DNA of 51,185 nt, taken from the IMG/VR virus record IMGVR_UViG_3300027747_001067, positions 1 through 51,185 of that record; one strand, given 5' to 3'. Below are positions 1-51,185 of this stretch, one piece after another. The notes beneath the pieces were generated by a model. The model made no database searches. It saw only the letters and a list, made by a program, of their open reading frames with translations, and was not told where the DNA came from. The translations under genes were made by a program, and so were the position numbers. Numbering within the stretch: position 1 is the stretch's first letter; each line of letters starts with the position of its first letter. This DNA comes from a virus. Lineage: Duplodnaviria > Caudoviricetes.

Positions 1-864
1 CGATAGCTTCTGAACGCACTCGTCTAGGAAGGCGGTCTTGCTCTTGGCAGAACCGGTGCCCTCCAGTTGGACACCGTGGTACTCAGCGGACTTCATGGCT
101 AGGTCGGATGCGATGAGCATGGTCTCACGCATGTCACCAAGGTCCTCGCGGGACATGGGGATGCCGGCTTCGGACATGGTGATGATGGTCCACAGACAGT
201 CGGAGTAGTGCTGGATGCAGTAGGGCGAGAGCTTGTCCGTGTCGGGCCAGTCGATCAGGATGCGACGGGCCAACTCGGCTGAGGCAAGCAAGGTGTTGTG
301 CGTGTCTTGTGCTGCGTAGTCGAGGAACTGCGGATCGTGGGGGGACCTGAACTTGCCGTCCTTGATGGTACGCTTGTACGCATGAGTACCGAGGACAGGA
401 CCGAGAGACTTGAGGGATCGCTCTGGCCTGAGTTCCGAGTGCAGATAGTTAAGGATCGAGAGGTCATACAAAGTTTTGCTGTGTGGGGGCAGAGCGAACT
501 GAAAGCGGTGATCGCATGCGCGAAGGAACTGCAGATCAAAGGGCAGGTTCATGCCGAGGATCGTGTCGGCCCAGGTAAGCCAACGATGCAGGAGTACGCG
601 ATCCTTTTCTACATCCATGTGTAGGGTGAAGGTGCAGCATGGCTTGGCCTTGTCCATAGTGACATGAGCAAGGTAAGTCTTGGCGCACGGGCACGAGTGG
701 ACCTCGGTGGTGATGGTGCAGGTGAGGACCATGTTGTCCTTCGAGACGCCGTCGGTTTGCATGGCGCGCTGAGGATGGAACACGGACTGTGAGGGGAGAG
801 ATTGACCCTTGGCGTTGGCGACGCATGAGCCGTACGTCTCGATGTCAAGGGAGATCAGTTTCAT
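1..864 (-). CDS. polA: Family A DNA polymerase, N-terminal 3'-5' exonuclease part (continues across the window junction into 51185..50055)
   Basis: Not in the ORF track because it runs off the edge. Manual translation from ATG at 864 gives MKLISLDIETYG (ExoI), GMNLPFD (ExoII) and YAAQD (ExoIII). 864 nt is 288 codons and joins the polymerase domain in frame. Confidence 0.9.
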   Translation of the reverse strand, partial: MKLISLDIETYGSCVANAKGQSLPSQSVFHPQRAMQTDGVSKDNMVLTCTITTEVHSCPCAKTYLAHVTMDKAKPCCTFTLHMDVEKDRVLLHRWLTWADTILGMNLPFDLQFLRACDHRFQFALPPHSKTLYDLSILNYLHSELRPERSLKSLGPVLGTHAYKRTIKDGKFRSPHDPQFLDYAAQDTHNTLLASAELARRILIDWPDTDKLSPYCIQHYSDCLWTIITMSEAGIPMSREDLGDMRETMLIASDLAMKSAEYHGVQLEGTGSAKSKTAFLDECVQKLS

Positions 865-1034
865 GGGGCAGCCTTTTGATTGAGGTAGTCGGTGAGGAAG
901 GTGCGGGCTCGGTCGATGAGATCGAACGCTTCTTCCCAGTTGCCAAACTCTTCAAGGGTGTAGTCAAGGAATGCGTCGTCGAGATCCTCGAGGAGTTCGG
1001 TTGCTTCCTTGGTCATGTTCTTCTTCTTTTTCAT
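861..1034 (-). CDS. Small acidic hypothetical protein
   Basis: 3' part of ORF 861..1190; AAGGA before ATG at 1034; stop overlaps the polymerase start (ATGA). Confidence 0.6.
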   Translation of the reverse strand: MKKKKNMTKEATELLEDLDDAFLDYTLEEFGNWEEAFDLIDRARTFLTDYLNQKAAP

Positions 1035-1245
1035 TGTCTGATTCCTTTGGATGAATCTGCAGTGTGTCGTTGCGGACGACGGTGACTTGGTGATCCATGA
1101 AGTGGCGGATGCGTCCGTCGTCAAGGACCACTGCGTAGCAGGCGTTGGTGTACATACCTGGGCTACAGATGTACAGGAGGTACCCCTCACCGAGTGGGGT
1201 GTTGACTGGGATGAGTTGCTGGAACTCGTGTATCTGGTTGTGCAT
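964..1245 (-). CDS. Hypothetical phage protein
   Basis: 93 aa ORF (IHEFQQLIPVNTPLGEGY...DDGRIRHF), co-oriented in the operon; resembles small phage proteins from memory only. Confidence 0.65.
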   Translation of the reverse strand: MHNQIHEFQQLIPVNTPLGEGYLLYICSPGMYTNACYAVVLDDGRIRHFMDHQVTVVRNDTLQIHPKESDNEKEEEHDQGSNRTPRGSRRRIP

Positions 1246-1363
1246 GGATCTTCTCTAGCTCAAATAGTTTTCGCATGGCATGACGCAGCTTCATGATCTC
1301 CATGAGTGCTGACTTGCACGATGGGCATGACGAGGACTGTAGCGTTTCGATCAACGTGTCCAT
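1187..1363 (-). CDS. Small hypothetical protein with CxxC
   Basis: Manual translation MDTLIETLQSSSCPSCKSALMEIMKLRH..., 58 aa; fills the gap just after the UDG stop. Confidence 0.45.
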   Translation of the reverse strand: MDTLIETLQSSSCPSCKSALMEIMKLRHAMRKLFELEKIHAQPDTRVPATHPSQHPTR

Positions 1364-1366
1364 GGG

Positions 1367-2092
1367 TCAGTTCATCTTGGGGTTCTTTCGGAACTCATCG
1401 TTCCAGTGGTTGGCTTCCGCTGGGTCGTTGGGTGAGAAGGGGGTGACAATGCGTGGGCTGGATGCTACGGGCATCTGGCCGATGATGGCTGAATGGACAA
1501 GGGTCATGTGGTCGGCGACGGGGTGGAGGAGGTTGCGAGAGCGGAGCACGGCGGCTGGGTGGAACGTGGTGAAGAGTTGCCAGTCTCCCCATAGTCCGGT
1601 CGGTGTACCTTGTCGGTTGAATGCAGAGGTTAGCGACCAGGGCTTGGGCTGTGTGAACTTGGTGACAGTGGAGATGGCGTGGGCACCGACGCAGAGCAGG
1701 ATCTTGGGAACGTGGGGGGCAATGAGTTGGCCAACGGCATTGAGATCCTGAGCAGAGAAGGCAGGGAAACAAGTGCGGAAGTGACGGGGCTTGGGTGGTG
1801 CAGCGGCTGGCGTGTAGCAGCGGGCTGCGTTGAGGAGGATGACTGAGGCGTGAGGCAGGATGGATGGGAGGTAGATCTCCTTGAGCATCTTGCCTGATGG
1901 CCCAACGAATGGCTCGTTGAAGCGGTCCTCTTGGAAGCCTGGGTTCATGCCGAGCACTGCGACGATGGGTGTGAGGGGTGAAGGTAGCAACGACTCAGAA
2001 AGAAAAACCCCGGGGACTCCAGGGTTCTTCGCGTGCTTGTGCAGTTCGCAGGCAGTGCAGGATGGGGCGGGGAGTAACAGTGGTAGGTTCAT
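1367..2092 (-). CDS. Uracil-DNA glycosylase, family 4-like (4Fe-4S)
   Basis: CTACELH, GMNPGFQED...PFVGPSGKML, NAARC, FRTC and TFHPAAVLR match family 4 UDG motifs; ATGA overlap with the upstream gene at 2089-2092. Confidence 0.88.
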   Translation of the reverse strand: MNLPLLLPAPSCTACELHKHAKNPGVPGVFLSESLLPSPLTPIVAVLGMNPGFQEDRFNEPFVGPSGKMLKEIYLPSILPHASVILLNAARCYTPAAAPPKPRHFRTCFPAFSAQDLNAVGQLIAPHVPKILLCVGAHAISTVTKFTQPKPWSLTSAFNRQGTPTGLWGDWQLFTTFHPAAVLRSRNLLHPVADHMTLVHSAIIGQMPVASSPRIVTPFSPNDPAEANHWNDEFRKNPKMN

Positions 2093-2370
2093 GCGGGCTC
2101 CTTCTGTGGGGGGATGCACCAATCCCAGATGGCTTCGTACTGATCTGGGATGATGAGCTTGCGACAGAGTTCGTGCTGATCGCGGTCGATCATGAAGGCG
2201 TAGGGGAAGAGCTTGTCACCGTCGGGGTGAGACTCGATGATGCAAAGGGTTGGGTAACGGGCTCCTGTGTCCTCATGGCGCAGATCCACAAGTGTGATGG
2301 CGGGTATGGGTCGCTGCTTGAAAGCGTGCCACAGAGTACGCAGGTTAGTTCCGTTGGCTTCAGATGGCAT
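2089..2370 (-). CDS. Hypothetical protein
   Basis: C-terminal 93 aa of ORF 2089..2943 (MPSEANGTNLRTLWHAFK...); fills the gap between the vWA and UDG genes. Confidence 0.65.
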   Translation of the reverse strand: MPSEANGTNLRTLWHAFKQRPIPAITLVDLRHEDTGARYPTLCIIESHPDGDKLFPYAFMIDRDQHELCRKLIIPDQYEAIWDWCIPPQKEPA

Positions 2371-2383
2371 AGTGCGGATCCTT

Positions 2384-4498
2384 CTACTGGTTGGCAAGAC
2401 ACTGACCAATTCCTGTGATGAGCTGGCATGCAACGGGCACGGCATCCAGCGGGGACTCAACCTTGAACCACTTGTCGTGATTGTACTGCTGACGGAGAGT
2501 CTGTGCATCAATGCCGAAGCCGAAGCCGACGGTGAACACGGGAATGGGAATGTTGTCAACGATGTGACGGACGCTGGAGATGCCATCGTTGAAGGGCTCC
2601 TGATTGTGGTAAGGATCTTCGACGCCACCGCAGGGTGCACCGTCAGTGAGATGGATGATGATCTTGGTTGCGTCGGGGTGATGAGCAAAGAGGTAATCGG
2701 ACGCAGACTTGATCGCGGTTGCAGACGGAGTGCCACCGGTGGGGTACGAGTAGAGGAGAGCGGAGTCAGTGTCGAGGCGACGCATGCTGCACACGGGGAT
2801 ACTGCTGTCTGCAGATGGATCAGACTTGGTGTGCACGAAGTAGTCGCTGTCATCGGCAACGCAACCGCTGCAGTAAGCGAAGGAGGACAGCGAGACGTTG
2901 GATGCACGAGCCAAGCCGTCCTTGAGACCGGCAAGGAATGCAAGCGCTTCCTGCATCACGTTGTGACTGGGCTCGTACTTGTGGGTAGCGAGGTCGATCT
3001 CCGTGGGGTAGACATTGAGGGACATGGACGAGGAAGAGTCAAGGACGACGGCGATTGCGATCTGGCCGTGACCTGCCTCGGGGGGGATGGAGAAGATACG
3101 CGGATCGTTGAAGGCTGCAAGGTTAAGCAGGCTGCCCTCGTCGAGCACACCCTGGAGTTGGGCGTGGTCAGTGGGTGGTGGGGCAGGCACGTGCCACGCA
3201 GCAGCACTGATGGCCTCTGCGATGGGAGCACGGACCTTGTCTTGCAGGCGCTTGGACTTGGCGGCGTACTCACGCAACTTGGGATTGCGTGCAAGGACGG
3301 GGGCCATCTGCTCTTCAGTCATCATGTCGTAGAAGATGGATGGTGGGGGTATGCCCACACAGGGCGAGTCGGTGGGTTCCCACTGAGCATCTTCCTTGGA
3401 CGGCTCGATGACGCAGTCACCGCTTGTGTGCTGCTTGCGGTGGAAGGACTCGTCCTTGTCGGGGGTACCGTCGATACCGAGTCCGCTGCTGCCACGACGA
3501 GGAGTGGTACTGCGCTTGGGCTTCTCCTCGTGGGGGGACAGGACGCGGGCCAGGTAATCGACGAGTTCGCTGATGGCAAAGATGTGTTCTTCGTTGGTGC
3601 GACACTTGGAAAGGATGCCGGGCCATGCTTGGACGGCGAGGTCATAGGCAGACTTGAACTGCTTGGGGAACGGGATGCGCTGGTCGGGTGCAGCGTTGAG
3701 GTTCCATGCAAGGGCCATGCAGAAGCGACGGAGTTCCGAACGGTACTTGCTCTTGGTCTTGACAGCCGAGGCAACCTCCTCCGTGGGGGGAAGGAGCACG
3801 GAGTCTTGGGCTTCGAAGATGGAGTGCCAGCCCGGCCATTGGGTAAGGATCTTGGTGCGGATGTCACGGACACAGGCTGCGTACCAGACGTCAAGCACGC
3901 AGTCAGCATGGACAGAAAGAATATCGCAGCAACCACTTGGCATAGGTGGAAGGTTGGTGTTCTTGAGCAGGTCGGCCACGAACATGAGACCGTGGTAACC
4001 GATGTTGAGGCATGCGTTGTCACGCTCCATGGACTCGAGGCCATAGCCGGTGATGGCATCGGCCAGGGTGTAGATGTCGGGAACGTGGTCAAGCATGCGG
4101 TCAGAGATGAGACTGCCGGGGATGTAGATGCTGGGTCCCCGGTCGGTCATTGGGTCATAGGGTGTGTTGGGGTTGTCCCAGATGTCACCGTGTCGATAGG
4201 CATTGATGAAGTTGTTGACGATGTCAATCTTCTCGCTGGCATTGGGCTGTCGCCTCCAGTCTGCTACGTAACGGTCCATGTGGCCGGCGAAGGCTTCGAT
4301 GGCGGATGAGATGGAGAGACGCTCGATGGTCTCGAGGGGCACGTAGTTAACACCAATAGGGCGGCAAGCCCAGAGAGACCATACCTTGTTGGTGATCTCA
4401 CTCGTGCGGTTGAGGATGTTGCGCTTGTCAGATCCATCGTCGGTGTCGAACCAACCGCTGGTGTCGATGTCGAAGTTGTCAAGGATGCGTTGAAACAT
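2384..4498 (-). CDS. vWA (MIDAS) domain protein, CobT/NorD-like partner of the MoxR AAA+ ATPase
   Basis: VVLDSSSSMS (DxSxS), PTGGTP and IHLTDGAP MIDAS motifs; start MFQRILD at 4498 overlaps the ATPase stop. Confidence 0.85.
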   Translation of the reverse strand: MFQRILDNFDIDTSGWFDTDDGSDKRNILNRTSEITNKVWSLWACRPIGVNYVPLETIERLSISSAIEAFAGHMDRYVADWRRQPNASEKIDIVNNFINAYRHGDIWDNPNTPYDPMTDRGPSIYIPGSLISDRMLDHVPDIYTLADAITGYGLESMERDNACLNIGYHGLMFVADLLKNTNLPPMPSGCCDILSVHADCVLDVWYAACVRDIRTKILTQWPGWHSIFEAQDSVLLPPTEEVASAVKTKSKYRSELRRFCMALAWNLNAAPDQRIPFPKQFKSAYDLAVQAWPGILSKCRTNEEHIFAISELVDYLARVLSPHEEKPKRSTTPRRGSSGLGIDGTPDKDESFHRKQHTSGDCVIEPSKEDAQWEPTDSPCVGIPPPSIFYDMMTEEQMAPVLARNPKLREYAAKSKRLQDKVRAPIAEAISAAAWHVPAPPPTDHAQLQGVLDEGSLLNLAAFNDPRIFSIPPEAGHGQIAIAVVLDSSSSMSLNVYPTEIDLATHKYEPSHNVMQEALAFLAGLKDGLARASNVSLSSFAYCSGCVADDSDYFVHTKSDPSADSSIPVCSMRRLDTDSALLYSYPTGGTPSATAIKSASDYLFAHHPDATKIIIHLTDGAPCGGVEDPYHNQEPFNDGISSVRHIVDNIPIPVFTVGFGFGIDAQTLRQQYNHDKWFKVESPLDAVPVACQLITGIGQCLANQ

Positions 4499-5520
4499 TA
4501 GAAGGGCTCCGCGTTGGTGGTGGTGACGGTGTCGGACACGAGGCCGGGGAACTTGCCGGCGAGGAGAGTGGCCATCGCTGCGCGCTTCGAGTGGTCCTCG
4601 ATCTTGGACAGGATAGTATAGCGCAGGGACTGCTGGCCGTACTTGGCGATGTCGGAAGCGGCGGCAAGCAGTTCGCGGGTGGAGATGGGCTCGTGCGTGG
4701 AGTTCTTGCCTCGGGTGTTGGAGGCGATGTGAGCGAGAGCAACGCACGAGTCGATGTCAAGAGTGGTACGACGCTGGAGCAGCATGGCCTCCTTGGGGGT
4801 GGGCAGGTAGGTGACTTCGATGACACGCGAGAAGCGGTCGCGGAGGGCCAGGTCAACGGGCGAGGCACCGAGATACTTGGCACCCATGTTGGTGGTAGCG
4901 ACGAACGTGGTGTTGGGTCCGACGCGTACTGCTGAGCCGCGTTCCTCGATCCACGAGGCACGACGGTGGTCGAGCAGAGGCATGAGACCGTTGAGCACGG
5001 AGGCAGGTGCGCGGTTGAGTTCGTCGAGGACGACGACGCAGTTGCCAGAGGTGACGGCGCGCACGAACTCGGTGTCCTGCCAACGGATGCTGCCGTTGTG
5101 CACGGTGCGGAAGCCGAACCAATCGCGTGGCTCACGGATCACGGAGCAGTCCATGATGAGCAGGCGCTTGTTGGTTTCCTGTGCGAGCCACTGACCGATG
5201 GAGGTCTTGCCGCAGCCGGCGGGACCGACGAGGCGCAGGTTCTCGATGCCGGTGGAGGTACCGATGGACATCAGGAACGACTTGAGGTTGTCATCGAGTT
5301 CGAGGTCGATGCGCTCGGTGGGGGTAGCGGGCATGGTGCCAGGGACATCGAGTCCGTGGGGGGATGCGGCGAACAGACCGTCATCGAAGGCGGGCTTGTG
5401 TGTGTCCATTGGCATGGGCTCCGGTGTGGTGCGTCGAGTAGTCATGGTGGGTGCGGGGTTGGCGGCGTTCATGCGGGCACGAAGGGCTGCAATGGCAGCA
5501 GGCGAGAGGTTCAGGTTCAT
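4498..5520 (-). CDS. MoxR/CbbQ/CobS-like AAA+ ATPase
   Basis: Walker A GPAGCGKT, Walker B VVVLDELNRA, ATTN sensor, DLALRDRF arginine finger, ISTRELL sensor II. Confidence 0.9.
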   Translation of the reverse strand: MNLNLSPAAIAALRARMNAANPAPTMTTRRTTPEPMPMDTHKPAFDDGLFAASPHGLDVPGTMPATPTERIDLELDDNLKSFLMSIGTSTGIENLRLVGPAGCGKTSIGQWLAQETNKRLLIMDCSVIREPRDWFGFRTVHNGSIRWQDTEFVRAVTSGNCVVVLDELNRAPASVLNGLMPLLDHRRASWIEERGSAVRVGPNTTFVATTNMGAKYLGASPVDLALRDRFSRVIEVTYLPTPKEAMLLQRRTTLDIDSCVALAHIASNTRGKNSTHEPISTRELLAAASDIAKYGQQSLRYTILSKIEDHSKRAAMATLLAGKFPGLVSDTVTTTNAEPF

Positions 5521-5538
5521 TGGTGAGTTCCTTATGGG

Positions 5539-5997
5539 TTAGCAGGCTGAGAATCCACCGCACGCGCGGAGGAAGTTGATCCACTCTTCGAGTTTGGATC
5601 GGGTGATGGAGTAGACAGGGACCCAGTTGGGGTCACGAGTGGCAACGGATTGTTGCTGTTGGCGAGTGATGAACTGACCGGTGTTCTTGTCGACAAGCAT
5701 CTCCTCTGATTCCTCGGGTAGAGGTGGAGTCCAGTGGTCATTGCCGGTAGCGTCGTAGTGCGTGGCCTCGAACTCATTGTCGAGGAAGTCCTGGAATTGT
5801 TCGGCGATGCGGTTGCACATGGCCTGGTTGTTGGGACCAGCGCCATCGTTGGCACCAAGTCGAGTGAGCATGGTGTCACCGAGGAACTGACATCGGGAAC
5901 ACAGCAGGTAGTGGATGGGACGCCAGGTCCAGATCGAGGCACGAAAGTATTCGCCATCGGTGTGAGATGGCTTGCGTCCATGTACATCAAACCCCAT
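5539..5997 (-). CDS. Hypothetical phage protein
   Basis: MGFDVHG...GEYFRASIWTWRPI...WINFLRACGGF; AAGGAGG upstream. Confidence 0.75.
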   Translation of the reverse strand: MGFDVHGRKPSHTDGEYFRASIWTWRPIHYLLCSRCQFLGDTMLTRLGANDGAGPNNQAMCNRIAEQFQDFLDNEFEATHYDATGNDHWTPPLPEESEEMLVDKNTGQFITRQQQQSVATRDPNWVPVYSITRSKLEEWINFLRACGGFSAC

Positions 5998-6178
5998 TGT
6001 CGTTGTCCTCCTTGAGCATGTGGTAGATCTTTTCGAGCAGGTCACGCAGCAAGTCGACGCGCTTGTTGGTTGCGTCGAGTTGGTTCTGTTGGTTCTCGAA
6101 GAGCTTGTGCGCAGTGTCGATGACGTGGTTGTGCTTCTCTTCGAGGGTGTCAAGACGATCGTTGATTGCGTCAATCAT
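5987..6178 (-). CDS. Small coiled-coil hypothetical protein
   Basis: 63 aa with heptad-like pattern; tiles the operon. Confidence 0.65.
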   Translation of the reverse strand: MIDAINDRLDTLEEKHNHVIDTAHKLFENQQNQLDATNKRVDLLRDLLEKIYHMLKEDNDNGV

Positions 6179-6186
6179 GGTGTTGG

Positions 6187-6750
6187 TTATCCGAAGGGGG
6201 ACTTGGGATCAGAGGGCAGGTTGTTGTAGTCGTCCGGGTAGGGCGAGTCCTTGTAGAGCGGGTCGAAGGTGGGTGGCTTGGGCTTGAGGTAATCAGCAGG
6301 CTTGGGGTTGAAGCCCATCTCTTTGAGGACTTCGGGCATGTGCTTGCCGTTGATGGAGACGTCCTCTTCATTGGCCTTCTTGGGCATGACCACGACCAGA
6401 CCGATACGATCGGGCTGGCCGGGCAGGGAGATAGGACCGAGGTCGTCCTGCTCCTTGAGGATGGTGGTGCCACGGAGGGAGGCAGCCATCATGAGCTTCA
6501 TGCACAGCAGGTCGAAGAACTCAACCCACACGCGGTCAGGGGTGCAGTGATCGGGGGACTGTTGCGTGATGATCTCGTGCTGGGCACCGGCCTTGCCACC
6601 GAAAGGCGTGGTGGCAAAGCAGTCGTAGTCACAAGCATCGACGCGGTCAGCGACGACGTTGTTGCCACGCGTGCGTGTGCGGGAGATGGAGATGACGGTG
6701 CCGTCACCTGCTGCGGTGCTGATAGTGATGGAATGGACAAGTCGATTCAC
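6187..6750 (-). CDS. Hypothetical protein
   Basis: ORF 6187..6792; GTG at 6750 overlaps the upstream stop and follows GGAG. Confidence 0.65.
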   Translation of the reverse strand: MNRLVHSITISTAAGDGTVISISRTRTRGNNVVADRVDACDYDCFATTPFGGKAGAQHEIITQQSPDHCTPDRVWVEFFDLLCMKLMMAASLRGTTILKEQDDLGPISLPGQPDRIGLVVVMPKKANEEDVSINGKHMPEVLKEMGFNPKPADYLKPKPPTFDPLYKDSPYPDDYNNLPSDPKSPFG

Positions 6751-7292
6751 TTGACGATCTCCGAAGGATGGCGTGAGGCTGGCCCGACCCACGATGAGTC
6801 GAGCAACAGACGATGAGAGTCATTGCGACGGAAGCGACGGTATCGGTTGTCGCCGATACGGAAGTCGGGGTCGCCTTTGGTGTGGATGCGTACGTTGGCG
6901 GTGCGGCAGACACGACGAGGAGGAAGTGCAGCAGCGCTGATCTCTGACTTGCTGACGCTACCGAAGAGAGCAAGGATGGAGCGTGCAGTGAGGTTGTCAC
7001 TGGACATGAGAGCGGCTGAGTCAACACGTCCGAGGCTGCGTTCGATGAACGAGTCGGCTTGGTGTCGAGTGCGTTCGTTGCTGGAACGAAGGCGTTCGGC
7101 GTGCTCCCAGTTGCAGGTGCGGAGGGAGAAGTTGGGCGTGTCGCAACCGTCAGAGTCGATGCGAGGCACGGCGTTATTGGGATCGACCAGCATCACACGA
7201 CCACTGACGATGCGGATGGGGATGTTACCGAGCGAGAGGGTGTTGAACTTCACATCGGACGGGCGAATGTCGTCAATCTTGTAGAAGGACAT
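6747..7292 (-). CDS. Hypothetical protein
   Basis: 181 aa ORF preceded by ATAAGGAACTCGCC leader. Confidence 0.7.
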   Translation of the reverse strand: MSFYKIDDIRPSDVKFNTLSLGNIPIRIVSGRVMLVDPNNAVPRIDSDGCDTPNFSLRTCNWEHAERLRSSNERTRHQADSFIERSLGRVDSAALMSSDNLTARSILALFGSVSKSEISAAALPPRRVCRTANVRIHTKGDPDFRIGDNRYRRFRRNDSHRLLLDSSWVGPASRHPSEIVK

Positions 7293-7321
7293 GGCGAGTT
7301 CCTTATTGAGGTTGGGTCACG

Positions 7322-7355
7322 CCCCCCACTGCCATGGTGTATGGACAGTGGGGGG
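7322..7355. promoter_or_regulatory. Intergenic stem-loop
   Basis: CCCCCCACTG-CCAT / ATGG-A-CAGTGGGGGG inverted repeat with a 5-nt loop, between two minus-strand genes. Confidence 0.65.
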
Positions 7356-7370
7356 ACATGACGGTGGGGG

Positions 7371-7913
7371 TCACGAAAGCTGAGCGTCTTCGCTCGGATC
7401 AGACTGCTCGCCCGTGTTGGACAGAGCAGACGGTTGAGCAGGAGCGTCGGTGTCGGAGTCATGACGCTGCGACTTGATCACAGACTGGACAGCCTCGCTG
7501 AGAGGCTTGACGCCAGTGACCTTGTTGCGAGCACCGTAGTCCTTGCTGACTTCCTTGCCGACTGAGACAGTGAACACGACGCCTGAGTGCAGAGCCTTCT
7601 CAAGCTCGAGGCTGAACATGCGAGTCGTGATGGTGGCGTCACTGTCAAGCTGCATGTCGCAAGCCTTGAGGTAGTGCGCGTAACGCCACACCACGCCGTC
7701 GTTGACCAGCGTGCAGTCGGTGTCGTTGTGCAGCGGGGGCAGCAAGTCGAACACCTTGGCGGTACGGCCCGAGTCGAGCGTGATGTCGAGCACGACCGAG
7801 ATGTTGAACAGACCGGGCTTGGACTTGGACGGACGCAGTTCCACCTTGTTGATGGTGGCGCAGTAGTCACCGGCGGTGATGAGCAAACGATCCTGCATTT
7901 CAGTGATGTTCAT
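7371..7913 (-). CDS. DUF669-like putative ssDNA-binding protein
   Basis: AGDYCATINKVELRPSKS...VSVGKEVSKDYGARNKVTGVKP pattern typical of DUF669-type phage SSBs; acidic/polar tail; AGGAG RBS. Confidence 0.6.
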   Translation of the reverse strand: MNITEMQDRLLITAGDYCATINKVELRPSKSKPGLFNISVVLDITLDSGRTAKVFDLLPPLHNDTDCTLVNDGVVWRYAHYLKACDMQLDSDATITTRMFSLELEKALHSGVVFTVSVGKEVSKDYGARNKVTGVKPLSEAVQSVIKSQRHDSDTDAPAQPSALSNTGEQSDPSEDAQLS

Positions 7914-8002
7914 GGCGAGTTCTCCTAATGGAGGTTAAGTGAGAAGAGTGATGTGGTCAGGACACACGTCGCTGCCACCTGCCCCAGCCTCCCTCCCTTT
8001 TT
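7914..8002 (-). promoter_or_regulatory. Repeated early-gene leader module, copy 1
   Basis: Minus strand AAAAAGGGAGGG, then a hairpin with GTGT loop, then TTAGGAG RBS. Confidence 0.6.
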
Positions 8003-8029
8003 GGAAAGAGGCGTAAGGCGTAAGACAGA

Positions 8030-8093
8030 ACACACAAACAAACACACAAACCCCCATCCCTGCGGGGGCCGCATGGCCCCGCAGGGATGGGGG
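8030..8093 (-). terminator. Intrinsic terminator
   Basis: ~19-bp GC-rich stem (CCCCCATCCCTGCGGGG...CCCCGCAGGGATGGGGG) followed on the minus strand by TTTGTGTGTTTGTTTG. Confidence 0.75.
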
Positions 8094-8099
8094 AGTAGG

Positions 8100-8285
8100 T
8101 CAACTCTTCACCTCATTGGTGAGGGATTGCATACACCTATCAACCTTGGTGATGCCGTGGTCGATTGCGTCTACAAGGTCTGCACTTGTGTCTTCGTGTT
8201 GGACTTGGTCAATCACGTAGCTACGGAGGTGCAAGAGGATGCCCCTCAGGTCCTCGAGGCGGACAGCCATCTTGTTGTTGGTCAT
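8100..8285 (-). CDS. Small hypothetical protein
   Basis: ORF 8100..8300; ATG at 8285 gives an ATGA overlap with the upstream gene. Confidence 0.6.
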   Translation of the reverse strand: MTNNKMAVRLEDLRGILLHLRSYVIDQVQHEDTSADLVDAIDHGITKVDRCMQSLTNEVKS

Positions 8286-8503
8286 TGGGTTGTTTCCCAT
8301 TGGTCATAGTCCTCATGTTGGTGGTTGCAGAACACGATGTTTGAGTCTGGTGCTACGAGCAGTGCGTCACCGTGAGCGTTCTCACAGTGGATGACCTTGG
8401 TGTAGCCGTCACCAAGCAGGTCACCGCCGCAGTTAGGGCAGCTGTGGTAGTGGTATGTGCTGCCCGTACGCGTGATGTGGTCTTCATGTGGGTGTGGTTT
8501 CAT
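8282..8503 (-). CDS. Small Cys/His-rich, zinc-ribbon-like protein
   Basis: CPNCGGDLLGDGYTKVIHCENA...FCNH; ATGA overlaps at both ends. Confidence 0.65.
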   Translation of the reverse strand: MKPHPHEDHITRTGSTYHYHSCPNCGGDLLGDGYTKVIHCENAHGDALLVAPDSNIVFCNHQHEDYDQWETTQ

Positions 8504-8634
8504 TGGTCGTCCTCCGGAAGGCGGATGCCCATCTCGCTACGAGCGGCGGGCTTGGCAATGGAGATCACGGTGAAGGCCACCAGCGAGAAGGCTGATGCGG
8601 CGGCCACGAGGAAGAACACTTCAGTCAGCGTCAT
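8500..8634 (-). CDS. Small membrane protein
   Basis: MTLTEVFFLVAAASAFSLVAFTVISIAK, one hydrophobic helix; ATAAGGAG RBS. Confidence 0.6.
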   Translation of the reverse strand: MTLTEVFFLVAAASAFSLVAFTVISIAKPAARSEMGIRLPEDDQ

Positions 8635-8722
8635 GCGTAACTCCTTATGCAAGGATGAAGTAAGAAGCGGGGTTGGGCTACACACCCAACCCCGCACACC
8701 AACCACCGGCCCCCTCCCTTTT
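8635..8722 (-). promoter_or_regulatory. Repeated early-gene leader module, copy 2
   Basis: AAAAGGGAGGGG, then an 11-bp hairpin GCGGGGTTGGG/CCCAACCCCGC with TGTGTAG loop, then CTTGCATAAGGAG. Confidence 0.6.
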
Positions 8723-9114
8723 CAGAAGGGCACGTGCTCTGGGTCGAGGAGGCGGGCATAAGCATCGAGCCCATCCGAGATCTTGCCTGCTGCATCCATG
8801 GCATCCAGGTTCTTCTTGTGGAACTGAGCATTGTCGGCGCTGTGGATGAGGTGGTTGATGGTGGTACGCAGACCACGCATGCAGTCGGCCAGGAACAGAC
8901 GACGACCATTCTCAATTGGGCCAATCTTGTCAGGGGTGACCAGCTTAGCCGCGTACTTGTAGAAGGCATCCCTCACCTCGCGGAAGGTGTTGTATGACTC
9001 GTACGACAGGCAGTTGTGCTCGTCCTCGAACTTGAAGGTCCCGTCCTTCATGACATAGATGTGCGGGCACATGGGCACGTTACCGATCACGGTTGTGCTA
9101 TTAGTGTTGTACAC
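8722..9114 (-). CDS. Hypothetical protein
   Basis: 130 aa, GTG start after ATAAGGAG. Confidence 0.7.
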   Translation of the reverse strand: MYNTNSTTVIGNVPMCPHIYVMKDGTFKFEDEHNCLSYESYNTFREVRDAFYKYAAKLVTPDKIGPIENGRRLFLADCMRGLRTTINHLIHSADNAQFHKKNLDAMDAAGKISDGLDAYARLLDPEHVPF

Positions 9115-9207
9115 GGTAGTGACTCCTTATGTGGAGGTTGTGTGTGAGTCGGTGGAGGTGTACACCCACCACCACGCGCTCAACCCCTTACGCCCCCCTC
9201 CCCTTTT
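9115..9207 (-). promoter_or_regulatory. Repeated early-gene leader module, copy 3
   Basis: AAAAGGGGAGGGG, then GGTGGGTGTACACCTCCACC hairpin, then CATAAGGAG. Confidence 0.6.
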
Positions 9208-9261
9208 GAAACTTGGTGTATGGCGTTACTATCTCCCCCCGGATCGGGGACACATAGCCGT

Positions 9262-9302
9262 CAAAAGAAAGCGACCCAGAGGCTCCGTAACCTCTGAGTC
9301 GC
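9262..9302 (-). terminator. Intrinsic terminator
   Basis: Minus strand GCGACTCAGAGG-loop-CCTCTGGGTCGC followed by TTTCTTTTG, just after the stop of 9309..9614. Confidence 0.8.
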
Positions 9303-9308
9303 GATCTG

Positions 9309-9614
9309 TTACTTCGTGGTCTTGCGCATATACACCGAGAGTTGCTCGGTACGATCCGCGCCCTTGCCGCGGGTTTCGCGCACGATCACGGTATCACCGA
9401 CCTGCTTCACGACAGGCACAGCAGCGATCCACGCATTCGAAGGCGAGCCGGCCTCGTCGAACGTCTCGTACTGCACGATCGCATACGGACTGGTCACCTT
9501 GTTGAGGGTGATGTCGGTCAGGTCGATCACCGCCGCACGGAACTTGACCTTGTTCGCAGAGGGTTGCTTAGCGGACGCGGCCTTCATCAATTCCTCAGTT
9601 GTTACCTTAGCCAT
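9309..9614 (-). CDS. Hypothetical protein (beta-rich, possibly nucleic-acid binding)
   Basis: 101 aa with strong ATAAGGAG RBS and its own terminator. Confidence 0.75.
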   Translation of the reverse strand: MAKVTTEELMKAASAKQPSANKVKFRAAVIDLTDITLNKVTSPYAIVQYETFDEAGSPSNAWIAAVPVVKQVGDTVIVRETRGKGADRTEQLSVYMRKTTK

Positions 9615-9705
9615 ATCAGTATCTCCTTATGCAAGACAGCGACGATAAGTTGAGGTGTACTCACACCACCAACTGCTGTCATTACCTTCAGCCCTTCTCC
9701 CTTTT
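9615..9705 (-). promoter_or_regulatory. Repeated early-gene leader module, copy 4
   Basis: AAAAGGGAGAAGGG, then AGTTGGTGGTGTGAGTACACCTCAACT hairpin, then CTTGCATAAGGAG. Confidence 0.6.
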
Positions 9706-9832
9706 AATTGTTATAGGACTCACTTCACTGGCGCGCCAGCGCCGGGGGGCCTATGCCCCCCTAGGCCGGAGGCCGTAGTGAGAATGAAAGGGGGAACCCG
9801 TCCCAAAATTTCCTTCCGCGTTCCATGGACCC

Positions 9833-10018
9833 GACCACACTGACCACCCCGACCATGTCTCCAAAAAACCGTACACCCTATAGCCCAATCGCTCACTAGT
9901 TTCTCTATTTACCTGGTCTCCCTGGTCAGAAGAGTATAAGTAAGGGAAATACAAGCACTTAGCCTAGACCACACCCCTGGTCATAACCTGGTCGGACGTG
10001 GTCACCCCTCCTTGACCA
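9833..10018. repeat. GACCA/TGGTC pentamer cluster, putative replication origin
   Basis: GACCA at 9833, 9842, 9851, 9967, 10014; TGGTC at 9914, 9923, 9978, 9989, 9999; A/T-rich patch ~9928-9960; at the 3' end of the helicase gene. Confidence 0.65.
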
Positions 10019-11399
10019 CCAGCCCCCTGACGCCCCTAATGCGCTCATCCCCCAATCGAGCCCTAACAAGCTTCCATGTACTCTCCTCAACCATCCTATG
10101 AACGAGCTGAGCCTGCGACACCTCCTCCCGATACCCCACTCGAGCCTTCCATTGCTTCCAGATCCCCCACAGATTGGTCGTACTGACGAATCCCCCATCG
10201 CTTTCCACGAAATGGGACTCCAAGAAGTCCTGCACGGGGTTGTTCAGGGACTGGAAACGCCCCACAACTTCCTCTGCCGCCGCTGGAACTGGCCACAACT
10301 GACTCGAATCGGTCTCCTCAAGCAGTTCCTTAGCCCCCTGCAGCGCCCACGCCGCAATACCCGCAGTCTCCGCAGCCAACTTTGACGCCAACTGCAGGTC
10401 CTCCCGGCCCAAAAAGCTATTGGTAAACGGCAGAACCAGCATCTTGCTGGCCAAACCCTGCCCCTTATTGGGCAACTTGGGGATCTCATTGCTCTGAACC
10501 ACCAAGAAACCCGGGATCACCACATCCCGGATGGGCTCCATGTACTTCCTATCAATGCTTACCGGGTCCCCACCCACGATGTTTTTTAGTGACGCGACCG
10601 CCAATTCACTTTCCCTGGAGTTCAACGCCCCAAATTCACTTACGCTCAGCACCCTAGCCGCCTCTGCACCCCACAACCCAAACTGACTGGCCAACTGAGC
10701 CATGCTCAGACCCCTGAAACCATCACCCATCAGGTTCTTCACCACCCGCATGATCGTTCCCTTGCCGCCACGGACCCGTCCCTGCATCAAAAGCCACCGC
10801 TGCCACCGTCTCCCGGGCATCAACATCGCCCCCATCGCCCTCTGCAGCAGGCTCTTCCACTTCTCATCGCCCCCACTCCACTGTTCCAAGCACGCCATCC
10901 ACGTCGGACACACCGCCGACGGGTCCCACGCGCACCCCACAACCACCGGCTCAAAGAACAGCTCGTCCCTGACCACCGTCTTGCCCGTCAGTACATCGAC
11001 AACCACATCCTCAAACGCAACGCACCGCTCAAGCTCCGGCGTATCGACCACATTCCCCAGCCACGCCGGCGCATAGCTCTGCTTCAACCGAATCAACGCC
11101 CTCAACGCCTGCTGCACGTTCATCACGGTCTGACTCGTAGGCCCCAATCGCCTTGTGTTGATTCCCGTCGGCGTCGGCGTCTGGATGTGCGCATCCTCCA
11201 TCGCCAACCACAGCGCCTCCTCCAACCATCGCTCATCCCTGCGCACCCATTTACCCGCGTACCACTCCCACGGCTCGCCCCGCCACTCCCAAATACCCAT
11301 GCGCCCTTGCGGTGTCGTCCACCTTGCCCGCAAAATAGCCCTAGCAATTGCCATGGGCTCTGCACTGTTCAGCGGGTTCCGTTGCGTCAAGACTTTCAT
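10002..11399 (-). CDS. SF3 helicase, P4 alpha/D5-like, without a recognisable primase domain
   Basis: CPTWMACLEQW (D5_N-like), Walker A GRVRGGKGT, SVSEF, LKNIVGGDPVSIDRKY, VVQSNEIPKL, LVLPFTNSF; AGGAGG RBS. Confidence 0.88.
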   Translation of the reverse strand: MKVLTQRNPLNSAEPMAIARAILRARWTTPQGRMGIWEWRGEPWEWYAGKWVRRDERWLEEALWLAMEDAHIQTPTPTGINTRRLGPTSQTVMNVQQALRALIRLKQSYAPAWLGNVVDTPELERCVAFEDVVVDVLTGKTVVRDELFFEPVVVGCAWDPSAVCPTWMACLEQWSGGDEKWKSLLQRAMGAMLMPGRRWQRWLLMQGRVRGGKGTIMRVVKNLMGDGFRGLSMAQLASQFGLWGAEAARVLSVSEFGALNSRESELAVASLKNIVGGDPVSIDRKYMEPIRDVVIPGFLVVQSNEIPKLPNKGQGLASKMLVLPFTNSFLGREDLQLASKLAAETAGIAAWALQGAKELLEETDSSQLWPVPAAAEEVVGRFQSLNNPVQDFLESHFVESDGGFVSTTNLWGIWKQWKARVGYREEVSQAQLVHRMVEESTWKLVRARLGDERIRGVRGLVVKEG

Positions 11400-11438
11400 C
11401 GCGTATCCTCCTGTTGTTCAGCCCTCTAAGGAGCCTCT

Positions 11439-12851
11439 ATGTCCAGCATGAACTTTCCGAATCTTCCGTTGCCCACGTCTACCGGCAATCCAATGAGCAA
11501 CCCAATGGGTCGGAGCTACATGTCCGACCCCAATGCAAACCTGTCTTTTGCTAAGAATTCGGGCGCGGCTTCGGGTGTTGTTGGAGGCGGCGGCAGGGCA
11601 GCTCCGATTAGTCTGGAACAACAGATCCAAACGCTGACTCAGGAGTGCGCCGAGTATTCTAAGGCAAACCCCGGTGGACCGCAAGATCAAAACTGCCAAC
11701 AGCGCCTAAATCAGCTGATTCAAAGCCGAAACACAGCTGCCCCTTCGCCAAGTCCTGGCTACTCAGACAGCACAACCCAGGACCAGCCAGAGAGCAGTGG
11801 CAGTGGGCGAAATAAGCAGCAGGCTCGTGCGGGAGCACCCGTAGACCCGGGCACAGACGAGATTGAGCGTCTCACCTTGATCCTTAACGCAACCCAGGAT
11901 CCTTACCTTCGAGCTCAACTTACGTCCCGCATCCATGACATCCTGTACACAAAGCGAAAGACCATGGAGAAGGAAGAATCGGAAGCACGCCGCACAGCAT
12001 TCCTTGAGCGAAAGCAACGTGGTGATGCTGCAAGGCAAAAGAACCTTGCTGACCGCAAGGCCCAAGCCGAGACATCCCGCAAGCGTATTGAAGCAAACGC
12101 AACAAAGAACGCAGAAGCCGACGGCAGCAACCGAGGCGCATATGCCACTGCCCTTGCAGAAGGTCGCATTACTCCAGAGGAGTACGCCCGCCTTATGGGC
12201 GACACTCTCGGCGAAGGCTCCAACGTCACTACTGCCCCGCCTCCTCCTCCAAACCCAGTTGACGTTGTGAGCTCCAAGGAGTTCTTGGATCTTGCTAGGT
12301 CTGTTGCTCCACAGCCCAAGCCGCCAACCATTGTGCCTGAACAAGCCAAGATTGGTGGTGTTGTTCCCCAGACCCCAGGCGAAGCAATAACTGCTGCACG
12401 TGCCCGCCGCATTAGCCAACAGCACAGTCGAACACCTACGTCACCATTCCCACCTGCTGAAGCAAATGTTGGAGGGGTGCCCGATCATTTGAAGCCGCTG
12501 CCGCCAGAGGGACCTGGTCGTCAGTTTGCAAAGGCCCCTGACAATCTCAGCGTTCAGCCCAACACCCCAATGTTTGGAAACCCCAACAACAGGGAGTACG
12601 GCAGGGACTTCCGCACCAACCCAATGCAGGCTTATGCAGATACGGTTGGTGGCTACGCGGGTGCAGCTGGCAATCTGGCTGCTCAAGCTTTTGGTGATCG
12701 CCTTGCCCCTATTCGACAGAAGGCAATGAACGGCGAAATTTCGTGGGAGCAGTTCCGCAAGTTTGAGGAAATGTACAACGCTGGCAGCATCTTCCCAGGC
12801 GAAGGCGAATTCGGAGCAATAACGAGCGGATACGGAAACATTGGCCCCTAA
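11439..12851 (+). CDS. Low-complexity hypothetical protein (possible internal virion protein)
   Basis: 470 aa rich in P/G/Q/A with a central coiled coil; TAAGGAG RBS. Confidence 0.7.
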   Translation: MSSMNFPNLPLPTSTGNPMSNPMGRSYMSDPNANLSFAKNSGAASGVVGGGGRAAPISLEQQIQTLTQECAEYSKANPGGPQDQNCQQRLNQLIQSRNTAAPSPSPGYSDSTTQDQPESSGSGRNKQQARAGAPVDPGTDEIERLTLILNATQDPYLRAQLTSRIHDILYTKRKTMEKEESEARRTAFLERKQRGDAARQKNLADRKAQAETSRKRIEANATKNAEADGSNRGAYATALAEGRITPEEYARLMGDTLGEGSNVTTAPPPPPNPVDVVSSKEFLDLARSVAPQPKPPTIVPEQAKIGGVVPQTPGEAITAARARRISQQHSRTPTSPFPPAEANVGGVPDHLKPLPPEGPGRQFAKAPDNLSVQPNTPMFGNPNNREYGRDFRTNPMQAYADTVGGYAGAAGNLAAQAFGDRLAPIRQKAMNGEISWEQFRKFEEMYNAGSIFPGEGEFGAITSGYGNIGP

Positions 12852-12855
12852 TCTG

Positions 12856-13272
12856 ATGTACATCTCCTTCGGTGGGGGGATGCGCCTTGTCGGTGAGGAC
12901 TACATGATCCGAGAGCTCTCTGCTCTTGGCTTGTCTCGCCGCGGCTTTCGCCAGCTCTGCCGCAAGCTACAAGTCCCACTTATCCACGCACCCGGCGATC
13001 GCATCCTCGTCGACCTCATCGCATTCATGTTGGCGATGCGCACCATCTCACGACCCGGTGCACCTGACTTCTCGCTGCCCGGCTCCCAGCATCGGCCTGG
13101 TACACGCAACTCGCTGCCTTCGCAAGAACTGATTGACGCAATGCCGGAGACCGTCTCGCTCCTTGAGAACGGTCGCAAGATGTTTGGCATAGTCAAACCC
13201 GGCACCTTAAGATCTGCTGCCGGCGAAGTGGTCGCTCGGCTCAAGGACACGCAGAGCAAGGTGCAACAGTAA
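12856..13272 (+). CDS. Hypothetical protein, possibly DNA-binding
   Basis: ORF 12841..13272, ATG at 12856; basic helical segment GLSRRGFRQLCRKLQVP; TAATG overlap with the next gene. Confidence 0.65.
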   Translation: MYISFGGGMRLVGEDYMIRELSALGLSRRGFRQLCRKLQVPLIHAPGDRILVDLIAFMLAMRTISRPGAPDFSLPGSQHRPGTRNSLPSQELIDAMPETVSLLENGRKMFGIVKPGTLRSAAGEVVARLKDTQSKVQQ

Positions 13273-16199
13273 TGGCTGAATACACATCCAACGAGATCTA
13301 CAAGTTCCTTAAGATCTTTGCCGACAAGATGGGCTATAAGTTGGATGCGGATAAGCGCGGCCCCTTTGAGTACGAAGGCAAGCTGAAGCAGGGCGGCCCA
13401 ACTGTGGCCAACCAGATGCTTGCCGAGCTTGCCCGCAAGGTTGTGTCGTCCGGACTGATTGGCGACCTTGACATGCGCCAGGCATTTCTGGACTTCTCAG
13501 GTGAGCTGGAAGCAGCCGATACCCATCGCCGTTTGAAGCGCGAAGTTGCTAAGGCGCCTGGCAAGGAAGCAGAAGTTCGCGTACCCATCCACTCACGCAC
13601 GGGCCGACCCCTCGGCATCCAGCGTCCAGACGGAAGCATTGTCAAGCTGCACCTCAAGCAGTCTGACGTTGAAGAAATTGAGGGGATGGCAAAGCGAGCA
13701 CCTAAATTCAGCGGCTACTTCCAAAAAGCTGGAGAGCGAAAGAAGGGTGTGCCGTACGATCCGGTTGTTGACATTGACATGTATGGCCCAGACATACGCA
13801 AGGCTGTACTCAAGAAGGTTCTAGCCCGCCATAGGGAAGCCGGAGGTTGGGTCAAGGGCTCCAAGGTTGTGGAGATGTACGGGACCAAGACGGCTCTTTC
13901 CCGAGAACGTGGCCCTAGCCGCATTCCCAAAGAGTTCCCCGGCGAAACTGAGCAGCAAAAGAAGTCTCGCAGTCTACTGCTTAAAAGGATGCAGGAGGAA
14001 GCGGACGCGCCGGACAAGCCAGATCGTTTCCGCAGTGCGCTTGAAGAAGCTGCCGCCGAAGCCCTGGGCCCCAAGAACCGAAACATCTTTGGCCAGATCA
14101 AGGGCGGTGGGCCCATGGTTGCACGAAAGCCAGAAGTGCAAACTACCCCCCTAAGGGATTTTAAGTACGACCTCCCACCGGGTGTTGACCAGGTGCTTGT
14201 CGACGGCAAGTACATGTTCAGCTACCCAGGCTCCAAGAAGCCCGGCACCATTGATGACGTGTACGCCTACTTCAAGAAGCAGGTAAAGGGTCTTGATCCG
14301 GATGCGCTTGACAACCTAAAGCGCGTAGCCACTGCCAAGGAAGCTATCAAGTTCCAGATGGAAGATCCTTCCGGTGCAGACACTGCACTTGATACCTATG
14401 CCGGTGTCAAGGCTCGCAAGGCTGGGGGGACCCGCAATCCGGATGAGTATGAAGTTGCTGAGCGTCGTGCCAGCAAGAAGCAAATGTACGACGAGATGGC
14501 CCCCTCCGACCGGAAGGCTCGTGAGACTGCAGCGGCCATTCGCGAGCAAGAAGAAAACAGGCCACCCTACCTGAGCCCCGGCCGCCGACTCTTCTCAGCC
14601 CCTGGGTCTAAGCAGTGGGAATTCATGAACAAGTCGGTCAAGAAGCTGAAGGCATACCTGCGCAAGAGCGGGATGCCGGAGCCGGAGATTGAAGCCAAAG
14701 TTCTCAAGATCCTGAAGCCGTACATTGACAGCATTCACTCTGCAAAGTTTGAAACGCGCAAGGCAACCAAGAAGAGTCTTGAGAAGCCGCAGAACGTCCC
14801 CTACTTCCAGATGACAAAGCCCGATGCTCAGGGCAAGTCAATGAAGGCAATCATTGTTCCTGGCGAAGACCAGAGTACGAATGAGGTGGACGGGGTGCGT
14901 GCCTATGAAGTTAAGGCTGCAACCCAAGTCATCAAGGCCCTGCAAGCAGAGGAAGCCAAGGTTCGTTTGGAAATGGCCCGTCAAGCCGAAAGATCAGGCA
15001 CAAAGGACGCAGTGGCTGACGCCATGGCGGAAATGGAAGCAGAAGGCCTGTCTCTTTCTCGCAAGTCTTTGGGCAAGCGGCCATTCAACGCGTCGAAGAC
15101 CAAGGACCTCATCACTGGCCCATTTGCACGCACTGCCGAAGAGGTGGGTGCACTTCAGGGTGCCGCGGCAAACCGTGGCACCAAGCTTGGCACTATGGTT
15201 GAGAACTCGGTAAGGGACCTCCTCAAGAGGAACTTGTCCAAGCCCGAGCTGGAAACGGCACTCAACTCCGTTCGAAAGAATTTCAAAGAACGCTACAACC
15301 TCAGCCCGGCCAACTTTATGCGGATTGCGTCTGCCTTTGACGACCGTATCAAGGACCTAGTAACGGTGGACATTACTACCGCGGCACAGCAGAAGCAGCG
15401 TCGTGAGTTCTTGGAACGGCCTGATGTTCGCTCGTCAGAAGGCCAAGTCGGTACCCCTGATACCCCAAAAAAGACACTTCAGCAGACCATTGAAGAGCAC
15501 AAGAGGCAGGGGTCGTGGAACCAAGCTGCCGAAGCTGAGCAGCAGGGGCGAATTAGTAAGCGCATTGCAGACTACCTCCGTCTGGCCCGAGGTGAGGCTG
15601 ACATTTCAGTTGGCAAGGCGCTTAGCCCAGCGGAACGTACACAAGAGGCACGCGCCGCCAATGGTGCCCCAGAAGAAGTGATGGCTCGTGCTGGAACCAG
15701 CATGCGCCGGTCGCTTGAGGGCAAGCGGGACTTTGCTATTGCAGACAAGCGTCGCCGAGTGGCTGCCAAGCTCAAGCAGTTGATGGACCCCCGCATGTCC
15801 GCAGCTGTGCAAAGGGCCCTAGAAAACCCGGTTACCCGAGTGGAAATGCAGGGGACTGAGCGAGATCGAGTGGCCGACATGCTTAACGAGCTCATCACCA
15901 CCCACGTGGGGGGACGCGGAGCCACCGATCTGTTGGGCCCCACTTCGGACACCGGTGTCTCCATGCCTTGGGAGCCTACAAACTACACGCCTCGCCTTCA
16001 GGGCCGATCGCCCGTTGAGACCGAGGCTCCCGACTTGGGGGCTCTGCTGAGACTTGGCAAGGCAGATCGTCCGGTGCAGGGTCCGGCCCCGGCTCCAGTG
16101 GCACGGGAGATTCCGGCTGTGGAGTCCCGTTTGTCTGCTAAGATCCTGGAGCGTCTGAAGAAAACTGGTTCGTATAAGCGACCGACGCGACGTAGGTAA
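13272..16199 (+). CDS. Large Lys/Arg-rich hypothetical protein
   Basis: 975 aa ORF with TAATG overlaps at both ends; no motif recognised. Confidence 0.8.
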   Translation: MAEYTSNEIYKFLKIFADKMGYKLDADKRGPFEYEGKLKQGGPTVANQMLAELARKVVSSGLIGDLDMRQAFLDFSGELEAADTHRRLKREVAKAPGKEAEVRVPIHSRTGRPLGIQRPDGSIVKLHLKQSDVEEIEGMAKRAPKFSGYFQKAGERKKGVPYDPVVDIDMYGPDIRKAVLKKVLARHREAGGWVKGSKVVEMYGTKTALSRERGPSRIPKEFPGETEQQKKSRSLLLKRMQEEADAPDKPDRFRSALEEAAAEALGPKNRNIFGQIKGGGPMVARKPEVQTTPLRDFKYDLPPGVDQVLVDGKYMFSYPGSKKPGTIDDVYAYFKKQVKGLDPDALDNLKRVATAKEAIKFQMEDPSGADTALDTYAGVKARKAGGTRNPDEYEVAERRASKKQMYDEMAPSDRKARETAAAIREQEENRPPYLSPGRRLFSAPGSKQWEFMNKSVKKLKAYLRKSGMPEPEIEAKVLKILKPYIDSIHSAKFETRKATKKSLEKPQNVPYFQMTKPDAQGKSMKAIIVPGEDQSTNEVDGVRAYEVKAATQVIKALQAEEAKVRLEMARQAERSGTKDAVADAMAEMEAEGLSLSRKSLGKRPFNASKTKDLITGPFARTAEEVGALQGAAANRGTKLGTMVENSVRDLLKRNLSKPELETALNSVRKNFKERYNLSPANFMRIASAFDDRIKDLVTVDITTAAQQKQRREFLERPDVRSSEGQVGTPDTPKKTLQQTIEEHKRQGSWNQAAEAEQQGRISKRIADYLRLARGEADISVGKALSPAERTQEARAANGAPEEVMARAGTSMRRSLEGKRDFAIADKRRRVAAKLKQLMDPRMSAAVQRALENPVTRVEMQGTERDRVADMLNELITTHVGGRGATDLLGPTSDTGVSMPWEPTNYTPRLQGRSPVETEAPDLGALLRLGKADRPVQGPAPAPVAREIPAVESRLSAKILERLKKTGSYKRPTRRR

Positions 16200-16765
16200 T
16201 GCCCCCCCAGCTACCGCCATCTCAGGGTCCCGTTAACCCACTGACCTCCTTCTTTGCAAGTGAGTCGGTGGGCAACGCGCTTAACGCATCGGGATTTGAC
16301 ATTCATGAGGAAATGGAGACACTGGTCCGACATTTCCGTGATACAGACCCTAACATCTCACTTCGAGCCCACTCCCGGCTCCGTCACGTGATCAGGGAGG
16401 TCGCACAGGCTTCTGGTCTGATTCAGAAGCAATCCGCTGAAGCGATTGAGACGCATGACGGACGCAAGGTAAAGGTCTCCTTTGAGACCTCCAAGCTGGT
16501 GTCCAAGATTCAGGAGAACGTACATGGCATCGTCGACCAAGACCGTCCAGAGTTCGCAAGCACCTACCTCCCCGCAGCCACAGATTCCCCCCATGCCGGA
16601 AGACCCAATCCTGGTGCAGGCGATTCTGCAGTTGGAAGCGATGGACGATCTGCAGATGGCTCGAGCAGCGGGCCAGGTGTTGTACGACCTGGCGATTCAG
16701 GACCCGGTGATCTCGATTGCGAGCCCGGAGACTCTGGGGATGATCTTGAAGACGACGCTTCGTGA
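16199..16765 (+). CDS. Hypothetical protein, candidate terminase small subunit
   Basis: 188 aa with helical N-terminal half, two genes upstream of the terminase large subunit; call is positional only. Confidence 0.55.
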   Translation: MPPQLPPSQGPVNPLTSFFASESVGNALNASGFDIHEEMETLVRHFRDTDPNISLRAHSRLRHVIREVAQASGLIQKQSAEAIETHDGRKVKVSFETSKLVSKIQENVHGIVDQDRPEFASTYLPAATDSPHAGRPNPGAGDSAVGSDGRSADGSSSGPGVVRPGDSGPGDLDCEPGDSGDDLEDDAS

Positions 16766-16943
16766 CGACAATGGCAAGGTGTTTCCGCAGTACTACCCCC
16801 TGCTGAAGCAGTACCTGTCGCACTCGATTGTTGCCCGTGATCCCCGCCTCGTTGCGGTGGCCATCACGCGAATCATCACCGTCCAGCTGTACGCAGCCGG
16901 AAAGCTGAAGAATGCAAATCAAGCGAATCCCGCAACCGCCTGA
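16524..16943 (+). CDS. Hypothetical protein overlapping the upstream gene
   Basis: CAGGAG-7nt-ATG at 16524 (MASSTKTV...MPEDPILVQAIL...); 3' end overlaps the terminase start. Confidence 0.65.
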   Translation: MASSTKTVQSSQAPTSPQPQIPPMPEDPILVQAILQLEAMDDLQMARAAGQVLYDLAIQDPVISIASPETLGMILKTTLRDDNGKVFPQYYPLLKQYLSHSIVARDPRLVAVAITRIITVQLYAAGKLKNANQANPATA

Positions 16944-18846
16944 AAATCCGCTTTACCCTCTGCCCCCTGACTACGACACGCTGACCGTTGAAGGCCAGCG
17001 GCTTGCTCGTATCAACGCAACGCGGCAATGGCTTCTGCCTTCGACTGACCTGAGGCAGCGAGCTATTGACTTCATTTCTGCACTCCGTTTCTTCGAGGCT
17101 TGGTACCTATGGCCGGACCCCGATACGGATTTCAATCCTTTGTTCTTCGACGACACCCCAGTGGCGACTCCGAAGGGCCACGTTTCAATCTACAAGGAAT
17201 GGGCGACATCTCGATCAAGCATTGCCGTGGCCCCTCGTGGTTACGCGAAGAGCAACTGCATCCGCAAGTCGATCTTGCTGCAGATGCTCACCCGACCGGC
17301 CTTCTCCTTTATCTACGCTACGAGCTCGCACGACAACGCGCAGCAAACGAGCCAGATCATCAAGAGTCAGTTCACGGACAACTCGCGTATCTTCGACGAC
17401 TTTTCGCCTGAGTTCCCCGACGGTCGCATTGTCCCCCGTCGTGGCGAAGCCAGCTTCGGTCTTGAGATGATGTACCTCAAGAACGGCTCGTGGCTCCGGG
17501 CCATCTCCGCATCCAGCAAGCAGCGCGGCGGTCGACCACGTTGTTACATCCTTGACGACCCTGAGTACGATCCCAAGGCATCGACGTCCATGGCGGTACT
17601 CCGCGACTACGTGGAGAATCTGCTGTTCAAGATCGTGCTGCCCATGCTTACCCGGCCCGACACCTCGGTGCGATGGCTGGCTACCTTCGTCAGCCGTCGT
17701 CACTATGCGTGGCATGCCATGCAGACCGAGCAGACGCCCAGTGGCCCGCGCGCCCGGGATCCACGCTTTGAGTTCTGGTCACGCATGCTTCTTGACTCGG
17801 AGTACGAAAAAGACGGAAAGCTCCACTCCTGCTGGCCCGAGATGTGGCCCCTCAACCGTGCAGACAAACTTGCGCGACCAGATCTTGCGAACCGCATTTC
17901 CCTTGAGGAAATCAAAGAACGAATCGGTAATGCTGTCTATCTGGCTGAGTATCGCGGCCGACCCGGTGAGAGCGGTGAGAACTTCTTCCCGCCCCTCATC
18001 CGTGAGAACCACGGGTGGTGGATTGAGGACCCGGATCCGTCCTTCGACACTGACCCGGTAACCTCCAATACTAAGATCGCGTGGGGGGAGAAAACCGGAA
18101 TCAAGGTGATGCCCGTCAAAGACTTCCTCTTGAACTGCCTCACCTTCATGGCTGTCGATACGTCGTATACTCATGGTCCTGACTCGGATTATAAGGTAGC
18201 AGTTGTCATGGCGGTTAACAGTGACAACTGCCTTTTTGTTCTAGATATGTGGGCAGGCCAGGCCCCTGAAGACCAGCTGATCCGGAACGTCTTCCGCCTG
18301 GCCGACAAGTGGAAGGTCCCCTCCATCCACCCCGAGGTGGTCCGTGAGTCGGTCAACCTCTACCAGCAACTTGAAACTCTGGTCCGACAGCGGGCTACCG
18401 AGATCACCGGCACATCCCACATGCCCAAGATCATGCCCCTCAAGGTGGGCATGGTTCAGAAGGAAGCCAAGATCTCCGGTCTCCTGTTCCGCTTCGAGCA
18501 TGGCCTCCTCAAGCTGCCCATGTGGAAGCGCATGGACAAGCCGTGGCGCGAGCTGTTTGACCAGTTGGAGCAGTTCAACCCCGAAGCTCGAGACGGTGGC
18601 CTTGCCCACGACGACCATCTGGACGCGGTGGCCATGTCTTCCATGATCCTGAAGTTCCGACTTCCCAAGCGCGGACTGGGCATAGAGCCAGCGAAGTCCC
18701 CCCTCGAGCGCTTGAAGGACGGAGAGCGCCATGAGAATGGTGTATCCCTGTTGTCCATGATTGACTGGAACAAACTTCCAAGTGAAGATGTGCTTGATAT
18801 CCTAAGACCTGAGGAACACACGAATGACGGCGAGACCAGAATCTGA
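16912..18846 (+). CDS. terL: Terminase large subunit
   Basis: Walker A APRGYAKS, QRGGRP, Walker B YILDDPE, nuclease acidic motifs MAVDTSY and HDDHLDAVAM. Confidence 0.92.
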   Translation: MQIKRIPQPPENPLYPLPPDYDTLTVEGQRLARINATRQWLLPSTDLRQRAIDFISALRFFEAWYLWPDPDTDFNPLFFDDTPVATPKGHVSIYKEWATSRSSIAVAPRGYAKSNCIRKSILLQMLTRPAFSFIYATSSHDNAQQTSQIIKSQFTDNSRIFDDFSPEFPDGRIVPRRGEASFGLEMMYLKNGSWLRAISASSKQRGGRPRCYILDDPEYDPKASTSMAVLRDYVENLLFKIVLPMLTRPDTSVRWLATFVSRRHYAWHAMQTEQTPSGPRARDPRFEFWSRMLLDSEYEKDGKLHSCWPEMWPLNRADKLARPDLANRISLEEIKERIGNAVYLAEYRGRPGESGENFFPPLIRENHGWWIEDPDPSFDTDPVTSNTKIAWGEKTGIKVMPVKDFLLNCLTFMAVDTSYTHGPDSDYKVAVVMAVNSDNCLFVLDMWAGQAPEDQLIRNVFRLADKWKVPSIHPEVVRESVNLYQQLETLVRQRATEITGTSHMPKIMPLKVGMVQKEAKISGLLFRFEHGLLKLPMWKRMDKPWRELFDQLEQFNPEARDGGLAHDDHLDAVAMSSMILKFRLPKRGLGIEPAKSPLERLKDGERHENGVSLLSMIDWNKLPSEDVLDILRPEEHTNDGETRI

Positions 18847-19081
18847 TTCCCAGTATGTGACCATCCCCTATTTCCTGTATGAAGCGATGGCCCGCATGTA
18901 CTACGGACGGGTAAATGGTGACTTTCCCGTGACTCGCCCTATCGCATCGGAGACCCCGGAACCCAAGTTTACGGGCAACTTCACGATGGTTGACGACGAC
19001 ATCCCCGCAACTTGGAAGCCACAGGGCGCAGCCCAAAGGACACCCAGTGACAACTCGAAGCCCGCTAAGTCTCCCAAGTAA
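18824..19081 (+). CDS. Hypothetical protein
   Basis: 85 aa between terL and portal; GAGGA upstream. Confidence 0.6.
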   Translation: MTARPESDSQYVTIPYFLYEAMARMYYGRVNGDFPVTRPIASETPEPKFTGNFTMVDDDIPATWKPQGAAQRTPSDNSKPAKSPK

Positions 19082-21047
19082 GCCAGAAGACATTGCCAAG
19101 TTCATGCGCATGCACGTAGACCGTGAGCGTGTGCGCTACAACTATCGCCGCTCTATCTGGCTTCTGGCGTGGCACTACCTGAACGGCGCTCGACGCTTTG
19201 ACGTCTTTGACCCGCTTACCGGCCGCCTTTCCCCCCACTACCTGGACCGCGAAGGCAACATGGAGTTCCAGTCGCAGGACCTTCTCTCCATCATTGACCG
19301 CACGGTGGCTCGCATTGCCACCATGGACCTCCGTCCCAAGATCATGCGCCAGGGCACTAGCCTTCGCATGATCCGTGAGCGTTCCAGCGCCCAGATCATT
19401 GCCGACTCGCTGGTCTCTGACCACCAGCTGTCGCAGGTTACCTCCGACTTTGCCCACATCTTTGCAACCCTGGGTTGCTGCGGAATCATGGGGCACCTCA
19501 CCGATGTCCCCACCGTCGGCCTTACTGCCGATCTTGAAGTGGTGCACCCCCGTGAGGTGTTCCCATTCCCCGCTCTGCACCAGGATCACACCAAGCAGAG
19601 CGGCATTATCCGCCAGCGCGTGGTGCCCATCGACCTGTTGGGTGCCAAGTTTGGCAAGATCTCGGCGAAGAAGAAGGATCAGATGGAGTGGTGGAAGGTT
19701 GACCACGGTGACGTGACTACCGACCTTGGCCTTGACGAGCCCGGCTCGTACATGCGCAACCCCTTCAACAACAGCGGCGTGATGACAGGAGCCTCTGAAG
19801 GCACCGACGTGGTGAACGAAGTAGCCCGTATCCGCGAGCTGTGGATCAACGGACCCCGCGACACCTGCGTTCGCTACGTTGTGGCCAGCGGTAACGAGAT
19901 TCTTGTCGACGAATCCTACGATGATTCGGCAATGTACTGCCCGCTGGGCTGGGCACGCTTCATGGACACCGGCACTTTCTATGGTGCTGGCCTGTTTGAC
20001 CTGCTTTTCGGCATCTGCCGACAGGCTGAACACATGATGAAGAGCCTTTTCAACAATATCCGTGACACCGATCGCTACGGCGTGCTTGTTTTGCCGCAGG
20101 GTTCGATGAATGAGCGCACTCTGCTCAAGGATGTGGGCCGTGGTTTGCGCGTGATGACCTACACACCCGACCCATTGAACGAGAACTTCAAGCCATTCCC
20201 CATCCAGCCGTGGAATGCAGGCGACGCACCCGGCAAGGTGGCCCAGTTTGCACGCGAAGTGATGCAGCAAATCAGCCCCGTGCAGGATCTTCTGCAGGAA
20301 AAGGGTCGAGTTGAGAGCGCTACCGGCCTGCAGTTCCTTGACGAGCAGATTACCAAGGCCATGACCAATCCCTCGATTGGTATTCAGCGCGCATTTGGCA
20401 ACATGTACCGCTCGATGACGGCCCAGGCCGTGGCGGAAATCGTGAAGTTCCCCCGCACGGTGCCCGTGAACTACGTCACCCTCGATTTGGCGGGTGCAGT
20501 TCTTGATATTGCCAAGTCCACCGTGTCTTTTGACCAGAATCCGCTGCCACAGGTGGGCTATCTCACCTTCGGCGTCAAGCAAGTCAACCCCCGTAGCGAT
20601 ACCGCTCGCAAGGAAGAGGCTATGGGGCTGCTCAAGGCCGGCCTTACCGACCCAATTGGCCTGAAGGTCTTTGCCCTTAAGGAGGGTTTGGACTTTGCCA
20701 TGTGGATGGACGAGGAAAAGGGTGCATACGAGTCCATCGTGCAGAACATTCTGCTGCTTTACGGCAACGGAGAGGACCCTGGCCAAATTGTTTTGACTCA
20801 GCACATGATGCGACCGGACATTCAGATGCGCGTGCTAAGCGCATTCATGACGAGTCCCATCATGATGGCTGCTTCGTCCGAGGTTCAGGACGAATTCCGA
20901 AAGTTTAGGGACACGATGCTGCGATTCATGGGTCAAACCCTGCCGCAGCAGGTCCCGACTCCCGAAGAGGCTGCCGCTATGGGCATGCAGCCTCAGATGG
21001 GTGCCCCGCAACAAATGCCTATGCAAGGAATGATGCCAAATGGTTGA
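19047..21047 (+). CDS. Portal protein
   Basis: ~666 aa after terL; helical; GRVESATGLQFLDEQ segment and Q/M/P-rich tail typical of podovirus-like portals. Confidence 0.8.
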   Translation: MTTRSPLSLPSKPEDIAKFMRMHVDRERVRYNYRRSIWLLAWHYLNGARRFDVFDPLTGRLSPHYLDREGNMEFQSQDLLSIIDRTVARIATMDLRPKIMRQGTSLRMIRERSSAQIIADSLVSDHQLSQVTSDFAHIFATLGCCGIMGHLTDVPTVGLTADLEVVHPREVFPFPALHQDHTKQSGIIRQRVVPIDLLGAKFGKISAKKKDQMEWWKVDHGDVTTDLGLDEPGSYMRNPFNNSGVMTGASEGTDVVNEVARIRELWINGPRDTCVRYVVASGNEILVDESYDDSAMYCPLGWARFMDTGTFYGAGLFDLLFGICRQAEHMMKSLFNNIRDTDRYGVLVLPQGSMNERTLLKDVGRGLRVMTYTPDPLNENFKPFPIQPWNAGDAPGKVAQFAREVMQQISPVQDLLQEKGRVESATGLQFLDEQITKAMTNPSIGIQRAFGNMYRSMTAQAVAEIVKFPRTVPVNYVTLDLAGAVLDIAKSTVSFDQNPLPQVGYLTFGVKQVNPRSDTARKEEAMGLLKAGLTDPIGLKVFALKEGLDFAMWMDEEKGAYESIVQNILLLYGNGEDPGQIVLTQHMMRPDIQMRVLSAFMTSPIMMAASSEVQDEFRKFRDTMLRFMGQTLPQQVPTPEEAAAMGMQPQMGAPQQMPMQGMMPNG

Positions 21048-21993
21048 TGAGACCCAGTTTGACGACACCGCAGACAGCGAATTGGACGAAGCAGTTGAAT
21101 CGACTCCCACCCCAGTGGTGGATATGGACGCCCGCGTTCGTGCAGGCGGACAGGAGATCCCGGTTTCGGAGCTTTTGAAGGCGAAGGAGGACCTGGAGTA
21201 CCTCCGTCAGGACTACAGCAAGCTCGTTTCCTTTCGCGACGCGACTTCTAAGGTCATGCGACCCGACGTGGACCCCGCTGTCAAGGAACAGGCAGCACGA
21301 CAGCTGCTGATGGACATGGGATACCGCAACGAGGAAGTGGAAAACTACGTGCAGGATTGGATGAACAACCAGAATCAAGGAGCTAAGACTCAAATGACTG
21401 ACACTGACGACAACCGTGGGGGGACTGACGACGACAACAGTGCGGAAGAGGTGGCTCAGGCCATTCTTCAGGCCCAGCAGGAGGCGGCCCGCGCCAACGA
21501 AGAGCTGAACCGCATGAAGGCGGATCACCTGAACAACAAGCTCAACACCCAGATTGTCATGGGTCTTGAAATGAACGAAGGTGCCCGTACAATGTTGGGT
21601 AAGCTTCAGGAGATCAACGGAAAGGAAGCTCTTACTGGCGCGCGTGCAGCGATCGAGAGGGATATCCGCCAGCAGACGCTGGACAATCTTCGATCACGAC
21701 GTACGGCAGCAGGAACTTTCGAAGAAGCGTGGATTTCTGAGGAGTCAGCAAGGGCGACTGACCAAGTCCTTGCGAAGTACCGCTCGGTAATCGGAGACCC
21801 CAACCGTTTGGGACGGGCCCCGGAAACAGACAGCAGTGCGAGTGCGTTTTTGAACCGTAAGCCCGTCTCGGCTCCAAAGTGGAAGCCGGGTGTGAGTGCT
21901 GGCGACATGGAGACGGCCCTCGACGCATACAACAAGGATGCGTTGAACCGACTTGTCGCGGAACTCGGTACGGAAACTGACGGTCGCGTCTGA
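21040..21993 (+). CDS. Capsid scaffolding protein
   Basis: Acidic N-terminus, VRAGGQEIPVSELLK motif and coiled coil; lies between portal and capsid. Confidence 0.75.
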   Translation: MVDETQFDDTADSELDEAVESTPTPVVDMDARVRAGGQEIPVSELLKAKEDLEYLRQDYSKLVSFRDATSKVMRPDVDPAVKEQAARQLLMDMGYRNEEVENYVQDWMNNQNQGAKTQMTDTDDNRGGTDDDNSAEEVAQAILQAQQEAARANEELNRMKADHLNNKLNTQIVMGLEMNEGARTMLGKLQEINGKEALTGARAAIERDIRQQTLDNLRSRRTAAGTFEEAWISEESARATDQVLAKYRSVIGDPNRLGRAPETDSSASAFLNRKPVSAPKWKPGVSAGDMETALDAYNKDALNRLVAELGTETDGRV

Positions 21994-22028
21994 TTTTTCC
22001 CTAACCCCGTTTACAAGGAAACTAAACT

Positions 22029-23624
22029 ATGCCAGCTAATTTTGCGCCTACCAACAGTTTGTTTGGTCGGCACGCCCAGCAGCTCGAAGAGCTGATCAAC
22101 AAGAACGTCGACACGATTCTGCCGACCCTGGACCCCGCTTGGCGCGACACCGTCGTGACCTCGCAGGGCGTGGGCCCTGCTTCGGCCATCGGTCGTGACA
22201 TGAAGATCCTGAAGCTGTATCGCGGCGGTCTGACCGGCGTGATTGAGCAGGGCGAGCGTTACAACGACTTTGCTCTGTACGGCGACGCAACCACTGCAAT
22301 CAGCGCCAAGCTGTACCAGCAGACTAATGCGCAGACTTGGCCTGACGCTCTGCAGGGTCCGGCCATCAACAGCTACCGTCTTGGTATCGGCATGCGCTCC
22401 ATGCTGACCAACCTGGCGGTCACCATGGGCGAAATGCAGGCGGAAGCCACCCCGGCTTTCATCGGCGACGTGATCGCTCCGAAGCTGAAGGGTTTTGCCC
22501 AGAACCTGTCGCACACCCTTTGCAACTACTGGTACACCAGTCAGAACCTCGGCTACTCGCTGGGTGCTTTCAATGCCGGTACTTACAACATCACTGCTTG
22601 CGCCACTGGTGCAAGTGCAACGACTACGTTCATCCCCAGCAACTATGCGATTGACCGTTTCTATGTGGGTCAGCGCGTGGACTTCATTGTGGCCACTGCT
22701 GGCGTGCCTAGCACTGCAACTGCGGATCGCATCAACTCGATTTCGAGTGGTGCAACCCGCATCAAGTGCTTTGTCAGCGCTGTGGACGAGCTGAAGGGTG
22801 CCGTGACCGTTACCATGGTGAACGACACCGGTACCAACTTCTCGGTTTACAACACTTCTGGTGTTGACAACGTGGCTGTGGTTTACGCCAGCAGCAAGTT
22901 GCAGGCTGCCAATGCCTTTACGGGCATTGCCGGCATCAACAGCTGGCTGAAGTTCGGCGACGGCGTGTCTGGTGATAGCTATGCGGGTAACTACCTGCTG
23001 GGCAGCGAGCGTGATACGGGCAACGAGATCAGCGTGCTTACGCATCCTGAGTTCAAGTCTTTCGGTGTGAGCAGCGTCGGTACCCTGACTGAGCACAAGC
23101 TCCGTCAGTACATCCGTCGCTTCCATGCTGCGAAGAACAAGTACGGCCAGACGATCGACTGCCTCATCGCCAGCGATGGCGTGTGGCTGAGCTACGAGGC
23201 CCAGAAGATTGGTCAGTACACCCTGGAGCGTCAGGGCAAGCTCTCGAACGTGAACAACGAAGGCTCCGATCAGGGCTTCAAGTTCACTTTCGAAGGCCGC
23301 ACCTACAACGGCTACACCTCGACCTACATCGAGGACGGCGTGGTCTACGGCATTAAGAAGGGCGGTTCCAACTGGAAGCGCTACGTGCCGCCGGATCCGA
23401 AGGGCGTGCAGAAGTTCAGCGAAGCCGACAGCTTCATTCCGTTCAACTTCGTGGTCCCGGCCCTTACCGGCATGGCTACCACCAAGTTCCCCATCCTGAG
23501 TGGTGGTCTGATGACGGAAGCCATGCAGATGCCGGGCATGCTGCGTATGCAGCTCGTGCCTGATCAGGCTGCTGGCATGAAGCTCAGTGGCGTTACGACT
23601 GACCGCGTCTGGTCGGCCACGTAA
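22029..23624 (+). CDS. Major capsid protein
   Basis: 531 aa after the scaffold; AAGGAA RBS; strongly biased codon use; followed by a structured intergenic region. Confidence 0.8.
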   Translation: MPANFAPTNSLFGRHAQQLEELINKNVDTILPTLDPAWRDTVVTSQGVGPASAIGRDMKILKLYRGGLTGVIEQGERYNDFALYGDATTAISAKLYQQTNAQTWPDALQGPAINSYRLGIGMRSMLTNLAVTMGEMQAEATPAFIGDVIAPKLKGFAQNLSHTLCNYWYTSQNLGYSLGAFNAGTYNITACATGASATTTFIPSNYAIDRFYVGQRVDFIVATAGVPSTATADRINSISSGATRIKCFVSAVDELKGAVTVTMVNDTGTNFSVYNTSGVDNVAVVYASSKLQAANAFTGIAGINSWLKFGDGVSGDSYAGNYLLGSERDTGNEISVLTHPEFKSFGVSSVGTLTEHKLRQYIRRFHAAKNKYGQTIDCLIASDGVWLSYEAQKIGQYTLERQGKLSNVNNEGSDQGFKFTFEGRTYNGYTSTYIEDGVVYGIKKGGSNWKRYVPPDPKGVQKFSEADSFIPFNFVVPALTGMATTKFPILSGGLMTEAMQMPGMLRMQLVPDQAAGMKLSGVTTDRVWSAT

Positions 23625-23628
23625 TAGG

Positions 23629-23717
23629 CTCCTGTTAAGGGCTGCGGTGCCCTTGGCGTCTCACGGGGGGTGGACTTTGGTCCACCCCCCAGGGACACGC
23701 CGCTCACCGTACAGGAG
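23629..23717 (+). ncRNA. Candidate structured cis-regulatory RNA after the capsid gene
   Basis: Nested pairings CTCCTGT/ACAGGAG, AAGGGC/GCCCTT, GGCGT/ACGCC and GGGGGGTGGA/TCCACCCCCC; no U-tract. Confidence 0.55.
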
Positions 23718-23722
23718 ACGTC

Positions 23723-24490
23723 ATGCCTACCCGCATTGCAGCAATCAGCTGTACCCACGCCCCCTTTACTCCCCCGAACGTCCATCACTGGCTGCTCGAA
23801 ACCCTGTCCGCTCTGGATGGGGTTTCTCACTTTGTGCACCTGGGCGACATCTTCGAGGCCTCTGCAGCCTCCGTCCACCCCGACGAGCACGATCACACCC
23901 TCCTTGACGAGTACCGACACGCCGCGGCATTCTTAGCCTCCATCCGATCTGTCCTTCCTACAAGGACACATTTCCACGCCATCATGGGAAACCACGATGA
24001 CAACCTCCGCTCCCAAGACCCCCGCCGTATCCCCAAGGCCCTGCGCGACGTGGCCGATTTCATGCGCACGGAACCCTTCGCGTCCGAAGCCAAGAACTGG
24101 CACTGGACCCCATATCGCAAGGACAAGCGCGGCTGCCTTGAGATCGGCCCCGTCGTCCTGACCCACGGCTTTGACGTAGGCCAGAACTCCGACGAACTTG
24201 AGTGCCTCCAGTTCATGAACCTTACCGGTGGCGACGCCCACCGCCTGTTCGTCCGTGGCCACACCCACCGTCCGGTTCCACCCACGCAGTGCGTACGCAC
24301 CCGCTCCATTCCCCTTCCATACTGGTACATGAATGCGGGAACCTGCGGACCCCTCAACCCCGGCTGGATGAGCCGCCGCGATACCTCAATGTGGGGGGCG
24401 AGCATTGCCGTGATTGACTTGGTCCGCGACCCCTCACATCGGAATCGAGGCCGCCAATGGGACGCTCAGTTGATCCGAATGGACGCCTGA
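23723..24490 (+). CDS. Calcineurin-like metallophosphoesterase
   Basis: ISCTH, HLGD, GNHD, THG and GHTH motifs. Confidence 0.88.
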   Translation: MPTRIAAISCTHAPFTPPNVHHWLLETLSALDGVSHFVHLGDIFEASAASVHPDEHDHTLLDEYRHAAAFLASIRSVLPTRTHFHAIMGNHDDNLRSQDPRRIPKALRDVADFMRTEPFASEAKNWHWTPYRKDKRGCLEIGPVVLTHGFDVGQNSDELECLQFMNLTGGDAHRLFVRGHTHRPVPPTQCVRTRSIPLPYWYMNAGTCGPLNPGWMSRRDTSMWGASIAVIDLVRDPSHRNRGRQWDAQLIRMDA

Positions 24491-24771
24491 TCTACAAGGT
24501 CAAGATCAACGGTCGCCGTTGGCGAATCCGCCTCAACGAAGCGGCTGCCATGGGCAAAGACTGGGGCCGATGCTGGGAACCCCACAAGCCGGGCCGGCAT
24601 CCCCTCATTGAGATCCGCCGTTCCCTTAGCGAACCCAACCTTTTAGACACCGTGATTCACGAGGTCTTGCACGCCGCACGCCCAGAATTGGATGAGACTT
24701 CGGTAGATCAGACGGCAACATCAATCGCTAGGGCTCTTTACCAGATGGGATGGCGACGTAAACTGGACTAA
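24457..24771 (+). CDS. Small HEXXH zinc-metallopeptidase-like protein
   Basis: WGRC...IEIRRSL...LDTVIHEVLHA..ELDE. Confidence 0.75.
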   Translation: MGRSVDPNGRLIYKVKINGRRWRIRLNEAAAMGKDWGRCWEPHKPGRHPLIEIRRSLSEPNLLDTVIHEVLHAARPELDETSVDQTATSIARALYQMGWRRKLD

Positions 24772-24773
24772 CC

Positions 24774-25229
24774 ATGGCAAAAGACACAAACGAAGAAGAC
24801 GGCGAGTACAACTCGTCTAATGACAACCCCCTGAACAAGCTGATGCCCAAGGGTCCGGTCAAGAGTTCTGGTGGTAGCAAGTCTTTCCTTGCCAAGCTGA
24901 TGGAGTGTCAGCAGTCCTTGGCCATTCTCCATTGGAAGACCACCTCCTTTGCTGAGCACAAGGCTTTGGGGCATGCTTACGAAGAGCTGGCAGAGAAGAT
25001 TGACGGCTTCATCGAGAGCTTCATTGGTGTCAAGGGTCGTGAGATCCTTGGCACCGTTACCACCTTGTCGATTATGAGTGATGTGAAGTCCGTGCTGATG
25101 GCCGTTGAGAACGTGCTTCGCAAGGACATCCCCTCCGTTGTGGGCGAGAAGGAAACTTCGCTTCTGAACCTCCGTGACGAGATGCTGGATATTGTGCAGC
25201 ACACCCGTTACCTCCTGACCCTAAGCTAA
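24774..25229 (+). CDS. Ferritin/Dps-like four-helix protein (DUF5856-like)
   Basis: LHWKTTSFAEHKALGHAYEELAEKIDGFIESFIG...LLNLRDEMLDIVQHTRYLLTL. Confidence 0.8.
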   Translation: MAKDTNEEDGEYNSSNDNPLNKLMPKGPVKSSGGSKSFLAKLMECQQSLAILHWKTTSFAEHKALGHAYEELAEKIDGFIESFIGVKGREILGTVTTLSIMSDVKSVLMAVENVLRKDIPSVVGEKETSLLNLRDEMLDIVQHTRYLLTLS

Positions 25230-25232
25230 TCC

Positions 25233-25487
25233 ATGGCAAGCAGTAAGCCCAAGTTCCAGTTCAAGGCCAAGCACAAGAACCCCATGGGGGGACTTAGTGA
25301 ACTTGGTCGCCGTGCCTACAACAAGGCTACCGGTGGCCACCTCCAGCGCCCTCAGCCCGAGGGTGGCTCACGCCGCAACTCCTTTTGTGCCCGCATGAAG
25401 GGTATGAAGCGCAAGCTAACCAGCTCTGAAACCGCTCGTGACCCCAACTCTCGCATCAACAAGAGCCTTCGGGCATGGAAGTGCTGA
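25233..25487 (+). CDS. Small basic phage protein (DUF6321-like)
   Basis: KNPMGGLSELGRRAYN...RRNSFCARMKGMK...DPNSRINKSLRAWKC. Confidence 0.8.
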   Translation: MASSKPKFQFKAKHKNPMGGLSELGRRAYNKATGGHLQRPQPEGGSRRNSFCARMKGMKRKLTSSETARDPNSRINKSLRAWKC

Positions 25488-25618
25488 TGAAATACAACCC
25501 GCTCAATTCGCTGGTCGGAAACATCAACAAGCGCAAGAAGGCTGGTACTAGCCGGCCTAAGTCAAAGTCCACTGTGGACCCAAAGCAGTACGCCAAGATG
25601 AAGCGAGGTTGGAAGTGA
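25487..25618 (+). CDS. Small basic hypothetical protein
   Basis: Manual translation MKYNPLNSLVGNINKRKKAGTSRPKSKSTVDPKQYAKMKRGWK; TGATG overlap. Confidence 0.7.
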   Translation: MKYNPLNSLVGNINKRKKAGTSRPKSKSTVDPKQYAKMKRGWK

Positions 25619-25779
25619 AAAAGTCTAAGAACTGGATTGGCAAGGTAGCTGCCGGAATCAAGAAGCGCGGCACCGAGGGCGTGTGCACCGGCGGAAAGTT
25701 TGGTAGTTCGTCCTGCCCGCCCGGCTCAAAGCGCTACAACTTGGCGGTGACCTTCAAGAAGATGGCAAAGAAGAAGTAA
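25615..25779 (+). CDS. Small basic hypothetical protein
   Basis: Manual translation from GTG: KKSKNWIGKVAAGIKKRGTEGVCTGGKFGSSSCPPGSKRYNLAVTFKKMAKKK; overlaps both neighbours. Confidence 0.7.
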   Translation: MKKSKNWIGKVAAGIKKRGTEGVCTGGKFGSSSCPPGSKRYNLAVTFKKMAKKK

Positions 25780-26513
25780 TGATTGACGACTTGGAACAAC
25801 TTATTGAGTTGTTTCACGCCAGCCCAACAACTGGTGATCCGGATCGTCGTGGAATCTATCCGTTCCGGGCTCGCGCAAACCCCCACATCTCCCGTGGTGA
25901 AGGCCAAGGAAGGGGTTTTTATGCTTGGCCCAACATGAAAGACGCTTTGGATTTTGCGCGCAACACTATTTTGACTGAGGGTAACTACATTCGCGAGCCA
26001 GCTAGGGGAGCAAACGTTTTTCAAACTCGAGTCCCAGCAAAACATCTAACTCCAGATGCTGAACTTGCTTTTGATGTGCTTCGGCCACTGCTTGAACAAA
26101 ACGCAGAAGAAGTAAACAGGGCACTACTTAGATTTAAGCAAATGACCGGATCTGATGTTTACATGGGTAATTACAACCGTCGAAAAACCACCACAAGATC
26201 AAGGAACAAATCTAAACCAGCTGTGGCTATTTCTGGTTTTGAAGTGGCTGATAAACCAGGACAAAGCTGGGAACTTGGAGATTTGCTTGCGCTTGTAGGT
26301 TCTCCAAAGGCCGCTATTACACCGCCAGTTAGAATGGCGTTGGGCCCTGATACGGGTTCAGCTAGCATTTTGGGCCCGATTTTACGGGCTTTGAGGTTAA
26401 GTAGTCCAAGTTTGTCTCGCTTGTTGCTTTCTGAAACCATTGCAAAACGACGTCCTGTTCGCTCACGAGTAGCTTCCCCTTTAAAGCTGGTTGCTACACT
26501 AGGTAAGCCATGA
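25779..26513 (+). CDS. Hypothetical protein with possible ADP-ribosyltransferase-like N-terminal domain
   Basis: LFHAS...GQGRGFYAW....ALDFA...ANVFQTRV; visibly more A/T-rich than neighbours. Confidence 0.55.
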   Translation: MIDDLEQLIELFHASPTTGDPDRRGIYPFRARANPHISRGEGQGRGFYAWPNMKDALDFARNTILTEGNYIREPARGANVFQTRVPAKHLTPDAELAFDVLRPLLEQNAEEVNRALLRFKQMTGSDVYMGNYNRRKTTTRSRNKSKPAVAISGFEVADKPGQSWELGDLLALVGSPKAAITPPVRMALGPDTGSASILGPILRALRLSSPSLSRLLLSETIAKRRPVRSRVASPLKLVATLGKP

Positions 26514-27067
26514 TGGAACAAGAGACCGCACCGCTTGACATTGAAATCATCTACGACCCGGTTGCAGAGGCGCACCATGAGGGCCTTGTTCTGGATGCTA
26601 CTCGCCATCGTGTTATGCCTGATAGCGAGTTCATCCTGTGGGCCAAGCGCCACTACAAGCGCCCCACGCTGTTTGAGTACCACCACTTGGAAACCGACAA
26701 CATCGTGCTGTGCGACTGGCTGATCCGTGGCAAGGTAGCCCAGGAACTGGAAGCGTACCCCCACGATGAGCGTCCCAGTCGCGCGTTCTTGGATCTGCGT
26801 ATTGTCATGTGTGACAAGAGTGCTGACGCCATGCGCCGCAAGATGAAGCGGGCTGCTGAAGAGCGACAGGCTATTCGTGATGAAGCCGCTGCTGAGCGTC
26901 AGAACTCTGCAAAACACCTAAAGCACATGGGCTTGCATGCAGAAGCACGGGCAATGGCCAGTGGCGAAAGTTCTTTCATTGGCACCCGTGAGGGTGGTCA
27001 GTCTTTGGCTATGGCCAAGGAGGAGTTGGCTAATCTGACCCGGAACCGTATCATTACAGGCGGCTAA
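26510..27067 (+). CDS. Hypothetical protein
   Basis: 185 aa; tiles the late operon. Confidence 0.7.
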   Translation: MMEQETAPLDIEIIYDPVAEAHHEGLVLDATRHRVMPDSEFILWAKRHYKRPTLFEYHHLETDNIVLCDWLIRGKVAQELEAYPHDERPSRAFLDLRIVMCDKSADAMRRKMKRAAEERQAIRDEAAAERQNSAKHLKHMGLHAEARAMASGESSFIGTREGGQSLAMAKEELANLTRNRIITGG

Positions 27068-27069
27068 CC

Positions 27070-27999
27070 ATGGACAGTACACGCTCCCTCCTTATGACCG
27101 TCATTGAGCGCATTCGAGGCTACCTCGATGATGCAGACTTTGACGCCAAGTACACCAACCAGTTCTTGGTGCAGCATGTCATCATGCCGTCTTTGGTTGA
27201 TGTGTGGAGCCGATGTTCTTTAAGCGCGGACAACCCCGTCATGCTGGATTACAGCTTGACATTTGCTGAAAACCAGGAGTGTTACGTTCTGCCTCCGTGT
27301 GTTGGCGAGATCCACGAGATTGTTCAGTACACGGGTTCTGATGGCCGTCAGGTCAACACAGGACTTGTTACCGACGATATGCGCCCAGAGCATCCGCAAT
27401 CCCGTACGGGTCCTATCTGGATGATCGAAGGCAACATGGTGTGCTTCCGGCCTTTCCCGCAGAACCTAAACGTCACTTCAAACGGCAACAACACGTGGAT
27501 CGTTCGCTACACCACGAACGGCGACATGATGCCGCATTACTCCTCGATCAGCAATGCGGGAACACTGCAAACGTCAACTACGTTTTTGTTCTCGTCAACC
27601 CCCGACCTAGGTCTTATTGACTACCGACCAAATGCTTACGCTGGTCAGTTCCTCCGCATTCTTAGCGGCAGCATCCACGAAGAACGAGTCATTGCTTCCT
27701 ACGACCCCAATACTCGTATTGCTACTTTGATGCGTCCTTTTACGGTCACTGCGAACAGTACTACGTACGCTTACGAAGTGTGTCCGCCTCAGTCGCAGGG
27801 TATGGTTGAGGCTATTGCAATTGCTGCGGCCCTCAAGCTTGGTGCGTGGCGCAAGATCTCGCAGGCCCACGCCCAAATGCTGCAGATCCAGTATCGTTCG
27901 GCCATCAAGACCATTGGTGACAACCTGGCAAACCTGAACCTCCGTACTGGCAAGGGCTACGCAAAGGACACCCGCGACAACCCGAGGTGGCGTCCGTGA
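27070..27999 (+). CDS. Putative head-tail adaptor/tail protein
   Basis: IERIRGYLDDA..., QECYVLPP, MVCFRPFP and helical C-terminus fit a phage adaptor; position after the capsid block. Confidence 0.6.
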   Translation: MDSTRSLLMTVIERIRGYLDDADFDAKYTNQFLVQHVIMPSLVDVWSRCSLSADNPVMLDYSLTFAENQECYVLPPCVGEIHEIVQYTGSDGRQVNTGLVTDDMRPEHPQSRTGPIWMIEGNMVCFRPFPQNLNVTSNGNNTWIVRYTTNGDMMPHYSSISNAGTLQTSTTFLFSSTPDLGLIDYRPNAYAGQFLRILSGSIHEERVIASYDPNTRIATLMRPFTVTANSTTYAYEVCPPQSQGMVEAIAIAAALKLGAWRKISQAHAQMLQIQYRSAIKTIGDNLANLNLRTGKGYAKDTRDNPRWRP

Positions 28000-28553
28000 G
28001 CCTGTGGTTTCAGGCTCCCCCTTCTAACTACGATCCGACCGAAACCAGGTCAGTTGGGTTCGGTCAGATCAGGCGTGGTGGTTCCATCTTCGGCGAGCCG
28101 CAAGACAGCGAAACTTCCCAGATGTCCGCTGCCGCTGGCGGTATTACGCAGAACTTTTCGTCCAAGGTCAGCATCAGCCCAACAATTGATACGTCATTCA
28201 ACTTTGACGGGCCATACTTCAACAACAACTCGATGACGTTGACCAACGCCATCAACAACAACATCCTGCAGAACTTTCAGGTCAACAACCTGATGCAGAC
28301 CATTGAGAACATTGTGCAGCTTTTTTCCGTCGGCTTTACCGACAACAACTATGATAACCGCATCACCGCCCTTGAGCAGTGGCGTGCAACCGGCTTTGAT
28401 GCTGATCCGACTCTGATTGTTATGCGGGATTGGTCGTTTGACGGCACTACCATCAAAAACGAGTACTCCGGGTTTACGGTTGTTAATGGGTTGATTACTG
28501 CTGTTGACAACACTCTGCCTGATGGTGACACCGCAACTACCGCTTGTCCATAA
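27996..28553 (+). CDS. Putative virion structural protein
   Basis: N/T/S-rich; DNRITALEQ coil; FTVVNGLITAV fibre-like motif. Confidence 0.6.
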   Translation: MSLWFQAPPSNYDPTETRSVGFGQIRRGGSIFGEPQDSETSQMSAAAGGITQNFSSKVSISPTIDTSFNFDGPYFNNNSMTLTNAINNNILQNFQVNNLMQTIENIVQLFSVGFTDNNYDNRITALEQWRATGFDADPTLIVMRDWSFDGTTIKNEYSGFTVVNGLITAVDNTLPDGDTATTACP

Positions 28554-28556
28554 GCC

Positions 28557-28853
28557 ATGGGGAACCTTCGTAGGCTTGGAAGTAATTTACTTAGAGTGGG
28601 CGGCGTTTTGGCTTCAAGCGCTGCTTGTTGTTGTAATGTTGGTGCTTGCTGCATAAATGGTGTTTGCAGCTCCAAAACTCAAGCTGCGTGTACAAGTGCA
28701 GGTGGAACTTGGAAAGGTCTTGGAACTACGTGTGGTTGTGCCTCGGGCGCTTGCGTTGACATTTGCGATACAATTTGCCCTGGAGATCCGTGCGGATCTG
28801 GTAGTGGTTCTGGTTCCGGTCAGGCTTTCAATGGTTTTGGTCTAGAGTTTTGA
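28557..28853 (+). CDS. Cysteine-rich protein with a GACC repeat
   Basis: AACCCNVGACCINGVCSSKTQAACTSAGGTWKGLGTTC... Confidence 0.7.
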   Translation: MGNLRRLGSNLLRVGGVLASSAACCCNVGACCINGVCSSKTQAACTSAGGTWKGLGTTCGCASGACVDICDTICPGDPCGSGSGSGSGQAFNGFGLEF

Positions 28854-29860
28854 TTCAGGTTTACCATTCATACTGGAGTGCTGGCTACGCAGGAACCCCT
28901 GATCCTTTCTTGGTTGATTTACATCGCCTCTCTGCTTACTTGGCCAAGAAACACTACGGGAACGTTCATCTTGTTACGGACTCTCGTGCCGTTGGGTCAT
29001 TGGGAAATTTGGGCTACGACTCCGTAAGCACCGAATTGGATCAGCTTCCAACAAAGTACGCACAGGTTTGGTCGCTTGGCAAGATCTGGACTTACATCCA
29101 CGCTGCATCTAAGGGTCAGCCATTTATGCACATTGACTATGATGTGCTGCTGTGGAAACCACTTCCCGTAGAGATGACAAGCAGCCTTTTGTTTGCTGAG
29201 CGCATTGAGCTGGAGGTCAACAAGCGATACGGAGTCAAGCGGTTCTTTAGTCAGTGCCCAAATCCACACGACCTTGCGGGGGCAGAAGACCTAGACGGAG
29301 CGATTAACGCCGGAATTGTGGGGGGACACAACACAGACTTCTTGCGAGAGGCTTACAGTAAGGCATGGGATCTTGTCATGGATCCGGTCAACGTCGACTA
29401 CATGACTGGGCCCCCAGATTTTCACTCTCCATCTTGGGCACGTGCAACCATTGCTGAGCAACTTTACTTTTACCACTACGCTAGGAAGCACAACCAGAAC
29501 ATCGTCTGCTTGCTTAACACCTTGTTGAACAGGGATAAGGACAAGGAAGCAAGTGAGCTTGGTTACACCCACATTTGGGGTGCAAAAAGCAACAAAGAGA
29601 TTAGAGCAAGGGTCCTAGCCAAGTGCAGGGAGTTTGGTTTACCCGTTGCCAGTGAGGAGCATGGGGTAAAATGGCTAGCCAAGGGAGCAGTCAAAGCTGC
29701 CCAAGCATTGATTCTTGAGGAAACTGAGCAGTCCAAGGCCCGCCTTGCCATCTGCGGTGTGTGCGACCAGTGGACCGGTACGACCTGCAAGGTGTGTGGG
29801 TGCTTCACCAAACTCAAGGTCAAAATCCCGGAAGAGAAGTGTCCTCTCGGGAAGTGGTGA
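28850..29860 (+). CDS. GT-A glycosyltransferase-like (DUF6734-like) protein with a C-terminal Cys cluster
   Basis: HLVTDS, WSLGKIWTY, PFMHIDYDVLLW (DxD), INAGIVGG, AEQ, YTHIWG; tail RLAICGVC...CKVCGCF...CPLGKW. Confidence 0.7.
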   Translation: MIQVYHSYWSAGYAGTPDPFLVDLHRLSAYLAKKHYGNVHLVTDSRAVGSLGNLGYDSVSTELDQLPTKYAQVWSLGKIWTYIHAASKGQPFMHIDYDVLLWKPLPVEMTSSLLFAERIELEVNKRYGVKRFFSQCPNPHDLAGAEDLDGAINAGIVGGHNTDFLREAYSKAWDLVMDPVNVDYMTGPPDFHSPSWARATIAEQLYFYHYARKHNQNIVCLLNTLLNRDKDKEASELGYTHIWGAKSNKEIRARVLAKCREFGLPVASEEHGVKWLAKGAVKAAQALILEETEQSKARLAICGVCDQWTGTTCKVCGCFTKLKVKIPEEKCPLGKW

Positions 29861-29866
29861 TATACT
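29858..29866 (+). promoter_or_regulatory. Possible extended -10 promoter
   Basis: TG-A-TATACT, followed by a C6/G6 hairpin and AGGAG RBS, upstream of the membrane-protein cluster. Confidence 0.4.
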
Positions 29867-29904
29867 TTGCGGGTCCCCCCACGTCGGGGGGTTAGGAGAA
29901 ACAA

Positions 29905-30024
29905 ATGGACGCATTCATCGGTAGCATCTGGTTTGGTGTCATGCTCTTTGCCTTTGGTTACATCGGTGGCAACATCCTGCCCCTGGGCAAGATCACGTCG
30001 TGGATCTCCGACAAGCTTGGCTGA
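29905..30024 (+). CDS. Small membrane protein (holin-like candidate)
   Basis: Manual translation MDAFIGSIWFGVMLFAFGYIGGNILPLGKITSWISDKLG; TAGGAG RBS. Confidence 0.65.
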   Translation: MDAFIGSIWFGVMLFAFGYIGGNILPLGKITSWISDKLG

Positions 30025-30533
30025 TCCTTTCGGTCACTCTGGTTCTAGGGTGTTCGGCCTCCCAGCACATCGCTGAGGAGGCCAACACCATTTCGGCCAG
30101 CGCTGAAAACATCGTCAAGCTAGCGGAGCAAATCCGCCATACTTCTAAAGAAGTAGAGTCGATTCGTACCGCTACCGACATCAAGAACGAAGCCCTGCAG
30201 ATCCGTGATGGCGTAGCGGAAATCCATGCCACCCTCCCCGGCGTTCGGGACGTGACCCCTTGGTGGGCCTCCCTGATCCAGTGGGGTCTTATCGCTCTCG
30301 TGGGGGGATTCGTGGTGTGGATCCTGTACTCTACCGGGGCTGTGACCGCTATCCGCATTGCCGTTGGCTGGCTCCCCCGCCGCAAGGTGCAGGAGGCCCA
30401 GATTGCTGTGGCTGCCCTTGACGACTCTCGACCTGAAACTGCTCGAGAATGGCTGGCTGCCCGCCGGGCTGCTGACCCAGAGTTCAATGCCGCATGGCTC
30501 AAAGCCAAGGAGAAGACTGATGGACACCAATGA
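30000..30533 (+). CDS. Lipoprotein with downstream TM helix (spanin-like candidate)
   Basis: Lipobox LVLG-C, coiled coil, TM segment WWASLIQWGLIALVGGFVVWILY. Confidence 0.6.
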   Translation: MDLRQAWLILSVTLVLGCSASQHIAEEANTISASAENIVKLAEQIRHTSKEVESIRTATDIKNEALQIRDGVAEIHATLPGVRDVTPWWASLIQWGLIALVGGFVVWILYSTGAVTAIRIAVGWLPRRKVQEAQIAVAALDDSRPETAREWLAARRAADPEFNAAWLKAKEKTDGHQ

Positions 30534-30891
30534 CGTGCTGAAGATCCACGAAAACATTTGTGTACATGCCCAGTCTTTGATGCGTAAGAAGCAAGCTGAT
30601 TACACAAGCGGTGAGGACCAGCCCTTCCGCAACTTCCAGTTGGGACCCCTTCTGGGAGTGGGCAATGTGCAGCAGGGCATCTTTATTCGGTTCCTAGACA
30701 AGGTGAGCCGGCTGTCGACCTACATGGCCAAGGGCAAGTTCCAGGTCAACGAGTCCCTGCAGGACACCATTGTGGACGCCATCAACTACTTGGTTCTTCT
30801 GAAGGCGTCGGTTATCCTCGAAGAGTCCAAGTCCGTGAATAATCCAGAGGAGATTCGTTGTGGATGCCCAGCCTGTTCAACTAAAGCCTAG
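30520..30891 (+). CDS. DUF1599/Nmad1-like nucleotide-modification-associated protein
   Basis: KKQADY...PFRNF...IRFLDKVSRL...ESLQDTIVDAINYLVLL. Confidence 0.8.
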   Translation: MDTNDVLKIHENICVHAQSLMRKKQADYTSGEDQPFRNFQLGPLLGVGNVQQGIFIRFLDKVSRLSTYMAKGKFQVNESLQDTIVDAINYLVLLKASVILEESKSVNNPEEIRCGCPACSTKA

Positions 30892-31150
30892 CTTGTTTCA
30901 GTACGCGACTCTGGCATTCCAGGCAATCACGGCGGTGTCCGTGATCTATGGCCTAGTTAGCATCCCCATCGAGATTGGCCGCAAGGACCAGATCCTCATG
31001 CAGCAGCAGAAGAGCACCGACGAACTACATTCGGTGGTCCAAGATTTGGTGAAGACCACCATCAACCTGACCGGCACTGACCGCGTCCATGACCGGGACC
31101 TGAACGATCTGCGCTCCCGGCTGGAACGGCTGGAGAGCAAGCGTGGCTGA
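30860..31150 (+). CDS. Membrane-anchored coiled-coil protein (holin-like candidate)
   Basis: N-terminal TM helix, then coil ending LRSRLERLE. Confidence 0.6.
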   Translation: MDAQPVQLKPSLFQYATLAFQAITAVSVIYGLVSIPIEIGRKDQILMQQQKSTDELHSVVQDLVKTTINLTGTDRVHDRDLNDLRSRLERLESKRG

Positions 31151-33452
31151 TATTGATACCAGTTGGTCGTGGAATTTTACGGGGCCAACGACCATGTCGA
31201 AGGCCCAGTCTCGATCTTCTCTTCCCAAGGAAATCTCCTGGGACCTGATTGGCTTTGACGGTAACGAGGTTGGGTCGCTGCGTACGCACCCCGGCTTCAA
31301 GTCCATTGACACATTTACCCCAATTGATAGCGTGGCAAACGTCATCGGGTTCTTCCCTGTTGCCTTGCTAACTTCCAGTACTACATACGTTTACGGTTAC
31401 GTATGGGCTGAGTACGTGGCCAGTGGCCCGTCAATCAAGTTCTACGCGCGGTTCAACGACGGAACTAACTGGCTTACTCCTGACGGTAGCTCAAATGCCA
31501 GCGGACTTTTGCAAACGTACACCGACGCGGCGTTGACTAGCTCAACGGACATTGACGTGCAAGTGTCTGGACGTTTCTTGATGCTGTTTGTTCGTGGACA
31601 GAAGCCCCGCATCCTGGTGGTTGCAGTGCCCGGCACCTGGAACACCAGCACCACAAATGCTGATCTTGGTCCCGGCGATGCTCCTCTTGCCACCGCACAG
31701 TCAGCACGGGCCGTTACTACAGCTACTTCGGGCAATCCATTCTACGTAGCAAACTACAGCATCGGCACGGGGCCCACGTACACGGCTGGTAATTACTCGT
31801 TTGCAGTTCAGTACTTGAGCACAACCACGGGACGTAAGTCGGCCCTATCCAACGTGGTTACTATCACCACAACGAGTTCCAATAACAAAATCAACTTCAG
31901 TGTAATCCGTCCTAGTGCTGCCTATGACAGGGCCTTGATCTACCGAAGCGTAAACCTGGGCACCGGATCTGGTGCGTCGGCTTACGGCAACGGAACGCTC
32001 CACCTAGATCAGACCGTAACTCTTGGTAGTACAGCAGCATCTGGGTACATCAGCATCCCAGATACGCAGGTGGTGTATCAAGACATTTACGTAGATCAAG
32101 GCAAGGCAGACACCTACGGACCCAAGGGCGGCGTTGCTGGGTTCATGGGCAATACCCTGTTTGTCTCCCGCATTTCCGACTCGTCCAGCAGTGCACCCAC
32201 GGGAGGCGGCATTACGCCTGATAGCCCCCCACGTGCCATTGGTGACATGCGGTGGTCCGCCACCAGTCAGATGTCGCCGGAGAACTTCAACCCCTCTAAC
32301 CGCTGGGTGCCCCGTACACCGGGCAACGAGATCATTGGTATGCGTGGCTTGGGTAACTACATGATTGCCTTGAGCTCCGACCGCCTGTACCGAGTGGGCC
32401 GAGCGGGTGCATTCATTAAGGTGGAAGAGGGCCACTTGGGTTACGGCCTGCAGGGCAAGTACGCGCTCGAGGCCATTGGCACGATGGTCTACTTTGTGTC
32501 AGGCGGCGGACTCAAGGCGGTCAGTTCAGACGGCCAGGTTGAGGACGTGACCTCTCTGGACAACCTGATCAACGTGACCTGGGCCTCTACCCGCTCCACG
32601 CTGCAGTTGGCATTTGACGCCCGCGGCCAGTGCCTCACCGTTATGCAGCCAGATACAGGCAGCGGACTGGCTAACGGCCGTGCAGCCATCTTGTGGTTTG
32701 GTACTAACCGCGTGACCGAACTGGCTGACCTACCCTTTCGATGGGCCCGCACTGGCTACTACACCGCAAGTGGGAGCCTGCAGCGTCGTACCCTGTTTGT
32801 CAAGCGCGATTCCACCACAACTCTGGGCGTCTACATTGTGGACCACGAGCGCTCGGTGGCCTACCCCAAGAACCTCTGTGGGGGGACCGCCCGGTTTGTA
32901 ACGACGTCTGCAGTAACTCCAACTGCTCAGGAGTTTGACTGCTCGGCCTACAAGATTTCCGACGGGGTTCGCAGTCTTGTTGATACGGTCAAGGGCGGCC
33001 ATGCGTCTAATGTCTACTCGCTAGCCCCCATGCTTCAGCAGTGGGTTGGCGGCAACATTGGTACCCAGGTCCAACCTGATCAGCCGGAGTTCAAGGACTT
33101 CTTCCGCCAGAAGCAGATCTCCTCTGCCCGTTCTTACTTTGAAACTCTGGCAGTTCCAGCCAACCTACCTACCACGGCAACGTGGCGTGGCGTGGCATAT
33201 CGTGGCTCAGAGACTACCGAGTATGCGTCCGGTCAACCTTTGGGCCACACGGGGATTGCCTTGGGTAGTTTCAGCACGGACAACACTAACCCCGGCTATT
33301 TGGCAAATGCCCCGCTGGGCACAGGCCGGCACGGCATTTTGTGGTCTAGCTTGAGCCCTGGGTGGCGTTGCGATGTCGTGGGCATTGACACCCGTCTTCT
33401 TGCGTTCTCGGTTGTAGGAAGGATACTTGACAGCGACCGGAGGTACACCTAA
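31143..33452 (+). CDS. Putative tail nozzle/DNA-stabilisation protein (podovirus-like)
   Basis: 769 aa beta-rich; GDMRWS...PENF, EIIGMRGLGNYMIAL and MVYFVSGGGL resemble P22 gp10/T7 gp12-type propellers. Confidence 0.65.
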   Translation: MADIDTSWSWNFTGPTTMSKAQSRSSLPKEISWDLIGFDGNEVGSLRTHPGFKSIDTFTPIDSVANVIGFFPVALLTSSTTYVYGYVWAEYVASGPSIKFYARFNDGTNWLTPDGSSNASGLLQTYTDAALTSSTDIDVQVSGRFLMLFVRGQKPRILVVAVPGTWNTSTTNADLGPGDAPLATAQSARAVTTATSGNPFYVANYSIGTGPTYTAGNYSFAVQYLSTTTGRKSALSNVVTITTTSSNNKINFSVIRPSAAYDRALIYRSVNLGTGSGASAYGNGTLHLDQTVTLGSTAASGYISIPDTQVVYQDIYVDQGKADTYGPKGGVAGFMGNTLFVSRISDSSSSAPTGGGITPDSPPRAIGDMRWSATSQMSPENFNPSNRWVPRTPGNEIIGMRGLGNYMIALSSDRLYRVGRAGAFIKVEEGHLGYGLQGKYALEAIGTMVYFVSGGGLKAVSSDGQVEDVTSLDNLINVTWASTRSTLQLAFDARGQCLTVMQPDTGSGLANGRAAILWFGTNRVTELADLPFRWARTGYYTASGSLQRRTLFVKRDSTTTLGVYIVDHERSVAYPKNLCGGTARFVTTSAVTPTAQEFDCSAYKISDGVRSLVDTVKGGHASNVYSLAPMLQQWVGGNIGTQVQPDQPEFKDFFRQKQISSARSYFETLAVPANLPTTATWRGVAYRGSETTEYASGQPLGHTGIALGSFSTDNTNPGYLANAPLGTGRHGILWSSLSPGWRCDVVGIDTRLLAFSVVGRILDSDRRYT

Positions 33453-34693
33453 TGCCGACTCCCACTTACAAGCCCAACACCAACGGATTCAACTTCGACA
33501 AGAACGCTTTCATGAGCCAACTGTCGGGTATGGGTCTTGGCAATGCCATGCAGAACTTTGGTGGTGGCTACAGCCAGACTCCAAACTATGCCTTGAACAT
33601 TGGCAACTACAACGAACCTGCGACCAAGAGCATTCAAAGCCTGCTGCCCTCTGGCAAGCCTACGTTCCAGCATCAGGGCATGGGCACGTTCCAGCAGCAG
33701 CCCATTCAGGGCCCCAGCGTTCAGCAGATGTGGGGGGGCATGCTGCGTGACCTGAACGTGCGTGACCAGCTTAACCAGCAGAACTTTGCTCGCCAGCAAA
33801 ATGCTGCGGACATGTTTCTGAACAAGTCCACTGCTGCTGCAGAAGCCACCAAGAACGCGGCAACGCCCATGTTTGACAAGGCTTACGCCTTCCAGCAACA
33901 GGGTCAGCAGCAGGCAGCCAAGGATTTTGATCTTTTCCAGAAGCAGTTGGGTGAAGCCGACAAGGCGATGCAGGCCACACAGAACCAGGTGGGCCAGATC
34001 TACAACCAGGCACTTGGCCAAGTTGGCCAGGGCATTGACCGCGTGGCGTCAGATGCTGCTGCTGCTATTGCTCAGCGCAAGGCGTCTGACGTGGATCAGA
34101 TCATGGGCGAGATTGGTGGCTTTGCCGGAACCGAATCTCAGATCCAGGAAGCCGCTCGCCAAAAGGCTTCCGGTTACGACCGTGATCTATTTGGCACCAT
34201 CGCGGGCATTCAGGCCAACGCCGCGCAGCAGCGTGCACAGGTGCTGCAGGGCAAGGCTGGAACCATGGCTTCCCTTGGCTCCTCTCTTGCAGGCATGAAG
34301 CAGAGCTCTGCAAAGATGGGCTTTGACGCAGCCGCCAACAAGAATCAGTGGAACGAGTTTGGTGCCAACATTGCCATGGCTCATGGCAAGCTGCAGCAGG
34401 ACGTTGCAAACAACTATGCCCAGCTGACCAACATGGGCTACGCCAACTACGCCCAGATGATCCAGCAGAACCCCGTGTTGGGTGTAACCATCACCCCCAC
34501 TCTGCTTGCAATGTCTGAGGCTGCTCAGTCTTACGGCAACCAGAACCTGGCTCGAATTAGTCCAACTACTATTAGTGGTGGTGGTGCACCCGGCAGCAAC
34601 TTTACGTACGACTACGGCTTTGGCCAGAGGTTCGTCAACCCAATGGATGTCTTTGGTGGCCCACAGCAGCGCCAAAACGTCAACTTTATCTAA
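33452..34693 (+). CDS. Putative internal virion/DNA ejection protein
   Basis: 413 aa rich in Q/A/G/N, helical, after the tail gene. Confidence 0.6.
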   Translation: MPTPTYKPNTNGFNFDKNAFMSQLSGMGLGNAMQNFGGGYSQTPNYALNIGNYNEPATKSIQSLLPSGKPTFQHQGMGTFQQQPIQGPSVQQMWGGMLRDLNVRDQLNQQNFARQQNAADMFLNKSTAAAEATKNAATPMFDKAYAFQQQGQQQAAKDFDLFQKQLGEADKAMQATQNQVGQIYNQALGQVGQGIDRVASDAAAAIAQRKASDVDQIMGEIGGFAGTESQIQEAARQKASGYDRDLFGTIAGIQANAAQQRAQVLQGKAGTMASLGSSLAGMKQSSAKMGFDAAANKNQWNEFGANIAMAHGKLQQDVANNYAQLTNMGYANYAQMIQQNPVLGVTITPTLLAMSEAAQSYGNQNLARISPTTISGGGAPGSNFTYDYGFGQRFVNPMDVFGGPQQRQNVNFI

Positions 34694-34702
34694 GGACTAG
34701 CC

Positions 34703-36391
34703 ATGCCACAGAATACTCCCAACTACATGGACGATCCGAACCAGGACATCTACCAGATGCTGGCTCAGCGCAACATGGCTAACCGCAGCTATGGTGGTGG
34801 GGGTGGTGGGGGTGGCAACGAAATTGACATCATGAATGCTCGTGATGCCCTTGACCAGTTGGCTGAGGGCCGCGCCGACCAACGTGGGCTTCGCAACCGC
34901 GCTCTTGATGCAATGGCTCGACGGGCAGAACGCCGCGCGGACATCGAGTCACAAGGCGCAACCATGGACCTCAACAAGCAGTTCATGGAGGACGTTGCCA
35001 AGCGTAAGATGGAGCTTCTTATCCAGGAAAACCAGTTGAACCTGGAAATGTCGCGCGCCGAAATGGAAGGCGACCCCGCGATGTTGGAGAAGAAGAACGA
35101 GCTTGAAAAGCAGCGTGCCGACATTAGTGCACGCGAAAATGCTGCTTACGCTGAAATGGCCAAGCGTGACTCCGAACACGGCAAGGCTTTTTCAAATCGT
35201 GTTGGTGAACTTACCATGTACAGGGATAGCCTTAATGAGTGGAACGCCAAGCACAAGGGCTCCCTTAATGCTGAAGGTACTATTTCCTCATTGCTTAATG
35301 ATCCGTCTAAGTACGGACACGTTGCAAACTGGGACCGGTGGGGCGCTGATACCCTTGTTGAGAACATTGGCGAGGGCCTTATCGAGAAGTTTTATAGTGG
35401 TGACAAGGTCAAGGATCTGGAAATTGCACGCAAGATGGGTATTGCGGATATGGGTGCCATGCCTAGCCGTATGGAAGGTCTCATTGCCGCTGCTGCTCGT
35501 TACGGTGGAAAGGACTCCAGTCTGCTTTCCTACATGGATCAGAGCGCTGCGCCAGACAGCTTCAGAGAGTCGCAGGCTCAAACGCAGTTGCGACGGTACA
35601 GCAGTGAAACCTACCAGCGTGACGCCGACGCTTTCTCAAACGATCTGCTTAGCAACATTGTGGTCAAAGGTCTGTCTAACTCCGGTATGGATTTGAACCA
35701 AGATGGTGCCCGTATGGCCGTCAACAAAGTCCTGGGCATCTTGAATGACGCTACCCGTAGCACCTCCACCAACCCCAACGAGGTAAGTGAAGCAGTTCTA
35801 AAGTCTTTGGAGCCTGCGGCTACCGCAATCTTTGGTGTCAATGAGGGCAGTAGGGCTGTGCCCAAGTTGGTGCAGGCCATTCAGAGCTCGCTTTCTGAAG
35901 CCCAGACTTTGGCCGGCAAGTACGGCAGCGAAGTCATGGGAGCGGGTGGCGTTATTGGGTTTGACAACATTCAAAAGGCAGCCGTGGCCCACGCCCTTAA
36001 GCGCAGCGGTTCTCTGAGTATGGCGCTGAAGGCTGCGGTGAATGGCAAGGTATTCACCGCAGACCAAATTTCTTTGGCTCTTGGAGAGGTTGGACACTTG
36101 GCAGATGCTTCTACTGGCAAGCTGGATTACGGCCTGCTTAACGTGGATCCCAAGTCTGAAGAAGGCCGCATGATTCGTGCGGTCCTTGGCGGCGAACGAG
36201 TGGCCGGCCTTGAGGATTTGATCCGCGCCCGTAAAGCCCGCACAACCGAACAAGAGGCAGCTACATCCAAGTTGAAGGGTATTGAGAGCGAGTTCTCTCG
36301 CGAGATTCCTGCCCTTGAACTGAAGCGCAAGATGACTGTAAATGAGCGCAAGCAAGCAATCTTGGCTGAGAAGGTCAAGCGTTTGCGGTAA
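34703..36391 (+). CDS. Putative internal virion protein
   Basis: 562 aa, helical/coiled coil. Confidence 0.6.
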   Translation: MPQNTPNYMDDPNQDIYQMLAQRNMANRSYGGGGGGGGNEIDIMNARDALDQLAEGRADQRGLRNRALDAMARRAERRADIESQGATMDLNKQFMEDVAKRKMELLIQENQLNLEMSRAEMEGDPAMLEKKNELEKQRADISARENAAYAEMAKRDSEHGKAFSNRVGELTMYRDSLNEWNAKHKGSLNAEGTISSLLNDPSKYGHVANWDRWGADTLVENIGEGLIEKFYSGDKVKDLEIARKMGIADMGAMPSRMEGLIAAAARYGGKDSSLLSYMDQSAAPDSFRESQAQTQLRRYSSETYQRDADAFSNDLLSNIVVKGLSNSGMDLNQDGARMAVNKVLGILNDATRSTSTNPNEVSEAVLKSLEPAATAIFGVNEGSRAVPKLVQAIQSSLSEAQTLAGKYGSEVMGAGGVIGFDNIQKAAVAHALKRSGSLSMALKAAVNGKVFTADQISLALGEVGHLADASTGKLDYGLLNVDPKSEEGRMIRAVLGGERVAGLEDLIRARKARTTEQEAATSKLKGIESEFSREIPALELKRKMTVNERKQAILAEKVKRLR

Positions 36392-36400
36392 GCTACCGTC

Positions 36401-36769
36401 ATGTTCAACTGGCGAGTCCTCAGCTCTGACCTGTGCCGCGAGCATGCAGCCGACGGCAAGGCGCGTATTGCCCTGAACCGCTCTTTCGACTTGGAAACCC
36501 GGTACGACCTACCTATCTTCAACCTCACCCCGCTCCCCCTCGTCGTGGGGGGACCCTACTTGCGTGCAAAGCAGGTACGTGCGTGGTTCTGGGAGGTCAG
36601 GCACCTGAGGGCAATGCACCGCCCATGGTCCATGCTGGTGTCAAACTACGATCCAATTGAGCGGGTATCGACTGTCCACATTGGCACTGTTACACTGCCC
36701 GATGTGGTTGAACGATACGCCAGCATGGTGCGTGGCAAGGTTCACCGCTTTGACCCAATGGTGTTCTAA
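36401..36769 (+). CDS. Hypothetical protein
   Basis: 122 aa ORF filling the gap in the late operon. Confidence 0.65.
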   Translation: MFNWRVLSSDLCREHAADGKARIALNRSFDLETRYDLPIFNLTPLPLVVGGPYLRAKQVRAWFWEVRHLRAMHRPWSMLVSNYDPIERVSTVHIGTVTLPDVVERYASMVRGKVHRFDPMVF

Positions 36770-36771
36770 CT

Positions 36772-37497
36772 ATGACTGCACTTCCATGGCTTCTTGAAAA
36801 CGCTTCTTGGCTCATGCCATTGCTTTTGGCCGGTGGTCTTAGCCCAGGTGAAGATGCAAAGAAGTCCCCGGGTCGTTCTGCTGATGCGCTCAAGAGCCAC
36901 TTTGAAAGTTTGAAGAGCAAGCACAGCGGTGATGAGAAAAAGGCTTTGGAAGAGTTTCTCACCACCCATGGCCCCGATCGAATCAAGGCTGCATACGAAC
37001 ACCGTGCGCCTGCTGCAAAGCCGGGCAAGGGCGCTGCAATTAAGGGCGGTCTTAAAGATGCTTTCCACTACGGCACTACTGGCTTGTTTGCACTGGGCAC
37101 TCTTCCCATACTGATGGACATGTTCCGAAGCGGTGGCAAGGAAGGTGGGGCGGCGGAAATGGAGGGCCTGCTGGGAAGTCCCCCCACGGGTGGGGGTGAC
37201 AGTGCGCTGGAGGAGATGCTGATTCAAGCGATGGATCAGGATCGCCGCGGGCAACTGCGTAGCATGGAAGCTGAGTCTCGAGGCGCAGCCAACATGGCAA
37301 ACCGTCGGGGCTTTAGCTCCACGCCTTCTTCCAATGCAGGATTTGCAGACGACCTGGAATCACTGATTCGTGGACACGAGCGTGAACTGGGAAGCATTGC
37401 ACACCAGGAGCCGCTGAGTCTTGCACAGGCTTTTGCAATGAAGGGTTTGTACCGCCCTGAAGAAACCACTCGCTTCGACTTTAGGAACCTGATGTAA
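36772..37497 (+). CDS. Hypothetical protein with hydrophobic segments (possible ejection protein)
   Basis: 241 aa; hydrophobic N-terminus and internal GLFALGTLPILM. Confidence 0.65.
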   Translation: MTALPWLLENASWLMPLLLAGGLSPGEDAKKSPGRSADALKSHFESLKSKHSGDEKKALEEFLTTHGPDRIKAAYEHRAPAAKPGKGAAIKGGLKDAFHYGTTGLFALGTLPILMDMFRSGGKEGGAAEMEGLLGSPPTGGGDSALEEMLIQAMDQDRRGQLRSMEAESRGAANMANRRGFSSTPSSNAGFADDLESLIRGHERELGSIAHQEPLSLAQAFAMKGLYRPEETTRFDFRNLM

Positions 37498-38543
37498 TGG
37501 CAAAGAAGCCCACCCCACGCAAGAAGTCCACGCCAAAGAAGGACCCCGGCCTTGATAAGGCAGCGGCAGAAGTGCCGCTGGGTGGTCCACTTGCCGGCAT
37601 TCCTAGTCCGCCAGAAACTCCGTCTGCACCTGACATGTCGGGCGAAACGCCTAGTCGTGGTGTAAACCAGCAGAAGCTGCTCGAGAAAATTATCAAGCTG
37701 ATTGACACTCCGGGTCTCTCGCCTGAGAACAAAAAGATTCTTTCAGATGCTGCGTCGTTGGTTCAAAACCATGACATTGAGTCTGAAGGAACCAACATCC
37801 TTGATGAGCTTGATGCGCACTTCAAGGACGGTCTTCCGCCTGAAATGAAGCCCAAAGCTGGGGCTCCTGCAGAAACTGCACCAGAAGAAAAGCCTGCGCC
37901 TAAGCCTCGTGGCGGTAAGCCAAGGGGCGGTTCAAAGCCTGCACCAAAGCCGACTATCAAAGACCTTAAGGAAGCCGAAGAGAAGCCTGCTCCCAAGCCT
38001 GAGCCTAAGCCAGCACCTAAGGAAGAACCTAAGGCGGGGCCAGAGCCAACAAAGCCGACGGAACCTGCAGCTCCTCCGATTGCACCAAAGAAGGCTAAGC
38101 CAAAGGGGGAGTTTAACCCGGAACTGTACGTGGGTCGATACCCCAAGGTCGGCGAGAAGTTGAAGCTCCTGCGGGCTGGCAACATCGGTAAGGTTGGACT
38201 AGGCGCACTGGCTGCTTTAATGCTGGCCCGACAGATGAGGCCAGAACAGGATTCGCGGCCAATTGAAGCGCAAATGGAAGAAGCGCGCACGCAGTCTCGA
38301 TCTGCACGGATTGCCAAGGCAATGGAAGATATGCGTATGCAGCGCTCGATTCAGCAGAACCAGATGCGCCTTGCACAAGCTAACCCCACCCTCTACACTT
38401 CTGTCATGGCTGGGCGACGTGTGCCCACCAACTCCGTAGTGTTGGGGGGACGACCCCGTACGGATCTAATGCGAGAACTAGCGGCGTCTATGGACAGTGG
38501 ACGCTACGCCCAGCAAGACCCACTGTCCGATTTGATGGGATAA
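37497..38543 (+). CDS. Pro/Lys-rich hypothetical protein
   Basis: 348 aa with KPAPKP/EPKP repeats and one hydrophobic helix. Confidence 0.7.
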   Translation: MAKKPTPRKKSTPKKDPGLDKAAAEVPLGGPLAGIPSPPETPSAPDMSGETPSRGVNQQKLLEKIIKLIDTPGLSPENKKILSDAASLVQNHDIESEGTNILDELDAHFKDGLPPEMKPKAGAPAETAPEEKPAPKPRGGKPRGGSKPAPKPTIKDLKEAEEKPAPKPEPKPAPKEEPKAGPEPTKPTEPAAPPIAPKKAKPKGEFNPELYVGRYPKVGEKLKLLRAGNIGKVGLGALAALMLARQMRPEQDSRPIEAQMEEARTQSRSARIAKAMEDMRMQRSIQQNQMRLAQANPTLYTSVMAGRRVPTNSVVLGGRPRTDLMRELAASMDSGRYAQQDPLSDLMG

Positions 38544-38547
38544 ACAA

Positions 38548-39288
38548 ATGCCTGGACAAAACCCCGTTGTCGCCGAACACTACAAGGATCAGTTTCAAAC
38601 GATCTCTTTCCCTATTCACGGCAGCACCATTACCCGTGGTGCAATTACTCCGCTGCTCTACGTTGAGAAGCGTCAGATCGTGGTTGACGACGTGCGTCTG
38701 ATTACCCGAGTTGGTGTTGACAGCCTGACTATTGATGTTGGTTTTACCCGTGGCGCAGCTCCAGTTGGTGGCTGGACCGGCACTTACAGTTGCTCGGCTG
38801 CAAATGGTACAACGGTTACTATTGATAGCACTACTAGTGGGTTCCTGACCGTTGGTGACCGACTTGCTACTGTTGCTGGTGCTGCTCTTACCAACATCCC
38901 TGTTGGCGCATACATCCAGTCGTTTGGCACCTACACGGCTGCAGCCGGTACTGGTACTGTCATCATCAGCGATGCTGCTACTAACACTAGCTCTGGTGCA
39001 ACTGGTAATGCGATTGATTTCAACTCGGTGCTTACCGCCCCAATGGCTGCTGCTACGGCAAATGCCAACACCATTGTGGTGGGTGCAATCAACAGCAACC
39101 AGAGCACAGTGCCGACCACGGCTCCCAATAGTTACGCTGTAACGACCCCCAACAACATCGTGCCGGGTCCGGTTACTGTTGGCTCAACGACGACTCTTGG
39201 TGGCGTGCTCAGCATCGAAGCCCGTGGTGCCGCAACTACCAACTACATTGGTACTCTTCAGATCCGTTACCGCGAGCGTCAGGCCTAA
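38548..39288 (+). CDS. Putative virion decoration/fibre protein
   Basis: 246 aa, T/A/G-rich, beta-type; TNIPVGAYIQSF...VIISDAAT motif. Confidence 0.6.
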   Translation: MPGQNPVVAEHYKDQFQTISFPIHGSTITRGAITPLLYVEKRQIVVDDVRLITRVGVDSLTIDVGFTRGAAPVGGWTGTYSCSAANGTTVTIDSTTSGFLTVGDRLATVAGAALTNIPVGAYIQSFGTYTAAAGTGTVIISDAATNTSSGATGNAIDFNSVLTAPMAAATANANTIVVGAINSNQSTVPTTAPNSYAVTTPNNIVPGPVTVGSTTTLGGVLSIEARGAATTNYIGTLQIRYRERQA

Positions 39289-39291
39289 GCC

Positions 39292-39339
39292 ATGAAGAAG
39301 AAAGGCCCCAAGAAGGGCGGTTGCGGTTGCGGCCGCTGA
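39292..39339 (+). CDS. Candidate 15-aa basic micro-protein
   Basis: MKKKGPKKGGCGCGR; TAAGCCATG context shared with other late genes. Confidence 0.4.
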   Translation: MKKKGPKKGGCGCGR

Positions 39340-39358
39340 GGTAAGATCCCCCGGAACG

Positions 39359-39394
39359 GGCCCCGGATGACGCGAAAGCTCTCCGGGGCCTTTT
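39359..39394 (+). terminator. Intrinsic terminator
   Basis: GGCCCCGGA...GCGAAAGC...TCCGGGGCC followed by TTTT. Confidence 0.7.
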
Positions 39395-39397
39395 CAT

Positions 39398-42300
39398 ATG
39401 ATCCAGAACCAGATCAAAACAGATGAAGAAGGTTTCCCAGATTGGGAGCCTGTTTCATTTTATGACGCCCCCGCCACGATCATTACGCAGATCTACGACG
39501 GCGAGGGATCTCTGGGTCGTGCAGCCCGCACGCTTCTTGACCAGTCCTCGCTCAGTCCCAAGGAGCGTGACTCCTACGTCCAGCGCATCAAGAAGTCCCA
39601 TGGTGGCAATCCGGTCCTTGATACTGTTATTGATATTGCCATGAACCCGCTGACGTGGTTGCTTGTTCTTACCAACCCAGTCACTGCAAAACAGTTCCGT
39701 AATGCCAAAGGCAAAATGTTGGGTGGCGTTTCAGAGATGGGCAAGGTTGGTCGCAAGATTGTGGACGCCCTGCGCGGTGTGCATGCCCTTGGATCTGCGT
39801 TCATGAACGAACACGCAGTCACGTCGCAGGCAATCAACCACTTAGCATCCCGTCAGCAGCAGATCATGGAAACGCTGCAGGAACTGGGGGGTAAGTCGCG
39901 TGGCAAAATGCTTCAGAATCTCACGGAGACCTTGGGCGAAGAGGTGTGGGACTTTGACCACACCCGTTACTCAGGAGAGAAGAAGCGCAAGATCTCCCTG
40001 CTAAACAAGATGCTGGCCGTGGATACCGGCGGGTTCTTCCGAGATGATGCGTTGATGAAGCACCAGCTGGCGGACCTGCCACGCATTGCCGTGGTGTCCG
40101 GCCCAGAAGGCGAGTACGCCCGCATTCTCCCACCACTACCAAAAGGAGAAGGTGAACGGGTTTACATCAAGGGTGCCAAGCTAACACTTGATGGCCAGTT
40201 GCACACGCTGGTTGATCGTCCGCTTGTTGTCAACAGCGAAGAGACTTACGCCCAAGGCAAGCGTCTGCTGGGACGCGACTTTGATTACTTGACGGTAGAG
40301 GAAGTTCCGATCTTGAACTCGTCCCGTCTTCCCATTACCCGCGAAGAGGGCATGAAGCTTCTTGCGGACGAGGGCTTTGACGTGGCTACGGTCAAGGAGT
40401 ACATGGGCGCTGTACGGAAGCAGCAGCGGCACCTGGCTGCTCTTGGCCTTGGACCTACGGTTGCAGGCACTCCTCTTTCTACAGAGGGCTACTTCAACGT
40501 GGACCCGAACAAGGTGCTGCATTCAATCCAGTATTTCAAGGAAGAGCAGGGATTCCGAAATAATTTCAGTGCTGCTGAACAGGAAGCGTTCCATGACATG
40601 GTGGGCACCCTGACGGAAAACATCCTTCCTGACTGGGTTGAGGCGGCTGTTGCCAAGAACACCATTACCAAGACTCGAGTCAATGATCTGATCAAGCGGT
40701 TGTACGAGCCGCAGTTGAACAACCCCCATTACTACCCCCGTAGTCTGGCCAACCAGTGGATGCGAGACCAGAACTTGGCAATGCGTGTGGAACCATACGA
40801 CGTGGCCCGTATGAACACCCGTAACCCAGAGGACAACCTGAAGGTCCGCTCTGCTGCACTGCTGCGTGAACGGCCCGACGTGATGCTGGACCATGGAGAC
40901 TTGGCTGAGTTGCGTGAGATGTTTGGTGACCGGCTGACCGACAAGCAGCACATGATGTGGGACAACCTGATCGAGCGCACCGACAATTTTGTCGCTGAGC
41001 AGATCAGCAAGAACAAGGTGGCTTCCACTCTGCCGTTGGACTTTGAACGGGCCGGCCGTGCGTACGAACAGAAGATGATTGGTCAAGCCATGATGTATGG
41101 CGATGACGTACCAGAACACCTGCTCCAGTCGCTGGAAGAAGTCAAGAAGATTCCTACTCGTGTAGCTAATGAGGAAGACCGCACAAAACTTCCACTCGGT
41201 ACCCCCACAAAGTACCGAGCACAGACACTCAAGAACTTGGGCATCACCGAGAAGACCATGGAAAGCATCTCGTTTGGTGATGCTTCCTACCCCACGCGTT
41301 TGAAGTACAGCTACGCGGCCCGTCAGTGGCGTGAGGAATTGGATCTTGTCTACGGGCAAATGCACAAGACAACCGACCCATTGAAGTTGGAAACTCTTGA
41401 GCGGCGTCGCAAGGCAATCAGCGAGGAACTGGACTTCATCTCCCAGTACCGCATGCCATTCGCTTCCACCCAACAGCCCCGTTCAATGGGTGAGTTCCTA
41501 CGTGTGCTGATGCCACGTGAGAACAAGGAAACCCGGGAACTGGTGGACGGTTTCATCCTACCCCGACTGTTTGGTGGGGCCCAAGGCAAGCACGCTGTAG
41601 CCATGACTGCATTGCAGGCATCGCGTGCCACCATGCAGAAGTTTGTGAACAGTTCGCTGGGCAAGATGCTCCGCGATAGTGGGGGGACACTGGGTCGTAA
41701 TATGTTTGAGGGGGCTCAGGCTTTTGCGGAACGACCTGTCTACATTCAGGACGCAGCCAACTTAAGCCGTAACGCTGCCGGTTACCTGTACTCAACGCAC
41801 TTGTCATCCATCATGACGGGCATGTACAACGCATTCCAGCCGTTTACCTGGGGTGCTGCTTGGGTGGGCGTGCCGGAGGTGATGAAGGCGTACCCCAAGG
41901 TGCTGAAGCAGATGGCGAATTACGAGCGTGAGCGCGTTCGATACGGCATCATCATGGACCCGCAACAGAAACGCGATTTGTTCCGCAAGCACGTCCCGCT
42001 GGCCAATTACCATGGCCGTGATTTGACCATGCTCAATGAAGACTTCCTGTCCACACTAGACAGTGCGATCTTCTCGGGTCGCGTGCAGCGCAAGTCGGGC
42101 ATGCTGAAAACTATCTTCATGGACATGCCACTGAAGTTCTTCCAGAAGATTGAAACAATGAACCGCATCGTCATGGCAGAAGCGGGCTTGTCGTTCTACG
42201 AGAAGCAGCTGGCAGCCAACGGCATGCGTATGGCTCCCATGGAGATTGCAGACAACGTGCAGACGTTGCAGTCCATGGCCAACTTTGCACCCCAGGCCAC

Positions 42301-43333
42301 AACCAAACCTCGAATCCTTTCCGACCCTAACACGGGCGCAGGATTCTTGGCTAACCCAACCATGGGCATGTTGCTGCAGTACCCCCTTCGCTTTGCAACA
42401 AACATCGCCACCTCAGGAATGGTGTTCGGAGGCAAGCGCAGCATCGGCTTGCAGAAGTTCGGCGGACCCGAGTTGTTTGAAGTGCCTGCTCAGGTTGCCG
42501 ACATTGGTCGCGTGCTGGGCATCAGTGCAATCATGTATGAGGTGGGCAAGAACCTCATGGGTCTTGACCTCTCTCCCGGCTTGGGCGCTCAGTCAGCGAT
42601 GGGTCTTGCAGATACTGCCACTCGCGGATGGTTGCCGGTACCTGTGGACATTGCAGTCAACTTGACCAAGGGTCTGCTGGATGACGATAAGGACTCAATG
42701 CGTCGTCAGGTGTTCCGTCTGTTGCCTGCTGGTATCCCACTGTCAAAGGCGTTGGGTGCACTGCCGTCCATGGACAACACTCCAGTGGGCATGCTGCAGT
42801 CGCAGTACGCCGACTGGAAGAACCCTAACCAACAGGGCCTGATTCCCGTCTACAAGGACGACGGAACGCTGCAGTCGTTTGAGTCCCCGCTGGCACTAGT
42901 ACTCAAGGGCGTGGGCTTTGACCCGCGCAAGTACCAGTCCCCCCAAGAGGCGACCAAGTTCCTGCTGTCCAACCGCCAGCAGATTGTGGACATGAAGCGT
43001 CAGTACAAGGACGCGGTGCTAGGTAACAATATGGCCCAGGCATCCAAGATCGAAGAGGAATACAAGACGCGGTTTGGCGTAAGCATGACGGTCAAGCCAG
43101 ACGAGTGGGACTCTGCCATCAAGTTGCGCGAAGTGTCGGTCAGCGAGCGCATGGTGGACTCGATGCCAGCTGATGTGCGTGGTGTCTACCAGCAATCGCT
43201 AGGGGGGCCAATGGGACAGGCCATGGGCTTGCCAGATGGCGGGCTTTACATGGGGGATGCTGCCAAGCAGCGTGACGCTATCCGTCAGTTCTCGTCTGGA
43301 TTATCCAATCCGTCATCCGACGAAGGCAGCTGA
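39398..43333 (+). CDS. Large putative internal virion/ejection protein
   Basis: 1311 aa, last late gene; helical C-terminal half resembles podovirus large ejection proteins; no catalytic motif recognised. Confidence 0.7.
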   Translation: MIQNQIKTDEEGFPDWEPVSFYDAPATIITQIYDGEGSLGRAARTLLDQSSLSPKERDSYVQRIKKSHGGNPVLDTVIDIAMNPLTWLLVLTNPVTAKQFRNAKGKMLGGVSEMGKVGRKIVDALRGVHALGSAFMNEHAVTSQAINHLASRQQQIMETLQELGGKSRGKMLQNLTETLGEEVWDFDHTRYSGEKKRKISLLNKMLAVDTGGFFRDDALMKHQLADLPRIAVVSGPEGEYARILPPLPKGEGERVYIKGAKLTLDGQLHTLVDRPLVVNSEETYAQGKRLLGRDFDYLTVEEVPILNSSRLPITREEGMKLLADEGFDVATVKEYMGAVRKQQRHLAALGLGPTVAGTPLSTEGYFNVDPNKVLHSIQYFKEEQGFRNNFSAAEQEAFHDMVGTLTENILPDWVEAAVAKNTITKTRVNDLIKRLYEPQLNNPHYYPRSLANQWMRDQNLAMRVEPYDVARMNTRNPEDNLKVRSAALLRERPDVMLDHGDLAELREMFGDRLTDKQHMMWDNLIERTDNFVAEQISKNKVASTLPLDFERAGRAYEQKMIGQAMMYGDDVPEHLLQSLEEVKKIPTRVANEEDRTKLPLGTPTKYRAQTLKNLGITEKTMESISFGDASYPTRLKYSYAARQWREELDLVYGQMHKTTDPLKLETLERRRKAISEELDFISQYRMPFASTQQPRSMGEFLRVLMPRENKETRELVDGFILPRLFGGAQGKHAVAMTALQASRATMQKFVNSSLGKMLRDSGGTLGRNMFEGAQAFAERPVYIQDAANLSRNAAGYLYSTHLSSIMTGMYNAFQPFTWGAAWVGVPEVMKAYPKVLKQMANYERERVRYGIIMDPQQKRDLFRKHVPLANYHGRDLTMLNEDFLSTLDSAIFSGRVQRKSGMLKTIFMDMPLKFFQKIETMNRIVMAEAGLSFYEKQLAANGMRMAPMEIADNVQTLQSMANFAPQATTKPRILSDPNTGAGFLANPTMGMLLQYPLRFATNIATSGMVFGGKRSIGLQKFGGPELFEVPAQVADIGRVLGISAIMYEVGKNLMGLDLSPGLGAQSAMGLADTATRGWLPVPVDIAVNLTKGLLDDDKDSMRRQVFRLLPAGIPLSKALGALPSMDNTPVGMLQSQYADWKNPNQQGLIPVYKDDGTLQSFESPLALVLKGVGFDPRKYQSPQEATKFLLSNRQQIVDMKRQYKDAVLGNNMAQASKIEEEYKTRFGVSMTVKPDEWDSAIKLREVSVSERMVDSMPADVRGVYQQSLGGPMGQAMGLPDGGLYMGDAAKQRDAIRQFSSGLSNPSSDEGS

Positions 43334-43728
43334 TGGTTGTCCCACTTACCCATGGTGTAAGCCACAACTTCTTCTGCGGTAAGCCGTTCCATCCAGTGCA
43401 TAAACGATGAGCCACGGTCTGGCTCGTCGGGCTGTTCTTCCCGCCACCTGCGATACAGCATGAACGTGGCTGAGATGACCAACCCTGCCTCTTCTACGCG
43501 CATGGTGTGCACGGCCTCGAGCACACGAATGCGCTCTGAGAACCGATTGACCATCCGCTCGAGCATGTCGGCGTGAGCTTGCAGCTCGCCCTTCTTTTCA
43601 GATGGACGGGCTGGGGTCCGAGGACCTCCATTGACCCTATGCCGGTAGCCACGCATTGCCTTAGAGTCTAACGGCTGGATAACGGTCTGCGAGATGGGGC
43701 TGTTGATTTCGATGTTGATTTGGGTCAT
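43285..43728 (-). CDS. Hypothetical protein
   Basis: ATG at 43728 with ATGA overlap; converges on the large late gene with 49 nt overlap. Confidence 0.65.
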   Translation of the reverse strand: MTQINIEINSPISQTVIQPLDSKAMRGYRHRVNGGPRTPARPSEKKGELQAHADMLERMVNRFSERIRVLEAVHTMRVEEAGLVISATFMLYRRWREEQPDEPDRGSSFMHWMERLTAEEVVAYTMGKWDNHQLPSSDDGLDNPDEN

Positions 43729-44339
43729 ATACGATACCAAAACTGGAACTTGGTCCCGTCGTCTGTAGCCCTCGCGGACCACCTGACGGCTCGGGGGGTG
43801 AGCCTTTGACCCGACCCAAGGATGCCGTCCATGGCATCCCGGATCGGGCCAGGTACTTGGAAGGTAGCGACTCGCCAGCTACCACCTTCCAAGAATGCTG
43901 TGAAGTCTAGGCTGTCCGCCAGCCGCACCACGTTGCCCCGTACGGGCTCCGACTTATCCAGCCACCCTTCTAACGTCTCCTTGGAGGGGGCTCCGTGGAG
44001 GGCCGCCCAGGACGCCAGGAGCCATCGGGTGTGTCCCCCCAGCGGATGGGGGGTCTCCCACAGGTCGAGGGCACAGCGGCTGCGGTAGAGCCCGCGGCGG
44101 GGGGACAGGGTGATGGGGGGCAGGGGGCAGGCTTTGGAACCCCGAATGGTGGTCCAGAACCGGACGGATCTAGGGTTCTTGGCGTCAGGGCGGATGTGTT
44201 GAATGTGGGCCATGCCGTTTCCAGCATGGACCCACTTGCAAAAGGAAGCCCCCTGGACACCGGTCAGGTAATCCAGGGGGCGATCGTGGGGGGACGATTG
44301 TTCGCCATGGTAGTGACTGCTTCCCACAGGGCAAGTCAT
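43725..44339 (-). CDS. Hypothetical protein
   Basis: 204 aa ORF directly after the SSB-like gene. Confidence 0.6.
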   Translation of the reverse strand: MTCPVGSSHYHGEQSSPHDRPLDYLTGVQGASFCKWVHAGNGMAHIQHIRPDAKNPRSVRFWTTIRGSKACPLPPITLSPRRGLYRSRCALDLWETPHPLGGHTRWLLASWAALHGAPSKETLEGWLDKSEPVRGNVVRLADSLDFTAFLEGGSWRVATFQVPGPIRDAMDGILGSGQRLTPRAVRWSARATDDGTKFQFWYRI

Positions 44340-44349
44340 GGCGTTGGAA

Positions 44350-44874
44350 TCAAGACAGCGACAGCGGGGCGACCAAGAACTCCTTGAAGTACTTGGTGCC
44401 GGGCTTGGCCTTGCTCTCGTCGTAACGCGCGCGGAGCTTGACCGGAATCACGTTGCCGTTGTTGATGCGCTCCTGCACGGTCTGCATAGCCATCTGCAGA
44501 TTCTCAGGACGACGGCCGATCAGGGTGGTGAGGTGACCCTTGATGCGCTCCAGTTCGATGCGAGCGCGGGTCTTGGCACCCTCGTCGGTCAACTGGGTGG
44601 GGTCAGCGGGCATCTGGAAGCGGGCACCCGTAAAGCTGCGAGGCTCGGGGCTGCCCGGATCTTCGACCATCTGGTACTGAAACGTGATGTCGATGGACGG
44701 GAACAACTGGCCGTCCTTCTGCTTGAACTCTCCTTCCTCGATGGTCATGCCCGTGACGAGCACGGCGTGGTCACCGGCATCGGGACGCCAGCCTGCGCCG
44801 GAGCCCTCGGTGTTGGCCTCGACCGAGGCGAAGGAGTTGTTGTACGCAGCGAACATGGTGGACTTGATAGTCAT
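44350..44874 (-). CDS. Putative ssDNA-binding protein
   Basis: 174 aa OB-like pattern (WRPDAGDHAVLVTGMTIEEG...IPVKLRARYDES...KYFKEF), downstream of the Sak4-like ATPase. Confidence 0.6.
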   Translation of the reverse strand: MTIKSTMFAAYNNSFASVEANTEGSGAGWRPDAGDHAVLVTGMTIEEGEFKQKDGQLFPSIDITFQYQMVEDPGSPEPRSFTGARFQMPADPTQLTDEGAKTRARIELERIKGHLTTLIGRRPENLQMAMQTVQERINNGNVIPVKLRARYDESKAKPGTKYFKEFLVAPLSLS

Positions 44875-44983
44875 GACAGTAAACCTTTCGTGAAAGGAGA
44901 TGAAAATGGAAATGAGACACGGAACGAAATCAACGAAACAATCAACACGTTATACGGACTTGTCGATTGAGTAATCGGGAGGC

Positions 44984-45014
44984 GGGGGTGGGACACCGTC
45001 GAGGGCCCACCCCC
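44984..45014. promoter_or_regulatory. Intergenic stem-loop upstream of the SSB-like gene
   Basis: GGGGGTGGG / CCCACCCCC inverted repeat. Confidence 0.55.
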
Positions 45015-45028
45015 AGCCCTTCCGGGGG

Positions 45029-45934
45029 TCAGGGAGTGTTGGCGGTCTTGTAGGCTTCTTCGAACAAGCCCCAAGGGTCAACTGCACTGGTCACGTCGAT
45101 GTCCTGCATCGGCTTGAGAGTGCGAGTACGGATGAGTCGCAGGTAGCGCGGGTCACGGAACGAGATGGTACGCGTGATCGTCTGCTTGGTAACAGTACGG
45201 TTCTGCGTAACCTGCTTCCCGGCCACGGTAACAACTGTTGGTTCCACGGTGGAGACTTCGCGCACTTCCGAGCGCATGGGTGCAATGATCTCTACCACCT
45301 TGGACAGTCGCTCCCGCAGGCCGGGAGGCAGGGACAGGTAGTGCTCCTCTACCTTGGATCCTTCGCCGATCTCCACCCAGTCGCGGGACAGGTGGGCGAG
45401 CAGCCAAACGCCGTAACCATGTGAGCGCAGACGGTGAGCCACATCAATCACCGTGTCGTACAGACGCTCCCACGCTGCAGGACCGTGTGCCTGCTCAAAG
45501 AGTTCCTTGCCCATCTGCCGTGCAACCCACGGCTTGAGCAGACGGATCATCGGGATCATGGTGTCAATGACGACCATTGAGGGGCGCTCGTCTCCGTTCT
45601 TAGCCATATCACATAACTGCTTGATCTTGGCTTCGACGTGGTCCCAGGTAATGATGAGCGGCTTTCCGTCGACGTCCATTGGACGACCATCAAGACCAAT
45701 GCCGGGCCACACTGCACACTTGGCGTGGGGGGACACGGTGCTGGACAGATCGAGGTTGATGACAAAGGCGTCGGGGCAGGACTGGAACAAGTAGGACTTG
45801 CCAGAGTTTTGCTCACCCACGACCATGCCGAAAAGATTACGGAGCGAATAGAGACCAGGTCCACCCTGGAATCCTAGCCCCTTATATGCCCGAACGGGGC
45901 CATTGCCTGCTGCTGTTGTCTGATGAATGCTCAT
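45029..45934 (-). CDS. Sak4/AAA_24-like P-loop ATPase (recombination)
   Basis: Walker A GEQNSGKS, VINLD, Walker B VVIDT, WLLAH; between exonuclease and SSB. Confidence 0.75.
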   Translation of the reverse strand: MSIHQTTAAGNGPVRAYKGLGFQGGPGLYSLRNLFGMVVGEQNSGKSYLFQSCPDAFVINLDLSSTVSPHAKCAVWPGIGLDGRPMDVDGKPLIITWDHVEAKIKQLCDMAKNGDERPSMVVIDTMIPMIRLLKPWVARQMGKELFEQAHGPAAWERLYDTVIDVAHRLRSHGYGVWLLAHLSRDWVEIGEGSKVEEHYLSLPPGLRERLSKVVEIIAPMRSEVREVSTVEPTVVTVAGKQVTQNRTVTKQTITRTISFRDPRYLRLIRTRTLKPMQDIDVTSAVDPWGLFEEAYKTANTP

Positions 45935-46344
45935 TGGAATTCTCCTGATTGACGTGCGAGTTCACCGAAGGCGTCACCGAATCCCCGCGACGGGCGGAAA
46001 TCAAAAGTTTTTTCGTTGTCAAACTTGACATCCTCCTCCCCCGCATCCGGGCGGGGGCCGGCCCCCCCGCCCGGGGCGGGGACTGGACTCAAACCTTCAA
46101 TATGAACTGTCTTGCGGAACGAGATGCCTAGTGCTTCCAACCACGTGCTGAACGTGGAGAAAGACACCGTGCTTCCGGTTGCCTTCTTGAATGCTGCGTG
46201 CAGCGTGGACTTGTTGGTGATCTCAGTCTCGCTGCGAAGCAGGCCCGCAAGGTAGGGGCGCACAACTTCGGTGAGAATCTGAGTCATCAAACTTCCAAAC
46301 TCGCTGCGTTGCAGCTTGCCTTCTGGGTAGGGATCACTGGACAT
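45931..46344 (-). CDS. Hypothetical protein, possible HTH/winged helix
   Basis: AAGGAG before ATG at 46344; LHAAFKKATGSTVSFSTFSTWLEALGISF. Confidence 0.65.
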   Translation of the reverse strand: MSSDPYPEGKLQRSEFGSLMTQILTEVVRPYLAGLLRSETEITNKSTLHAAFKKATGSTVSFSTFSTWLEALGISFRKTVHIEGLSPVPAPGGGAGPRPDAGEEDVKFDNEKTFDFRPSRGFGDAFGELARQSGEFQ

Positions 46345-47596
46345 TTGCTGTCTCCTTTGGTGCGTCTCGATCAACGATGACAAAACCTTCTTGCATCACG
46401 ATGTCTGGCCACTCCGAAACAGGACGCAAGACAAACGGTGCGTATGTGTCGAGTGTACCAGTACCATGAACTTCTGTGGGCCACGGATACTCATGCGGTT
46501 CAATCTCTGCAATGCGCCACTTGTTGAGAGCGGCGAGGCGCGCACGATACTGACCTACCCACTGTTTGTCTAGTAGGGCAGTACCCGAAGTGAAAGATAA
46601 ATCCACAAGAGGTTCAGCCACCCGCTCTGCCTTGAGGTGCACATAGTCCTTCTCACCCATGTACCACTGGCGGCAGCGCTCAATGTAGTTCTCTAGCCGG
46701 GGCTCCCCTGTGTACACTTTCTCATTGCGAGGCTCGCCCTTGCGGGGTCCACTCTTGAATGGCGTGGTGTCCAGGATGTAGTCCCTATCGGACTGGCCGA
46801 AGGAGATGGTGGGCTTACGCACAATGGCGTGAAGCATGCCCCCCACGGTGGTGTCATCGGGCAGATCGAACTGCTTCTGCAACTGGCCACGCTGCAACAG
46901 ATCGTGGGCGATGCTCATGTAGTGCTGGGTCTGTGGCTCAATTGGGCACGAGGCTCCACGGATGCGAGGGCTGATGCCCGTGGTCTTGTAGTCCACGATC
47001 CACAAGGAGCGCTGTGGCTTGTGGAACAGCAGCAAGTCAGGCTGCATAACACAGGTCACAGGGTCCATGCGCTTGTCGTCCAGTGTCAGGTCTGTACGCA
47101 GCAGGCACTCGTTGCACAGGGGGACAAAGTCAGGCCCGCTTAAGAACTCGTGCATGCTACGACCATTGGCAAGGGACCCCTCGATGGGCAGGTCCTTGGA
47201 CACGAGGGACCAGGCCCACCCGCAAGTGGCGTCCTGCTCTTCGACGGCAACGATCTCACGCGTGCGTTGGTCCCCAATGGACAGCTCCTTGCATACGCTA
47301 CGCATCTCGTCAATGCGTGCCTCAAGCTTGGCCTGGTATTGGATGTGGGCTGACTCCACGGTGTTGCTGGGGTTCATCAGCAACTCGAGGGCCGCGTGGA
47401 ACCACGTGCCCTGCGAGAGGGCCACGCTGTAGCGCAGCGCTGGGACGAGGCCCAGCTTGCGAGTGAGGTAGTAGTGGAATGGGGATCCGAGCGAACGGAA
47501 GTCGGATGATCGGACGGGGGGACGACGCTCAACCAGACCGTGCTGGGCGAGCAGATCACGCGACCCCACTGGGGTCGACCGGAACTCAGGTGGCAT
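46334..47596 (-). CDS. PD-(D/E)XK exonuclease (RecB/Cas4-like)
   Basis: ALSQGTWFHAALE, QPDLL, WIVDYKTT and QTQHY motifs; AGGAG RBS. Confidence 0.85.
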   Translation of the reverse strand: MPPEFRSTPVGSRDLLAQHGLVERRPPVRSSDFRSLGSPFHYYLTRKLGLVPALRYSVALSQGTWFHAALELLMNPSNTVESAHIQYQAKLEARIDEMRSVCKELSIGDQRTREIVAVEEQDATCGWAWSLVSKDLPIEGSLANGRSMHEFLSGPDFVPLCNECLLRTDLTLDDKRMDPVTCVMQPDLLLFHKPQRSLWIVDYKTTGISPRIRGASCPIEPQTQHYMSIAHDLLQRGQLQKQFDLPDDTTVGGMLHAIVRKPTISFGQSDRDYILDTTPFKSGPRKGEPRNEKVYTGEPRLENYIERCRQWYMGEKDYVHLKAERVAEPLVDLSFTSGTALLDKQWVGQYRARLAALNKWRIAEIEPHEYPWPTEVHGTGTLDTYAPFVLRPVSEWPDIVMQEGFVIVDRDAPKETANVQ

Positions 47597-47608
47597 ATTG
47601 TTCTCCTG

Positions 47609-48988
47609 TTAGGTGGTAGTAAGTAAGTTTAGTTCAGTTTGCGTCTTAGTCACTGGCCAGTACTTGACCTGTGCAAAAGTCATGCACGGCATATAATTTC
47701 CGTAACTTGTTGTTGGAAGCCTGCCCAACACAAACTTCGTTGAGGCATACAGGTCTCCAGTTCCTGCCCTGTTGATAGTTCCAACTGTTCCACCATTCAA
47801 AACTGCAGCAACGATTGGATCGCTAGTTGTGTTAACGCTGCAAGCATAACGTGTTTGTGCGTTGAGGGTGTACCCTCTATACACTTCATTTGGACCACCA
47901 GAACTCAAACTTGGTCCGCGCGCTGCAACGCCAATATTGGTAGAGTTTGTGAACACTTCAAATGTTGGTCGTGGACTAGGGCTGTTACTGTCCATAAACC
48001 CGACGATCTCTGTGTAAGCACCGGGTGTTTGCTTGTGAATGATGCCGCTCCAGTAAAGCGTACCGTTGGTGGTGCTCACTTGGAAAGGAGAAGCATCAGC
48101 AATGAAACACTGGTCAGCTGCTCGTGTCACAGCAGCAGTAGTTGTTGGGATGTACGAGGATGCTCCGTTGCCTGCTTCAAGTTGCGCGCCCCAAACGTAA
48201 ATGCCGCTTCCAGTAGTCCCTGCATATGAGGTTGTGGTTCCGTCTGTAGACAGCCTCATTTGACAGTTTGCGCTTGTTTGTCCAGCAGCGGTTGTAAATC
48301 GCATTTCAATCCGATACCACCCGGTTGTTCCGATTGCTGTAACCCTTGTGTTACCGGCGACTGATTCGCTAACAATGTTTCCGTTTGACAGGTTTACCAT
48401 GTTAGTCGCGCTGCTTCCACCGTTTTCATACAGCTGGACAAATGTTCGTTCGACTGCTTTTGCCCAAACGCTGAAGGTATATGCCGTTGAAGCAGAGGCA
48501 GTAGGCACACTTAATGTTGCATGCACTCCGTTTGTAGTTGTTTCTTCAACTTTGACAACTGTTCCGCTTGATCCAGTTGGGTTGGTGGTTGTGACTGTTC
48601 CTCTTGTCGTATTCACTGCTGAGAAGTTCCAGTTCACTGCGCCGCCAGTAGTTTGAAATGACTCACTCCAGTTCAACAGGTTCGTTGCGCTTCCCTCAAT
48701 TAGCAGCCCTCGAGGGGCTAGCGTGGTCGGGTTGTAGTCAAAGCGTGGCACACCAGCAGCAACACTTTGCACATAACCACTGCTGTTGATAAAGGTGGCT
48801 GTTCCAACTGCACCTGAAGTGGTTGAAGAACTTCTATCAAAGGTGAAGCGCGAATCCAGAGATGACATCTGGGTAAAGTCAAGGGTGAGCGTGGACCCGT
48901 CGCTTGCTTCGAGTGCGGGGTAGATGCGGTTACGCTGATCGCGTGTGCCGAAGGCGTCAAGAGAAGACGCGCGTGTTCTGTTCATCAC
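47609..48988 (-). CDS. Virion spike/fibre-like carbohydrate-binding protein
   Basis: LDF..., ATFINSSG, PRFDYNP...RGLLIEGSATNLL, YTFSVWAK, GWYRI, WGAQLEAG..ASSYIPTTTAAVTRAAD: recurrent phage spike/fibre signature. Confidence 0.75.
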   Translation of the reverse strand: MMNRTRASSLDAFGTRDQRNRIYPALEASDGSTLTLDFTQMSSLDSRFTFDRSSSTTSGAVGTATFINSSGYVQSVAAGVPRFDYNPTTLAPRGLLIEGSATNLLNWSESFQTTGGAVNWNFSAVNTTRGTVTTTNPTGSSGTVVKVEETTTNGVHATLSVPTASASTAYTFSVWAKAVERTFVQLYENGGSSATNMVNLSNGNIVSESVAGNTRVTAIGTTGWYRIEMRFTTAAGQTSANCQMRLSTDGTTTSYAGTTGSGIYVWGAQLEAGNGASSYIPTTTAAVTRAADQCFIADASPFQVSTTNGTLYWSGIIHKQTPGAYTEIVGFMDSNSPSPRPTFEVFTNSTNIGVAARGPSLSSGGPNEVYRGYTLNAQTRYACSVNTTSDPIVAAVLNGGTVGTINRAGTGDLYASTKFVLGRLPTTSYGNYMPCMTFAQVKYWPVTKTQTELNLLTTT

Positions 48989-49503
48989 ATCTCCCCAACG
49001 TGGGCGTTCACCTTAGTGCCAGCAGTGGCAACAAAGTTCAACTCAACCAGTTCAAAACCCTGGGAGTCAACGACAAAGTAAGCGTCCGTGTTGCCCGTGG
49101 AAGGTGCAAACAGTTTGGCATCACCCGCACCCTTGGTCAGGGTTGCTGCGGCCAGAAGTTCCGTGCCGTTGAGGGTGAGACCGGTGCTTGCAGAACGAAG
49201 GCTAGCCATGGTGACTTCGGCAATCAGGTGGGGGATCCAGTAGCGGGTATCGCTGCATAGGGCCCAGCCAATTACACGGATAGTGGGAGTAGCAGCAGAA
49301 GCCCAAGGGTGAATCTTCATGTAGTTCGAAGTGGAACCAAAGACGATTGAGCCACGAGTTGCCGTAGTAGTGCTCACGTCAGTTGCGGGCCGGGTCGTAG
49401 TGGGGTTACGAACCTGCGCGGTTGCTGCGGTAGTGACATCCGTACTACTCTTGTTGCCAAGATAGGTGTTGCGGACGATGGTGTTGAGCATCACGTGTGG
49501 CAT
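48985..49503 (-). CDS. Beta-rich, Thr-rich putative structural protein
   Basis: 172 aa, translationally coupled to the spike-like gene. Confidence 0.6.
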   Translation of the reverse strand: MPHVMLNTIVRNTYLGNKSSTDVTTAATAQVRNPTTTRPATDVSTTTATRGSIVFGSTSNYMKIHPWASAATPTIRVIGWALCSDTRYWIPHLIAEVTMASLRSASTGLTLNGTELLAAATLTKGAGDAKLFAPSTGNTDAYFVVDSQGFELVELNFVATAGTKVNAHVGEM

Positions 49504-50045
49504 GGTGGTTCCTCAGAGGGGGTGATAGTGGGGAGTATAGGGCACAGTGCCGCGTTGACCAAGAGGCGTACTGCCCACTCGGCCACGGCACGGCGTGCAC
49601 TCATGCTGGTGTTCGGTAAGAGAATCAGACCAATGTTTCTTTCAAGCAAGATGCGATGCAGGGCGTCGATCGCATTCCAGGGATCAGGCAGATCCTTGGT
49701 GGGGTTCATGGTGTCGAGCAGGTTCCCTTCGAGCAGGAGGTAGGGGTAGAAGCAGGCTTCTTTGAGTCGGTCCATTGCCGCTGTGAATTTGCGGCGACCG
49801 TCGGCGGTCAAGCAGTTCCCTGCCACCTCGGCTAGTGAACCCTTCCGCTCGATTAGACAGGCGACTTCGTACCCCTTGAGTGCGTAGTCCCCGGTGACGA
49901 GCGTGACCTTCTCGGTCTTGAGGCGGTGGGTTCGTGAACTCCGGGAGAGAGCAGGCAGGTCCGACCGAAGCGACGGAAGGTGCTCCGGAAAGGGCAGCGG
50001 CTTCTTCTCCCTAGAGTCCACGAGGATCGTGAGTTCGTTGTTCAC
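49491..50045 (-). CDS. ERCC4/XPF-type nuclease
   Basis: ILVDSREKKP, TGDY, LIERKGSLAE and YLLLEG motifs. Confidence 0.85.
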   Translation of the reverse strand: MNNELTILVDSREKKPLPFPEHLPSLRSDLPALSRSSRTHRLKTEKVTLVTGDYALKGYEVACLIERKGSLAEVAGNCLTADGRRKFTAAMDRLKEACFYPYLLLEGNLLDTMNPTKDLPDPWNAIDALHRILLERNIGLILLPNTSMSARRAVAEWAVRLLVNAALCPILPTITPSEEPPCHT

Positions 50046-50054
50046 CCCCGTAGC

Positions 50055-51185
50055 CTAGCTGAAGTCGTACTCCAAGGGAACTGTGTTGCCGTAGTGGGAC
50101 TGGAGCTTGGCCCAGTACCCGGTGTCACGGACCTCCTCAATGTGGGACTTGATCTTGGACTTGAGGGTGTCGAGGTCCACGGAGGGGTGGACGTCGAGGT
50201 AGACCGCGTCATAGATCTGGAGGAACATCTTGACGTGGGGGGACAGGAGGGGGGCGATGGCTCGCTGGATTGCGAGGAGGGTGTTGCCGGCCTGGGTCTG
50301 GATAGGGAAGTTGACGATCTCGTTGAGGTGCTCGTCGCTTCCCCCCACGAAGGTGCGGGACTGGCCGGTAAAGGGAAGGACAAGGTGGCCGTCGATGTCG
50401 GCGCGTCGGAGAAGGGAATGCTGCCAGGCATGGAGGCCGGGGCGGGCGTCGGGTCGGGTCTCGGCTACCTGCTCGAAGAAGGACAGGGGCATGAGCTGGC
50501 CGGTCATCTCGTGTACTGACATCCGCATGCGGAAGGGGGAGGCAAGGAAGAGGTCGGCGAAGTTCATGGTCTTGCCCACTTGACGTTCAAGTTTCTTGAA
50601 GGTTTGTGAAGTAAGGCAGGTCTTGCCGAAGAGTTGGACGGCTCGGTCTGTGTGCAGGTCGAGTCCATTGTTGAAGGCGTCAAGGAGAGACCTGTCGCCA
50701 GAGCACAGGGCAGCTACGCGAAGCTCGATCTGCGAGAGGTCGAGAGACAGGATCGTGCCACCATGGAAGCGGGACTTGATGCAGGCTTTGATCTCAGGCG
50801 GGAAGGTCTGGGCCGAGGGACTCTTGCAGGTGATGCGGCCCTGAATGGTGCCACCTTCGGAACCCGAGTTGTCCTTCGATGCGGATGGCACGGGATACCA
50901 GACTGGGAAGGCGAGCCCGTCAGCCTCGCCGGGGTATGGGAGCGGGAGAACGGTGGACGACTTGTCTTCGGGCTTGTTGCGCTTGCCCTCGAGCAGGGGC
51001 CAGATGTAAGTGGAGAGCATCTTCTGTGCGCGCTGATGAGCGGCTGCAGCTGTGAGTACGGCGATCTCCTTGGTGTCAGTGTCGAGGAGGAAGCCACGGA
51101 TCAGGTTGCGGTTGGCGTCAGAGAATGAGAAGGCCCGGGTCTTCTCGGTGAACTGGGCAAGGGGGTGGGAGAGGACGTCGATGTT
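50055..51185 (-). CDS. polA: Family A DNA polymerase, C-terminal polymerase domain
   Basis: GTIQGRITCKSPSAQT, motif A LDLSQIELRVAA, DLHT, motif B RQVGKTMNF, NFPIQ, motif C QIYDA; frame open up to 51185. Confidence 0.92.
   Translation of the reverse strand, partial: NIDVLSHPLAQFTEKTRAFSFSDANRNLIRGFLLDTDTKEIAVLTAAAAHQRAQKMLSTYIWPLLEGKRNKPEDKSSTVLPLPYPGEADGLAFPVWYPVPSASKDNSGSEGGTIQGRITCKSPSAQTFPPEIKACIKSRFHGGTILSLDLSQIELRVAALCSGDRSLLDAFNNGLDLHTDRAVQLFGKTCLTSQTFKKLERQVGKTMNFADLFLASPFRMRMSVHEMTGQLMPLSFFEQVAETRPDARPGLHAWQHSLLRRADIDGHLVLPFTGQSRTFVGGSDEHLNEIVNFPIQTQAGNTLLAIQRAIAPLLSPHVKMFLQIYDAVYLDVHPSVDLDTLKSKIKSHIEEVRDTGYWAKLQSHYGNTVPLEYDFS

Follow-up and report, generated by a model that had tools for sequence, protein, structure and literature searches.

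A strand-biased DNA word conserved in a family of freshwater phages, possibly the site of a strand-selective phage enzyme

The closest described counterparts of the word analyzed here are the nick-marking 9-base words of phages tf and Rembedalsseter (PMC3517423, PMC11780129), which the initial annotation missed when it named Chi, KOPS, and the NrS-1 primase-polymerase as precedents. According to the available sections of these reports, the 46-kb genome of phage tf, which has two convergent gene sets, carries 14 nicks on one of its strands at a 9-base word, and its relatives have a variant word (PMC3517423). Rembedalsseter carries 13 strand-specific nicks at WACTRTGAC, and sixty of its relatives are enriched for the word within and outside genes, with a net count of 9.0 versus 0.7 by chance (PMC11780129). 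About 0.7 copies of each word (TACT/RTGMC and WACTRTGAC) are expected and 13 to 14 are observed, and sub-lineages carry single-base variants (PMC3517423, PMC11780129). The interruptions in T5/BF23 and phiKMV DNA are likewise strand-specific and tied to sequence. phiKMV has a long consensus, CGACxxxxxCCTA/CTCCGG (quoted in PMC3517423), and the T5 consensus, as far as the available text goes, is also present on the other strand without being nicked.

The window, meaning the whole 51,185-base stretch of DNA analyzed, is an entire virus record; it represents the genome of an uncultured freshwater phage, complete and circularly permuted. The family is distant from deposited phages, the best TerL match being just 21 to 30% identical. 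Set against the available descriptions of tf and Rembedalsseter, the word GTGGGGGGA (consensus cGTGGGGGGAc) matches their words in length, number of copies, and the count expected by chance; like them, it is independent of coding, has lineage-specific variants, keeps a strand preference regardless of gene direction, and is conserved through a family with little nucleotide similarity. The tf and Rembedalsseter words, however, lie on one strand and cluster in part of the genome, whereas here the other strand has 18 to 32% of copies and the word occurs all round the genome. Moreover, the present word is built on a G homopolymer, its phages belong to an unrelated family, and the tf and Rembedalsseter nicks were shown physically, whereas this word is known from assembled contigs, which do not show the ends of molecules. 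T5/BF23 and phiKMV-type genomes have few sites (4 to 5 major ones), unlike the window phage, and the available part of PMC3517423 reports for them no enrichment of the size seen here. The long phiKMV consensus, as quoted there, resembles the 13- to 14-base words of the window phage's distant relatives.

Of the 22 copies of GTGGGGGGA in the window, 18 are on the plus strand and 4 on the minus strand, and the coordinates first annotated were all exact. Dinucleotide shuffling (100 shuffles) gave a mean of 0.73 copies and a largest value of 3. Enrichment persisted in 1,000 synonymous-codon shuffles, which preserved all proteins and per-gene codon usage and left one intergenic copy per strand fixed: 18 copies were observed versus 2.78 ± 1.18 (maximum, 7) on the plus strand and 4 versus 1.36 ± 0.56 (maximum, 4) on the minus strand. 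The strand bias (18 of 22 plus; two-sided binomial P = 0.004) was uniform round the circle, without a switch point. Plus polarity, claimed at the outset, stands as a bias of about 70 to 80% but not as an absolute rule, and the minus copies are themselves enriched and conserved. Called open reading frames contain 20 of the 22 copies, with frames 0, 1, and 2 and both plus- and minus-coded genes represented, as had been noted; the word is read as VGG, xGG, or WGE in sense and as SPH or PPT in antisense. As every frame is used, in sense as well as in antisense, we conclude that no peptide accounts for the word.

Individual copies were followed in five complete relatives (G001 to G005), and 43 partial loci were also compared. 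Plus-strand copies lie antisense in the PolA gene (337..345, kept in G002, G001, G005, and G003; 50235..50243, kept in G002 only), a VWA-like gene (3530..3538, kept in G002 only; 3783..3791, kept in G002 and G001), an AAA_5 ATPase gene (5356..5364, not kept in G002 or G001), and an AAA_24 gene (45725..45733, kept in G002, G001, G005, and G003), and another antisense copy (44286..44294) is kept in G002, G001, and G005. Plus-strand copies read in sense are at 15906..15914 (HVGGR, in a non-conserved 975-amino-acid ORF), 18081..18089 (AWGE, in TerL; kept in G002, G001, and G005, with TGGGGGGA kept in G003), 21416..21424 (RGGT; lost in G002 and G001), 29318..29326 (VGGH), 30300..30308 (VGGF; kept in G002 and G001), 32878..32886 (CGGT; kept in G002 and G005), 36545..36553 (VGGP; kept in G002, G001, and G005), and 41679..41687 (SGGT, in a 1311-amino-acid gene). 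Two further plus-strand copies, both kept in G002, G001, and G005, are probably just outside true coding sequence: 2106..2114, directly upstream of the RBS/ATG of a minus-strand UDG-family gene, and 12872..12880, between the stop of 11439-12851 and the next gene. The intergenic copies are 7348..7356 on the plus strand, which forms a hairpin with an inverted 8-mer at 7321-7329, and 29874..29882 on the minus strand, which precedes a G6 run and an RBS and is kept in G002, G001, and G003. The remaining minus-strand copies are at 19230..19238 (antisense in a portal-like gene; 8-mer kept in G001, G003, and G004), 37179..37187 (antisense), and 50340..50348 (sense in the PolA gene; kept in G002, G001, G005, and G003).

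The window contains 34 plus-strand G6 runs, about as many as G5 runs (33). Twenty of the 34 are preceded by GT, and 18 of those 20 are then followed by A, which bears out the first impression that the run is nearly always exactly six G. Plain GGGGGG was hardly enriched over synonymous-codon shuffles on the plus strand (38 versus 27 ± 5) and numbered 20 versus 20 on the minus strand. A homopolymer artefact was ruled out, as the G6 runs lie inside open reading frames in all three frames and reappear at homologous positions in relatives that were assembled independently. When contigs from four other studies were compared with positions 1-20000, none of the 12 indels listed, out of 48, fell in a copy of the word.

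Relatives carry the word with the same orientation. Polarity was referred to the TerL-sense strand, which is the plus strand in the window, and majority/minority counts of GTGGGGGG were 22/10 in G001, 25/7 in G002, 30/14 in G003, and 21/10 in G005, while G004 carries the G7 form at 25/7. The majority was always on the TerL-sense strand, by 2 to 3.5:1, within plus- and minus-coded blocks alike. The word was present in all 43 partial loci (213 plus versus 108 minus), with plus exceeding minus in 37, ties in 6, and the reverse in none. Full conservation of GTGGGGGGA copies exceeded the local ±150-base background in G005 (9 of 15 versus 0.17; P = 2e-4) and in G003 (5 of 8 versus 0.07; P = 7e-5), and minus-strand copies were also conserved among relatives. 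Moreover, third codon positions within copies were conserved above their flanks in both genomes (35 of 42 versus 0.61 in G005; 16 of 21 versus 0.51 in G003). The codon-preserving shuffles, the excess conservation of the 9-mer, and that of third codon positions all point to the DNA word, not a peptide, as the target of selection. We conclude that purifying selection acts on the word as DNA and that its strand bias is independent of gene direction.

The exact sequence changes between lineages. More distant lineages carry the variant words G7, G5, CCTTGAGTGGGGGG, and GATGGGAGGGGTG, and the forms across the family are G6, G7, CAGTGGGGGT, GAGTGGGG, caCCTTGAGTGGGGGGw (13 plus and 3 minus in 40 kb), and rGATGGGAGGGGTG (17 plus and 7 minus in 34 kb). 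Among 2.9 million viral contigs, the 14-mer was multicopy in just two, both from the window phage's family and both with the majority of copies on the TerL-sense strand. The G6 word is common to phages spanning 41 to 61% G+C, and two family members in one metagenome bin have different words. Outside phage contigs, the words were at control level in two metagenome bins (G006 and G007), as they were in 401 genomes of one phylum, where no genome had more than about 43 on a strand. We conclude that the word is conserved as a family-wide trait while its exact sequence drifts, and the sharing of one word across 41 to 61% G+C, together with the control level in the bacterial sequence searched, favors a phage-encoded reader.

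We tentatively favor the reading that the word is the site of a phage-encoded, sequence-specific, strand-preferring DNA enzyme, most like the nick-associated words, although on balance this reading may well be wrong. Such an enzyme would recognize cGTGGGGGGAc and work preferentially on one DNA strand; most likely it would be a nickase, leaving phage DNA that has been replicated or packaged with localized interruptions in single strands. The phage origin of the reader, its nicking activity, and its identity are the parts that we infer. The only candidates are an XPF/ERCC4-type nuclease (49491..50045, minus strand; GDY...ERK), conserved family-wide, and an SF3 (D5-like) helicase (10002..11399, minus strand). 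The simpler reading of the XPF-type nuclease is that it cuts junctions or flaps, and no nickase recognizable as such (e.g., HNH or GIY-YIG) was found in the phage. Nicking would name a biochemical event, not its purpose.

An unlikely but substantial alternative, proposed in the initial annotation, is that the word primes Okazaki fragments, with a phage primase or primase-like activity acting alongside the SF3 helicase and PolA on the lagging strand and with the strand bias mirroring mainly unidirectional (rolling-circle) replication. Majority-strand spacing is Okazaki-scale, as for primase sites, at about 1.7 to 2.4 kb across six genomes with two different words between them; polarity shows no switch point; and the minority sites are compatible with an early bidirectional phase. 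Plus-copy spacing in the window and the five complete relatives, which share sites, was somewhat evener than random (CV, 0.60 to 0.76 versus 0.94 ± 0.17), but the effect was not significant in two distant contigs. AEP primase-polymerases recognize 5′-GTG-3′, as does that of pRN1, and the word begins with GTGG. Known primase sites (T7 gp4 GTC-type; NrS-1 TTTGGTTA and GTG(G/A)) are template-strand-specific words of 3 to 8 bases, shorter than the 13- to 14-base words of distant lineages. NrS-1 recognizes GTG(G/A) and that octamer, with GTGG its most efficient site, and the available part of PMC8718748 reports no genome-wide enrichment of the octamer. The phage helicase matches just the helicase half of primase-helicase fusion families, and none of the ORFs searched against Pfam or PHROGs showed a primase domain of the AEP, Toprim, or DnaG type; priming was not demonstrated. 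Third-position GC skew tracks codon usage and yields no replication direction. Rather less probable is another sequence-specific phage binding protein with a polar role that involves neither cutting nor priming, for instance one that guides packaging or translocation, condenses the genome, forms a fork barrier, or loads a helicase. A protein that binds double-stranded DNA would fit the long exact words of distant lineages, both word orientations are conserved, and G6/C6 tracts, which have unusual helix geometry, could be read by a protein. No DNA-binding candidate was identified, however; a conserved 174-amino-acid protein gave weak SSB/OB-fold matches (best E, 0.013; TM, 0.2 to 0.3). We know of no such guide system for TerL-type packaging motors, and the translocation or packaging signal first proposed could not be demonstrated.

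We consider it improbable that the word is a Chi-like signal that attenuates a helicase-nuclease of the host (RecBCD/AddAB-type) or of the phage and so protects concatemer tails and injected ends. Chi and KOPS/SRS are G-rich, polar, and over-represented, with a strand bias of about 75% or more and a function read from one strand; in bacterial chromosomes Chi is dispersed and above chance in both orientations. The present word is likewise G-rich and dispersed, with about 70 to 80% strand bias and both orientations above chance, and the phage encodes a PD-(D/E)XK exonuclease and an AAA_24 recombinase-like protein. In lambda, Chi is active in one orientation relative to packaging, and the TerL-sense majority would match it if packaging follows the TerL direction. 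Chi enrichment in phages has also been published (available in part, PMC3784561). Chi and KOPS/SRS, however, are host-chromosome words for host RecBCD/AddAB or FtsK/SpoIIIE with polarity switches at ori and dif, whereas the present word has no switch, follows phage lineage even to different words within one bin, and showed no enrichment in the bacterial sequence searched (two bins and 401 genomes), a result that is not decisive. To our knowledge, Chi sites have 5 to 8 bases and none is longer. The Chi- or KOPS-like host signal suggested earlier is disfavored by the 41 to 61% G+C range, the 13- to 14-base words, and the control level in the two bins and 401 genomes. A functionless by-product of mutational or repair bias, or of inherited protein-coding constraint, is highly improbable. 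Several copies do coincide with conserved residues, such as W-G in TerL, and sites tend to lie in segments that are better conserved (identity of 0.77 over ±30 bases in G005 and G003), but the copy number is beyond the reach of synonymous shuffles, conservation of third positions is higher in copies than in flanks, the copies use every frame and either orientation relative to genes, and different words are maintained at similar density in different lineages.

For the favored reading of nicking, the minus-strand copies have a consequence. As they are enriched (4 versus 1.4, the maximum of 1,000 shuffles) and conserved, nicks would be expected on both strands; the 18 to 32% of copies on the other strand in the window and relatives speak against nicking, as does the inverted pair at 7321 and 7348, 26 bases apart. 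In fragmentary relatives, contig ends showed no coincidence with the word (4 of 108 versus 4.4% expected), although this is a weak test. One-mismatch copies as a class are near chance: of 45 matches allowing one mismatch, 23 were inexact, versus 19 ± 3.6 in shuffles. The six variants initially named all exist, but their filling of gaps has no statistical support. On the plus strand, GTGGGGGGC occurs at 1712..1720 (kept in G002 only) and 24391..24399, and the G7 variant GTGGGGGGG occurs at 33730..33738. On the minus strand, GTGGGGGGC occurs at 7321..7329, the inverted partner of the 7348 copy, at 32224..32232, and at 46838..46846. The 8-mers at 24391 and 46838 are kept in G002, G001, G005, and G003.

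Exact copies of GTGGGGGGA were present at every position listed in the initial annotation, 18 on the plus strand and 4 on the minus strand, compared to 0.73 in dinucleotide shuffles. Codon-preserving controls were generated by shuffling synonymous codons inside each gene 1,000 times, with gene calls approximated as the longest ORFs per block, overlaps checked by hand, and one intergenic copy per strand fixed throughout. The shuffles returned 2.78 ± 1.18 plus-strand copies (maximum, 7) and 1.36 ± 0.56 minus-strand copies (maximum, 4), and permutation of codon order gave 1.3 and 1.25 copies on the two strands, respectively. GGGGGG alone occurred 38 times on the plus strand versus 27 ± 5 in shuffles and 20 times on the minus strand versus 20, and 23 one-mismatch forms were found with 19 total matches expected. 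Moreover, GT preceded 20 of the 34 plus-strand G6 runs and A followed 18 of those 20. The wider consensus of the word is cGTGGGGGGAc. We conclude that it is specifically the word with its flanks that is enriched.

Copies occupied all three reading frames, as originally noticed, and were mostly sense in the plus-strand block of TerL and structural genes (11.4 to 43.3 kb) and mostly antisense in the minus-strand block of replication-type genes (from approximately 43.3 kb across the junction to 11.4 kb). Because copies fall in all frames, both sense and antisense, no single peptide or transcript-level role covers every copy. Strand choice was independent of transcription direction, and copies lay both inside and outside genes. 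A promoter function was rejected, as the majority of copies lie within genes, with an antisense orientation in the minus-strand block. The word was not confined to one strand, as the bias was 68 to 82% in the window and its relatives. To address whether the G6 runs were homopolymer artifacts, contigs from four other studies were aligned to positions 1 to 20000; three of the runs covered all 30 depth bins, and the fourth covered 29. None of the 12 listed indels (of 48) touched a copy of the word; 40 of 1,374 substitutions were listed in the same comparison. An intergenic G6 run at 9744 to 9749 that is not part of a word was G7 in contigs of three other studies. Contig ends of fragmentary relatives showed no association with word positions.

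Conservation was measured against complete relatives of the window phage, over aligned segments that were only 66 to 95% identical. Among the 28 GTGGGGGG sites of the window, those retained were 17 of 20 aligned in G002, 14 of 19 in G001, 13 of 19 in G005, and 7 of 11 in G003. Exact 9-mers were fully conserved at 9 of 15 sites in G005 (local background, 0.17; P = 2e-4), 5 of 8 in G003 (0.07; P = 7e-5), 11 of 16 in G001 (0.35; P = 0.007), and 14 of 17 in G002 (0.51; P = 0.008). In all four relatives, third codon positions within copies were conserved above those within 150 bases, at 35 of 42 versus 0.61 in G005, 16 of 21 versus 0.51 in G003, and 46 of 48 versus 0.78 and 42 of 45 versus 0.74 in the other two. 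Minus-strand copies were themselves enriched and conserved (19230, 29874, 46838, and 50340). Copies at 3530, 5356, 21416, 30300, and 50235 were gained or lost between close relatives, indicating that sites turn over while density is kept. The shuffles, the 9-mer conservation, and the third-position conservation thus bear out the earlier proposal that selection acts on the DNA.

To our analysis of the window we added related viral contigs, 52 from a TerL search (58 to 97% identity, 45 to 68% G+C) and 36 more from a search with a TerL protein alignment (52 to 61% identity), such that relatives overall spanned 41 to 68% G+C. GTGGGGGG was the top or near-top 8-mer in most of the first 52. Across 483 kb from the G6 lineage, the word was present in 43 of 43 loci, with 213 plus and 108 minus copies; plus exceeded minus in 37 loci, 6 were tied, and none had a minus excess. 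In the complete relatives G001, G002, G003, and G005, GTGGGGGG occurred 22/10, 25/7, 30/14, and 21/10 times on the majority/minority strands. The fifth complete relative, G004, the TerL of which is 58% identical, instead carried GTGGGGGGG, a G7 form with A-rich flanks, at 25/7 with zero G6 copies on the majority strand. A letters-reversed control gave 4 to 7 copies per complete-relative genome. In each genome, the majority strand was always the TerL-sense strand, within the plus-coded and the minus-coded block alike; the margins were narrow in the minus blocks of G003 (11:8) and G005 (7:5).

The word differed between lineages, with G5, G6, G7, CCTTGAGTGGGGGG, and GATGGGAGGGGTG classes in the family and GTGGGGGGC as a variant form. 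At 52 to 61% TerL identity, the top four 8-mers included GTGGGGGG in loci L081, L085, L088, and L091 (the last at 41% G+C), CAGTGGGG/GTGGGGGT in L099, L107 to L109, and L112, and GAGTGGGG in L103 and L105; the remaining loci gave no obvious word by this crude ranking. Two metagenome bins held contigs that were syntenic members of the phage family; one contig contained caCCTTGAGTGGGGGGw (13 plus and 3 minus in 40 kb) and another rGATGGGAGGGGTG (17 plus and 7 minus in 34 kb). When 2.9 million viral contigs were scanned for the 14-mer, 74 stretches with it were found, and multiple copies occurred in two contigs only (16 and 15 copies; 13:3 and 12:3), both of them family members with the majority on the TerL-sense strand. 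The other, single-copy stretches numbered 63, with a window-protein match in only 3. The core is 9 to 11 bases in the window phage and 13 to 14 bases in distant relatives, and a drift series is readable from G5, G6, and G7 to two 13- to 14-base words.

A search of one genome per species with TerL as a single sequence found nothing, and the TerL alignment found two metagenome-bin contigs, one from a Myxococcales bin and one from a Bacteroidota bin, both of which were phage contigs of this family. Phage-family contigs in the bins were C7, C18, and C72 of G006 and C235, C464, and C508 of G007. As the two taxonomies conflict, they give no reliable host for the family, and the phage contigs are probably binning artifacts and so are not host evidence. 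In the bins (3.6 and 3.4 Mb), words were concentrated on the phage contigs and the remainder was at the level of the reversed-letters control. Chi-like density in a genome amounts to several hundred copies. Among 401 genomes from the phylum of one bin, none had more than about 43 copies on a strand; the counts were near control in most and several-fold above it in a few (e.g., 27/40 versus 7/6). The same G6 word occurred in phages of 41 to 61% G+C, and two different words occurred in family members of one bin. One word across that range of base composition, two words in one bin, and control-level counts in the bins and phylum favor, though not decisively, a reader encoded by the phage.

Among documented systems, the nearest are phage words associated with nicks. 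In phage tf, whose 46-kb genome has two convergent gene sets, 14 nicks are reported within TACT/RTGMC, every one on the top strand; tf relatives carry a one-base variant of the word, and the authors propose coevolution of nickase and site (PMC3517423). In Rembedalsseter, each of the 13 copies of WACTRTGAC is reported to coincide with one of 13 strand-specific drops in coverage, and 60 relatives are enriched (net 9.0 versus 0.7 by chance) inside and outside genes, with function unknown; very few phage groups are known to have strand-specific, family-conserved words, the purpose of which has been open for some 50 years (PMC11780129). The word resembles those of tf and Rembedalsseter in length, chance expectation, copy number, coding independence, and lineage variants (here G6, G7, G5, and 13- to 14-base forms). 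Moreover, it was enriched and conserved beyond sequence similarity, with 18 + 4 copies versus 0.73, in five relatives and 43 of 43 loci, and above flanking sequence. Unlike those words, it has 18 to 32% of its copies on the other strand, is spread over the whole genome, and is built around a homopolymer. The enrichment is real, robust, and family-wide, and the initial annotation was correct to infer selection at the DNA level but did not consider nick-site words, which are the best-supported analogy. By that analogy, the word may be a nick site of the type found in tf/Rembedalsseter, phiKMV, and T5, and we tentatively propose nicking at the word.

The functions suggested originally were priming, a Chi-like signal, and a translocation or packaging signal. 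Lagging-strand priming ranks second to nicking and seems unlikely. Polarity is uniform, spacing is about 2 kb and mildly even in one test and not in the other (two distant contigs), and the GTGG start resembles the NrS-1 site (PMC8718748), but words of 13 to 14 bases are long for priming and no primase was detected: the ORFs searched contained no AEP, Toprim, or DnaG domain and only an SF3 helicase, with many ORFs lacking a family. Minus-strand ORFs at 11763 to 12863, considered as a hidden primase, had no family match; the plus-strand ORF at 11439 to 12851 has a good RBS. KOPS and SRS, the guides of FtsK and SpoIIIE, switch polarity at the origin and at the terminus/dif. The word made no such switch, as the same strand was in the majority all around the circle and in both gene blocks. 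Some other polar binding function is a weaker candidate than priming. A Chi-like signal, which we consider slightly less probable again, would fit the partial strand bias and the G-richness but not the lineage behavior or the word length. To our knowledge, Chi words are 5 to 8 bases in all cases, shorter than the 9- to 11-base core of the window and the longer cores of its relatives. Chi is also over-represented and skewed by replichore in the chromosome of its host, and it attenuates degradation by the RecBCD/AddAB-type helicase-nuclease that recognizes it. Evasion of type III restriction was rejected, as it would account for the bias but not for enrichment or conservation, and it is very improbable that the word is a functionless by-product.

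Nicking and priming could also be combined. In a speculative scenario that we regard as improbable, a phage-encoded reader would coevolve with a G-run word of 9 to 14 bases that punctuates genomes family-wide, about every 2 kb on one strand, to prime or leave unsealed the lagging-strand fragments of unidirectional replication. If so, a single process would underlie both the priming sites and the nicks in virions, and it would supply a function for the nicks of T5-like, phiKMV-like, and tf-like phages, which are so far unexplained. A literature search for the word itself found no description, with matches only to unrelated primer and HIV papers. The window phage adds an unrelated, uncultured family to those with strand-specific, family-conserved words, with a signal that is genome-wide and stronger than in known cases. 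The series of word classes could help to identify a reader protein through covariation, the candidates being the XPF-type nuclease, the N- and C-terminal parts of the SF3 helicase, TerS, the 174-amino-acid protein, and DUF6321. In addition, the word yields sharp, cheap predictions for native long-read data, and it is a practical marker for recognizing and orienting family contigs in metagenomes.

The window, 51,185 bases long, corresponds to a complete virus record. An ORF for a family A DNA polymerase is cut by the window ends (864 to 1 and 51185 to 50055, minus strand), which indicates that the record represents a complete genome in circularly permuted form; relatives had 127-base terminal overlaps typical of circular assemblies. 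A nucleotide search of deposited phages with 7.8 kb of the window gave no match, and the best matches of TerL (16912 to 18846, plus strand, within the plus block) to deposited phages were 21 to 30% identical, and thus there is no cultured relative or host. We conclude that the phage belongs to an uncultured lineage. No tRNA genes were found in the window, and parts of positions 1 to 10000 were present in 22 freshwater or lake runs from 17 studies. Third-position GC skew tracked codon usage with the exception of the helicase gene, and therefore skew does not give the direction of replication. In the SF3 helicase gene (10002 to 11399), plus-strand third-position skew was -0.54 versus +0.07 to +0.60 in other minus-block genes, and the gene possibly differs from them in origin or in expression class.

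Inverted copies of the word were also observed. A pair at 7310 to 7370 forms a strong predicted minus-strand hairpin after the stop of the gene at 7371 to 7913 (-35.9 kcal/mol; z = -5.4), a pair at 29874 to 29891 folds no better than shuffles (z = -0.33), and pairs 20 to 26 bases apart also occur in G003 and G004. At 43986 to 44127, next to the copy at 44286, G5 and G6 runs from both strands cluster in a stretch of some 150 bases.

The minus block encodes PolA, an XPF/ERCC4-type nuclease, a PD-(D/E)XK exonuclease, AAA_24, a UDG-family protein, an AAA_5 ATPase with a VWA protein, and the SF3 helicase. The UDG-superfamily gene (1367 to 2122; E = 8e-16) and the small XPF/ERCC4-type nuclease gene (49491 to 50045; GDY...ERK) flank the PolA gene, and both are kept family-wide. 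The adjoining AAA_5 (MoxR/CobS-like) and VWA-domain pair of the early block (2384 to 5520) was present in G001, G002, and G003 and was not found in the most distant relatives. Inside the replication block, the protein encoded at 47609 to 48988 resembles the head-spike fiber of the Rhodobacter capsulatus gene transfer agent (6tb9; E = 1e-27) as well as phage tail or baseplate proteins, and it is absent from most relatives. A 975-amino-acid ORF just upstream of the terminase genes (13272 to 16199) had no family match, was missing in relatives with 97% identical TerL, and had 28 to 30% identical versions in three loci only; the position is a hypervariable slot, and the ORF was dropped as a candidate late-gene nickase given its absence from close relatives. 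The 84-amino-acid DUF6321 protein (25233 to 25487) was 78% identical in the most distant relatives versus 25 to 43% for other shared proteins, its gene there has a different place and orientation, and an Atlas look-up with the protein returned viral DUF6321 clusters only. Finally, a conserved 174-amino-acid protein (44350 to 44874), 100% identical in G001 and G002, had a confidently predicted fold (pLDDT, 90.6) that matched bacterial SSB OB folds only weakly (best E = 0.013; TM, 0.2 to 0.3).

Follow-up and report, generated by a model that had tools for sequence, protein, structure and literature searches.

The A-family active site of CCPol-MP, from SCCmec, is able to prime, as the available portion of PMC7581432 describes. 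In the accessible parts of PMC7581432 and PMC10201439, CCPol has lost its exonuclease domain and primes only together with its small partner MP, which is bound via the remnant of the truncated exonuclease domain (PMC7581432) and has its gene in the CCPol operon, flanked by those of the polymerase and the helicase (PMC7581432, PMC10061031, both seen as excerpts). In parallel, the SPO1/SP-10-type and “unclassified” UDG-PolAs are described in the excerpted text of PMC10201439 as family A enzymes with a proofreading exonuclease and a family-4 UDG association, and a link to 5hmU has been proposed there for the UDG domain of such PolAs. The P4 alpha/poxvirus D5-type primase-helicases (PHROGs 6088, 1156, 1829, and 864), in turn, join an N-terminal primase half to a D5_N region and an SF3 core. 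Strand-specific nick motifs have been described for the phages tf, T5, and phiKMV, and that of tf, TACTRTGMC, has 9 bases and 14 copies in a 46-kb genome, found exclusively on the top strand across convergent transcription units, with near-cognate sites being rare (PMC3517423, in the part available).

The window, by which we mean the whole stretch of 51,185 nucleotides analyzed here, is a complete, circularly permuted genome (~51 kb) of an uncultured freshwater phage. We consider it probable that its PolA is an ordinary primer-dependent, proofreading replicative polymerase of a new subfamily, working with a UDG-like subunit, a helicase, and an SSB on primers supplied from outside the polymerase. 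It resembles the SPO1/SP-10-type and “unclassified” UDG-PolAs in its membership of family A, its proofreading exonuclease, and its association with a family-4 UDG, and it resembles SP-10 in having a motif C without the Glu, but its UDG is a separate gene, its motif C has a Tyr in place of the His, and it forms its own clade in a quick tree. It also shares with CCPol-MP (PMC7581432, PMC10061031, as far as the available text goes) the presence of an A-family polymerase, a primase-less helicase, and an OB-fold ssDNA-binding protein in the same element; it differs from CCPol, to which it is not closely related, in keeping an intact exonuclease and in having the OB-fold gene far from the polymerase gene.

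Active-site motifs of a split PolA gene

The record ends fall inside the PolA gene and split it, and because of this the ORF 51185..50055 on the minus strand is open at its 5' end. This ORF encodes the C-terminal half with the polymerase domain (376 aa; Pfam DNA_pol_A, motifs A, B, and C), and the N-terminal half, a 3'-5' exonuclease of 288 aa (phrog_17, 2.2e-13), lies at 864..1 on the same strand and continues across the ends into position 51185. The initial annotation, which described a PolA at 50055-51185, therefore took in the C-terminal half of the enzyme and no more; its motifs had been read correctly. In the relative L003 the PolA ORF is uninterrupted, and a contig of run X10 passes from window position 5 directly into codons for ASRNIDVLSH; at the junction, the window has KLS on one side and NID on the other, where relatives read KLALRNID or KLASRNID. 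The 288-aa half is complete, aligning with positions 670-860 of the phrog_17 DNA polymerase profile, and it carries DIET at 835-846, NLPFD at 535-549, and YAAQD at 304-318, which we take to be ExoI, ExoII, and ExoIII, all three of them intact and conserved in a 40-sequence family consensus. PolA is flanked by an ERCC4 nuclease gene and by two small ORFs encoding 58 and 109 aa.

The polymerase half scores 80 bits against Pfam DNA_pol_A (PF00476; cut-off 34.3) and matches Taq and Klenow chains down to an E-value of 6e-13. In a HMMER alignment to Taq (1taq), motif A DLSQIELR (50718-50741), motif B RQVGKTMNFADLFLAS (50538-50585), and motif C QIYDAV (50202-50219), all translated from 51185..50055 on the minus strand, stand opposite DYSQIELR, RRAAKTINFGVLYGMS, and LQVHDELVLE, respectively. 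Translation and alignment thus confirm what had been read from the sequence at the outset, that is, the same motifs A and B, both catalytic Asp (one in motif A, one in motif C), and a motif C with Tyr and Ala in place of His and Glu. Motif B is only mildly deviant from the usual PolA pattern, since it retains the Arg, Lys, Asn, and Phe and only the Tyr is changed to Phe; this residue, F213 of the C-terminal half, lies opposite the Tyr of Taq at the position that we call B4. The Asp residues of motifs A and C, D149 and D326, and the Arg and Lys of motif B, R201 and K205, all numbered within the same half, are invariant in a 40-sequence alignment. The third carboxylate, which is the Glu of His-Asp-Glu in motif C and is counted among the Klenow catalytic carboxylates, is absent, the query reading Y-D-A. 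Combined with the replacement of His by Tyr, this loss could affect how the enzyme catalyzes its reaction; a literature search on Klenow E883 mutants retrieved no data.

These motifs are not due to chance: among aligned relatives of 43-96% identity they are invariant or nearly so, and a wider alignment of 151 rows (150 cluster representatives plus the query) shows constraint at the same positions. In these rows, the motif A Asp, the motif C Asp, and the motif B Lys are each present in 151 of 151, position B3 is Phe in 146 and Leu in 5, and B4 is F in 87, Y in 46, and N in 18; the first position of motif C is Y in 132, H in 11, and F in 8, and the third is A in 122, S in 27, C in 1, and E in 1. 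With clustering at 50% identity, the family counts 8677 representatives when the limit is E<=1e-3, of which 396 remain at E<=1e-30. On the evidence of these alignments, what looked deviant is a conserved signature that marks a large and so far uncultured phage PolA subfamily, with motif B as R-Q-x-G-K-x-x-N-F-x-D-L-[F/Y/N] and motif C as [N/Q]-[V/I]-Y-D-[A/S], in which the third carboxylate of motif C would be dispensable across the entire lineage. The subfamily of 396 clusters is without a cultured or biochemically studied member.

Identity to the PolAs of cultured phages is only 23-28%, and many SPO1-like phages are among the nearest of these by tblastn. We compared four of them, taken from among the best of 773 tblastn records, and their motif C reads HDS in SP-10, HDA in KarBoss, HDS in CRP-3, and HDE in Mgbh1. 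The Glu is therefore missing in three of the four, and its absence from SP-10, KarBoss, and CRP-3 means that it does not strictly define family A; in CRP-3, an annotated DNA primase and a helicase lie directly upstream of the polymerase. The quick tree, built from 49 family rows (every third representative of 550-830 aa), these four PolAs, and five MAG loci, sets the family apart from both the cultured PolAs and the MAG loci with an SH-aLRT of 99.

A primase-less helicase and the other replication genes

The gene at 10002..11399 (minus strand) encodes a stand-alone D5_N and SF3 helicase (DUF5906, 4.5e-9; Pox_D5, 1.3e-4) with its Walker A motif, GGKGT, at residue 211. Against phrog_6088, annotated as “DNA primase”, it aligns only with profile positions 354-750 of 772, starting from helicase residue 33, which bears out the earlier observation that this helicase begins at its D5_N-like region, with no primase domain. 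It has, accordingly, the D5_N region and the SF3 core of the P4 alpha/D5-type proteins, but neither it nor any of its close relatives has the N-terminal primase half, which takes up ~350 positions of the profile. Helicase relatives at 42-44% identity carry the PF08706 annotation, and among 71 helicase relatives, primase-type Pfam domains are found only in P0219 (34% identity) and P0220 (29%). The primase domain is absent from the helicase throughout the clade, and this architecture is, as judged from protein comparison, an old one.

No AEP or TOPRIM primase had been seen elsewhere in the genome, and the profile scans agree. These families gave no match in 40 window ORFs with Pfam or in 50 with PHROGs, and six-frame scans of the window with PF09250, PF13362, PF08275, PF01896, and PF13155 gave 0 matches each at E<=10. 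The N-terminal primase regions of the fused helicase relatives P0216, P0217, P0219, and P0220 likewise had no match in the six-frame ORFs of the window and of the clade loci, and no primase was found in the scanned ORFs of the relatives L021, L032, L033, and L034. Profile searches are weak here because most ORFs of the phage match nothing in Pfam or PHROGs, with nine of ten large plus-strand ORFs having no Pfam match and 20 of 30 ORFs in one PHROG set having none. The clade-wide absence of a primase is the pattern expected from a primase-independent or polymerase-primed system, and this conserved lack raises the testable question of how these phages start their DNA chains.

A family-4 UDG-like protein (PF03167, 8.1e-16) is encoded at 1367..2122 (minus strand), separated from PolA by two small ORFs, and it is probably an accessory subunit of the polymerase. 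In four of ten long family members examined, the UDG is fused N-terminally to PolA, and two of ten contain inteins; both features are what one would expect of an essential replicase that works with a UDG. A complex prediction with PolA and the UDG-like protein of L003 gave a score of 0.36 against 0.00 for the best control, with at least 33% of contacts agreeing between runs and a partner pLDDT of at least 74. This lends weak support, given that, of the benchmark sets, 51 of the 78 solved complexes and 2 of the 108 mismatched pairs passed the mark used, which was passed at scores of 0.60 or lower by only 5 of the 78 solved complexes and by all 4 of the passing mismatches (of 180). In an alignment to the T. 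maritima UDG, the catalytic Glu of GEGPG is replaced by Met.

The 174-aa protein of 44350..44874 (minus strand), conserved in the clade, looks like an OB-fold SSB in its structure model, and a PDB sequence search with it gave no match. It adjoins an AAA_24 ATPase gene (45029..45934, Pfam), presumably RecA/Sak4-like. On the same strand there are a PD-(D/E)XK nuclease (46334..47596, Pfam), an ERCC4-type nuclease (49491..50045, PHROGs) that immediately follows PolA in all relatives inspected, a MoxR/CobS-like AAA ATPase (4498..5520, Pfam and PHROGs), and a VWA protein (2384..4747, Pfam; CobT-like by a weak lead), whose true start is probably downstream of 4747, given its overlap with the MoxR gene. 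The replication core, conserved in relatives with as little as 43-45% PolA identity, consists of the helicase, UDG, PolA, ERCC4, PD-(D/E)XK, AAA_24, and the SSB-like protein.

The ORF 43725..44339 (minus strand), a conserved protein of no recognized fold after structure modelling and profile searches, had been named as a possible priming protein. Together with 44350..44874 it was one of two ORFans modelled, and deeper homologue searches with the two turned up nothing beyond close relatives (8 and 18 proteins, none of them named). Its model is confident (pLDDT 79, pTM 0.76), and no convincing known fold was matched: the best Foldseek E-value was 1e-2 with a TM of 0.1, its rows listing fluorescent proteins and serpins with TM values of 0.1-0.18, and the best VIA-align match was the FliM middle domain (Z 5.7, rmsd 3.3 A over 113 residues), with no primase among the 50 rows listed. 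Nothing here points to a primase, although a primase fold may have gone unmatched. Assignment as an HNH endonuclease was dropped (a PtuB stretch at E 0.2, with all PDB sequence matches at E>=0.16 and not relied on), as was assignment as a “phage tail protein”, given that the ESM Atlas cluster value of 0.92 and its 114 shared features fall in the chance range.

A strand-biased 9-mer

The 9-mer GTGGGGGGA is strongly over-represented, with 22 copies against 0.73 expected, which upholds the motif as real. Eighteen copies are on the plus strand, starting at 337, 2106, 3530, 3783, 5356, 7348, 12872, 15906, 18081, 21416, 29318, 30300, 32878, 36545, 41679, 44286, 45725, and 50235, and four are on the minus strand, at 19230, 29874, 37179, and 50340 (binomial p=0.0043). 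They span 337..50348 and lie in genes of both orientations, the motif is conserved throughout the clade, and its 27 one-mismatch variants add up to just 23 occurrences. In being sharply defined and mostly on one strand, GTGGGGGGA is like the nick motifs of tf, T5, and phiKMV (PMC3517423, in the portion available), but unlike that of tf it has four copies on the other strand, and it is here a candidate nick motif. No nickase gene was identified in the phage, and a literature search on GTGGGGGGA found nothing relevant. In a Chi-like test on five MAGs with related contigs, the bins being perhaps not the hosts, GTGGGGGGA was scarce, occurring 14-43 times per 1.8-4.1 Mb, though it may still be a Chi-like site of the true host; in MAG G001, 29 of 36 copies were on three short phage-like contigs, and in MAG G005, 28 of 52 copies of another 9-mer, GGGAGGGGT, were on the phage contig. 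This strand-biased and clade-conserved motif likewise raises the testable question of how DNA chains are started.

Possible sources of primers

Primer dependence of PolA is most likely, going by its family membership alone, and the odd motifs, being a lineage signature, are not a sign of chain initiation by this enzyme. As an ordinary replicase, PolA would act with the separate UDG-like subunit, the stand-alone SF3 helicase, and the OB-fold SSB, and its primers would come from host primase or host transcripts, from an unrecognized phage protein, or from 3'-OH ends, which the conserved recombination module formed by the AAA_24 ATPase, SSB, PD-(D/E)XK nuclease, and ERCC4 nuclease could generate, or alternatively strand-specific nicks at GTGGGGGGA. 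We give only a slim chance to the bolder proposal that a deep clade of abundant freshwater phages replicates without a dedicated primase, taking its 3' ends from nicks or polymerase initiation at GTGGGGGGA for extension by the Glu-less PolA with its UDG-like subunit, SF3 helicase, and SSB, with different G-rich 9-mers, GGGAGGGGT for example, playing this part in sister lineages.

The initial annotation had suggested self-priming by PolA on the CCPol model, and in the broader form of this idea PolA would make primers de novo, either unaided or helped by a small protein like the product of 44350..44874, possibly at GTGGGGGGA, so that no primase is needed. The lack of a detectable primase in the window and in the scanned ORFs of relatives, the clade-wide absence of a primase domain from the helicase, the OB-fold protein in the conserved core, the sharply defined one-strand 9-mer, and the CCPol-MP precedent for priming by an A-family active site (PMC7581432, in the text available) would all suit it, but a 9-base recognition site is unusually long for a primase, and the OB-fold gene is ~5 kb from PolA and next to AAA_24, where a recombination SSB would normally be encoded. 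The proposal gains nothing from the present evidence, because the motif changes mark the whole subfamily of 396 representatives (E<=1e-30), because a Glu-less motif C occurs in cultured phages, including the primase-bearing CRP-3, and because no known fold was convincingly matched by the 43725..44339 model. CCPol alone, moreover, does not prime and needs MP on the remnant of its truncated exonuclease, at least in the published portions at hand, whereas the exonuclease domain here is full length with all three motifs, and the neighbors of PolA are ERCC4 and tiny ORFs, with no adjoining MP-like OB-fold gene. We regard self-priming as very improbable.

A phage primase that escaped recognition, either an AEP/TOPRIM protein too divergent for the profiles or a new fold among the unannotated ORFs, is unlikely but deserves some weight, as most ORFs have no profile match and conserved ORFans sit in the replication modules (6747..7292, 6187..6792, and 45931..46383), two ORFans having been folded in all. 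Against it, the clade-wide unannotated proteins are only small ones, of 174 aa (now SSB-like) and 150 aa, the ORFs 11439..12851 and 13272..16199 are on reading low-complexity, highly charged, and non-enzymatic-looking, and the primase regions of P0216, P0217, P0219, and P0220 stayed unmatched in the six-frame ORFs. Altered nucleotide selectivity, whereby the motif changes would tune PolA for a modified base and the UDG-like partner would edit, as proposed for the SPO1/SP-10-type UDG-PolAs, we hold to be quite unlikely. It would be in keeping with the presence of the UDG-like partner and its fusion to PolA in relatives, with the SPO1-like phages among the nearest cultured PolAs, with the proposed 5hmU link, and with the Phe at B4, which is common to two DpoZ clusters and found here as F213 (PMC10201439, in the excerpt available). 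However, B4 varies in the family among Phe, Tyr, and Asn, which argues against one fixed substrate, the UDG-like protein has a Met for the GEGPG Glu, and no nucleotide-modification enzyme was recognized among the 40 ORFs scanned with Pfam or the 50 scanned with PHROGs. Synthesis of Z, or 2-aminoadenine, in DpoZ phages relies on companion genes, PurZ and others, and none of these was among the Pfam matches of 40 ORFs, including all those of at least 300 aa except the terminase.

If the reading of PolA as an ordinary replicase is true, the polymerase would be conventional in its mechanism, yet it would represent a large unstudied PolA subfamily. The phage or its close relatives were also found in contigs of three freshwater or lake-water studies besides the possible source run, and the lineage is therefore environmentally relevant.

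The polymerase gene and its family

The window is one complete virus record of 51,185 bases (source class "linear"; CheckV completeness 100%), with genes on the minus strand over 1-11399 and 43285-51185 and on the plus strand in between. The ORF carrying the family-A DNA polymerase (PolA) domain, 51185..50055 (-), has no start codon within the record, the ORF at 864..1 (-) has no stop within it, and the two are halves of a single gene: in the related locus L003 (94% identity), one uninterrupted ORF runs through the junction, reading ...ECVQKLALRNIDVLSHP..., the other aligned relatives are likewise continuous there, and in a contig of the sequencing run X10, window position 5 continues into codons for ASRNIDVLSH. 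KLS followed directly by NID at the window junction is two residues fewer than in the relatives, through either a real indel or trimming of the record end. Because the record ends split the gene, the initial annotation, correct in what it observed, covered half a gene, that is, only the polymerase domain of a ~665-aa protein. The N-terminal half (864..1) matches a polymerase PHROG (2.2e-13) and carries DIET, NLPFD, and YAAQD, which we take as motifs ExoI-III, marking a functional proofreading domain.

Translation returned motifs A, B, and C exactly as first read, and an HMMER alignment pairs them with the matching stretches of Taq polymerase, keeping both catalytic Asp and the motif B Arg, Lys, Asn, and Phe. 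In motif C, His is replaced by Tyr and Glu by Ala, this Glu being counted in the "catalytic triad" of Klenow and Taq; literature searches retrieved no mutational data on it. In motif B, the window protein has Phe for the Tyr at position B4 (nomenclature of PMC10201439).

This deviation is not idiosyncratic to the window. Among the 23 related viral loci found (43-96% identity), motif C is Q[I/V]YDA in all 21 from which it was extracted, the other 2 being fragments, one of which (L024) shows motif C in the alignment. A full HMMER scan over 1.84 billion cluster representatives returned 8677 matches at E<=1e-3, of which 396 reached E<=1e-30, and the best 150 of these, aligned with the query (151 rows), keep the motif C Asp and the motif B Lys without exception (151/151 each). 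The residue before the motif C Asp is Y in 132 rows, H in 11, and F in 8; the one after it is A in 122, S in 27, C in 1, and E in 1; and B4 is F in 87, Y in 46, and N in 18. The family consensus retains the exonuclease motifs. LAGLIDADG inteins lie within the polymerase domain of two family proteins, P0046 and P0085, the former inside motif B, directly behind the invariant Lys; together with the strong constraint, these inteins suggest that the family would be an essential, active replicase. In a quick maximum-likelihood tree of 58 rows (every third family representative of 550-830 aa, the loci, and four cultured-phage PolAs), the family (49 rows) was set apart from the rest with an SH-aLRT of 99, the careful search being unfinished. 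No cultured phage in a 50,697-record collection was closer to the window PolA than 28% identity. The PolAs of two relatives (L016:9143-11518 and L018:4286-6823) have a Ser/Thr/Pro-rich insertion of ~90 to 150 residues between the conserved PLLxGxRN and AYPVW, which is absent from the window PolA.

[quoted passage not shown] The protein may be catalytically inactive, and since such a domain is fused to PolA in relatives, we infer that it serves PolA as a subunit. Modelling the L003 PolA in complex with the UDG-like protein lends weak support to this pairing, with a score of 0.36 against 0.00 for the best control, run agreement of at least 33%, and partner pLDDT of at least 74; the mark used was passed by 51 of 78 solved complexes and 2 of 108 mismatched pairs, and passes at <=0.60 comprised only 5 of the 78 solved complexes and all 4 passing mismatches of 180. 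PMC10201439 describes unclassified UDG-PolAs that fall outside its 19 clusters.

Primase search and comparison with CCPol

It had been proposed that this PolA may prime its own synthesis in the manner of CCPol, the SCCmec family-A polymerase, given its motifs and a genome with no visible primase. The latter point was borne out by profile searches, whose power is low, most ORFs of the genome having no match at all. No primase family matched in Pfam scans of 40 or PHROG scans of 50 window ORFs, those outside both scans all being <80 aa, and in six-frame scans with Prim-Pol, Toprim_3, DNAG_N, DNA_primase_S, Toprim_2, and phrog_6088, the helicase was the only match. With four longer helicase relatives as phmmer queries (P0216, P0217, P0219, and P0220, two of which bear primase-type Pfam domains), only helicase halves were matched among the six-frame ORFs of the window and the clade loci; likewise, ten ORFs of the distant locus L021 and nine of L032, L033, and L034 yielded no primase.

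The helicase itself, at 10002..11399 (-), matches DUF5906 and Pox_D5; in five "DNA primase" PHROG profiles, it aligns to the C-terminal half only, starting at helicase residue 33. Its relatives (n=71 at E<=1e-10, in a search that took in lengths of 255-814 only) are mostly stand-alone proteins of 460-490 aa, with PriCT_2 or Prim-Pol domains only in P0219 (34% identity) and P0220 (29%); in L021 (45% PolA identity), the helicase is likewise a 466-aa ORF, first in its operon. On this evidence, the primase-less form is an old one and not the product of recent truncation.

The ORF at 43725..44339, the other priming candidate suggested earlier, is conserved in L016 and L018 (33-35% identity), and its model (pLDDT 79, pTM 0.76) found no convincing structural neighbour with Foldseek (top match E 1e-2, TM 0.1) or VIA-align (top match the FliM middle domain, Z 5.7, rmsd 3.3 A over 113 residues). 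The adjacent ORF 44350..44874, conserved clade-wide and adjoining the AAA_24 gene, gave a model (pLDDT 79.8) whose top Foldseek rows are only OB-fold ssDNA-binding proteins, namely PrgE (E 1e-3, probability 0.99-1.0), RPA, and bacterial SSBs, and from this predicted fold we read it as a phage SSB.

The initial interpretation stands only in part: the replication module has no recognisable primase and the over-represented 9-mer of the window is real, but the PolA motifs mark a whole lineage, phages with a primase offer precedents for them, and what defines CCPol is missing here. Each motif change has a precedent, at least one of them beside a conventional primase. In four cultured-phage PolAs taken from the head of the tblastn list, motif C is HDS in SP-10, HDA in KarBoss, HDS in CRP-3, and HDE in Mgbh1, and in CRP-3, genes annotated as DNA primase and DNA helicase lie immediately upstream of the polymerase; the more distant MAG loci L036-L043 (25-31% identity) read V-Y-D-E-L at motif C and have Phe at B4, a residue that PMC10201439 describes as common to both DpoZ clusters. 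As for CCPol, it is described as primer dependent on its own; to prime, it requires MP, an OB-fold partner that attaches to what is left of CCPol's deleted exonuclease domain and whose gene lies in the CCPol operon, flanked by those for the polymerase and the helicase. The window differs in these features except for an SSB-like protein elsewhere in the genome, a trivial likeness; a polymerase that works like CCPol is conceivable, but nothing specific points to it. Most likely, the window encodes a replicative PolA that depends on primers in the ordinary way and belongs to a new subfamily, large and uncultured.

A strand-biased 9-mer

The 9-mer GTGGGGGGA occurs 22 times in the window, at sites from 337 to 50348, against 0.73 expected, and none of 100 shuffles had more than 3 copies. 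The plus strand carries 18 of the 22, irrespective of gene orientation (binomial p=0.0043). Copies fall in each of the three reading frames, in sense and in antisense direction, and two are intergenic. The motif is sharply defined; its 27 one-mismatch variants together occur 23 times. In the related loci, it ranks as the first or near-first 9-mer, with the same strand bias in 21 of 23 and 2 ties (totals 163 vs 49, many loci being close relatives and not independent), including the distant L021 (0 vs 9) and L015 (GC 0.48; 2 vs 8); motif and bias are kept down to 43-45% PolA identity, at GC 0.48-0.60. The sister lineage L032, a contig with a YDA-type PolA in the MAG bin G005, has another G-rich 9-mer, GGGAGGGGT, in its place, with 28 of the bin's 52 copies on this 34-kb phage contig, 22 of them on one strand, in the same orientation relative to PolA as GTGGGGGGA.

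These sites may be nick, Chi-like, or protein-binding sites. Within the MAG bins, the 9-mers are on the phage-like contigs and not in the remaining genome; since the hosts may lie outside these bins, this argues weakly against a host Chi site. The closest precedent found is phage tf (PMC3517423), in which a 9-base motif occurs 14 times, confined to the top strand although the operons converge, with a nick at every copy. Speculatively, putative nicks at GTGGGGGGA would offer 3'-OH ends to a strand-displacing polymerase.

Other features of the genome

GC skew on the plus strand is +0.19 to +0.26 over window 1-8000, though the genes there are on the minus strand, and turns to -0.29 across the helicase gene (10-12 kb). 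The stretch 2384-5520 (-) pairs a MoxR/CobS-like ATPase with a VWA/CobT-like protein; an ESM Atlas search with the N-terminal part of the latter hinted at CobT (0.94, 165 shared features), in keeping with the CobS-like ATPase beside it. In L016 and L018, this pair lies elsewhere in the genome, adjoining the homologue of ORF 43725..44339. Within the minus-strand replication module, 47609-49503 (-) holds a gene for a tail protein (phrog_5939, 1.1e-58) together with a Thr-rich ORF, with codon-position GC of 0.47/0.57/0.45, atypical of the genome. Between helicase and terminase, two low-complexity, highly charged ORFs of 470 and 975 aa (11439-16199, +), for which no family match was found, may encode internal virion or scaffold-like proteins. 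Beyond the possible source run, contigs over window 1-8000 came from the runs X2, X3, and X10, of three studies labelled freshwater or lake water, with contig depth in X3 summing to 277-1257, and the phage lineage seems to be common, with much strain variation.
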